From Octopus sinensis (lineage: Eukaryota): a stretch of DNA of 64,000 nt. Position numbers and translations under genes: made by a program. Where the stretch lies: contig NW_021832610.1 of the NCBI RefSeq assembly GCF_006345805.1, positions 1 through 64,000 on the forward strand, given 5' to 3'. The first letter of the stretch is position 1; every line of letters begins with the position of its first letter. Positions 1 to 64,000 of the stretch are shown in pieces. The notes below the pieces were generated by a model that worked only from the letters and a program-made list of their open reading frames with translations, was not told the origin of the DNA and did no database searches.

Positions 1-2047
1 AATTAGTATATATATGCAAATTATGTATATATAAATGCAATTATGTATAGATATATGCAAATTATTTATATATATATATATGCAAATTATGTATATATAT
101 ATGTAAATTATGTATATATATATGCAAATTATGTTATATATATATATATATATGCAAATAGTTACATATATATGCAAATTATGTATTTATTTTTGCAAAT
201 TATGTATATATATATGCAAATTATTTGTATATATATCTGCAACTTATGTATATATATATATGCATTTTATGATATATATATGCTAATTATGTATATATAT
301 ATGCAAACTATGTATAAAATATATTGCAAATTATGTACATATATATGCAAATTATGTACTTATTTTGCAATAATGTATATTATATATGCAAATTATATAT
401 ATAGATATGCAAATTATGTTATATTTATATATATTATATATGTAAATTATGTAGATATATATTGCAAATTATGTATATATAGATGCAAATTATGTATATA
501 TATGCAAATTATGTATATATATATGCAAATTATGTATACATATATATATATATGCAACTTATGTATATATATATGCAAATTATGTATATATATATGCAAA
601 TTATGTATATATATATATGCAAATTATCTATATATATATGCAAATTATGTATATATATATGCCAATTATGCATATATATATATAGAAATATTTTATGCAA
701 ATTATGTATATTTATATGCAAATTATGTATATATATATATATAATTATATATAGCATATTATATATATATATATATGCAAATTATCTATATATATATGCA
801 AATTATGTATATATATGCCAATTATGCATATATATGCAAATTATGTATATATATGCAAATTATGTATATATATGCAAATTATGTATATATATATGCAAAT
901 TATGTTATATATAAGCAAATCATGTATATATATGCTAATTATGTATATATATATATACAAATTTTGTATATATATTTGCAAATTATGTATATTTATATGC
1001 AAATTTTATGTATATATATATAATTATATATAGCACATTATATATATATATATGCAAATTATGTATATATATATGCAAATTATGTATATAGCAAATTATG
1101 TATATATATATGCAACTTATGTATATATATGCCACTTATGTATATATATATACCAATTATGTATATATATATGCAAATTATGTATATATATATGCAAATT
1201 ATTTATATATATATGTAATTCTATATATATATGCAAATTATGTATATATATGCAAATTATGTATATATATGAAAATTATGTATATATATGCAAATATGTA
1301 TATTATATATATATGCAAATTATGTATATATATGCAAATTATGTATATATATGCAAATTATGTATATATATATGCAAATTATGTATATATATGCAAATTA
1401 TGTATATATATATATGCAAGTTATGTATATATAGATGTGCAAATTATGTATATATATATGCAAATTATGTATATATATGCCAATTATGTATATATATATG
1501 CAAATTATGTATATATATATGCAAATTATGTACATACATATGCAAATTATGTACATATATATGCAAATTTTGTATTTATTTTTGCAAATAATGTGTATAT
1601 ATATGAAAATTATGTATATATATATGCAAATTATGTATATATATATATATGCAAGTTATGTATATATATGCAAATTATGTAAATATATATGCAAATTATG
1701 TATATATATATGCAAATTATGTATATATATATGCAGATTATGTATAGATATATGCAAATTATGTATATATATGCAAATTATGTATATATATATGCAAATT
1801 ATGTATATATATATGCAAATTATGTATATATATGCAAATTATGTATATATATATGCAAATTATGTATATATATTTATGCAAATTATGTATAGATATATGC
1901 AAATTATGTATATATATATGCAAATTATGTATATATATATGCAAATTATGTATATATATATACAAATTATGTATATATATATGCAAATTATGTATATATA
2001 TGCAAATTATGTATATATATATGCAAATTATGTATATATATATGTAA
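1..2047 (+). repeat. Satellite A array (ATGCAAATTATG(TA)n, ~20-22 bp unit), forward orientation
   Basis: Continuous tandem TATGCAAATTATGTATATATA with variable TA-tract length; ends at the fixed junction TATGTAAATG|TCAGGAATG. Confidence 0.95.
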
Positions 2048-3744
2048 ATGTCAGGAATGTCATTACCGTCTTTGATCTCTGTCGCCCTCTCTTTGATCTC
2101 TGTCGGCACCGTCTTTGATCTCTGGAATGTCAGGAATGTCTGGAATGTCCGGAATGTCAGGAATGTCTGGAATCAAACACGGTGCCGACAGAGATTAAGC
2201 ACGATGCCGACAGAGATCAAAGACGGTACTGGCATTCCTGACATCCCACACATTCCAGACATTCCGGACATTCCAGACATTCCAGAAATTCCAGACATTC
2301 CTGGCATTCCAGACATTCCTGACATTCCTGAGATCAAAGACTGTGACGACAGAGATCAAAGAGGGTGCCGAAAGAGATCAAAGAGCGTGCCGAAAGAGAT
2401 CAAAGAGCGTTCCGTCTGAGATCAAAGAGAGTGCCGACATAGATCAGCGACGGTGCCGACATATATCAAAGATAGTGCCGACAGAGATCAAAGAGGGTGC
2501 CGACAGAGATCAAAGAGGCGGCCGAAAGTGATCAAAGAGCGTGCCGACAGAGATCAAAGAGAGTGTCGACAGAGATCAAAGACGATGTCGACGGAGATCA
2601 AAGAGGATGCCGAAAGAGATCAAAGAGAGGACCGAATAGATCAAAGAGGGTGCTGACAGAGATCAAAGACGGTGCTGACATTCTTGACTTTCCTGACATT
2701 CCTGAAATTCCAGACATTCATGACATTCCAGACATTCCAGGCATTCATGACATTCCAGAAATTCCAGACATGCATGACATTCCAGACATTCCTGACATTC
2801 CACACATTCGTCACATTCCAGACATTCCTGACATTCCAGATATTCCAGACATTCCGGACATTCCAGACATTCCAGATATTCCAGACATTCCTGACATTCC
2901 AGAGATCAAAGACGGTGCCGACAGAGATCAAACACGGTGCCGACAGAGATCAAAGACGGTACTGACATTCCTGACGTTCCACACATTCCAGACATTCCTG
3001 ACATTCCAGACATTCCTGACATTCCAGATATTCCGGACATTCCAGTTATTCCCGACATTCCTGACATTCCGGAGATCAAAGACGGTGCCGACAGAGATCA
3101 AAGAGGGAGCCGACAGAGATCAAACACGGTGCCAACAGAGATCAAAGACGGTACTGACATTCCTGACATTCCACACATTCCACACATTCCACACATTCCA
3201 CACATTCCAGACATTCGTGACATTCCAGACATTCCAGACATTCCAGATATTCCAGACATTCCTGACATTCCTGACATTCCACACATTCCTGATATTCCTG
3301 ACATTCCTGATATTCCTGACATTCCTGACATTCCAGACATTCATGACATTCCAGACATTCCTGACATTCCAGACATTAAAGATATTCCAGACATTCCTGA
3401 CATTCCAGAGATCAAAAACGGTGCCGACAGAGATCAAAGAGAGGGCCGACAGAGATCAAACACGGTGCCTACAGAAATCAAAGAGGGTAGTGACATTCCT
3501 GACATTCCACACATTCCTGACACACCAGACATTCCTGACATTCCAGACATTCCTGACATTCAAGACATTCCAGATATTCCAGACATTCCTGACATTCCAG
3601 AGATCAAAGACTGTGCCGACAGAGATCAAAGAGAGGGCCGACAGAGATCAAGCACGGTGCTGACAGAGATCAAAGACGGTACTGACATTCCTGACATTCC
3701 ACACATTCCTGACATTCCAGACATTCCTGACATTCCAGACATTC
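2048..3744 (+). repeat. Satellite B block copy 1: alternating runs of 9-bp GACATTCCW and 22-bp GAGATCAAAGACGGTGCCGACA; first ~125 bp (2048-2172) inverted
   Basis: Units read directly; orientation switch at GGAAT|CAAAC near 2172; ends GACATTC|TAAAAATAGTAATAAT. Confidence 0.93.
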
Positions 3745-4730
3745 TAAAAATAGTAATAATAAACTAAAAATAGGACAAATAAACTAAAAATAGAACAGCA
3801 GCTAAAAAGAGTACAAGTAAACTAAAATTAGAACAGCAACAAAAAATAGAACAAATAAACTTAAAATAGCACAGAAACTAAAAATAGAACAGCAACTAAG
3901 AATAGGACAAATAAACTAAAAATAGAACAGCAACTAAAAATAGAACAGCGACTAAAAATAGAACAAATAAACTAAAAATAGAACAGCAAGTAAAATTAGG
4001 ACAAATAAACTTAAAATAGAACAAATAAATTAAAAATAGGACAGCAACTAAAAATAGGACAAATAAACTAAAAATAGGACAAATAAACTCAAAATAGGAC
4101 AAATAAATTAAAAATTGGACAAATAAACTAAAAATAGAACAGCGACTAAAAATAGAACAAATATACTAAAGATAGAACAGCAACTAAAAATAGAACAGCA
4201 ACTAAAAATAGAACAAATAAACTAAAAATAGAACAGCAACTAAAAATATAACAGCAACTAAAAATAGGACAAATAAACTAAAAATAGAACAGCAACTAAA
4301 AATAGGACAAATAAACTAAAAATAGAACAAATAAACTAAAAATAGAACAGCAACTAAAAATAGAACAGCAAGTAAAAATAGAACAGCAACTAAAAATAGA
4401 ACAGCAACTAAAAATAGAACAGCAACTTAAAATAGAATAAATAAACTAAAAATAGAACAGCAACTAAAAATAGAACAAATAAACTAAAAATAGAACAAAT
4501 AAATTTAAAATAGGACAAATAAACTAAAAATAGGACAAATAAACTAAAAATAGGACAAAAAACTAAAAATTGGACAAATAAACTTAAAATAGAACAAATA
4601 AATTGAAAATAGAACAAATAAACTAAAAATAGAACAGCAACTAAAAATAGAACAGCAACTAAAAATAGGACAAATAAACTAAAAATAGAACAGCAACTAA
4701 AAATACAACAAATAAACTAAAGATAGAAGA
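3745..4730 (+). repeat. Satellite C array (18-bp AACTAAAAATAGAACAGC and 20-bp AACTAAAAATAGRACAAATA), truncated copy
   Basis: Tandem units; variant order matches 16898-~17791. Confidence 0.93.
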
Positions 4731-6145
4731 ATATCAGGAATGTCAGGAATATCAGGAATGTGTGGAATGTCAGGAATGTCAGGAATGTCTGGAATATCTG
4801 GAATGTCTGGAATGTCTGGAATGTCACGAATGTCTGGAATGTGTGGAATGTGTGGAATGTGTGGAATGTCAGGAATGTCAGTACCGTCTTATTATTACTA
4901 TTTTTAGAATGTCTGGAATGTCAGGAATGTCTGGAATGTCAGGAATGTGTGGAATGTCAGGAATGTCAGTACCGTCTTTGATCTCTGTTGGCACCGTGTT
5001 TGATCTCTGTCTGCTCCCTCTTTGATCTCTGTCGGCACCGTCTTTGATCTCTGGAATGTCAGGAATGTCGGGAATATCTGGAATGTCCGGAATATCTGGA
5101 ATGTCAGGAATGTCGGAATGTCAGGAATGTCTGGAATGTGTGGAACGTCAGGAATGTCAGTACCGTCTTTGATCTCTGTCGGCACCGTCTTTGATCTCTG
5201 GAATGTCAGGAATGTCTGGAATTCTGGAATGTCTGCAATGTCCGGAATGTCTGGAATATCTGGAATGTCAGGAATGTCTGGAATGTGACGATGTGTGGAA
5301 TGTCAGGAATGTCTGGAATGTCATGCATGTCTGGAATTTCTGGAATGTCATGAATGCCTGGAATGTCTGGAATGTCATGAATGTCTGGAATTTCAGGAAT
5401 GTCAGGAAAGTCAAGAATGTCAGCACCGTCTTTGATCTCTGTCAGCACCCTCTTTGATCTATTCGGTCCTCTCTTTGATCTCTTTCGGCATCCTCTTTGA
5501 TCTCCGTCGACACCGTCTTTGATCTCTGTCGACACTCTCTTTGATCTCTGTCGGCAGGCTCTTTGATCACTTTCGGCACCCTCTTTGATCTCTGTCGGCA
5601 CCCTCTTTGATCTCTGTCGGCACTATCTTTGATATATGTCGGCACCGTCGCTGATCTATGTCGGCACTCTCTTTGATCTCAGACGGAACGCTCTTTGATC
5701 TCTTTCGGCACGCTCTTTGATCTCTTTCGGCACGCTCTTTGATCTCTTTCGGCACCCTCTTTGATCTCTGTCGTCACAGTCTTTGATCTCAGGAATGTCA
5801 GGAATGTCTGGAATGCCTGGAATGTCAGGAATGTCTGTAATGTGTGGAATATGTGGAATGTCTGGAATGTCAGGAATGTCTGGAATTCCAGGAATGTCTG
5901 GAATTTCTGGAATGTCTGGAATGTCCGGAATGTCTGGAATGTGTGGGATGTCAGGAATGCCAGTACCGTCTTTGATCTCTGCCGGCATCGTGCTTAATCT
6001 CTGTCGGCGCCGTGTTTGATTCCAGACATTCCTGACATTCCGGACATTCCAGACATTCCTGACATTCCAGAGATCAAAGACGGTGCCGACAGAGATCAAA
6101 GAGAGGGCGACAGAGATCAAAGACGGTAATGACATTCCTGACATT
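4731..6145 (-). repeat. Satellite B block copy 2, inverted and mosaic
   Basis: GGAATGTC / GATCTCTGTCGGCACCGTCTTT units are the reverse complement of copy 1; 6001-6145 mirrors ~2048-2190. Confidence 0.92.
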
Positions 6146-7006
6146 TACATATTATATACATAATTTGCATATATATATACATAATTTGCATAAATATATA
6201 CATAATTTACATATATATACATAATTTGTATATTATATACATAATTTGCATATATATATACATAATTTGCATATATATATACATAATTTGCATATATCTA
6301 TACATAATTTGCATAAATATATATCCATAATTTGCATATATATATACATAATTTGCATATATATATAATTTGCATATATATATACATAATTTGCATATAT
6401 ATATACATAATTTGCGCATATTATACATAATTTGCATATATCTATACATATTTTGCATATATATATACATAATTTGCATATATATATACATAATTTGCAT
6501 ATATATTTACATAATTTGCATATATATACATAATTTGCATATATATATATATACATAATTTTCCTATATATACACATTATTTGCAAAAATAAATACATAA
6601 TTTGCATATATATGTACATAATTTGCATATGTATGTACATAATTTGCATATATATATACATAATTTGCATATATATATACATAATTGGCATATATATGTA
6701 TAATTTGCATATATATATATACATAATTTGCACATCTATATATACACAATTTGCATATATATATATACATAATTTGCATATATATACATAATTTGCATAT
6801 ATATATACATAATTTGCATATATATACATATTTGCATATATATACATAATTTGCATATATATATATACATAATTTGCATTATATACATAATATGCATATA
6901 TATACATAATTTGCATATATATACATAATTTGCATATATATATAGATTTACATATATATATACATAATTGCATATATATATACATAATTTGCATATATAT
7001 ATACAT
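6146..7006 (-). repeat. Satellite A array, inverted
   Basis: ACATAATTTGCATATATAT units; GCACATCTAT at 6730 is the reverse complement of ATAGATGTGC at 1431. Confidence 0.93.
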
Positions 7007-7007
7007 T

Positions 7008-9977
7008 ATGTATATATATATGCAAATATGTATATATATATATGCAAATATGTATATACATATGCAAATATGTATATATATATGCAAATTATGTATATTA
7101 TATGCAAATTATGATATATATATGCAAATTATGTATATATATATGCAAATATGTATAATATATGCAAATATGTATATATATGCCAGTTATGTATAATATT
7201 ACAAATTATGTATATATATGCAAATTATGTATATATATATGCAAATTATGTATATTATATGCAAATTATGTATATATATATGTTAAATCTCTATATATAT
7301 GCAAATATGTATATATATGCAAATTATGTATATATATGCAAATATGTATATATATATGTAAATTATGTATATATATGCAAATTATGTATATATATGCTAA
7401 TTATGTATATATATATGCAAATTATGTATATATGCAAATTATGTATATATATATGCAAATTATGTATATATAGATATGCAAATTATGTATATATATATAT
7501 GCAAATTATGTATATATATGCCAATTATGTATATATATATGCAAATTATGTATATATATATGCAAATTATGTACATACATATGCAAATTATGTACATATA
7601 TATGCAAATTATGTATTTATTTTTGCAAATAATGTGTATATATATGCAAATTATGTATATATATATGCAAATTATGTATATATATGCAAATTATGTATAT
7701 ATATATATGCAAATTATGTATATATAGATATGCAAATTATGTATATATATATATGCAAATTATGTATATATATGCCAATTATGTATATATATATGTAAAT
7801 TATGTATATATATGCAAATTATGTATATATATGCAAATTATGTATATATATATGCAAATTATGTAAATATATATGCAAATTATGTATATATATATGCAAA
7901 TTATGTATATATATATGCAAATTATGTATAGATATATGCAAATCATGTATATATATGCAAATTATGTATATATATATGCAAATTATGTATATATATATGC
8001 AAATTATGTATATATATATGCAAATTATGTATATATATATATGCAAATTTTGTATATATATATGCAAATTATGTATATTTATATGCAAATTATGTATATA
8101 TATATATATAAAATTATATATAGCAAATTATATATATATATATATGCAAATTATGTATATATATATATATGCAAATTATATATTTATATCAGCAAATTAT
8201 GTGTATATATATGCAAATTATGTATATATATATATGAAAATTATGTATATATATATATGCAAATTATGTATATATATTATATGCAAATTATGTATATATA
8301 TATGCAAATTATGTATATATATATATGCAAATTATGTATATATATATGTAAATATGTATTTATATATGCAAATTATGTATATATATATGCAAATACGTAT
8401 ATATGCAATTATGTATATATATGCAAATTATGAATATTATATGCAAATTATGTATATATATATGAAAATTATGTATATATATATATGCAAATTATGTACT
8501 ATATTGCAAATTATGTATATATATATATGCAAATATGTATATACATAAGCAAATTATGTATATATATATGCAAATAATGTATATATATGCCAATTATGTA
8601 TATATATATACAAATTATGTATTATATATGCAAATTATGTATATATATATGCAAAATATGTACATATATATGCAAATTATGTATATATATATGCAAATAT
8701 CTATATATATATGTAATTCTATATATATATGCAAAGTATGTATATATATGCAAATTATGTATATATATGCAAATTATGTGTATATATATGCAAATTATGT
8801 ATATATATATATATGCAAATTATGTATATATATGCAAATTATGTATATATATATGCAAATTATGTATATATATATATGCAAATTATGTATATATATATGC
8901 AAATTATGTATATATATGCAAATTATGTATATATATATGCAAATTATGAATATATATATGCAAATTATGTATATATAGGCAAATTATGTATATATATATA
9001 TGCAAATTATGTATATATATATGCAAATTATGTATATATATAAGCAAATTATGTATATATATATGCAAATTATGTATATATATATATGCAAATAATGTAT
9101 GTATAAGCCAATTATCTATATATATATAAATTATGTATATATATATGCAATTTATGTATATATATATGCAAATTATGTACATATATATGCAAATTATGTA
9201 TATATATATGCAAATTATGTATTTATATGAAATTATGTATATATATGCAAATTAAGTATATATATGCAAATTATGTATATATTTATGCAAATTATGTATA
9301 TATATGCAAATTTGTATATATATGCAAATGTATATATATGCAATTATGTATATATAATATTCAAATTATGTATATATATATATGCAAATTATGTATATAT
9401 ATATGCAAATTATGTATATAATATGCAAATTATGTATATATATATGCAAATATGTATATATATATGCAAATTATGCATATATATGTGCAAATTATGTATA
9501 TATATTTATGCAAATTATGTATAGATATATGCAAATTATGTATATATATATGCAAATTATGTATATATATATGCAAATTATGTATATATATATGCAAATT
9601 ATGTATATATATGCAAATTATGTATAATATATGCAAATTTGTATATATATATATGCATATAATGTATATATATATATGCAAATTATGTATATATATGCAA
9701 ATTATGTATATATATATATGCAAATTATGTATATATATTTAAATATTTATATATATATTCAAATTATGTATATATCAAATTATGTATATATATATGCAAA
9801 TTATGTATATATGTATATATATGTATATATATATGCAAATTATGTATATATATATATGCAAATTATGTATTTATATATGCAAATTATGTATATATATATA
9901 TTCAAATTATGTATATATATATATGCAAATTATGTATATATATGCAAATTATGTATAAATATATGCAAATTATGTAT
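7008..9977 (+). repeat. Satellite A array, forward
   Basis: Tandem units resume in forward orientation after the hairpin centred at 7007. Confidence 0.93.
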
Positions 9978-10328
9978 AAATAAATAAATAAATACATGAA
10001 TAGAATCTATAAATAGAATCATTAAATAGAATCTATAAATAGAATCTATAAACAGAATCTATAAATAGAATCTATAAATAAATAAATAAATAAATAAATA
10101 AATACATGAATAGAATCTATAAATAGAATCATTAAATAGAATCTATAAAGAGAATCATTAAATAGTATCTATAAATAGAATCTATAAATAAATAAATAAA
10201 TAAATAAATACATGAATAGAATCTATAAATAGAATCTATAAATAGAATCTATAAATAGAATCTATAAATAGAATCTATAAATAGATTCTATAAATAGAAT
10301 CTAAAATAGAATCAATAAATAGAATCTA

Positions 10329-10359
<31 letters not shown>

Positions 10360-10480
10360 ATAGTATCTAAATAGAAATATAAATAGAATCTATAAATAGA
10401 ATCTATAAATAGAATCTATAAATAGAATCTATAATAGAATCTATAAAAAGAATCAATAATAGAATCTATAAAAAAAAAAA
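9978..10480 (+). repeat. Short satellite D island (AATAGAATCTATA + (AAAT)n) ending in an A run
   Basis: 13-bp units and AAAT tracts embedded between A arrays. Confidence 0.9.
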
Positions 10481-13400
10481 ATTATCTATATAAATATGCA
10501 AATATGTATATATATATGCCATTATGCATATATATGCAAATTATGTATATATATATGCAAATTATGTATAGATATATGCAAATTATGTATATATATGCAA
10601 ATTATGTATATATATGTATTATATATGCAAATTATGTATATATATATGCAAATTATGTATTTATATATGCAAATTATGTATATTATATGCAAATTATGTA
10701 TATATATATGCAAATTATGTATGTATATATATGCAAATTATGTATATATATATATGCAAATTATGTATATATATAAGCAAATTATGTATATATATATATG
10801 CAAATAATGTATATATATGCCCATTATGTATATATATATATCACAAATTATGTATATATATATGCAAATTATGTATATATATGAGCAAAATATGTACATA
10901 TATATGCAAATTATGTATATATATATGCAAATTATGTATATATATATGTAAATTCTATATATATATGCAAAGTATGTATATATATGCAAATTATGTATAT
11001 ATATGCAAATTATGTGTATATATATGCATATTATGTATATATATATATATGCAAATTATGTATATATATGCAAATTATGTATATATATATGCAAATTATG
11101 TATATATAAGCAAATTATGTATATATATATATATGCAACTTACGTATATATATATATGACAATTATGTATATATATATGCAAATTATGTATATATATATG
11201 CAAATTATGTATATATATATGCAAATTATGTATATATATGCAAATTATATATATATATATGCAAATTATGAATATATATATGCAAATTATGTATATATAT
11301 GCAAATTATGTATATATATATGCAAATTATGTATATATATATGCAAATTATGTATATATATAAGCAAATTATGTATATATATATGCAAATTATGTATATA
11401 TATATATGCAAAATGTATGTATAAGCCAATTATCTATATATATACAAATTATGTATATATATGCAAATTATGTATATATATATGCAAATTATGTACATAT
11501 ATATGCAAATTATGTATATATATATGCAAATTATGTATATATATGCAAATTATGTATATATATGCAAATTATGTATATATATATGCAAATTATGTATATA
11601 TATGCAAATTATGTATATATATGCAAATTATGTATATATATGCAAATTATGTATGTATATATATATGCAAATTATGTATATATATATATATATGCAAATT
11701 ATGTATATATATATGCAAATTATGTATATATATATGCAAATTATGTATATATATATGCAAATTATGTATATATATATGCAAATTATGTATATATATGCAA
11801 ATTATGTATATATATATGCAAATTATGTGTATATAGGCAAATTATGTATATATATATGCAAATTTGGTATATATATCTGCAACTATATATAAATTATGTA
11901 TATATATCTGCAACTTATGTATATATATATATATGCATTTTATGTATATATATATGCTAATTATGTATATATATATGCAAACTATGTATATATATATGCA
12001 AATTATGTACATATATATGCAAATAATGTACTTATTTTTGCAAATAATGTATATATATATGCAAATTATATATATATATATGCAAATTATGTATATAGAT
12101 ATATATATATATGTAAATTATGTATATATATATGCCAATTATGTATATATAGATGCAAATTATGTATATATATGCAAATTATGTATATATATATGCAAAT
12201 TATGTATACATATATATATATATGCAACTTATGTATATATATATGCAAATTATGTATATATATATGCAAATTATGTATATATATATATGCAAATTATCTA
12301 TATATATATGCAAATTATGTGTATATATATGCCAATTATGCATAATATATATATAAATATTTTATGCAAATTATGTATATTTATATGCAAATTATGTATA
12401 TATATATATATATAATTATATATAGCATATTATATATATATATATGCAAATTATCTATATATATATATATGCAAATTATATGCAAATTATATGCAAATTA
12501 TGAATATATATATGCAAATTATGTATATATATGCAAATTATGTATATATATATGCAAATTATGTATATATATATGCAAATTATGTATATATATAAGCAAA
12601 TTATGTATATATATATGCAAATTACGTATATATATATGCAAATAATGTATGTATAAGCCAATTATCTATATATATATACAAATTATGTATATATATATAT
12701 GCAATTTATGTATATATATATGCAAATTATGTACATATATATGCAAATTATGTATATATATATGCAAATTATGTATTTATATGAAAATTATGTATATATA
12801 TGCAAATTATGTATATATATGCAAATTATGTATATATATATGCAAATTATGTATATATGCAAATTATGTATATATATGCAAATTATGTATATATATATAT
12901 GCAAATTAGATTATATATATATATATGCAAATTATTGTATATATATATGCAAATTATGTATATATATATGCAAATTATGTATATAATATATGCAAATTAT
13001 GTAATTATATATGCAAATTATGCATATATATATGAAAATTATTTTATATATATTTATGCAAATTATGTATAGATATATGCAAATTATGTATATATATATG
13101 CAAATTATGTATATATATATGCAAATTATGTATATATATATGCAAATTATGTATATATAGGCAAATTATGTATATATATATGCAAATTTTGTATATATAT
13201 CTGCAACTATATATAAATATGTATATATATCTGCAACTTATGTATATATATATATATGCATTTTATGTATATATATATGCTAATTATGTATATATATATG
13301 CAAACTATGTATATATATATGCAAATTATGTACATATATATGCAAATTATGTACTTATTTTTTCAAATAATGTATATATATATGCAAATTATATATATAT

Positions 13401-15124
13401 ATATGCAAATTATGTATATATATATATATATATGTAAATTATGTATATATATATGCAAATTATGTATATATAGATGCAAATTATGTATATATATGCAAAT
13501 TATGTATATATATGCAAATTATGTATACATATATATATATATGCAACTTATGTATATATATATGCAAATTATGTATATATATATGCAAATTATGTATATA
13601 TATATATGCAAATTATGTATATATATATGCCAATTATGCATATATATATATATAAATATTTTATGCAAATTATGTATATTTATATGCAAATTATGTATAT
13701 ATATATATATATAATTATATATAGCATATTATATCTATATATATATGCAAATTATGTATATATATATGCCAATTATGCATATATATGCAAATAATGTATA
13801 TATATATGCAAATTATGTATATATATGCAAATTATGTATATATATATGCAAATTATGTATATATAAGCAAATCATGTATATATATGCAAATTATGTATAT
13901 ATATATATGCAAATTTTGTATATATATTTGCAAATTATGTATATTTATATGCAAATTATGTATATATATATATATAATGATATATAGCCTATTATATATA
14001 TATATATATGCAAAATGTATATATATATGCAAATTATGTATATATATGCAAATTATGTATATATATATGCAAATTATATATATATATATGCAAATATGTA
14101 TATACATAAGCAAATTATGTATATATAGATGCAAATTATGTATATATATATGCAAATTATGTATATATATATATGCAAATAATGTATATATATGCCAGTT
14201 ATGTATATATATACAAATTATGTATATATATATGCAAATTATGTATATATATATGCAAATTATGTATATATATATGCAAATTATGTATATATATATGTAA
14301 ATTCTATATATATATGCAAATTATGTATATATATGCAAATTATGTATATATATGCAAATTATGTATATATATGCAAATTATGTATATATATATATATGCA
14401 AATTATGTATATATATGCAAATTATGTATATATATGCAAATTATGTATATATATATGCAAATTATGTATATATATGCAAATTATGTATATATATATATGC
14501 AAATTATGTATATATAGATGTGCAAATTATGCATCTATATATATGCAAATTATGTATATATATGCCAATTATGTATATATATATGCAAATTATGTATATA
14601 TATATGCAAATTATGTACATACATATGCAAATTATGTACATATATATGCAAATTATGTATTTATTTTTGCAAATAATGTGTATATATATGAAAATTATGT
14701 ATATAATATGCAAATTATGTATATATATATATATGCAAATTATGTATATATATGCAAATATGTAAATATATATGCAATTATGTTATATATATGCAAATTA
14801 TGTATATATATATGCAATTATGTATAGATATATGCAAATTATGTATATATATGCAAATTATGTATATATAATGCAAATTTGTATATATATATGCAAATTA
14901 TGTATATATATGCAAAATATGTATATATATATGCAAATTATGTATATATATTATGCAAATTATGTATAGATATATGCAAATTATGTATATATATATGCAA
15001 ATTATGTATATATATATGCAAATTATGTATATATATATACAAATTATGTATATATATATGCAAATTATGTTATAGATATGCAAATTATGTATATATTATG
15101 CAAATTATGTATATATATATTTAA
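10481..15124 (+). repeat. Satellite A array, forward
   Basis: Tandem units; ~13200-15124 repeats the variant order of ~240-2047. Confidence 0.93.
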
Positions 15125-16897
15125 ATGTCAGGAATGTCATTACCGTCTTTGATCTCTGTCGCCCTCTCTTTGATCTCTGTCGGCACCGTCTTTGATCTCT
15201 GGAATGTCAGGAATGTCTGGAATGTCCGGAATGTCAGGAATGTCTGGAATCAAACACGGTGCCGACAGAAATTAAGCACGATGCCGGCAGATATCAAAAA
15301 CGGTACTGGCATTCCTGACATCCCACACATTCCAGACATTCCGGACATTCCAGACATTCCAGAAATTCCAGACATTCCTGGCATTCCAGACATTCCTGAC
15401 ATTCCAGACATTCCACATATTCCACACATTGCAGACATTCCTGACATTTCAGGCATTCCAGACATTCCTGACATTCCTGAGATCAAAGACTGTGACGACA
15501 GAGATCAAAAAGGGTAACGAAAGAGATCAAAGAGCGTGCCGAAAGAGATCAAAGAGCGTTCCGTCTGAGATCAAAGAGAGTGCCGACATAGATCAGCGAC
15601 GGTTGCCGACATATATCAAAGATAGTGCCGACAGAGATCAAAGAGGGTGCCGACAGAGATCAAAGAGGGTGCCGAAGTGATCAAAGAGCGTGCCGACAGA
15701 GATCAAAGAGAGTGTCGACAGAGATCAAAGACGGTGTCGACGGAGATCAAAGAGGATGCCGAAGAGATCAAAGAGAGGACCGAATAGATCAAAGAGGGTG
15801 CTGACAGAGATCAAGACGGTGCTGACATTCTTGACTTTCCTGACATTCCTGAAAATTCAGACATTCATGACATTCAGACATTCCAGGCATTCATGACATT
15901 CCAGAAATTCCAGACAAGCATGACATTCCAGACATTCCTGACATTCCACACATTCGTCACATTCAAGACATTCCTGACATTCCAGATAATCCAGACATTC
16001 CGGACATTCCAGACTTCCAGATATTCCAGACATTCCTGACATTCCAGAGATCAAAGACGGTGCCGACAGAGATCAAACACGGTGCCGACAGAGATCAAAG
16101 ACGGTACTGACATTCCTGACGTTCCACACATAATCCAGACATTCCGGACATTCCAGACATTCCTGACATTCCAGACATTCCTGACATTCCAGATATTCCG
16201 GACATTCCAGATATTTCCGACATTCCTTACATTCCAGAGATCAAACACGGTGCCGACAGAGATCAAAGAGGGAGCAGACAGAGATCAAACACGGTGCCAA
16301 CAGAGATCAAAGACGGTACTGACATTCCTGACATTCCACACATTCCACACATTCCACACATTCCACACATTCCAGACATTCGTGACATTCCAGACATTCC
16401 AGATATTCCAGACATTCCTGACATTCCAGACATTCCACACATTCCTGATATTCCTGACATTCCTGATATTCCTGACATTCCTGACATTCCAGACATTCAT
16501 GACATTCCAGACATTCCTGACATTCCAGACATTAAAGATATTCCAGACTTCCTGACATTCCAGAGATCAAAAACGGTGCCGACAGAGACCAAAAAGAGGG
16601 CCGACAGAGATCAAACACGGTGCCTACAGAAATCAAAGAGGGTAGTGACATTCCTGACATTCCACACGTTCCTGACACACCAGACATCCTGACATTCCAG
16701 ACATTCCTGACATTCAAGACATCCAGATATTCCAGACATTCCTGACATTCCAGAGATCAAAGACTGTGCCGACAGAGATCAAAGAGAGGGCCGACAGAGA
16801 TCAAGCACGGTGCTGACAGAGATCAAAGACGGTACTGACATTCCTGACATTCCACACATTCCTGACATTCCAGACATTCCTGACATTCCAGACATTC
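15125..16897 (+). repeat. Satellite B block copy 3 (with the same inverted ~125-bp head)
   Basis: Same A|B and B|C junctions as copy 1; carries extra 1-bp indels. Confidence 0.92.
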
Positions 16898-19800
16898 TAA
16901 AAATAGTAATAATAAACTAAAAATAGGACAAAAAAAACTAAAAATAGAACAGCAGCTAAAATAGTACAAGTAAACTAAAATTAGAACAGCAACAAAAAAT
17001 TGAACAAATAAACTTAAAATAGCACAGCAACTAAAAATAGAACAGCAACTAAGATAGAACAAATAAAATAACTAAAAATAGAACAGCAACTAAAAATGGA
17101 ACAAATAAACTAAAAATAGAACAGCGACTAAAAATAGAACAAATAAACTAAAAATAGAACAGCAAGTAAAATTAGGACAAATAAACTTAAAATAGAACAA
17201 ATAAATTAAAAATAGGACAAATAAACTAAAAATAGGACAAATAAACTCAAAATAGGACAAATAAATTAAAATTGGACAAATAAACTAAAAATAGAACAGC
17301 GACTCAAAATAGAACAAATAAACTAAAGATAGAACAGCAACTAAAAATAGAACAGCAACTAAAAATAGAACAAATAAACTAAAAATAGAACAGCAACTAA
17401 AAATATAACAGCAACTAAAAATAGGACAAATAAACTAAAAATAGAACAGCAACTAAAAATAGGACAAATAAACTAAAAATAGAACAAATAAACTAAAAAT
17501 AGAACAGCAACTAAAAATAGAACAGCAAGTAAAAACAGAACAGCAACTAAAAATAGAACAGCAAGTAAAAATAGAACAGCAACTAAAAATAGAACAAATA
17601 AACTAAAAATAGAACAGCAACTAAAAATAGAACAAATAAACTAAAAATAGAACAAATAAATTTAAAATAGGACAAATAAACTAAAAATAGGACAAATAAA
17701 CTCAAAATAGGACAAAAAACTAAAAATTGGACAAATAAACTAAAAATAGAACAGCAACTAAAAATACAACAAATAAACTAAAGATAGAAGAGCAACTAAA
17801 AATAGAACAGCAACTAAAATAGAACAAATAAACTAAAAATAGAACAGCAACTAAAAATATAAACTAAAAATAGAACAGCCACTAAAAATAGAACAAATAA
17901 ACTAAAAATAGAACAGCAACTAAAAATAGAACAGCAACTAAAAATAGGACAAATAAACTAAAAATAGAACAGCAACTAAAAATACAACAAATAAAAATTG
18001 GACAAATAAACTAAAAATAGAACAGCGACTCAAAATAGAACAAATAACTAAGATAGAACAGCAACTAAAAATAGAACAGCAACTAAAAATAGAACAAATA
18101 AACTAAAAATAGAACAGCAACTAAAAATATAACAGCAACTAAAAATAGGACAAATAAACTAAAAATAGAACAGCAACTAAAAATAGGACAAATAAACTAA
18201 AAATAGAACAAATAAACTAAAAATAGAACAGCAACTAAAAATAGAACAGCAAGTAAAAATAGAACAGCAACTAAAAATAGAACAGCAATTAAAAATAGAA
18301 CAGCAATTAAAAATAGAACAGCAACTAAAAATAGAACAAATAAACTAAAAATAGAACAAATAAATTAAAAATAGGACACAATAAACTAAAAATAGGACAA
18401 TAAACTAAAAATAGGACAAAAAACTAAAAATTGGACAAATAAACTAAAAATAGAACAAATAAATTGAAAATAGAACAAATAAACTAAAAATAGAACAGCA
18501 ACTAAAAATAGAACAGCAACTAAAAATAGGACAAATAAACTTAAAATAGAACAGCAACTAAAAATACAACAAATAAACTAAAGATAGAAGAGCAACTAAA
18601 AATAGAACAGCAACTAAAAATAGAACAAATAAACTAAAAATAGAACAGCAACTAAAAATATAACAGCAACTAAAAATAGAACAGCATGTAAAAATAGAAC
18701 AGCAACTAAAAATAGAACAGCAATTAAAAATAGAACAGCAACTAAAAATAGAACAAATAAACTAAAAATAGAACAGCAACTAAAAATAGAACAAATAAAC
18801 TAAAAATAGAAGAAATAAATTTAAAATAGGACAAATAAACTAAAAATAGTACAAATAAACTCAAAATAGGACAAAAAACTAAAAATTGGACAAATAAACT
18901 AAAAATAGAACAAATAAATTGAAAATAGACAAATAACTAAAATTGGACAAATAAACTAAAAATAGGACAAAAAACTAAATTTGGACAAATAAACTAAAAA
19001 TAGAACAGCAACTAAAAATAGAACAGCAACTAAAATTAGAACAAATAAACTAAAAATAGAACAGCAACTAAAAATATAACAGCAACTAAAAATAGGACAA
19101 ATAAACTAAAAATAGAACAGCAACTAAAAATAGGACAAATAAACTAAAAATAGAACAAATAAACTAAAAATAGAACAGCAACTAAAAATAGAACAGCAAC
19201 TGAAAATAGAACAGCAACTAAAATTAGAACAGCAACTAAAAATAGAACAGCAACTAAAAATATAACAGCAACTAAAAATAGGACAAATAAACTAAAAATA
19301 GAACAAATAAACTAAAAATAGAACAAATAAACTAAAAATAGAACAGCAACTAAAAATAGAACAGCAAGTAAAAATGGAACAGCAACTAAAAATAGAACAG
19401 CAATTAAAAATAGAACAGCAACTAAAAATAGAACAAATAAACTAAAAATAGAACAGCAACTAAAAATAGAACCAATAAACTAAAAATAGAACAAATAAAT
19501 TAAAAATAGGACAAATAAACTAAAAATAGGACAAATAAACTCAAAATAGTACAAATAAACTAAAAATTGGACAAATAAACTAAAAATAGAACAGCGACTA
19601 AAAATAGAACAAATAAACTAAAAATAGAACAGCAACTAAAAATAGAACAGCAACTAAAAATAGGACAAATAAACTAAAAATAGAACAGCAACTAAATATA
19701 CAACAAATAAACTAAAGATAGAACAGCAACTAAAAATAGAACAAATAAACTAAAAATAGAACAAATAAATTTAAAATAGGACAAATAAACTAAAAATAGG

Positions 19801-20748
19801 ACAAATAAACTCAAAATAGGACAAATAAACTAAAAATTGGACAAATAAACAAAAATAGAACAGCGACTAAAAATAGAACAAAAAAACTAAAATAGAACAG
19901 CAACTAAAAAATAGACAAAAAACTAAAAATAGAACAGCAACTAAAAATAGAACAACAACTAAAATAGAACAATAAACTAAAAATAACAGCAACTAAAAAT
20001 ATAACAGCATCTAAAAATAGGACAAATAAACTAAAAATAGAACAGCAACTAAAAATAGGACAAATAAACTAAAAATAGAACAATAAACTAAAAATAGAAC
20101 AGCAACTAAAAATAGAACAGCAAGTAAAAATAGAACAGCAACTAAAAATAGAACAGCAATTAAAAATAGAACAGCAACTAAAAATAGAACAAATAACTAA
20201 AAATAGAACAGCAACTAAAAATAGAACAAATAAACTAAAAATAGAACATAAACTAAAAATAGGACAAATAAACTAAAAATAGAACAAATAAACTTAAAAT
20301 AGAACAATAAATTAAAAATAGGACGAATAAACTAAAAATAGGACAAATAAACTCAAAATAGGACAAATAACTAAAAATAGGACAAATAACTAAAAATAGA
20401 ACAGCGACTAAAAGTAGAACAAATAAACTAAAATAGAACAGCAACTAAAAATAGAACAGCAACTAAAAATAGAACAAATAAACTAAAAATAGAACAGCAA
20501 CTAAAAATAGAACAGCAACTAAAAATAGGACAAATAAACTAAAAATAGAACAAATAAACTAAAAATAGAACAGCAACTAAAAATAGGACAAATAAACTAA
20601 AAATAGAACAAATAAACTAAAAATAGAACAGCAACTAAAAATAGAACAGCAAGTAAAAATAGAACAGCAAGTAAAAATAGAACAGCAAGTAAAAATAGAA
20701 CAGCAACTAAAAATAGAACAAATAAACTAAAAATAGAACAGCAACTAA
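16898..20748 (+). repeat. Satellite C array (~3.85 kb)
   Basis: Tandem 18/20-bp A-rich units. Confidence 0.95.
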
Positions 20749-20788
20749 AAACCGGTTTAAACTAGTTCAAACCGGTTCAAACTGGTTC
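20749..20788 (+). other. Linker J: four in-phase 10-bp near-palindromes (AAACCGGTTT AAACTAGTTC AAACCGGTTC AAACTGGTTC)
   Basis: Read directly at the C/D boundary; exact reverse complement at 37982-38021. Confidence 0.9.
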
Positions 20789-21563
20789 CAATCTATAAAT
20801 GGTATCTATAATAGAATCTATAATAGAATCTATAAATAGAATGTGTAAATAGAATCTATAATAGTATCTATAAATAAAATCTATAAATAAATAATAAATA
20901 AATAAATAAGTAAATAAAGAAAGAAAGAAAGAATAGAATCTATAAAGAGAATCTATAAATAGAAACTATAATAGAATCTATAAATAGAATCTATAAATAG
21001 TATATATAACTAAATAAATAAATAGAATCTATAAATAGAATCTATAAATAGAATCTATAAATAGAATCTATAAATAAATATATAAATAAGTAAATAAATA
21101 AATAAATAGAATCTATAAAGAGAATTTATAAATAGAATCTATAAATAGAATCTATAAATAGAATCTATAAATAGAATCTATAAATAGAATCTATAAATAA
21201 ATAAATAAATAGAATCTATAAATAGAATCTATAAATAGAATCTATAAATATAATCTATAAATAGAACCTATAAATAAATAAATAATAAATAAATAAATAG
21301 AATCTATAAATAGAATCTCTAAATAGAATCTATAAATTAAATCTATAAATAGAATCAATGAATAGAATCTATACATAATAAATAAATAAATAATAGAATC
21401 TATAAATAGAATCAATAATAGAATCTATAAATAAATAATAAATAAATAAATAGAATCTATAAATAGAATCTATAAATAAAATCTATAAATAGAATCTATG
21501 AATAGAATCTATAAATAGTATCTATAAATAGAATCATTAAATAGTATCTATAAATAGAATCTA

Positions 21564-21602
<39 letters not shown>

Positions 21603-24026
21603 AAAGAATCTATAAATAGAATCTATAAATAGAATCTATAAATAAATAAATAAATAAATAAATAAATATAATCTATAAATAGAATATATAAATAGAATCT
21701 ATAAAAAGAATCTATAATAGAATCAATAAATAGAATCTATAATAAATAAATAAATAAATAGAATCTAAAAATAGAATCTATAAATAGAACTATAAATAAA
21801 TAAATAAATAATAAATAAATGAATAGAATCTATAAATAGAATCTATAAATAGAATCTTTAAATAGATAAATAAATAAATAAATAGAATCTATAAATAGAA
21901 TCAATAAATAGAATCTATAAATAGAAACTATGAATAGAATCTATGAATAGAATCTCTAAATAGAATCTATAAATAAATAAATAAATAAATAAATAAATAG
22001 AATCGATAAATAGAATCTATAAATAGAATCTATAAATAGAATCTATAAATAGAATCTATAAATAAATAAATAAATAAATAAATAGATAGAATCTATAAAT
22101 AGAATCCTTAAATAGAATCTATAAATAGAATCTATAAATAGAATCATTAAATAGAATCTATAGATAAATAAATAAATAAATAAATAGAATCTATAAATAG
22201 AATCTATAAATAGAATCTATGAATAGAATCTATAAATAGAATCTATAAATGGATAAATAAATTAATAGAATCTATAAATAGAATCTATAAATAGAATCTA
22301 TAAATAGAATCTATAAATAGAATCTATGAATAGAATGTATAAATAGAAGCTATAAATAAATAAATAAATAAATAAATAAATAGAATCTATAAATAGAATC
22401 TATAAATAGAATCTATAAATAGAATCTATAAATAGAATCAATAAATATAATCTATAAATAAATAAATAAATAAATAAATAGAATCAATAAATAAAATCTA
22501 TAAATAAATAAATAAATAAATAAATGAATAAATAAAAAGAATCTATAAATAGAATCTATAAATAAAATCTATAAATAAATAAATAAATAAATAAATAAAT
22601 AGAATCTATAAATAGAATCTATTAATAGAATCTATAAAAGGAATCTATAAATAGAATCAATAAATAGAATCTATAAATAAATAAATAAATAAATAAATAG
22701 AATCTAAAAATAGAATCTATAAATAGAATCTATAAATAAATAAAAAAATAAATAAATAAATAAATAGAATCTATAAATAGAATCTATAAATAGAATCCAT
22801 AAATAGAATCTATAAAGAGAATCAATAAATAGAATCTATAAATAAATAAATAAATAAATAAATAGAATCTATAAATAGAATCAATAAATAGAATCTATAA
22901 ATAGAATCTATAAATAAAGAATAAATAAATAAATAGAATCTATAAATAGAATCTATAAAAAGAATCTATAAATAAATAAATAAATAGAATCTATAATAAA
23001 TAAATAAATAGCATCTATAAATAACAAAATAAATAAATAAATGGAATCTATAAATAAATAAATAAATAAATAAAAAGAATCTATAAAAAGAATCTATAAA
23101 TAGAATCTATAAATAGAATCTATAAATAGTATCTGTAATAGAATCATAAATAGAATCTATAATAGAATCTATAATAAATAAATAAATAAATAAATAAATA
23201 AATAGTATCTATAAATAGAATCTATAAATAGAAACTATAAATAGTATCTATAAATAGAATCTCTAAATGAATAAATAAATAAATAAATATATAAATACAT
23301 GAATAGAATCTATAAATAGAATCAATAAATAGAATCTATAAATAAATAAATGCATGAATAGAATCTATAAATAGAATCTATAAATAGAATCTATAAGTAA
23401 GAAAATAAATAAATAAATAAATAAATAAATAGAATCTATAAATAGAATCTATAAATAGAATCTATAAATAGAATCTATAAATAGAATCTATAAATAAATA
23501 AATAAATAAATAAATAGTATCTATAAATAGAATCTATAAATAGAATCTATAAATAGAATCTATAAATAGAATCCATAAATAGAATCTATAAATAAATAAA
23601 TAAATAAATAAATAAATACATGAATAGAATCTATAAATAGAATCAATAAATAGAATCTATAAATAAATAAATAAATACATCAATAGAATCTATAAATAGA
23701 ATCATTAAATAGTATCTATAAATAGAATCTATAAATAAATAAATAAATAAATAATAAATACATGAATAGAATCTATAAATAGAATCTATAAATAGAATCT
23801 ATAAATAGAATCTATAACTAGAATCTATGAATAAATAAATAAATAAATAAATAAATAAATAGAATCTATAAATATAATGTATAAATAGAATCTATTAATA
23901 GAATCTATAAATGGAATCTATAAATAGAATCTATAAATAGAATCAATAAATAGAATCTATAAATAAATAAATAAATAGAATCTAGAAATAGGATCAATAA
24001 ATAGAATCTATAAATAAATAAAAAAA

Positions 24027-24061
<35 letters not shown>

Positions 24062-24350
24062 ATAGAATCTATAAATAGAATCTATAAATAGAATCTATAA
24101 ATAAATAAATAAAAAAATAAATAAATAAATAGAATCTATAAATAGAATCTATAAATAGAATCTATAAATAGAATCTATAAATAAATAAATAAATAAATAG
24201 AATCTATAAATAAATAAATAAATATTTAAATGGAATCTATAAATAAATAAATAAATAGAATCTATAATAGAATCTATAAATATAATGTATAAATAGAATC
24301 TATTAATAGAATCTATAAATAGAATCTATAAAAAATAAATAAATAAATAC
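20789..24350 (+). repeat. Satellite D array (~3.56 kb)
   Basis: AATAGAATCTATA units interspersed with (AAAT)n. Confidence 0.95.
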
Positions 24351-27300
24351 ATGAATTTGCATATATATAGATAATTTGCACATATATATACATAATTTGC
24401 ATATATATACATAATTTGCATATATCTATACATAATTTGCATATATATATACATAATTTGCATATATATGCATAATTGGCATATATATATACATAATTTG
24501 CATATATATATAGATAATTTGCATACATATATATACATAATTTGCATATATATATACATAATTTGCATATATATATACATAAGTTGCATATATATATATA
24601 TATATACATAATTTGCATATATATATACATAATTTGCATATATATACATAATTTGCATCTATATATACATAATTTGCATATATATATACATAATTTACAT
24701 GTATATATATATATATATATAATTTGTATATATATATATATAATTTGCATATATATATACATTATTTGCAAAAATAAGTACATAATATGCATATATATGT
24801 ACATAATTTGCATATATATATACATAGTTTGCATATATTTATACATAATTAGCATATATATACATAAAATGCATATACATATATAAACATAAGTTGGAGA
24901 TATATATACATAATTTGGATATATATATACATAATTTGCAAAAATAAATACATACTTTCAATATATATGTACATAATTTGCATATATATATATATATACG
25001 TAATTTGCATATATATATACATAATTTGCATATATATATACATAATTTGCATATATATATATATATAAATAATTTGCATATATATATACATAATTTGCAT
25101 ATATATATACATAATTTGCATATATATATACATAATTTGCATATATATTTACATAATTTGCATATATATATATACATAATTTGCATATATATATATACAT
25201 ATATATATATAAATTATGTATATATATATGCAAATTATGTATATATATATGCAAATTATGTACATACATATGCAAATTATGTACATATATATGCAAATTA
25301 TGTATTTATTTTTGCAAATAATGTGTATATATATGAAAATTATGTATATATATATGCAAATTATGTATATATATATATGCAAATTATGTATATATATGCA
25401 AATATGTAAATATATATGCAAATTATGTATATATATATGCAAATTATGTATATATATATGCAAATTATGTTTAGATATATGCAAATTATGTATATATATA
25501 TATATATATATAATTATATATAGCAAATTATATATATATATATATATGCAAATTATGTATATATATATATGCAAATTATGTATTTATATCTGCAAATTAT
25601 GTGTATATATATGCAAATTATGTATATATATATGAAAATTATGTATATATATATATGCAAATTATGTATATATATATATATGCAAATTATGTATATATAT
25701 ATGCAAATTATGTATATATATATATGCAAATTATGTATATATATATGCAAATTATGTATATATATATGCAAATTATGTATATATATGCAAATTACGTATA
25801 TATGCAAATTATGTATAGATATATGCAAATTATGAATATATATATGCAAATTATGTATATATATATGCAAATTATGTATATATATATATGCAAATTATGT
25901 ACATATATATGCAAATTATGTATATATATATATATGCAAATTATGTATATATATAAGCAAATTATGTATATATATATATGCAAATAATGTATATATATGC
26001 CAATTATGTATATATATATACAAATTATGTATATATATGCAAATATGTATATATATATGCAAAATATGTACATATATATGCAATTATGGATATATATATG
26101 CAATTATGTATATATATATGTAAATTCTATATATATATGCAAAGTATGTATATATATGCAAATTATGTATATAATGCAAATTATGTGTATATATATGCAA
26201 ATTATGTATATATATATATATATATGCAATTAAGTATATATATGCAAATTATGTATATATATATGCAAATTATGTATATATATGCAAATTATGTATATAT
26301 ATGTATGCAAATTACGTACATATATATATATGCAAATTATGTATATATATATGCAAATTATGTATATATATATGCAAATTATGTATATATATGCAAATTA
26401 TGTATATATATATGCAAATTATGAATATATGTATGCAAATTATGTATATATATGCAAATTATGTATATATATATATGCAAATTATGTATATATATATGCA
26501 AATTATGTATATATATAAGCAAATTATGTATATATATATGCAAATTATGTATATACATATATGCAAATAATGTATGTATAAGCCAATTATCTATATATAT
26601 ATACAAATTATGTATATATATCTGCAATTTATGTATATATATATGCAAATTATGTACATATATATGCAAATTATGTATATATATATGCAAATTATGTATT
26701 TATATGAAAATTATGTATATATATGCAAATTATGTATATATATGCAAATTATGTATATATATATGCAAATTATGTATATATATGCAAATTATGTATATAT
26801 ATGCAAATTATGTATATATATGCAAATTATGTATATATATATATGCAAATTATGTATATATATATATGCAAATTATGTATATATATATGCAAATTATGTA
26901 TATATATATGCAAATTATGTATATATATATGCAAATTATGTATACATATATGCAAATTATGCATATATATATATGCAAATCATGTATATATAGATGCAAA
27001 TTATGTATATATATGCAAATTATCTATATATATATGCAAATTATGTGTATATATATATATATATGCAACTTATGTATATATATATGCAAATTATGTATAT
27101 ATATATATGCAAATTATCTATATATATATGCAAATTATGTATATATATATGCCAATTATGCATATATATGCAAATTATGTATAGATATATGCAAATTATG
27201 TATATATATGCAAATTAGGTATATATATATGCAAATTATGTATATATATATGCAAATTATGTATATATTATGCAAATTATGTAATATATATGCAAATTAT

Positions 27301-28683
27301 TTATATATATATATATGCAAAATATGTATATATATATGCAAATTATCTATATATATATGCAAATTATGTATATATATATGCCAATTATGCATATACATGC
27401 AAATTATGTATATATATGCAAATTATGTATAGATATATGCAAATTATGTATATATATGCAAATTATGTATATATATGTGCAAATTATGTATATATATGCA
27501 AATCATGTATATATATGCAAATTATGTATATATATATATGCAAATTTTGTATATATATTTGCAAATTATGTATATTTATATGCAAATTATGTATATATAT
27601 ATATATATAATTATATATAGCATATTATATATATATATATATGCAAATTATCTATATATATATGCAAATTATGTATATATATATGCCAATTATGCATATA
27701 TATGCAAATTATGTATATATATATACATAATTTGAATATATATATACATAATTTGAATATATATACATAATTTGCATATATATATACATAATTTGCATAT
27801 ATATACATAATTTGCATATATATATATACATTATATGCATATATATATATATACAAAATTTGCATATATATATACATAATTTGCATATATATATACATAA
27901 TTTGCATATATATATACATAATTTGCATATATATATACATAATTTGCATAAATATATATACATAATTTTCATATATATATGCATAATTTGCATATATATA
28001 TACATAATTTGCATATATATATACATAATTTGCATATATATATACATAATTTGCATATATATATACATAATTTGCATATATATATATACATAATTTGCAT
28101 ATATATATATACATAATTTGCATATATATACATAATTTGCATATATATACATAATTTGCATATATATACATAATTTGCATATATATACATAATTTGCATA
28201 TATATACATAATTTGCATATATATACATAATTTTCATATAAATACATAATTTGCATATATATATACATAATTTGCATATATATGTATATAATTTGCATAT
28301 ATATATACATAAATTGCATATATATATACATAATTTGCATATATATATACATAATTTGCATATATATATACAAATTATGTATATATATGCAAATTATGTA
28401 TATATATATGCAAATTATGTATATATATATATATATATATATGCAACTTATGTATATATATATATGCAAATTATGTATATATATATGCAAATTATGTATA
28501 TATATATATGCAAATTATCTATATATATATGCAAATTATGTATATATATATGCCAATTATGCATATATATGCAAATTATGTATATATATATGCAAATTAT
28601 GTATAGATATATGCAAATTATGTATATATATGCAAATTATGTATATATATGTGCAAATTATGTATATATACGCAAATTCATGT
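24351..28683. repeat. Satellite A block with three orientation switches (-,+,-,+ at ~25200, ~27720, ~28365)
   Basis: Alternating ACATAATTTGC and GCAAATTATGT tracts; D|A junction ATACATGAATTTGC and its reverse complement at the two ends. Confidence 0.92.
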
Positions 28684-28909
28684 ATTTATTTATTTATTTA
28701 TTTATTTATAGATTCTATTTATAGATACTATTTAATGATTCTATTTATAGATACTATTTATAGATTCTATTTATAGATTCTATTTATTTATTTATTTATA
28801 GATTCCATTTTAATATTTATTTATTTATTTATAGATTCTATTTATTTATTTATTTATTTATAGATTCTATTTATAGATTCTATTTATAGATTCTATTTAT
28901 AGATTCTAT

Positions 28910-28948
<39 letters not shown>

Positions 28949-28984
28949 TAGATTCTATTTATAGATTCTATTTATATATTCTAT

Positions 28985-29015
<31 letters not shown>

Positions 29016-30040
29016 TTTTTTTATTTATTTATAGATTCTATTTATTGATCCTATTTATAGATTCTATTTATTTATTTATTTATAGATTCTATTTATTGAT
29101 TCTATTTATAGATTCTATTTATAGATTCCATTTATAGATTCTATTAATAGATTCTATTTATAGATTATATTTATAGATTCTATTTATTTATTTATTTATT
29201 TATTTATTTATAGATTCTAGTTATAGATTCTATTTATAGATTCTATTTATAGATTCTTTTTATAGATTCTATTCATGTATTTATTTATTTATTTATTTAT
29301 AGATTCTATTTATAGATACTATTTAATGATTCTATTTATAGATTCTATTGATGTATTTTTTTATTTATTTATTGATTCTATTTATTGATTCCATATATTT
29401 ATTTATTTATTTATTTATTGATTCTATATATTATTTATTTATTTATTTATTTATAGATTCTATTTATGGATTCTAGTTATAGATTCTATTTATAGATTCT
29501 ATTTATAGATTCTATTTATAGATACTATTTATTTATTTATTTATTTATTTATAGATTCTATTTATAGATTCTATTTATAGATTCTATTTATAGATTCTAT
29601 TTATCTATTTATTTATTTATTTATAAATAGAATCTATTAATAGAAACTATAAATGGAGTCTATAAATAGAATCTATAAATAGAATCAATAAATAGAATCT
29701 ATAAATAAATAAATAAATAGAATCTATAAATAGGATCAATAAATAGAATCTATAATAAATAAAAAAATAAATAATAAATAAATAAATAAATAAAAAAATT
29801 AATAAATAGAATCTATAATAGAATCTATAAATAGATCTATAAATAAATAAATAAAAAAATAAATAAATAAATAGAATCTATAATAGAATCTATAAATAGA
29901 ATCTATAAATAGATCTATAAATAAATAAATAAATAGAATCTATCAATAAATAAAGAAATATTTAAATGGAATCTATAAATAAATAAATAAATAGAATCTA
30001 TAAATAGAATCTATAAATAAATAAATAAATAAATAAATAC
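28684..30040. repeat. Satellite D, inverted (28684-29623) then forward (29624-30040)
   Basis: Orientation flips at the palindrome TATTTATAAATA (29618-29629). Confidence 0.92.
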
Positions 30041-33000
30041 ATGAATTTGCATATATATACATAATTTGCACATATATATACATAATTAGCATATATATAC
30101 ATAATTTGCATATATCTATACATAATTTGCATATATATATACATATTTTGCATATATATATAGATATTTTGCATATATATATATACATAATTTGCATATA
30201 TATATATAATTTGCATCTATATATACATAATTTGCATATATATATACATAATTTACATGTATATATATATATATACATAATTTGCATATATATATATATA
30301 ATTTGCATATATATATACATTATTTGCAAAAATAAGTACATAATTTGCATATATATGTACATAATTTGCATATATATATACATAGTTTGCATATATATAT
30401 ACATAATTAGCATATATATATACATAAAATGCATATATATATATATATAAATAATTTGCATATATATATACAGAATTTGCATATATATATACATAATTTG
30501 CATATATATATACATAATTTGCATATATATATATATATAAATAATTTGCATATATATATACATAATTTGCATATATATATACATAATTTGCATATATATA
30601 TACATAATTTGCATATATATTTACATAATTTGCATATATATATATATACATAATTTGCATATATATATATACATATATATATAAATTATGTATATATATA
30701 TGCAAATTATGTATATATATATGCAAATCATGTACATACATATGCAAATATGTACATATATATGCAAATTATGTATTTATTTTTGCAAATAATGTGTATA
30801 TATATGAAAATTATGTATATATATGCAAATTATGTATATATATATATATGCAAATTATGTATATATATGCAAATTACGTAAATATATATGCAAATTATGT
30901 ATACATATATGCAAATTATGTTATATATATGCCAATTATGTATAGATATATGCAAATTATGTATATATATGCAAATTATGTATATATATATGCAAATTAT
31001 GTATATATATATGCAAATTATGTATAATATGCAAATTATGTATATATATATGCAAATTTGTATATATATGCAAATATGTATATTTATAGCAAATTATGTA
31101 TATATATATATATAATTATATATAGCAAATTATATATATATATATATGCAAATTATGTGTATATATATGCAAATTATGTATATATATATATGAAAATTAT
31201 GTATATATATATATGCAAATTATGTATATATATATATATGCAAATTATGAATATATAAATGCAAATTATGTATATATATATATGCAAATTATGTATATAT
31301 ATATGCAAATTATGTATATATATATGCAAATTATGTATATATATATGCAAATTACGTATATGCAAATTATGTATATATATATGCAAATTATGAATATATA
31401 TATGCAAATTATGTATATATATATGCAAATTATGTTATATATATATGCAAATTATGTACATATATATGCAAATTATGTATATATATATATGCAAATTTTG
31501 TATATATATAAGCAAATTATGTTATATATATATGCAAATAATGTATATATATGCCATTATGTATATATATATACAAATTATGTATATATATATGCAATTA
31601 TGTATATATATGCAAAATATGTACATATATATGCAAATTATGTATATATATATGCAAATTATGTATATATATATGTAAATTCTATATATATATGCAAAGT
31701 ATGTATATATATGCAAATTATGTATATATATGCAAATAATGTGTATATATATGCAAATTATGTATATATATATATATGCAAATTAAGTATATATATGCAC
31801 ATTATGTATATATATATGCAAATTATGTATATATATGCAAATTATGTATATATATATATGCAAATTACGTATATATATATATATGCAAATTATGTATATA
31901 TATATGCAAATTATGTATATATATATGCAAATTATGTATATATATATGCAAATTATGTATATATATGCAAATTATGTATATATATATGCATATTATGAAT
32001 ATATATATGCAAATTATGTACATATATGCAAATTATGTATATATATATATGCAAATTATGTATATATATATGCAAATTATGTATATATATAAGCAAATTA
32101 TGTATATATATATGCAAATTATGTATATATATATATGCAAATAATGTATGTATAAGCCAATTATCTATATATATATACAAATTATGTATATATATATGCA
32201 ATTTATGTATATATATATGCAAATTATGTACATATAGATGCAAATTATGTATATATATATATGCAAATTATGTATTTATATGAAAATTATATATATATAT
32301 GCAAATTATGTATATATATGCAAATTATGTATATATATATAAAATTATGTATATATATGCAAATTATGTATATATATGCAAATTATGTATATATATGCAA
32401 ATTATGTATATATATATATGCAAATTATGTATATATATATATGCAAATTATTTATATATATATATGCAACTTATGTATATATATATGCAAATTATGTATA
32501 TATATATGCAAATTATGTATATATATATGCAAATTATGTATATATATATGCAAATTATGCATATATATATATGCAAATTATGTATATATAGATGCAAATT
32601 ATGTATATATATGCAAATTATGTATATATATATGCAAATTATGTATATATATATATATATGCAACTTATGTATATACATATGCAAATTATGTATATATAT
32701 ATATGCAAATTATGTATATATATATATATGCAAATTATCTATATATATATGCAAATTATGTATATATATATGCCAATTATGCATATATATGCAAATTATG
32801 TATAGATATATGCAAATTATGTATATATATGCAAATTATGTATATATATATGCAAATTATGTATATATATATGCAAATTATGTATATATATATGCAAATT
32901 ATGTATATATATATGCAAATTATTTATATATATATATATGCAAATTATGTATATATATATGCAAATTATCTATATATATATGCAAATTATGTATATATAT

Positions 33001-34461
33001 ATATGCCAATTATGCATATACATGCAAATTATGTATATATATAGGCAAATTATGTATAGATATATGAAAATTATGTATATATATGCAAATTATGTATATA
33101 TATGTGCAAATTATGTATATATATGCAAATCATGTATATATATGCAAATTATGTATATATATATATGCAAATTTTGTATATATATTTGCAAATTATGTAT
33201 ATTTATATGCAAATTATGTATATATATATATATATAATATATATAGCATATTATACATATATATATATGCAAATTATCTATATATATATGCAAATTATGT
33301 ATATATATATGCCAATTATGCATTATAATGCAAATTATGTATATATATATACATAATTTGAATATATATATATATAATTTGAATATATATACATAATTTG
33401 CATATATATATACATAATTTGCATATATATACATAATTTGCATATATATATATATACATTATATGCATATATATATATACAAAATTTGCATATATATATA
33501 CATAATTTGCATATATATATACATAATTTGCATATATATATACATAATTTGCATATATATATACATAATTTGCATATATCTATACATAATTTGCATAAAT
33601 ATATATAAATAATTTTCATATATATATGCATAATTTGCATATATATATACATAATTTGCATATATATATACATAATTTGCATATATATATACATAATTTG
33701 CATATATATATATACATAATTTGCATATATATATATATACATAATTTGCATATATATATATACATAATTTGCATATATATATATAATTTGCATATATATG
33801 CATAATTTGGATATATATACATAATTTGCATATATATATACATAATTTGCATATTATACATAATTTGCATATATACATAATTTCATATAAATACATAATT
33901 TGCATATATATATACATTAATTTGCATATATATGTACATAATTTGCATATATATATACATAAATTGCATATATATATACATAATTTGTATATATATATAG
34001 ATAATTGGCTTATACTACATTACATATTTTGCATATATATATATACGTAATTTGCATTATATATACATAATTTGCTTATATATACATAATTTGCATATAT
34101 ATATACATAATTTGCATATATATAATACATAATTTGCATATATATAAAATAATTGCATATATATATCATTTAATTTGCATATATATATACATAATTTGCA
34201 TATATATACATAATTTGCATATATATAACATAATTTGCATATATATATACATAATTTGCATATATATATACAAATTATGTATATATATGCAAATTATGTA
34301 TATATATATGCAAATTATGTATATATATATGCCAATTATGCATATATATGCAAATTATGTATATATATATGCAAATTATGTATAGATATATGCAAATTAT
34401 GTATATATATGCAAATTATGTATATATATTTGCAAATTATGTATATATATGCAAATTCATG
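30041..34461. repeat. Satellite A block with three orientation switches; direct repeat of 24351-28683
   Basis: Same switch sequences at ~30670, 33345 and ~34265. Confidence 0.92.
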
Positions 34462-36365
34462 TATTTATTTATTTATTTATTTATTTATAGATTCTCTTTA
34501 TAGATACTATTTAATGATTCTATTTATAGATACTATTTATAGATTCTATTTATAGATTCTATTTATTTATTTATTTATAGATTCCATTTAAATATTTATT
34601 TATTTATTTATAGATTCTATTTATTTATTTATTTATTTATAGATTCTATTAATAGATTCTATTTATAGATTCTATTTATAGATTCTATTTATTTATTTAT
34701 TTTTTTATTTATTTATTTATAGATTCTATTTATAGATTCTATTTATAGATTCTATTATTTATTTATTTATTTATTTATTATTATTTATTTTTTTATTTAT
34801 TTAAGATCTATTATTGATCCTGTTTATAGATTCTATTTATTTATTTATTTATAGATTCTATTTATTGAATCTATTATAGATTCTATTTATAGATTCCATT
34901 TATAGATTCTATTAACAGATTCTATTTATAGATTATATTTATAGATTCTATTTATTTATTTATTTATTTATTTTATTTAGATTCTAGTTATAGATTCGAT
35001 TTATAGATTCTATTTATAGATTCTATTTATAGATTCTATTCATGTATTTATTTTATTTAATTATTTATAGATTCTATTTATAGATATATTTAATGATTCT
35101 ATTTATAGATTCTATTGATGTATTTATTTATTTATTTATAGATTCTATTTATTGATTCTATTTATAGATTCTATTCATGTATTTATTTATTTATTTATTT
35201 ATTTATTTATAGATTCTATTTATGGATTCTTGTTATAGATTCTATTTATAGATTCTATTTATAGATTCTATTTATAGATAATATTTATTTATTTATTTAT
35301 TTATTTATAGATTCTATTTATAGATTCTATTTATAGATTCTATTTATAGATTCTATTTATAGATTCTATTTATCTATTTATTTATTTTTTTATTTTCTTA
35401 CTTATAGATTCTATTTATAGATTCTATTTATAGATTCTATTTATAGATTCTATTCATGTATTTATTTATTTATTTATTTATTTATAGATTCTATTTATTG
35501 ATTCTACTTATAGATTCTATTCATGTATTTATATATTTATTTATTTATTTATTCATTTATAGATTCTATTTATAGATACTATTTATAGATTCTATTTATA
35601 GATTCTATTTATAGATACTATTTATTTATTTATTTATTTATTTATTTATAGATTCTATTTATAGATACTATTTAATGATTCTATTTATAGATACTATTTA
35701 TAGATTCTATTTATAGATTCTATTTATAGATTCTATTTATAGATTCTTTTTATTTATTTATTTATTTATTTATCGATCATTTATTTATTTATTTATTTTG
35801 TTATTTTTAGATGCTATTTATTTAATTTATTTATAGATTCTATTATTTATTTATTTATAGATTCTTTTATAGATTCTATATATTGATTCTATTTATAGAT
35901 TCTATTTATTTATTATTTATTATTTATTTATAGATTCTATTTATAGATTCTATTTATTTATTTATTTATTATTTATAGATTCTATTTATCGATTCTATTT
36001 ATAGATTCTATTTATGGATTCTATTTATAGATTCTATTTATAGATTCTATTTATTTATTTATTTATTTATTTATAGATTCTATTTATAGATTCTATTTTT
36101 AGATTCTATTTATTTATTTATTTATTTACTTATAGATTCTATTTATTGATTCTATTTATAGATTCCTTTTATAGATTCTATTATAGATTCTATTTATAGA
36201 TTCTATTTATTTATTTATTTATTTATTATTTATTTATAGATACTATTTATAGATTCTAGATATTATAGATTCTATTTATAGATTCTATTTATTTATTTAT
36301 TTATTTATTTATTATTTATAGATACTATTTATAGATTCTATTTATAGATTCTATTATAGATCATT

Positions 36366-36400
<35 letters not shown>

Positions 36401-37981
36401 TTTTTTATAGATTCTATTTATTGATTCTATTTATAGATTCTATTTATAGATTCTATTTATAGATTCTATTTATTTATTTATTCATTTATAGCTTCTATTT
36501 ATACATTTTATTCATAGATTCTATTTATAGATTCTATTTATAGATTCTATTTATAGATTCTATTAATTTATTTATCCATTTATAGATTCTATTTATAGAT
36601 TCTATTCATAGATTCTATTTATAGATTCTATTTATAGATTCTATTTATAGATTCTATTTATTTATTTATTTATTTATCTATAGATTCTATTTATTGATTC
36701 TATTTATAGATTCTATTTATAGATTCTATTTAAGGTTCTATTCATAGATTCTATCTATTTATTTATTTATTTATTTATTTATAGATTCTATTTATAGATT
36801 CTATTTATAGATTCTATTTATCGATTCTATTTATTTATTTATTTTTTTATTTATTTATAGATTCTATTTATAGATTCTATTCATAGATTCTATTCATAGA
36901 TTCTATTTATAGATTCTATTTATTGATTCTATTTATAGATTCTATTATTTATTTATTTATCTATTTATAGATACTTTTTATAGATTCTATATTTATTTAT
37001 TTATTTATTTATTTATTTATAGATTCTATTTATAGATTCTATTTTTAGATTCTATTTATTTATTTATTTATTTATAGATTTATTCATTGATTCTATTTAT
37101 AGATTCTTTTATAGATTCTATTTATATATTCTATTTATAGATCTATTTATTTATTTATTTATTTATTTATTTATAGATTCTATTTATAGATTCTATTTAT
37201 AGATTCTATTTATAGATTCTATTTATTTATTTATTTATTTAATTATTTATAGATTCTATTTATAGATTCTGTTTATAGATTCTATTTATTTATATATTTA
37301 TTATTTATTTATTTATAGATTCTATTTATTTATTGATTCTATTTATAGATTCTATTTATTTATTTCTTTATTTATGTATAGATTCTATTTATTGATTCTA
37401 TTATAGATTTTATTTATAGATTTTATTTATAGATTCTATTATAGATTCTATTTATAGATTCTATTTATTTATTTATTATTTATTTATTTATTTATAGGTT
37501 CTATTATAGATTCTATTTATAGATTCTATTTATAGATTCTATTTATAGATTCTATTTATAGATTCTATTTATTTATTTATTTATAGATTCTATTTATAGA
37601 TTCTATTCATAGATTCTATTTATAGATTCTATTTATAGATTCTCTTTATAGATTCAATTTATTTATTTATTTACTTATTTATTTATTTATTTATAGATTC
37701 TATTTATAGATTCTATTTATAGATTCTATTTATAGATTCTATTTATAGATTCTATTTATTTATTTAGTTATAGATTCTATTTATAGATTCTATTTATAGT
37801 TTCTATTTATAGATTCTCTTTATAGATTCTATTTCTTTCTTTCTTTCTTTATTTACTTATTTATTTATTTATTATTCTATTTATAGATTCTATTTATAGA
37901 TACTATTTATAGATTCTATTTACACATTCTATTTATAGATTCTATTTATAGATTCTATTTATAGATACCATTTATAGATTG
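34462..37981 (-). repeat. Satellite D array, inverted (~3.52 kb), mirror of 20789-24350
   Basis: TATAGATTCTATT units; rare variants mirror the left arm. Confidence 0.95.
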
Positions 37982-38021
37982 GAACCAGTTTGAACCGGTT
38001 TGAACTAGTTTAAACCGGTTT
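37982..38021 (-). other. Linker J, inverted copy
   Basis: GAACCAGTTT GAACCGGTTT GAACTAGTTT AAACCGGTTT. Confidence 0.9.
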
Positions 38022-41000
38022 TTAGTTGCTGTTCTATTTTTAGTTTATTTGTTCTATTTTTAGTTGCTGTTCTATTTTTACTTGCTGTTCTATTTTTAGT
38101 TGCTGTTCTATTTTTACTTGCTGTTCTATTTTTAGTTGCTGTTCTATTTTTAGTTTATTTGTTCTATTTTTAGTTTATTTGTCCTATTTTTAGTTGCTGT
38201 TCTATTTTTAGTTTATTTGTCCTATTTTTAGTTGCTGTTATATTTTTAGTTGCTGTTCTATTTTTAGTTTATTTGTTCTATTTTTAGTTGCTGTTCTATT
38301 TTTAGTTGCTGTTCTATTTTTAGTTTTTTTGTCCTATTTTTAGTTGCTGTTCTATTTTTTGTTGCTGTTCTATTTTTAGTTTATTGTTCTACTTTTAGTC
38401 GCTGTTCTATTTTTAGTTTATTGTCCAATTTTTAGTTTATTTGTCCTATTTTGAGTTTATTTGTCCTATTTTTAGTTTATTTGTCCTATTTTTAATTTAT
38501 TTGTTCTATTTTTAGTTTATTTGTTCTATTTTTAGTTGCTGTTCTATTTTTAGTTTATTTGTTCTATTTTTAGTTGCTGTTCTATTTTTAATTGCTGTTC
38601 TATTTTTAGTTGCTGTTCTATTTTTACTTGCTGTTCTATTTTTAGTTGCTGTTCTATTTTTAGTTTATTTGTTCTATTTTTAGTTTATTTGTCCTATTTT
38701 TAGTTGCTGTTCTTTTTTAGTTTATTTGTCCTATTTTTAGTTGCTGTTATATTTTTAGTTGCTGTTCTATTTTTAGTTTATTTGTTCTATTTTTAGTTGC
38801 TGTTCTATTTTTAGTTGCTATTCTATTTTTAGTTTTTTGTCCTATTTTTAGTTGCTGTTCTATTTTTAGTTTATTTGTTCCATTTTTAGTCGCTGATCTA
38901 TTTTTAGTTTATTTGTCCAATTTTTAGTTTATTTGTCCAATTTTGAGTTTATTTGTCCTATTTTTAGTTTATTTGTCCTATTTTAAATTTATTTGTTCTA
39001 TTTTCAGTTTACTTGTTCTATTTTTAGTTGCTGTTCTATTTTTAGTTTATTTGCTCTATTTTTAGTTGCTGTTCTATTTTTACTTGCTGTTCTATTTTTA
39101 GTTGCTGTTCTATTTTTACTTGCTGTTCTATTTTTAGTTGCTGTTCTATTTTTAGATTATTTGTTCTATTTTTAGTTTATTTGTCCTATTTTTAGTTGCT
39201 GTTCTATTTTTAGTTTATTTGTCCTATTTTTAGTTGCTGTTATATTTTTAGTTGCTGTTCTATTTTTAGTCTATTTGTTCTATTTTTATTTGCTGTTCTA
39301 TTTTTAGTTGCTGTTCTATCTTTAGTTTATTTGTTGTTTTTTTAGTTGCTGTTCTATTTTTAGTTTATTTGTCCTTCTTTTAGTTGCTGCTCTATTTTTA
39401 GTTGCTGTTCTATTTTTAGTTTATTTGTTCTATTTTTAGTCGCTGTTCTATTTTTAGTTTATTTGTCCAATTTTTAGTTTATTTGTACTATTTTGAGTTT
39501 ATTTGTCCTATTTTTAGTTTATTTGTCCCATTTTAAATTTATTTGTTCTATTTTTAGTTTATTGGTTCTATTTTTAGTTGCTGTTCTATTTTTAGTTGCT
39601 GTTCTATTTTTAATTGCTGTTCTATTTTTAGTTGCTGTTCTATTTTTACTTGCTGTTCTATTTTTAGTTTATTTGTTCTATTTTTAGTTGCTGTTCTATT
39701 TTTAGTTGCTGTTCTATTTTTAGTTGCTGTTCTATTTTTACTTGCTGTTCTATTTTTAGTTGCTGTTCTATTTTTAGTTTATTTGTTCTATTTTTAGTTT
39801 ATTTGTCCTATTTTTAGTTGCTGTTCTCTTTTTAGTTTATTTGTCCTATTTTTAGTTGCTGTTATATTTTTAGTTGCTGTTCTATTTTTAGTTTATTTGT
39901 TCTATTTTTAGTTGCTGTTCTATTTTTAGTTGCTGTTCTTTTTTTAGTTTATTTGTCATATTTTTAGTTGCTGTTCTATTTTTAGTTGCTGTTCTATTTT
40001 TAGTTTATTTGTTCTACTTTTAGTCGCTGTTCTATTTTTAGTTTATTTGTCCAATTTTTAGTTTTTTGTCCTATTTTTAGTTGCTGTTCTCTTTTTAGTT
40101 TTTATTTGTCCTATTTTTATTGCTGTTATATTTTTAGTTGCTGTTCTATTTTTAGTTTATTGTTCTATTTTTAGTTGCTGTTCTATTTTTAGTTGCTGTT
40201 CTTTTTTTAGTTTATTTGTCATATTTTTAGTTGCTGTTCTATTTTTAGTTGCTGTTCTATTTTTAGTTTATTTGTTCTACTTTTAGTCGCTGTTCTATTT
40301 TTAGTTTATTTGTCCAATTTTTAGTTTATTGTCCTATTTTGAGTTTATTTGTCCTATTTTTAGTTTATTTGTCCTATTTTTAATTTATTTGTTCTATTTT
40401 TAGTTTATTTGTTCTATTTTTAGTTGCTGTTCTATTTTTAGTTTATTTGTTCTATTTTTAGTTGCTGTTCTATTTTTAATTGCTGTTCTATTTTTAGTTG
40501 CTGTCTATTTTTACTTGCTGTTCTATTTTTAGTTGCTGTTCTATTTTTAGTTTATTTGTTCTATTTTTAGTTTATTTGTCCTATTTTTAGTTGCTGTTCT
40601 ATTTTTAGGTTATTTGTCCTATTTTTAGTTGCTGTTATATTTTTAGTTGCTGTTCTATTTTTAGTCTATTTGTTCTATTTTTATGTGCTGTTCTATTTTT
40701 AGTTGCTGTTCTATCTTTAGTTTATTTGTTGTATTTTTAGTTGCTGTTCTATTTTTAGTTTATTTGTCCTATTTTTAGTTGCTGCTCTATTTTTAGTTGC
40801 TGTTCTATTTTTAGTTATTTGTTCTATTTTTAGTCGCTGTTCTATTTTTAGTTAATTGTGCCAATTTTTAGTTTATTTGTACTATTTTGAGTTTATTTGT
40901 CCTATTTTTCGTTATTTGTCCCATTTTAAATTTATTTGTTCTATTTTTAGTTTATTGGTTCTATTTTTAGTTGCTGCTCTATTTTTAGTTGCTGTTCTAT

Positions 41001-44000
41001 TTATAATTGCTGTTCTATTTTTAGTTGCTGTTCTTTTTACTTGCTGTACTATTTTTAGTTTATTTGTTCTATTTTTAGTTGCTGTTTTATTTTAACTTGC
41101 TGTTCTATTTTTAGTTGCTGTTCTATTTTTAGTTTATTGGTTCTATTTTTAGTTTATTTGTCCTATTTTTAGTTGCTGTTCTCTTTTTAGTTTATTTGTC
41201 CTATTTTTAGTGCTGTTATATTTTTAGTTGCTGTTCTATTTTTAGTTTATTTGTTCTATTTTTAGTTGCTGTTGTTCTATTTTTAGTTTATTGTCATATT
41301 TTTAGTTGCTGTTCTATTTTAGTTTATTTGTTCTACTTTTAGTCGCTGTCTATTTTTAGTTTATTTGTCCAATTTTTAGTTTATTTGTCCTATTTTGAGT
41401 TTATTTGTCCTATTTTTAGTTTTTTGTCCTATTTTTATTTTATTTGTTCTATTTTTAGTTTATTTGTTCTATTTTTAGTTGCTGTTCTATTTTTAGTTTA
41501 TTTGTTCTATTTTTAGTTGCTGTCCTATTTTTAATGCTGTTCTATTTTTAGTTGCTGTTCTATTTTTACTTGCTGTTCTATTTTAGTGCTGTTCTATTTT
41601 TAGTTTATTTGTTCTTTTTTAGTTTATTTGTCCTATTTTTAGTTGCTGTTCTTTTTTTATTTTATTTGTCCTATTTTTAGTTGCTGTTATATTTTTAGTT
41701 GCTGTTCTATTTTAGTTTATTTGTTCTATTTTTAGTTGCTGTTCTATTTTTAGTTGCTATTCTATTTTTAGTTTTTTGTCCTATTTTTAGTTGCTGTTTA
41801 TTTTTAGTTTATTTGTTCCATTTTTAGTCGTTTGTTCTATTTTAGTTTATTTGTCCAATTTTTAGTTTATTGTTCTATTTTGAGTTTATTTGTCCTATTT
41901 TTAGTTTATTGTCCTATTTTAAATTTATTTGTTCTATTTTTAGTTTATTTGTTCTATTTTTAGTTGCTGTTCTATTTTTAGATTTATTTGCTCTATTTTT
42001 AGTTGCTGTTCTTATTTTTACTTGCTGTTCTATTTTTAGTTGCTGTTCTATTTTTACTTGCTGTTCTATTTTTAGTTGCTGTTCTATTTTTAGATTATTT
42101 GTTCTATTTTAGTTTATTTGTCCAATTTTTAGTTGCTGTTCTATTTTTAGTTTATTTGTCCTATTTTTAGTTGCTGTTATAATTTTAGTTGCTGTTCTAT
42201 TTTTAGTTCATTTGTTCTATTTTTATTTGCTGTTCTATTTTAGTTGCGTTCTATCTTTAGTTTATTTGTTGTATTTTAGTTGCTGTCTATATTTTAGTTT
42301 ATTTGTCCTATTTTTAGTTGCTGCTCTATTTTTAGTTGCTGTTCTATTTTAGTTTATTTGTTCTATTTTTAGTCGCTGTTCTATTTTTAGTTTATTTGTC
42401 CAATTTTTATTTTATTTGTACTATTTTGAGTTTATTTGTCGTTTTAGTATTTTTAGTTATTTGTCCCATTTTTAATTTATTTGTTCTATTTTTAGTTTTG
42501 GTTCTATTTTAGTGCTGTTCTATTTTTAGTTTATTTTCTATTTTTAGTGTTTGCTGTTCTATTTTTAGTTGCTGTCTATTTTTACTTGCTGTTCTATTTT
42601 TAGTTGCTGTTCTATTTTTAGTTTATTTGTTCTATTTTAGTTTATTTGTCCTATTTTTTGTTGTTGTGTTCTATTTTTAGTTTATTTGTCCTATTTTTAG
42701 TTGCTGTTATATTTTTAGTTGGCTGTTCTATTTTTAGTTGCTGTTCTATTTTCAGTTGCTGTTCTATTTTTAGTTTATTGTTCTATTTTTAGTTTATTTG
42801 TCCTATTTAGTTGCTGTCTATTTAGTTTATTTGTCTATTTTTAGTTGCTGTTATATTTTTAGTTGCTGTTCTATTTTTAGTTTATTTGTTCTAATTTTAG
42901 TTGCTGTTCTATTTTTAGTTGTGTGTTCTATTTTTAGTTTATTTGTCCTATTTCTAGTGCTGTTCTATTTTTAGTTTATTTGTCCAATTTTTAGATTTTT
43001 TTTGTCCTATTTTGAGTTTATTTGTCCTATTTTTAGTTTATTTGTCCTATTTTCAATTTATTTGTTCTATTTTTAGTTTATTTGTCCATTTTTAGTTTTT
43101 GTGTCCCATTTTGAGTTTATTTGTACTATTTTAGTATATTTTTTTCCTATTTTAAATTTATTTGTTCTATTTTCATTTTATTTGTTCTATTTTTAGTTGC
43201 TCTTCTTTTTTTAGTTTATTGTTCTATTTTTAGTTGCTGTTCTATTTTTAATTGCTGTTCTATTTTTAGTTGCTGTTCTATTTTTACTTGCTGTTCTATT
43301 TTTAGTTGCTGTTCTATTTTTAGTTTATTTGTTCTATTTTTAGTTTATTTGTCCTATTTTTAGTTGCTGTTCTATTTTTAGTTTATTTGTCCTATTTTTA
43401 GTTGCTGTCCTATTTTTAGTTTATTTGTTCTAATTTTAGTTGCTGTTCTATTTTTAGTTTATTTGTCCAATTTTTGGTTTTTTTGGTCCTATTTTGAGTT
43501 TATTTGTCCTATTTTTAGTTTATTTGTCCTATTTTAAATTTATTTTTTCTATTTTTTAGTGTATTTGTTCTATTTTTAGTTGCTGTTCTAATTTTAGTTA
43601 TTTGTTCTATATTTAGTTGCTGTTCTATTTTTACTTGCTGTTCTATTTTTAGTTGCTGTTCTATTTTTACTTGCTGTTCTATTTTTAGTTGCTGTTCTAA
43701 TTTTAGGTTATATTGTTCTATTTTAGTTATTTGTCCTATTTTTAGTTGCTGTTCTATTTTTAGTTTATTTGTCCTATTTTTAGTTGCTGCTCTATTTTTA
43801 GTTGCTGTTCTATTTTAGTTATTTGTTCTATTTTTAGTCGCTGTTCTATTTTTAGTTTATTTGTCCAATTTTTAGTTTATTTGTACTATTTTGAGTTTAT
43901 TTGTCCTATTTTTAGTTTATTGTCTATTTTTAATTTATTTGTTCTATTTTAGTTATTGGTTCTTATTTTTAGTTGCTGTTCTTTTTTAGTTTATTTGTTC

Positions 44001-47000
44001 TATTTTTAGTTGCTGTTCTATTTTAATTGCTGTTCTATGTTTAGTGCTGTTCTATTTTTACTTGCGTTCTATTTTAGGTGCTTCTATTTTTAGTTTATTT
44101 GTCTATTTTTAGTTTATTTGTCCTATTTTTTAGTTGCTGTTCTATTTTTAGTTTATTTGTCTATTTTTAGTTGCTGTTCTATTTTTTAGTTATTTGCCCA
44201 ATTTTTAGATTTTTGTTCTATTTTGAGTTTATTTTGTCCTTTTTTTAGTTTATTTGTCCTATTTTCAATTTATTTGTTCTATTTTAAGTTTATTTGTCCA
44301 TTTTTAGTTTTTTTGTCCCATTTTGAGTTTATTTGTACTATTTTTAGTATATTTGTCCTATTTTAAATTTATTTGTTCTATTTTCATTTTATTTGTTCTA
44401 TTTTTAGTTGCTCTTCTATTTTAGTTATTTGTTCTATTTTTAGTTGCTGTTCTATTTTTAATTGCTGTTCTATTTTTAGTTGCTGTTCTATTTTTACTTG
44501 CTGTTCTATTTTTAGTTGCTTTCTATTTTTAGTTTATTTGTTCTATTTTTAGTTTATTGTCCTATTTTTAGTTGCTGTTCTATTTTTAGTTGTATTTGTC
44601 CTATTTTTAGTTGTGTAGATTTTAGTTATTTGTTCTAATTTTAGTCGCTGTTCTATTTTTAGTTTATTTGTCCAATTTTTAGTTTATTTGTCCTATTTTG
44701 AGTTTATTTGTCATTTTTTGTTTATTGTCCTATTTTAAATTTATTTGTTCTATTTTTAGTTTTTTTTTTTTATATTTTGTCTAGTTTTCTGTGTTTTAAG
44801 TTAGTTTATTTGTTCTATATTTGTTGCTGTTCTATTTTTACTTGCTGTTCTATTTTTAGTTGCTGTTCTATTTTTACTTGAGTTCTATTTTTAGTTGCTG
44901 TTCTATTTTTAGTTTATATGTTCTATTTTAGTTATTTGTCCTTTTTTAGTTGCTGTTCTATTTTTAGTTTATTTGTCCTATTTTAGTCTGCTGCTCTATT
45001 TTTAGTTGCGTTCTATTTTTAGTTTATTGTTCTATTTTTAAGTCGCTGTTCTATTTTAGTTTATTTGTCCAATTTTTAGTTTATTTGTACTATTTTGAGT
45101 TATTTGTCCTATTTTTAGTTTATTGTCCTTTTTTAATTTATTTGTTTATTAGTTTATTGGTTCTATTTTTAGTTGCTGTTCTATTTTTAGTTTATTTGTT
45201 CTATTTTTAGTTGCTGTTCTATTTTTAATTGCTGTTCTATTTTTAGTTTGCTGTTCTATTTTTACTTGCTGTTTCTATTTTTAGTTGCTGTTCTATTTTT
45301 GTTTATTTGTCCTATTTTTAGTTGCTGTTCTATTTTTTTGTTATTTGTCCTATTTGGTTGCTGTTCTATTTTTAGTTTATTTGCCCAATTTTTAGTTTTT
45401 TGTCTATTTTGAGTTTTTTGTCCTATTTTTAGTTTATTTGTCCTATTTTCATTTATTTGTTCTATTTTTAGTTTATTTGTCCATTTTTAGTTTTTTTGTC
45501 CTATTTTGAGTTTTTTGTACTATTTTTAGTTTATTTGTCCTATTTTAAATTTATTTGTTCTATTTTTATTTTATATGTTCTATTTTTAGTTGCTGTTCTA
45601 TTTATTTTATTTGTTCTATTTTTAGTTGCTGTTCTATTTTTAATTGCCGTTCTATTTTTAGTTGCTTTGCTATTTTTACTTGCTGTTCTATTTTTAGTTG
45701 CTTTTCTATTTTTAGTTTATTTGTTCTATTTTTAGTTTATTTGTCCTATTTTTAGTGTTGTTTCTTTTTTTAGTTTATTTTGTCCTATTTTTAGTTGCTG
45801 TTATTTTTTAGTTGCTGTTCTAATTTTAGTTTATTTGTTCTATTTTTAGTGCTGTTCTATTTTTAGTTGCTATTCTATTTTTAGTTTTTTTGTCCTATTT
45901 TTAGTTGCTGTTCTATTTTTAGTTTATTTGTTCCATTTTTAGTGGCTGTTCTATTTTTAGTTTATTTGTCCAATTTTTATTATTTGTCCTATTTTGAGTT
46001 TATTTGTCCTATTTTTAGTTTATTTGTCCTATTTTAAATTTTATTTTTCTATTTTTAGTTTATTTGTTCTATTTTTAGTTGCTGTTCTATTTTTAGTTTA
46101 TTTGTTCTATTTTTAGTTGCTGTTCTATTTTTACTTGCTGTTCTATTTTTATTTGCTGTTCTATTTTTACTTGCTGTTCTATTTTTAGTTGCTGTTCTAT
46201 TTTCAGATTATTTGTTCTATTTTTAGTTTATTTGTCCTATTTTTAGTTGCTGTTCTATTTTTAGTTTATTTGTCCTATTTTTAGTTGCTGTTATATTTTT
46301 AGTTGCTGTTCTATTTTTAGTTTATTTGTTCTATTTTTAGTTGCTGTTCTATTTTTAGTTGCTGTTCTATCTTTAGTTTATTTGTTGTATTTTTAGTTGC
46401 TGTTCTATTCTTAGTTTATTTGTCCTATTTTTAGCTGCTGCTCTATTTTTAGTTGCTGTTCTATTTTTAGTTTATTTGTTCTATTTTTAGTCGCTGTTCT
46501 ATTTTTAGTTTATTTGTCCAATTTTTAGTTTATTGGTACTATTTTGAGTTTATTTGTCCTATTTTTAGTTTATTTGTCCCATTTTTAATTTATTTGTTCT
46601 ATTTTTAGTTTATTGGTTCTATTTTTAGTTGCTGTTCTATTTTTAGTTTATTTGTTCTATTTTTAGTTGCTGTTCTATTTTTAATTGCTGTTCTATTTTT
46701 AGTTGCTGTTCTATTTTTAGTTGCTGTTATATTTTTAGTTGCTGTTCTATTTTTAGTTTATTTGTTCTATTTTTAGTTGCTGTTCTATTTTTAGTTGCTG
46801 TTCTATCTTTAGTTTATTTGTTGTATTTTTAGTTGCTGTTCTATTCTTAGTTTATTTGTCCTATTTTTAGCTGCTGCTCTATTTTTAGTTGCTGTACTAT
46901 TTTTAGTTTATTTGTTCTCTTTTTAGTCGCTGTTCTATTTTTAGTTTATTTGTCCAATTTTTAGTTTATTGGTACTATTTTGAGTTTATTTGTCCTATTT

Positions 47001-50000
47001 TTAGTTTATTTGTCCCATTTTAAATTTATTTGTTCTATTTTTAGTTTATTGGTTCTATTTTTAGTTGCTGTTCTATTTTTAGTTTATTTGTTCAATTTTT
47101 AGTTGCTGTTCTATTTTTAATTGCTGTTCTATTTTTGTTGCTGTTCTATTTTTACTTGCTGTTCTATTTTTAGTTGCTGTTCTATTTTTAGTTTATTTTG
47201 TTCTATTTTTAGTTTATTTGTCCTATTTTTAGTTGCTGTTCTATTTTTAGTTTATTTGTCCTATTTTTAGTTGCTGTTATATTTTTAGTTGCTGTTCAAT
47301 TTTTAGTTGCTGTTCTATTTTCAGTTGCTGTTCTATTTTTAGTTGCTGTTCTATTTTTAGTTTTATTTGTTCTATTTTTAGTTTATTTGTCCTATTTTTA
47401 GTTGCTGTTATATTTTTAGTTGCTGTTCTATTTTTAGTTTATTTGTTCTATTTTTAGTTTATTTGTCCTATTTTTAGTTGCTGTTCTTTTTTTAGTTTAT
47501 TTGTCCTATTTTTAGTTGCTGTTATATTTTTAGTTGCTGTTCTATTTTTAGTTTATTTGTTCTATTTTTAGTTGCTGTTCTATTTTTAGTTGCTATTCTA
47601 TTTTTAGTTTTTTGTCCTATTTTTAGTTGCTGTTCTATTTTTAGTTTATTTGTTCCATTTTTAGTCGCTGTTCTATTTTTAGTTTATTTGTCCAATTTTT
47701 AGTTTATTTGTTCTATTTTGAGTTTATTTGTCCTATTTTTAGTTTATTTGTCCTATTTTAAATTTATTTGTTCTATTTTTAGTTTATTTGTTCTATTTTT
47801 AGTTGCTGTTCTATTTTTAGTTTATTTGCTCTATTTTTAGTTGCTGTTCTATTTTTACTTGCTGTTCTATTTTTAGTTGCTGTTCTATTTTTACTTGCTG
47901 TTCTATTTTTAGTTGCTGTTCTATTTTTAGTTTATTTGTTCTATTTTTAGTTTATTTGTCCTATTTTTAGTTGCTGTTCTATTTTTAGTTTATTTGTCCT
48001 ATTTTTAGTTGCTGTTATATTTTTAGTTGCTGTTCTATTTTTAGTTTATTTGTTCTATTTTTAGTTGCTGTTCTATTTTTAGTTGCTGTTCTATCTTTAG
48101 TTTATTTGTTGTATTTTTAGTTGCTGTTCTATTTTTAGTTTATTTGTCCTATTTTTAGTTGCTGCTGCTCTATTTTTATTGCTGTTCTATTTTTAGTTTA
48201 TTTGTTCTATTTTTAGTCGCTGTTCTATTTTTAGTTTATTTGTCCAATTTTTAGTTTATTTGTACTATTTTGAGTTTATTTGTCCTATTTTTAGTTTATT
48301 TGTCCTATTTTTAATTTATTTGTTCTATTTTTAGTTTATTGGTTCTATTTTTAGTTGCTGTTCTATTTTTAGTTTATTTGTTCTATTTTTAGTTGCTGTT
48401 CTATTTTTAATTGCTGTTCTATTTTTAGTTGCTGTTCTATTTTTACTTGCTGTTCTATTTTTAGTTGCTGTTCTATTTTTAGTTTATTTGTTCTATTTTT
48501 AGTTTTTTTGTTGTCCTATTTTTAGTTGCTGTTCTATTTTTAGTTTATTTGTCCTATTTTTAGTTGCTGTTATATTTTTAGTTGCTGTTCTATTTTTAGT
48601 TGCTGTTCTATTTTCAGTTGCTGTTCTATTTTTAGTTGCTGTTCTATTTTTAGTTTATTTGTTCTATTTTTAGTTTATTTGTCCTATTTTTAGTTGCTGT
48701 TCTATTTTTAGTTTATTTGTCCTATTTTTAGTTGCTGTTATATTTTTAGTTGCTGTTCTATTTTTAGTTTATTTGTTCTAATTTTAGTTGCTGTTCTATT
48801 TTTAGTTGCTGTTCTATTTTTAGTTTATTTGTCCTATTTTTAGTTGCTGTTCTATTTTTAGTTTATTTGTCCAATTTTTAGTTTTTTTGTCCTATTTTGA
48901 GTTTATTTGTCCTATTTTTAGTTTATTTGTCCTATTTTCAATTTATTTGTTCTATTTTTAGTTTATTTGTCCAATTTTTAGTTTTTTTGTCCTATTTTGA
49001 GTTTATTTGTACTATTTTTAGTATATTTGTCCTATTTTAAATTTATTTGTTCTATTTTCATTTTATTTGTTCTATTTTTAGTTGCTCTTCTATTTTTAGT
49101 TTATTTGTTCTATTTTTAGTTGCTGTTCTATTTTTAATTGCTGTTCTATTTTTAGTTGCTGTTCTATTTTTACTTGCTGTTCTATTTTTAGTTGCTGTTC
49201 TATTTTTAGTTTATTTGTTCTATTTTTAGTTTATTTGTCCTATTTTTAGTTGCTGTTCTATTTTTAGTTTATTTGTCCTATTTTTAGTTGCTGTTCTATT
49301 TTTAGTTTATTTGTTCTAATTTTAGTCGCTGTTCTATTTTTAGTTTATTTGTCCAATTTTTAGTTTATTTGTCCTATTTTGAGTTTATTTGTCCTATTTT
49401 TAGTTTATTTGTCCTATTTTAAATTTATTTGTTCTATTTTTAGTTTATTTGTTCTATTTTTAGTTGCTGTTCTATTTTTAGTTTATTTGTTCTATTTTTA
49501 GTTGCTGTTCTATTTTTACTTGCTGTTCTATTTTTAGTTGCTGTTCTATTTTTACTTGCTGTTCTATTTTTAGTTGCTGTTCTAATTTTAGTTTATTTGT
49601 TCTATTTTTAGTTTATTTGTCCTATTTTTAGTTGCTGTTCTATTTTTAGTTTATTTGTCCTATTTTTAGTTGTTGTTCTATTTTTAGTTGCTGTTCTATT
49701 TTTAGTTTATTTGTTCTATTTTTAGTCGCTGTTCTATTTTTAGTTTATTTGTCCAATTTTTAGTTTATTTGTACTATTTTGAGTTTATTTGTCCTATTTT
49801 TAGTTTATTTGTCCTATTTTTAATTTATTTGTTCTATTTTTAGTTTATTGGTTCTATTTTTAGTTGCTGTTCTATTTTTAGTTTATTTGTTCTAATTTTA
49901 GTTGCTGTTCTATTTTTAATTGCTGTTCTATTTTTAGTTGCTGTTCTATTTTTACTTGCTGTTCTATTTGTAGTTGCTGTTCTATTTTTAGTTTATTTGT

Positions 50001-53000
50001 TCTATTTTTAGTTTATTTGTCCTATTTTTAGTTGCTGTTCTATTTTTAGTTTATTTGTCCTATTTTTAGTTGCTGTTCTATTTTTAGTTTATTTGCCCAA
50101 TTTTTAGTATTTTGTCCTATTTTGAGTTTATTTGTCCTATTTTTAGTTTATTTGTCCTATTTTCAATTTATTTGTTCTATTTTTAGTTTATTTGTTCCAT
50201 TTTTAGTGGCTGTTCTATTTTTAGTTTATTTGTCCAATTTTTAGTTTATTTGTCCTATTTTGAGTTTATTTGTCCTATTTTTTAGTTTATTTGTCCTATT
50301 TTAAATTTATTTGTTCTATTTTTAGTTTATTTGTTCTATTTTTAGTTGCTGTTCTATTTTTAGTTTATTTCTATTTTTAGTTGCTGTTCTATTTTTACTT
50401 GCTGTTCTATTTTTATTTGCTGTTCTATTTTTACTTGCTGTTCTATTTTTAGTTGCTGTTCTATTTTCAGATTATTTGTTCTATTTTTAGTTTATTTGTC
50501 CTATTTTTAGTTGCTGTTCTATTTTTAGTTTATTTGTCCTATTTTTAGTTGCTGTTACATTTTTAGTTGCTGTTCTATTTTTAGTTTATTTGTTCTATTT
50601 TTAGTTGCTGTTCTATTTTTAGTTGCTGTTCTATCTTTAGTTTATTTGTTGTATTTTTAGTTGCTGTTCTATTCTTAGTTTATTTGTCCTATTTTTAGCT
50701 GCTGCTCTATTTTTAGTTGCTGTTCTATTTTTAGTTTATTTGTTCTATTTTTAGTCGCTGTTCTATTTTTAGTTTATTTGTCCAATTTTTAGTTTATTGG
50801 TACTATTTTGAGTTTATTTGTCCTATTTTTAGTTTATTTGTCCTATTTAATTTATTTGTTCTATTTTAGTTTATTGGTTCTATTTTTTAGTTCTGTTCTA
50901 TTTTTAGTTTATTTGTTCTATTTTTAGTTGCTGTTCTATTTTAATTGCTGTTCTATTTTTAGTTGCTGTTCTATTTTTAGTTGCTGTTTATATTTTTAGT
51001 TGCTGTTCTATTTTTAGTTTATTTGTTCTATTTTAGTTGCTGTTCTATTTTTAGTTGCTGTTCTATCTTTAGTTTATTTGTTTATTTTAGTTGCTGTTCT
51101 ATTCTTAGTTTATTTGTCCTATTTTTAGCTGCTGCTCTATTTTTAGTTGCTGTTCTATTTTTAGTTTATTTGTTCTACTTTTAGTCGCTGTTCTATTTTT
51201 AGTTTATTTGTCCATTTTTAGTTTTATTTGTACTATTTTGAGTTTATTTGTCCTATTTTTAGTTTATTTGTCCATTTAAATTTATTTGTTCTATTTTTAG
51301 TTTATTGGTTCTATTTTTAGTTGCTGTTCTATTTTTAGTTTATTTGTTCTATTTTTAGTTGCTGTTCTATTTTTAATTGCTGTTCTATTTTTAGTTGCTG
51401 TTCTATTTTTACTTGCTGTTCTATTTTTAGTTGCTGTTCTATTTTTAGTTTATTTGTTCTATTTTTAGTTTATTTGTCCTATTTTTAGTTGCTGTTCTAT
51501 TTTTAGTTTATTTGTCCTATTTTTAGTTGCTGTTATATTTTTAGTTGCTGTTCTATTTTTAGTTGCTGTTCTATTTTCAGTTGCTGTTCTATATTTAGTT
51601 GCTGTTCTATTTTTAGTTTTATTTGTTCTATTTTTAGTTTATTTGTCCTATTTTTAGTTGCTGTTCTATTTTTAGTTTATTTGTCCTATTTTTAGTTGCT
51701 GTTATATTTTTAGTTGCTGTTCTATTTTTAGTTTATTTGTTCTAATTTTAGTTGCTGTTCTATTTTTAGTTGCTGTTCTATTTTTAGTTTATTTGTCCTA
51801 TTTTTAGTTGCTGTTCTATTTTTAGTTTATTTGTCCAATTTTTGGTTTTTTTGTCCTATTTTGAGTTTATTTGTCCTATTTTTAGTTTATTTGTCCTATT
51901 TTCAATTTATTTGTTCTATTTTTAGTTTATTTGTCCAATTTTTAGTTTTTTGTCCTATTTTGAGTTTATTTGTACTATTTTTAGTTTATTTGTCCTATTT
52001 TAAATTTATTTGTTCTATTTTTAGTTTATTTGTTCTATTTTTAGTTGCTGTTCTATTTTTAGTTTATTTGTTCTATTTTTAGTTGCTGTTCTATTTTTAT
52101 TGCTGTTCTATTTTTAGTTGCTGTTCTATTTTTACTTGCTGTTCTATTTTTAGTTGCTGTTCTATTTTTAGTTTATTTGTTCTATTTTTAGTTTATTTGT
52201 CCTATTTTTAGTTGCTGTTCTATTTTTAGTTTATTTGTTCTATTTTTAGTTGCTGTTCTATTTTTAGTTTTTTTTGTCCTATTTTTAGTTGCTGTTCTAT
52301 TTTTAGTTTATTTGTTCTATTTTTAGTCGCTGTTCTATTTTTAGTTTATTTGTCCAATTTTTAGTTTATTTGTCCTATTTTGAGTTTATTTGTCCTATTT
52401 TTAGTTTATTTGTCCTATTTTAAATTTATTTGTTCTATTTTTAGTTTATTTGTTCTATTTTTAGTTGCTGTTCTATTTTTAGTTTATTTGTTCTATTTTT
52501 AGTTGCTGTTCTATTTTTACTTGCTGTTCTATTTTTAGTTGCTGTTCTATTTTTACTTGCTGTTCTATTTTTAGTTGCTGTTCTAATTTTAGTTTATTTG
52601 TTCTATTTTTAGTTTATTTGTCCTATTTTTAGTTGCTGTTCTATTTTTAGTTGCTGCTCTATTTTTAGTTGCTGTTCTATTTTTAGTTTATTTGTTCTAT
52701 TTTTAGTCGCTGTTCTATTTTTAGTTTATTTGTCCAATTTTTAGTTTATTTGTACGATTTTGAGTTTATTTGTCCTATTTTTAGTTTATTTGTCCTATTT
52801 TTAATTTATTTGTTCTATTTTTAGTTTATTTGTTCTATTTTTAGTTAATTTGTCCTATTTTTAGTTGCTGTTCTATTTTTAGTTTATTTGTCCTATTTTT
52901 AGTTGCTGTTCTATTTTTAGTTTATTTGTCCAATTTTTAGTTTTTTGTCCTATTTTGAGTTTATTTATCCTATTGTTAGTTTATTTGTCCTATTTTCAAT

Positions 53001-56000
53001 TTATTTGTTCTATTTTTAGTTTATTTGTCCAATTTTTAGTTTTTTGTCCTATTTTGAGTTTATTTGTACTATTTTTAGTTTATTTGTCCTATTTTAAATT
53101 TATTTGTTCTATTTTTAGTTTATTTGTTCTATTTTTAGTTGCTGTTCTATTTTTAGTTTATTTGTTCTATTTTTAGTTGCTGTTCTATTTTTAATTGCTG
53201 TTCTATTTTTAGTTGCTGTTCTATTTTTACTTGCTGTTCTATTTTTAGTTGCTGTTCTATTTTTAGTTTATTTGTTCTATTTTTAGTTTATTTGTCCTAT
53301 TTTTAGTTGCTGTTCTATTTTTAGTTTATTTGTCCTATTTTTAGTTGCTGTTATATTTTTAGTTGCTGTTATATTTTTAGTTGCTGTTCTATTTTTAGTT
53401 TATTTGTTCTATTTTTAGTTGCTGTTCTATTTTTAGTTGCTGTTCTATTTTTAGTTTTTTTGTCCTATTTTTATTTGCTGTTCTATTTTTAGTTTATTTG
53501 TTCTATTTTTAGTCGCTGTTCTATTTTTAGTTTATTTGTCCAATTTTTAGTTTATTTGTCCTATTTTGAGTTTATTTGTCCTATTTTTAGTTTATTTGTC
53601 CTATTTTAAATTTATTTGTTCTATTTTTAGTTTATTTGTTCTATTTTTAGTTGCTGTTCTATTTTTAGTTTATTTGTTCTATTTTTAGTTGCTGTTCTAT
53701 TTTTACTTGCTGTTCTATTTTTAGTTGCTGTTCTATTTTTACTTGCTGTTCTATTTTTAGTTGCTGTTCTAATTTTAGTTTATTTGTTCTATTTTTAGTT
53801 TATTTGTCCTATTTTTAGTTGCTGTTCTATTTTTAGTTTATTTGTCCTATTTTTAGTTGTTGTTATATTTTTAGTTGCTGTTCTATTTTTAGTTTATTTG
53901 TTCTATTTTTAGTTGCTGTTCTATTTTTAGTTGCTGTTCTATCTTTAGTTTATTTGTTGTATTTTTAGTTGCTGTTCTATTTTTAGTTTATTTGTCCTAT
54001 TTTTAGTTGCTGTTCTATTTTTAGTTTATTTGTTCTATTTTTAGTCGCTGTTCTATTTTTAGTTTATTTGTCCAATTTTTAGTTTATTTGTACTATTTTG
54101 AGTTTATTTGTCCTATTTTTAGTTTATTTGTCCTATTTTTAGTTTATTTGTCCTATTTTTAGTTGCTGTTCTATTTTTAGTTTATTTGTCCTATTTTCAG
54201 TTGCTGTTATATTTTTAGTTGCTGTTCTATTTTTAGTTGCTGTTCTAATTTTAGTTGCTGTTCTATTTTCAGTTGCTGTTCTATTTTTGTTGCTGTTCTA
54301 TTTTTAGTTTATTTTGTTCTTTTTTAGTTGCTGTTCTATTTTTAGTTTATTTGTTCTATTTTTAGTTGCTGTTCTATTTTTACTTGCTGTTCTATTTTTA
54401 GTTGCTGTTCTATTTTTACTTGCTGTTCTATTTTTAGTTGCTGTTCTAATTTTAGTTTATTTGTTCTATTTTTAGTTTATTTGTCCTATTTTTAGTTGCT
54501 GTTCTATTTTTAGTTGCTGCTCTATTTTTAGTTGCTGTTCTATTTTTAGTTTATTTGTTCTATTTTTGTTGCTGTTCTATTTTTAGTTTATTTGTCCAAT
54601 TTTTAGTTTATTTGTACGATTTTGAGTTTATTTGTCCTATTTTTAGTTTATTTGTCCTATTTTTAATTTATTTGTTCTATTTTTAGTTTATGTGTTCTAT
54701 TTTTAGTTTATTTGTCCTATTTTTAGTTGCTGTTCTATTTTTAGTTTATTTGTCCTATTTTTAGTTGCTGTTCTATTTTTAGTTTATTTGTCCAATTTTT
54801 AGTTTTTTTGTCCTATTTTGAGTTTATTTGTCCTATTTTTAGTTTATTTGTCCTATTTTCAATTTATTTGTTCTATTTTTAGTTTATTTGTCCAATTTTT
54901 AGTTTTTTTGTCCTATTTTGAGTTTATTTGTACTATTTTTAGTTTATTTGTCCTATTTTAAATTTATTTGTTCTATTTTTAGTTTATTTGTTCTATTTTT
55001 AGTTGCTGTTCTATTTTTAGTTTATTTGTTCTATTTTTAGTTGCTGTTCTATTTTTAATTGCTGTTCTATTTTTAGTTGCTGTTCTATTTTTACTTGCTG
55101 TTCTATTTTTAGTTGCTGTTCTATTTTTAGTTTATTTGTTCTATTTTTAGTTTATTTGTCCTATTTTTAGTTGCTGTTCTATTTTTAGTTTATTTGTCCT
55201 ATTTTTAGTTGCTGTTATATTTTATGTTGCTGTTATATTTTTAGTTGCTGTTCTATTTTTAGTTTATTTGTTCTATTTTTAGTTGCTGTTCTATTTTTAG
55301 TTGCTGTTCTATTTTTAGTTTTTTTTGTCCTATTTTTAGTTGCTGTTCTATTTTTAGTTTATTTGTTCTATTTTTAGTCGCTGTTCTATTTTTAGTTTAT
55401 TTGTCCAATTTTTAGTTTATTTGCCCTATTTTGAGTTTATTTGTCCTATTTTTAGTTTATTTGTCCTATTTTAAATTTATTTGTTTTATTTTTAGTTTAT
55501 TTGTTCTATTTTTAGTTGCTGTTCTATTTTTAGTTTATTTGTTCTATTTTTAGTTGCTGTTCTATTTTTACTTGCTGTTATATTTTTAGTTGCTGTTCTA
55601 TTTTTACTTGCTGTTCTATTTTTAGTTGCTGTTCTAATTTTAGTTTATTTGTTCTATTTTTAGTTTATTTTTCCTATTTTTAGTTGCTGTTCTATTTTTA
55701 CTTTATTTGTCCTATTTTTAGTTGTTGTTCTATTTTTAGTTGCTGTTCTATTTTTAGTTTATTTGTTCTATTTTTAGTTGCTGTTCTATTTTTAGTTGCT
55801 GTTCTATCTTTAGTTTATTTGTTGTATTTTTAGTTGCTGTTCTATTTTTAGTTTATTTGTCCTATTTTTAGTTGCTGTTCTATTTTTAGTTTATTTGTTC
55901 TACTTTTAGTCGCTGTTCTATTTTTAGTTTATTTGTCCAATTTTTAGTTTATTTGTACTATTTTGAGTTTATTTGTCCTATTTTTAGTTTATTTGTTCTA

Positions 56001-57283
56001 TTTTTAGTTTATTTGTCCTATTTTTAGTTGCTCTTCTATTTTTAGTTTATTTGTCCTATTTTTAGTTGCTGTTATATTTTTAGTTGCTGTTCTATTTTTA
56101 GTTGCTGTTCTAATTTTAGTTGCTGTTCTATTTTCAGTTGCTGTTCTATTTTTGTTGCTGTTCTATTTTTAGTTTATTTGTTCTATTTTTAGTTTATTTG
56201 TCCTATTTTTAGTTGCTGTACTATTTTTAGTTTATTTGTCCTATTTTTAGTTGCTGTTATACTTTTAGTTGCTGTTCTATTTTTAGTTTATTTGTTCTAA
56301 TTTTAGTTGCTGTTCTATTTTTAGTTGCTGTTCTATTTTTAGTTTATTTGTCCTATTTTTAGTTGCTGTTCTATTATTAGTTTATTTGTCCAATTTTTAG
56401 TTTTTTTGTCCTATTTTGAGTTTATTTGTCCTATTTTTAGTTTATTTGTCCTATTTTCAATTTATTTGTTCTATTTTTAGTTTATTTGTCTAATTTTTAG
56501 TTTTTTGTCCTATTTTGAGTTTATTTGTCCTATTTTTTAGTTTATTTGTCCTATTTTAAATTTATTTGTTCTATTTTTAGTTTATTTGTACTATTTTTAG
56601 TTGCTGTTCTATTTTTAGTTTATTTGTTCTATTTTTAGTTGCTGTTCTATTTTTACTTGCTGTTCTATTTTTAGTTGCTGGTCTATTTTTACTTGCTGTT
56701 CTATTTTTAGTTGCTGTTCTATTTTTAGTTTATTTGTTCTATTTTTAGTTTATTCGTCCTATTTTTAGTTGCTGTTATATTTTTAGTTGCTGTTCTATTT
56801 TTAGTTTATTTGTTCTATTTTTAGTTGCTGTTCTATTTTTAGTTGCTGTTCTATCTTTAGTTTATTTGTTCTATTTTTAGTCGCTGTTCTATTTTTAGTT
56901 TATTTGCCCAATTTTTAATTGATTTGTCCTATTTTGAGTTTATTTGTCCTATTTTTAGTTTATTTGTCCTATTTTTAATTTATTTGTTCTATTTTAAGTT
57001 TATTTGTCCTAATTTTACTTGCTGTTCTATTTTTAGTTTATTTGTTCTATTTTTAGTCGCTGTTCTATTTTTAGTTTATTTGTTCCATTTTTAGTTGCTG
57101 TTCTATTTTTAGTTTATTTGTTCTATTCTTAGTTGCTGTTCTATTTTTAGTTGCTGTGCTATTTTAAGTTTATTTGTTCTATTTTTTGTTGCTGTTCTAA
57201 TTTTAGTTTACTTGTACTATTTTTAGCTGCTGTTCTATTTTTAGTTTATTTGTCCTATTTTTAGTTTATTATTACTATTTTTA
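38022..57283 (-). repeat. Satellite C array, inverted (~19.3 kb), with higher-order repeats
   Basis: TTTTTAGTTGCTGTTCTA / TTTTTAGTTTATTTGTYCTA units; rare variants recur at 1862-1865 bp and 4264 bp spacing. Confidence 0.95.
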
Positions 57284-58812
57284 GAATGTCTGGAATGTCA
57301 GGAATGTCTGGAATGTCAGGAATGTGTGGAATGTCAGGAATGTCAGTACCGTCTTTGATCTCTGTCAGCACCGTGCTTGATGTCTGTCGGCCCTCTCTTT
57401 GATCTCTGTCGGCACAGTCTTTGATCTCTGGAATGTCAGGAATATCTGGAATGTCTTGAATGTCAGGAATGTCTGGAATGTCAGGAATGTCTGGTGTGTC
57501 AGGAATGTGTGGAATGTCAGGAATGTCACTACCCTCTTTGATTTCTGTAGGCACCGTGTTTGATCTCTGTCGGCCCTCTCTTTGATCTCTGTCGGCACCG
57601 TTTTTGATCTCTGGAATGTCAGGAATGTCTGGAATATCTTTAATGTCTGGAATGTCAGGAATGTCTGGAATGTCATGAATGTCTGGAATGTCAGGAATGT
57701 CAGGAATATCAGGAATGTCAGGAATATCAGGAATGTGTGGAATGTCAGGAATGTCAGGAATGTCTGGAATATCTGGAATGTCTGGAATGTCTGGAATGTC
57801 ACGAATGTCTGGAATGTGTGGAATGTGTGGAATGTGTGGAATGTCAGGAATGTCAGTACCGTCTTTGATCTCTGTTGGCACCGTGTTTGATCTCTGTCTG
57901 CTCCCTCTTTGATCTCTGTCGGCACCGTCTTTGATCTCTGGATTGTCAGGAATGTCGGGAATATCTGGAATGTCCGGAATATCTGGAATGTCAGGAATGT
58001 CTGGAATGTCAGGAATGTCTGGAATGTGTGGAACGTCAGGAATGTCAGTACCGTCTTTGATCTCTGTCGGCACCGTCTTTGATCTCTGGAATGTCAGGAA
58101 TGTCTGGAATATCTGGAATGTCTGGAATGTCCGGAATGTCTGGAATATCTGGAATGTCAGGAATGTCTTGAATGTGACGAATGTGTGGAATGTCAGGAAT
58201 GTCTGGAATGTCATGCATGTCTGGAATTTCTGGAATGTCATGAATGCCTGGAATGTCTGGAATGTCATGAATGTCTGGAATTTCAGGAATGTCAGGAAAG
58301 TCAAGAATGTCAGCACCGTCTTTGATCTCTGTCAGCACCCTCTTTGATCTATTCGGTCCTCTCTTTGATCTCTTTCGGCATCCTCTTTGATCTCCGTCGA
58401 CACCGTCTTTGATCTCTGTCGACACTCTCTTTGATCTCTGTCGGCACGCTCTTTGATCACTTTCGGCACCCTCTTTGATCTCTGTCGGCACCCTCTTTGA
58501 TCTCTGTCGGCACTATCTTCGATATATGTCGGCACCGTCGCTGATCTATGTCGGCACTCTCTTTGATCTCAGACGGAACGCTCTTTGATCTCTTTCGGCA
58601 CGCTCTTTGATCTCTTTCGGCACCCTCTTTGATCTCTGTCGTCACAGTCTTTGATCTCAGGAATGTCAGGAATGTCTGGAATGCCTGGAATGTCAGGAAT
58701 GTCTGTAATGTGTGGAATATGTGGAATGTCTGGAATGTCAGGAATGTCTGGAATGCCAGGAATGTCTGGAATTTCTGGAATGTCTGGAATATCAGGAATG
58801 TCGGCACCCTCT
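57284..58812 (-). repeat. Satellite B block copy 4, inverted, joined to non-satellite DNA
   Basis: Same C|B junction (ATTATTACTATTTTTAG|AATGTC); ends TCGGCACCCTCT then non-repetitive sequence. Confidence 0.92.
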
Positions 58813-58929
58813 GTTTCATGTGTGTATGTTAAATCCGCAAATTTCGAAGCGGAAAACAGGATCGAACTGTCATTTGCTTCCACGGAAATACCCGATAAAG
58901 TGTTTTGATTTTGTCGAGTTTGGACACTA

Positions 58930-59403
58930 AACTCTGCTTGCGAAGACTTGTTGAGGCGAGTGAAATCGAAATCGAAATCAAATTCGATGACTGGCATCCG
59001 TGCTATCGTTCCCAGAGCAAGAAGCTTGCCTCCGTGCCGATGGGCACGTAATAAGCACTATTCGAGCGTGATCGTTACCTGCGTCGTCTTACTGGTACAG
59101 GAAAAAACATTCGAGCAACGTCGTTGCCAGTGCCACTGGACTGGCTCCTGTGCAGGTGACACATAATAAGCACCATTTGAGCGTGGCCACTGCCAGTACC
59201 GCCTGACTGGCCGTTGTACCGGTGGCACGTAAAAGCACCCACTACACTCTCGGAGTGGTTGGCGTTAGGAAGGGCATCCGGCTGTAGAAATTCTGCCAGA
59301 TCAGATTGGAGTCTGGTGCAACCATCTGGTTCGCCACTCCTCAGTCAAATTGTCCAACCCATGCTAGCATGGAAAGCGGACATTAAACGATGATGATGAT
59401 GAT
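58930..59403 (+). mobile_element. Retroposon (SINE-like or LINE 3' end) with ~60-bp internal subrepeats and a (GAT)n tail
   Basis: Subrepeats GGCACGTAA.AAGCAC at ~59043, ~59158, ~59224; 14-bp palindrome CCATGCTAGCATGG (59359-59372); (GAT)5 at 59389-59403; resembles an abundant octopus repeat (recalled, not searched); 5' boundary uncertain. Confidence 0.7.
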
Positions 59404-59451
59404 ATCGAAAGAATACCATACTAAGAAATGAAAAAATGCGAAATAAAAGTA

Positions 59452-59590
59452 AATATGACAACAATGAATCTATATAATTGATTATTGATAGTTTTCAGTA
59501 GATTCATTGTTGTCATATTGATTTCGATTTCGATTTGCGAAGACTTGTTGAGGCAAGTGAAATCGAAATCGAAATCAATATGACAACAAT
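59452..59590. repeat. Overlapping perfect inverted repeats (21 bp and 31 bp)
   Basis: 59452-59472 pairs with 59499-59519; 59506-59536 pairs with 59560-59590. Confidence 0.9.
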
Positions 59591-59707
59591 ATATATATAT
59601 TGTGTATGTATATACACGCACACGTAACTAAACTCGTATATGTATTAGATTTGTATGAAATAATCGAAACTGCGTTTGTGTAATGATAACAAAATATTCT
59701 TTAATGA

Positions 59708-59913
59708 AAGGCGGCCAGCTGGCAGAAGCGTTAGCACGCCGGGCGAAATGCGTTGACGTATTTCGTCTGCCGTTACGTTCTGGGTTCAAATTCCGCCGAG
59801 GTCGACTTTGCCTTTTATCCTTTCGGGGTCGATAAATTAAGATGTAATCGACTAGTTCCTTCCCCCAAATCCCAGGCCTTGTTCCTATACTACCTATAGT
59901 AGAAAGAATTATT
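59708..59913 (+). mobile_element. tRNA-derived SINE
   Basis: A-box-like TGGCAGAAGCG (59720), B-box GGTTCAAATTCC (59783-59794), central GTCGACTTTGCCTTTTATCCTTTCGGGGTCGATAAA segment like a conserved SINE central domain (recalled), ATT-rich end. Confidence 0.8.
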
Positions 59914-60328
59914 GTTTAATGCGAAATATTGTGAAAAAGAATAATTGTGCTTGAGAAAGCCACAACCATGTAGTTTGGGAAATGAGTTTGATTTTGAAAT
60001 ACGGATTTCTATTGTTTTCACCACTCATTCCAGAGATACGATTGACTGAACTTTCATACTGAATTATCAAACAGTGGATAAATCTTCTATAGCCATTTGT
60101 TCGAGATGCTACGCGTTAGGATTGAACGCAGGACTTCATCCACCACAACAATATTTACTAAAAGAATAGTTACAAAGAAAAACAAAAACAAAAGCCAAAC
60201 GGCGCTGCAAGGGAAGCAGCTCCCTTGAGTCTCCGCTATACCCCGAGAGTTACCTCCCTTAGACCGTTAACTTTAGTTAGCTAAAATTTTTTTGTTGCTT
60301 TCAAAACTTGTCCTCAAGCAGCAACGGT

Positions 60329-60515
60329 GGGAGGCGCAATGGCCCAATGGTTAGGGCAGCGGACTCGCGGTTTCGATTCCCAGACCGGGTGTTGTGTGTA
60401 TTTATCGAGCGAAAACACCTAAAGCTCCGCGAGGCTCCGGCAGGGGGTGGTGGCGACCCCTGTTGTACTTTTTCGCCCCAACTTTCTCTCACTCTTTCTT
60501 CCTGTTTCTTGTCCC
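60329..60515 (+). mobile_element. tRNA-derived SINE head and body, probably with a deletion between the boxes
   Basis: A-box TGGCCCAATGG (60340-60350), B-box-like GGTTTCGATTCCC (60369-60381); 3' boundary approximate. Confidence 0.65.
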
Positions 60516-60960
60516 CGACTTCCTACGCAACCGCTAAGCCTGGATGCGCATTCATCCATCCGTCGATGCTCTCGGTGTCGGTGGTTGACCTGCTTTCTCT
60601 TCTGCGGGTCTTACGAATAGCAAAGGACCACGTTTCGAACTTCTCCCACTGGGACGAAGACCGCTTCGCTCAACAAACAAACAAGCAGCAATGGTGTTTT
60701 GAAATATGCTGCATCCATACACTTCATTGAGTATGCACCTGGGCGATGTTTCTTGCCTTCTGGTAAAATGAGAAAATGAAACGCCTTATAAAACTTTGGT
60801 GTATGCCAGAGAGGTCAATATTTCCATAAGTGCATCTTTCTTGGAGGAACCCAAGAAAGCTAATCTCAAGTTGTCAAGCAATATAGGCGACAACAATGCA
60901 CACACATACATGGGCGAATAACACACGCGTGTGTGTGTTTGTGTCTGCCATTGCCCTTTG

Positions 60961-61466
60961 GCAATCCATCGTTTTTGATCTCGGAAATGTTCGGTAATTT
61001 CCGTAAAACACGGAATTTTGTCAGTGAACAGGTCGCGGTCTCAAAGCGACGAAAATATTTTGACAAATTAAATTTATATGTCGAAGTGAATCTAACGGTT
61101 TTTGTGTGTTTCTTAAATGGCTTACAAACACCATCCACGCTGCAATTATTTTTATTATTTTACTTCCTTTTTCAGCTCTCACACTCTCTTTCTACACGCA
61201 CACACATACATACACAGAGAAATATACATACATGCACATATATACACAAAAATATAAGCGATTCGTGAAAACATAAAACATGTATATTCATGTCTGTATG
61301 TCACTGATCAAGTCGATATTGCAAATGAAAGACAATGAATGCGTGTGTGCGACTGTGTTTTTCACTGTTCAGCTGCAAAAAATAAACATTAAAGAAATAA
61401 AAAATTTTATACGGAACTTGCCGAACAAATACTTACATTTTTCCGAGACCTAAAACGATGCATTGC
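60961..61466. mobile_element. Degenerate MITE-like element with imperfect terminal inverted repeats
   Basis: GCAATCCATCGTTTTTGATCTCGGAAA-TGTTCGGTAATTTCCGTAAAA (60961-61008) aligns to the reverse complement of 61405-61466, apart from an ~11-nt gap and a few mismatches; no coding capacity. Confidence 0.6.
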
Positions 61467-61497
61467 TAGTCTTTTTTTTTAGGAATTTCAGTGTTTG

Positions 61498-61580
<83 letters not shown>
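61498..61580. repeat. (TA)n microsatellite
   Basis: Read directly. Confidence 0.95.
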
Positions 61581-61583
<3 letters not shown>

Positions 61584-61632
61584 TGCTCTTTCCCCCTCCG
61601 TCTTCCCTTCTCTGGATCTTTCCTCTTCATAT

Positions 61633-61667
61633 GTTTCTGACGAAGAGCTCCGCTCGAAACGTTAAAC
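61633..61667 (+). ncRNA. Minimal type I hammerhead ribozyme motif, of the kind found in Penelope-like elements
   Basis: GTTT-CTGACGA-A-GAGC(TCC)GCTC-GAA-ACGT-T-AAAC: core CUGANGA and GAAA, 4-bp stem II, palindromic ACGU stem III, 4-bp stem I (GUUU/AAAC). Confidence 0.7.
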
Positions 61668-61772
61668 CCTCCTTCTTCCCTTCCTTCCTGAGTGTCCAAT
61701 AATACTATATTTGTTCCACGTCCTCGCGTTGTTGTGTTTTCTCTTTGTGTTTTCATGTTTGGATTAACAATA

Positions 61773-62168
61773 TCTTTATATATAAAAGAAGTTGTGTGTC
61801 TGTCTCCTACGATTTAGATTCCTAACTACTCCCACATTTTGCGGTGCAGTTTAACCAAAACCGGGTATCTTATAGTCGTGATTCATATCGAGCCCTTCTG
61901 GGTATTAGCGCGCGTCTACGATGAGTCTACGATTTTAAAAATAATTTACCATCATTTTTTTCTATTTTAATGCATTTTTACGCTATTATATAAGGGAAGT
62001 AACTCTCTAAAAATGTCCACGATGAGTCAACGATTTAAAAAAAAATTGACCATCATTTCTTTTCCATTTTTAATGCATTTTTTTGCTATTTTTTGTTTAT
62101 AACTCTCTAAAAATGCTTATATAGTTATTTCCCTTACAAACCCGAGCAACGCTGGGCGATACTGCTAG
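61773..62168 (+). mobile_element. Non-autonomous Helitron (~396 bp) with an internal ~101-bp tandem duplication
   Basis: A|TCTTTATATATAAAAG 5' end; subterminal hairpin CCCGAGCAACGCTGGG (62141-62156); CTAG|T 3' end (A-T insertion site); direct repeats 61914-62014 and 62015-62115. Confidence 0.8.
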
Positions 62169-62182
62169 TATATATATATATA

Positions 62183-63059
62183 TAGGGTCATTCCATAAAT
62201 AATGCAGTTTTTTTCAATTCATTGAACTAAAAGTTGGAGGGGAACGGGATAAATAACCTGCATCAATTTACTAAAAAACCAGGTAGTAATTTTAACTTGT
62301 GCTTATTCTTAGTGCAAGTTTTGAAGAGTGCAGTTCGATTTTAACTTATTTTTGCAAAGCTATAATGGAAGGGAAAATGGAGCATGTTCACCATATTTTG
62401 CTTTATGAATTCAATAAAAGCAACAACGTAATGGAAAGTGTGAGAAATATTAAAGCAGTATATGGGGATCAGACAATAAGTATAAGCCAGTGTCAATAGT
62501 GGTTCCAGAAATTCCAAGCCAGAAATTAAAGCCTAGAAGACAAACCCCGTCCTGGAAAATTTGTAAAGCATGGCGAGGACGTCCTGCAAACCCTAGTAGA
62601 ACAAAATCCCATCGTAACTGTTGAAGAACTTGCAGAGAAGCTTGGATTTGGTCATTCAACCACTCATTCATGTCAGTGCTATAAGAAAAATGACCAAATT
62701 TGGTTTCAAGATGAAAAGGGTTCTTCCGAGGATGACAGTTTGAATGGGAAACGATACCCTAACCACCATATTCGCCGGACATTACCCCATTTGCTTCTCA
62801 TTTATTGTGCAATCTTCAAAGTCATTTGGACAGAAAAAATATGAATCTGTAGACGAGGTCAGAACAGTACTGGAGGAGTATTTTTTGTCATGGACAAGTG
62901 AATTTTGGAAGAGGGGCCTTGCAAGTCTACCAGGTAGATGGAAGAGCATTGTAGAAAATGGAGTGTATATTTTAGATTAAAAAAGAACTTTGTTTATCTT
63001 AATTTTGGAAAATAAAAGAAATAATTTTAAAAAAACACATTAGTTAGGGAATGACCCAA
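62183..63059 (+). mobile_element. Tc1/mariner (mariner-like) element, internally deleted, ~877 bp
   Basis: Imperfect ~30-bp TIRs TAGGGTCATTCCATAAATAATGCAGTTTTT vs TTGGGTCATTCCCTAACTAATGTGTTTTT; TA on both flanks; transposase remnants inside. Confidence 0.88.
62365..62980 (+). pseudogene. Mariner transposase pseudogene
   Basis: N-terminal HTH HILLYEFNK...CQ*WFQKFQARN*SLEDKPRPG; second HTH VEELAEKLGFGHST; WETIP*PPYSPDITP (YSPDI at 62769-62783, the mariner YSPDL motif); C-terminus FWKRGLASLPGRWKSIVENG; stops, frameshifts, most of the DDD domain missing. Confidence 0.88.
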
Positions 63060-63063
63060 TATA

Positions 63064-63456
63064 TATTCTTTTATTTGTTTCAGTCATTTGGCTGCAGCCA
63101 TGTTGGAGCACCACCTTTAGTCAAAAAAATCGCCCCCAGGACTTATACTTTGTAAGCCTAGTACTTATTCTATTAGTCACTTTTGCCGAACCGCTAAGTT
63201 ATGGGGACGTAAACACACTAGTATCAGTTCTCAAGCGATGGTGGGGGACAAACACAGACACATAAATATATACGTACACACACACATATGTATGACGGGC
63301 TTCTTTCAGTTTCCCTCTACCAAATCCACTCAGAAGGCTTTGGTCGGCCTGAGGCTATAGTAGAAGACACTTGCCCAAGTTGCCATGCTGTGGGATTGAA
63401 CCCGGAGCCATGTGGTTGGTAAGCAAGCTTCTTACCACACAGCCACTCCTGCACCT
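63064..63456 (-). mobile_element. Apparently full-length tRNA-derived SINE with a CORE-like segment
   Basis: On the minus strand: A-box TGGCTGTGTGG (63445-63435), B-box GGTTCAATCCC (63402-63392), CORE-like GGCAACTTGGGCAAGTGTC, internal TA/TG tract, A-rich tail GAAACAAATAAAAGAATA; resembles octopus OR-type SINEs (recalled). Confidence 0.8.
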
Positions 63457-63516
63457 CATTCTCTCTCTCTCTCTCTCTGATTGATTTAAGTATGTTTCTC
63501 CATTTTCTAATTTTGT

Positions 63517-63587
<71 letters not shown>

Positions 63588-63612
63588 CATACATACATAC
63601 ATACATACATAC
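63517..63612. repeat. Compound microsatellite (TA)n-(TACA)n
   Basis: Read directly. Confidence 0.95.
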
Positions 63613-63781
63613 CTTTGAAACGCGGAGTAGACGAAACAGGGAAAGCTGAAGGGGAATATTCCTTGTGTTGTATGTCTTGTACTCTGCTTTTTTGTTGTTT
63701 GAAAAGAAGTTCGTTTCCATGTTTTTGTTTTTATGTTTTCGTTTCTCATTGTGTTCAACGTTTTTTTGATGTCCTGTTTCC

Positions 63782-63906
63782 ATATATGCATGTATATATA
63801 CATATAGATGTAGGTATGTACATATATGTATGTATATATGTATATATTTATATATTATATATATATATATATATAAATAATATATATATATATAAATAAT
63901 ATATAA

Positions 63907-63942
<36 letters not shown>

Positions 63943-63953
63943 TATATAAATAA

Positions 63954-64000
<47 letters not shown>
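63782..64000. repeat. Degenerate TA-rich microsatellite
   Basis: Read directly; runs to the window end. Confidence 0.9.

Follow-up and report, generated by a model that had tools for sequence, protein, structure and literature searches.

In the short arms of the human acrocentric chromosomes, unrelated satellites (HSat1, HSat3, BSat and ACRO) occur in a fixed order and in both orientations, as highly similar copies with variable array sizes and with orientation switches inside single arrays (T2T-CHM13, PMC9186530). Mosaic inversions and symmetric inverted satellite duplications are documented in this validated human T2T sequence (PMC9186530). Patchworks of this type are already known from repeat-rich chromosome regions in other animals. 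Inverted repeats may also be of technical origin: phi29, missed-SMRTbell and nanopore fold-back chimeras likewise place several inverted repeats within tens of kilobases, and palindromic long-read chimeras can persist into assemblies (PMC6218980, PMC13265396). Descriptions of satellites or of centromere-type regions are all but absent for cephalopods. Literature searches on octopus and cephalopod satellite DNA and on the units themselves found nothing on the repeats reported below, and the repeat-annotation paper for Octopus vulgaris does not mention satellites.

The window analysed here is a stretch of 64,000 nucleotides from Octopus sinensis. Positions 1-58812 are filled by non-coding tandem repeats, and non-satellite DNA follows from 58813 on. 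Four repeat types were found, A (21 bp), B (1.5-1.8 kb), C (18/20 bp) and D (13 bp), together with a 38-bp linker, J. As in a composite satellite domain, the families stand in a fixed order, in both orientations and with identical boundaries, and copies are highly similar (97.5-98.9%) while array length varies (3.85 versus 19.3 kb for C). The human acrocentric arrays share these features on a scale of hundreds of kilobases to megabases, against tens of kilobases here, and their units and organism are unrelated to ours; the human cases were validated by reads and FISH (PMC9186530).

We conclude, with a probability of about 0.6, that the window contains a real, non-coding composite-satellite domain of an octopod genome, probably heterochromatin, that arose by some 8 to 10 direct and inverted segmental duplications of a composite cassette. 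No function beyond that of satellite or heterochromatin DNA is implied. If the domain is real, it provides four new octopod satellite families with joints at base level, and composite arrays would spread as whole cassettes through microhomology-mediated inverted and direct duplication, like human acrocentric and pericentromeric DNA.

Repeat families and order of the blocks

The block order was obtained with Tandem Repeats Finder and a tiling of 9-mers by orientation. It is listed below, with the strand after the coordinates (rc, reverse complement).

1..2047, plus: A satellite, 21-bp unit TATATATATGCAAATTATGTA
2047..3744, plus: B1, with 22-bp (GAGATCAAAGAGGGTGCCGACA) and 9-bp (GACATTCCA) sub-repeats and a higher-order repeat of about 190 bp at the C-side end
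2048..2173, minus: short inverted B piece of 126 bp at the A|B boundary
3744..4728, plus: C1, 18/20-bp units, truncated after 985 bp
4729..6146, minus: B2, inverted and truncated
6149..7006, minus: A satellite, inverted
7007..7226, plus: turn T2 and its spacer of about 220 bp, which holds GCAAATATG variant monomers
7227..9983, plus: A satellite, in which 7227-8078 = rc 7006-6154 (97.4%)
9984..10472, plus: piece of D satellite (490 bp) within the A array, matching D near 23576-23803
10473..15123, plus: A satellite, with internal direct segmental repeats of about 1.2-2.3 kb
15124..16897, plus: B3, the noisiest B copy (18 private substitutions, 12 private 1-bp indels)
16897..20751, plus: short C array, 3.85 kb
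20752..20789, plus: J, a 38-bp relic of the 10-bp repeat CAAACCGGTT
20790..24349, plus: D satellite, 13-bp unit AATCTATAAATAG with (ATAA)n expansions
24350..28683, mixed: mixed A block 1 (minus at 24350-25203, plus to 27735, minus to 28361, plus to 28683)
28684..29624, minus: D satellite, inverted, ending at the joint of a 5.74-kb tandem duplication
29622..30039, plus: D satellite, opening the second copy of that duplication (29659-35387 = 23917-29618)
30040..34461, mixed: mixed A block 2, repeating block 1 in direct orientation with 1.5% substitutions and monomer-sized indels
34462..37980, minus: D satellite, forming with the inverted J and the end of the inverted C the right arm of a large imperfect palindrome
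37981..38018, minus: J, inverted
38019..57284, minus: long C array in inverted orientation, 19.3 kb, containing internal direct repeats of 1.9 and 4.3 kb
57284..58812, minus: B4, the cleanest B copy, with 3 private substitutions and free of private 1-bp indels, running straight into non-satellite DNA
58813..64000, no strand assigned: flank of interspersed repeats, with SINE/TE copies shared with O. vulgaris, microsatellites and an internally deleted mariner remnant

The arrays are head-to-tail, of kilobase scale and made of short units, with matches of 75-83% according to Tandem Repeats Finder, which reported up to 435 copies for A (period 21), about 1000 for C (period 18/20/38), about 280 for D (period 13) and 16-17 copies of the 22-bp unit per B element. 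The sequence is free of Ns. Since the window edge cuts the first A array (1..2047), the domain may extend leftward.

Counted on both strands, the boundary A|B is found three times (2047, 6146 and 15124), B|C three times (3744, 16897 and 57283), C|J|D twice (20770 and 38000) and D|A four times (24350, 28683, 30040 and 34461). Around each of them, stretches of 90 nt are near-identical once oriented, and the D|A joint sits within a common ATACAT(G)AAT motif. The order and orientations of the blocks given in a first-pass annotation of this DNA were recovered by both methods. Its claim that each boundary has the same sequence wherever it recurs also held, with positions differing from ours by at most 2 bp.

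Copy relations and joints

Copies were compared by a 40-mer dot plot of the window against itself and by pairwise global alignments; by our own estimate, about 1e-15 exact 40-mer matches are expected by chance in 64 kb. The self dot plot, which the first-pass annotation had called for, contained long colinear diagonals, both direct and inverted. Direct copies include 1874-4545 = 14951-17702, within a duplication extending over 1217-4545 / 14300-17702, and 23917-29618 = 29659-35387. Inverted copies include 1220-3181 = rc 6946-4942 and 19753-24512 = rc 39004-34299, the latter with 2.5% substitutions. Direct and inverted copies alike were 97.5-98.9% identical (1.2-2.5% substitutions). Positions 15124-58812 form the largest module, whose blocks B C J D (mixed A) D- J- C- B- make up an imperfect palindrome.

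Since colinearity at this level of identity extends over several kilobases and across the block boundaries, the A-B-C-J-D-A cassette was copied whole and in both orientations, rather than by independent expansion of its blocks. On this point the first-pass annotation stood. Its further proposal, a single template copied forward and backward in a zig-zag, did not: the 5.74-kb duplication and the duplication at 1217-4545 / 14300-17702 are direct, the C arrays are unequal, and the outer end of B4 is different. The D-|D+ joint at 29622-29624 (T6), which had been read as a turn point, was rejected as a fold-back; it joins the two copies of the direct 5.74-kb tandem duplication. Here 29624 is followed by the counterpart of 23880, and the two sides overlap by 3 nt (TAT).

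The inverted joints have fold-back geometry, with inverted arms around a short single-copy spacer of about 0.1-1.4 kb. The first (T1) has arms of 2.1 kb, 4730-6937 = rc 3314-1229 (98.9%), and a spacer of 1415 bp made of 3315-3744 and C1. The two sides of its joint (4728/4729) share 2 nt (GA). Near 4880, another small jump adds 17 bp of inverted C and the start of B; 4729-4990 is a short serial (triple) jump. The other spacers measure about 220 bp (T2), about 1240 bp (T3) and about 530-550 bp (T4/T8). At T2, the change of orientation falls within (TA)n in the interval 6984-7084. In mixed A block 1 every flip also lies in (TA)n and the outer junctions are mutually reverse-complementary; the flips paired between blocks 1 and 2 are 25203/30676, 27735/33361 and 28361/34261. 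Microhomology is present at breakpoints, with overlaps of 2-3 nt at both base-resolved joints, (TA)n at the A flips and ATACAT(G)AAT at D|A. The piece of D at 9984..10472 has a 12-nt poly(A) at its right joint. Five of the joints (4729/4880, about 7034, 9984, 10472 and 29622) have no second copy in the window and are called singletons here.

The inverted B piece at the A|B boundary forms a small, old fold-back (arms 2084-2173 / 2279-2368, 90 nt, 90% complementary, 105-nt spacer). All three A|B copies carry it, so inverted duplication at this locus is older than the recent copies and hence not a read artefact. B4 gives way to unique DNA about 220 bp before the position at which B1-B3 meet A, so at least two parental B contexts exist. 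Through its match to the reverse complement of 7006-6154, the stretch 7227-8078 within the A satellite at 7227..9983 counts as the fourth occurrence of the A segment next to B, but it is not followed by B. The short (about 3.9 kb) and long (19.3 kb) C arrays have conserved B|C and C|J edges and interiors that are not colinear, and a jump common to C1 and the short array is missing from the long one. The short array has a mosaic interior made up of common variants, for which reason its origin by simple deletion from the long array was rejected.

Whole-unit indels of 9, 18, 20, 22 and 72 bp separate the copies, and some are common to subsets of them; a 22-bp gap, for instance, is common to B2 and B4. 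Likewise, a D patch is shared by the junction copies at 28683 and 34461 and absent from that at 24350. Many other differences are error-like, unevenly spread 1-bp deletions and in part resemble consensus noise of long reads. B3 has 12 private 1-bp indels, B2 has 3, and B1 and B4 have none (B3 compared to its sister B1, P about 0.0005, our own two-sided binomial test), and monomers of off-by-one length are patchy, at 0-23% per kb. Transitions are not in excess over transversions among the copy differences. The uneven 1-bp deletions and the patchy monomers show that consensus quality varies along the window, and the consensus is of draft quality. A clean duplication tree was rejected, because pairwise distances are star-like, not tree-like, and dominated by copy-specific noise.

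Varying consensus quality of this kind resembles that of ONT R9 or CLR assemblies. The reference of O. vulgaris relies on 27x ONT R9.4.1 data (PMC10700109).

Origin of the arrangement

Fold-back inversions with a spacer arise from template switching of the FoSTeS/MMBIR type or from intrastrand annealing after a break. The window shares with FoSTeS/MMBIR-type fold-backs the spacers of 0.1-1.4 kb, the overlaps of 2-3 nt, the serial jump at 4729-4990 and the flips in (TA)n. It differs in that the substrate is satellite DNA and that events are nested, then partly re-duplicated directly; FoSTeS/MMBIR is itself defined by a process of origin, which lies beyond the reach of a finished sequence. Real stepwise segmental duplication is favoured by the old 90-nt fold-back, by the unit variants shared among subsets of copies, and by C arrays of 3.9 and 19.3 kb with conserved edges. 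The starting cassette would already have been composite, in the order unique DNA-B-C-J-D-A. Joints may have formed by replication template switching or microhomology-mediated repair, or alternatively by intrastrand annealing at a break, with self-complementary tracts possibly aiding the process. Unequal exchange may then have changed the lengths of the arrays, as in C, and the centre of the palindrome at 15124-58812 would later have been tandemly duplicated (5.74 kb).

An assembly or long-read artefact is the first alternative to be weighed, and the first-pass annotation was justified in raising it. Chimeric or fold-back molecules, or mis-joins between fewer real copies, would have produced some or most of the turn points in a satellite region too difficult for a noisy-read assembler, and would have complicated a simpler locus, such as one palindrome or a unidirectional cassette. 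Phi29 chimeras also have fold-backs with spacers and short microhomology. Long reads with several palindromes, and assemblies with inverted duplications, are known artefacts of amplification (PMC6218980). In the window, the uneven private 1-bp deletions, the patchy off-by-one monomers, the lack of a transition excess and the star-like differences, with B4 near consensus next to unique DNA, all agree with such an origin, and each of the five singleton joints could rest on one chimeric molecule. The published chimeras, however, show symmetry and nesting (X rcX X rcX), and their arms come from a single molecule (PMC6218980, PMC13265396). The arms in the window are asymmetric and spaced: it contains no zero-spacer symmetric palindrome, every turn being offset by 0.2-1.4 kb, and no X rcX X rcX nesting among its turns, such as the doublings of amplification chimeras would leave. 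It does contain direct duplications and unit-level indels shared by subsets of copies, and no match to ONT or SMRTbell adapters within 3-7 errors (adapter sequences entered by hand). The differing interiors of the two C arrays, the differing outer ends of B1-B3 and B4, and the 90%-identity fold-back already within the cassette also argue against an artefact. Mis-joins reshuffle real copies, yet they invent no inverted junction sequences. Whole-genome amplification is unnecessary for octopus DNA. Given the uneven deletion noise and the draft consensus, we still regard an artefact as possible, if less likely. The region would then be mis-assembled, with uneven 1-bp deletion noise and singleton inverted joints as its signature.

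A stronger version of a real origin is doubtful. The first-pass annotation inferred a self-templating, palindrome-generating domain, should the structure be real; the window has neither a replication protein nor a hairpin replicon. The inverted copies, which differ in size and age (90-nt arms at 90%, arms of 0.6-4.7 kb at 95-99%), might reflect a recurrent generator of palindromes in vivo, with fold-back synthesis primed repeatedly by the self-complementary (TA)n core of A and by D tracts of the TTTATAAA type, so that the locus would give rise to inverted copies of itself and of its neighbours. Such a domain might also produce long hairpin RNAs as a source for heterochromatin silencing by small RNAs.

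Breakage-fusion-bridge cycles, in which sister chromatids fuse repeatedly after a terminal break and carry the satellites along, are improbable here. They would account for fold-back inversions with short spacers, and the X-spacer-rcX-X arrangement at 1-8078 resembles successive fold-backs. They would not readily account for the 5.74-kb event, a simple direct tandem duplication, nor for the D insertion at 9984-10472 and the triple jump at 4729-4990, which are not fold-backs, nor for the five-fold difference in array size between the arms of the palindrome. The window contains neither a telomeric repeat (Tandem Repeats Finder) nor a sign of terminal position.

A mobile or autonomous element, either a rolling-hairpin replicon or a satellite-bearing transposon with adjacent insertions, would fit the constant internal boundaries of the cassette and the small hairpin-like inverted repeat at its A|B end, and is largely refuted by the lack of any replication or transposition protein in the 59 kb (the ORFs are translated repeats without a Pfam match above cut-off), of Rfam matches in the window and of defined termini or target-site duplications around the cassette copies, by copies truncated at different internal points, and by a sole transposase trace that is the unrelated mariner remnant of the flank.

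Coding content and octopod relatives

No gene was found in the satellite block or in the flank (58813..64000). An exact look-up of ten ORFs of the window in a protein collection found none of them, and a protein search with an ORF of the A satellite gave no homologue. A search with an ORF of B gave only low-complexity matches and one 'hypothetical protein' of O. vulgaris, which is the translated 22-bp satellite. Six 'tRNAs' predicted by ARAGORN were taken as false positives, all lying inside the A array. The A and C units had no match in metagenome scans. Whether the domain is real or an artefact, it holds no coding or regulatory content that would alter the interpretation of neighbouring genes. 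Outside the satellite domain, the mariner remnant in the flank matches only JGI proteins, at 64-76% identity.

The DNA is of an octopod, heterochromatin-like kind, as it shares the interspersed repeats of its flank with O. vulgaris, in which the 22-bp unit and the 10-bp unit (J) are found as well. One O. vulgaris locus (chromosome OX597818.1, 2797-11363) matches the 22-bp unit GAGATCAAAGACGGTGCCGACA 251 times when up to 3 mismatches are allowed, against 0 expected. In that locus the unit alternates with the 10-bp CAAACCGGTT, which persists in the window as J; its partner in the window is the 9-bp GACATTCCA, within an element of 1.5-1.8 kb. The A, C, D and 9-bp units of the window are absent from the O. 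vulgaris locus, which, unlike the window, is unidirectional, with one strand only among the matches listed.

Repeat units and block order

Positions 1 to 58,812 of the window consist almost throughout of tandem repeats, and the window as a whole contains no Ns. Four repeat types, A to D, and a linker, J, were distinguished; orientation is given by + or -.

Repeat units of the satellite domain
A satellite: 21-bp unit TATATATATGCAAATTATGTA; ~19 kb in total; 15% G+C
B complex element: 1.5-1.8 kb; built of two repeat units in runs, 22-bp GAGATCAAAGAGGGTGCCGACA and 9-bp GACATTCCA; ~190-bp higher-order repeat at its end
C satellite: 18-bp and 20-bp units in alternation, CTAAAAATAGAACAGCAA / CTAAAAATAGAACAAATAAA; ~24 kb in total
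D satellite: 13-bp unit AATCTATAAATAG plus (ATAA)n expansions; ~9 kb in total
J linker: 38 bp; between C and D

Tiling of oriented 9-mers, combined with runs of monomer orientation, gave exactly the order of blocks that the first-pass annotation had proposed. The recurring boundaries that it had also reported are near-identical over 90 nt once co-oriented (A/B three times, B/C three times, C/J/D twice and D/A four times). This recurrence, together with the matching block order, confirms the observation and excludes chance.

No RNA family was matched in the window. ARAGORN called six 'tRNAs' of 93-99 nt in the A satellite (1362-1458, 1639-1731, 6712-6808, 9867-9963, 31136-31234 and 33030-33124); as Rfam shows no tRNA at those positions, these calls are regarded as spurious products of AT-rich repeats.

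Composite segments, turn points and joints

When the window was compared with itself, long colinear diagonals were seen to cross the satellite boundaries, which implies that whole composite segments were copied. Substitution percentages for six pairs of segments were obtained from global alignments; all six also differ by single-base indels and by indels of whole units (9, 18, 20, 22 and 72 bp).

Copied segment pairs
1217-4545 and 14300-17702: direct; A/B/C; 1.3% substitutions
1220-3181 and 6946-4942: inverted; A/B; 1.2%
2303-4403 and 58685-56625: inverted; B/C; 1.3%
15347-17427 and 58790-56756: inverted; B/C; 1.5%
19753-24512 and 39004-34299: inverted; C/J/D/A; 2.5%
23917-29618 and 29659-35387: direct; D/A-mix/D; 1.5%

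The order B C J D+ (mixed A) D- J- C- B- makes positions 15124-58812 a large palindrome, though an imperfect one, and its centre has been duplicated in tandem. A second module, at 1-8078, is smaller and nested and runs A B (C) B- A- (spacer) A. The two modules are connected by A arrays, within which lies a 490-bp D insert (9984-10472). A run of 12 As (10473-10484) falls exactly on the right joint of this insert; slippage, filler or a retro-type tail could account for it.

The earlier proposal that one template was copied in both directions holds in that whole composite segments were copied, but the D-/D+ turn is not a fold-back. Here similarity to the left parent extends as far as 29624, and similarity to the right parent begins at 29622 (equivalent to 23880); the two overlap by 3 nt, TAT. 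This identifies the joint as that of a direct tandem duplication of 5.74 kb; the duplicated segment starts in D+ and finishes in D-. Turns were examined by the best local alignment of the reverse-complemented left flank with the right flank, and no turn proved to be a symmetric zero-spacer palindrome.

Turn points
T1, 4728/4729: 4730-6937 aligns with 3314-1229 in reverse complement (98.9% identity); 1415-bp spacer, made of the end of B1 plus C1
T2, ~7034: arms 6154-7006 and 7227-8078 (97.4% identity); ~220-bp spacer
T3, 25203: ~1240-bp spacer
T4/T8, 27735 and 33361: spacers of ~530-550 bp

At T1, C+ passes into the middle of B-, and the two sides overlap at base level by 2 nt, GA (junction 31-mer, GATAGAAGAATATCAGGAATG); a second short jump ~150 bp further on brings in 17 bp of C- and the start of B. 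Orientation flips within A, among them the paired ones at 25203/30676, 27735/33361 and 28361/34261, all lie in (TA)n, and the D/A joint lies in the motif ATACAT(G)AAT, found both in the A monomer and in a variant of D. All three copies of the A/B boundary hold a 126-bp inverted piece of B, forming a 90-nt inverted repeat that is 90% complementary, with a 105-nt spacer. At 7020-7090, in the T2 spacer, three successive A monomers are of an identical variant shorter by 1 bp, GCAAATATG, which is local to the spacer and was not seen in the T2 arms.

Genomic structure or artefact, and mode of origin

We estimate at roughly 60% the probability that the structure is real, possibly with local errors in consensus and array length. 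That some or most of the turns are artefacts is the less likely alternative. In favour of a real structure, the 90% fold-back at A/B indicates that inverted duplication here is older than the recent copies, and some unit-level variants are common to subsets of copies. A 22-bp gap in B2 (4729-6146) and B4 (57284-58812) is absent from B1 (2047-3744) and B3 (15124-16897); a jump in C is common to C1 (3744-4728) and the short C array (16897-20751), and absent from the long inverted one (38019-57284); and a patch in D is common to the junction copies at 28683 and 34461, and absent from that at 24350, as predicted if the palindrome came first and the tandem duplication second. The outer end of B4 is unlike those of B1 to B3, and between identical edges the C array spans either 3.85 or 19.3 kb, the two interiors not being colinear. 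No adapter remnant was found in the window, nor does it show the X rcX X rcX nesting reported for chimeras produced by amplification (PMC6218980). Five joints are, however, singletons within the window (4728/4729 with the jump at 4880, ~7034, 9984, 10472 and 29622-29624), and private 1-bp indels are very uneven among B copies (12 in B3, three in B2, none in B1 or B4); monomers whose length is off by one occur in patches (0-23% per kb), transitions are not above transversions, and pairwise distances are star-like. These indel, length, substitution and distance patterns look like the uneven consensus of a noisy-long-read assembly. One example of such an assembly is the O. vulgaris reference, built from 27x ONT R9.4.1 reads with linked-read polishing (PMC10700109).

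Patches rich in 1-bp deletions or off-by-one monomers adjoin clean ones at 14300-17900, 6149-7149, 29660-30340, 34040-34900 and 41000-46000. The pattern points to an assembly consensus of variable quality or, for C at 41-46 kb, to an older, more diverged core.

From the topology and the joints, which are read directly, we infer the process that generated them. Most likely, a real structure of this kind would have originated by microhomology-mediated template switching or break repair, inverted outcomes being favoured by self-complementary tracts; later, already rearranged segments may have been duplicated again, with unequal exchange inside arrays. Breakage-fusion-bridge as the sole process does not account for the D insert, the triple jump or the joint of the direct tandem duplication. 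There is no support for a mobile element or a rolling-hairpin replicon: the ORFs are translated repeats with no Pfam hit above the cut-off, and no protein for replication or transposition is encoded.

A 'mosaic inversion structure' has been described for human BSat and HSat arrays (PMC9186530). At the sequence level the window has the features of those human domains. The repeat units and the host organism are new for such domains; no description of cephalopod satellites was found in the literature.

Relatives in Octopus vulgaris and the flank

With the translated B frame as query, one named relative was found, a 'hypothetical predicted protein' of O. vulgaris (chromosome OX597818.1). Its locus, L001, holds an 8.5-kb array in which the 22-bp unit of B alternates with a 10-bp unit, CAAACCGGTT, that survives in J as a relic of 3.5 copies. 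This one locus compared lacks the units of A, C and D and the 9-bp unit. The protein (P0002, L001 10001-10753) is the 22-bp satellite in conceptual translation, with a 22-residue repeat for every three units; it is probably an annotation artefact. The non-satellite flank (58813-64000) and L001 have at least four interspersed-repeat copies (SINE/TE) in common, at 75-97% identity (window 60311-60690, 61771-62014, 62104-62184 and 63067-63545; L001 12088-18515). As L001 is an arbitrary locus of O. vulgaris, these common repeats are the chief evidence for an octopod origin of the window.

No genes were found in the 5-kb flank, which contains the following remnant.

62362-62980, + strand: mariner/Mos1-type transposase remnant, internally deleted; N-terminal HTH_48 (E = 3e-11)

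Two stops interrupt its reading frame, the catalytic core is lacking and the C-terminal end is frameshifted; its best database relatives reach only 64-76% identity. The motif GCGAAGACTTGTTGAGGC(A/G)AGTGAAATCGAAATCGAAATCAA has two copies in the flank, at 58935-58985 and at 59497-59590, the latter within a short palindromic MITE-like structure bordered by CATTGTTGTCATATTGA / TCAATATGACAACAATA. Microsatellites of (TA)n / (TATA-C/G) type lie at 61490-61560 and 63540-64000, and the end of the window falls in an AT dinucleotide run (63782-64000).
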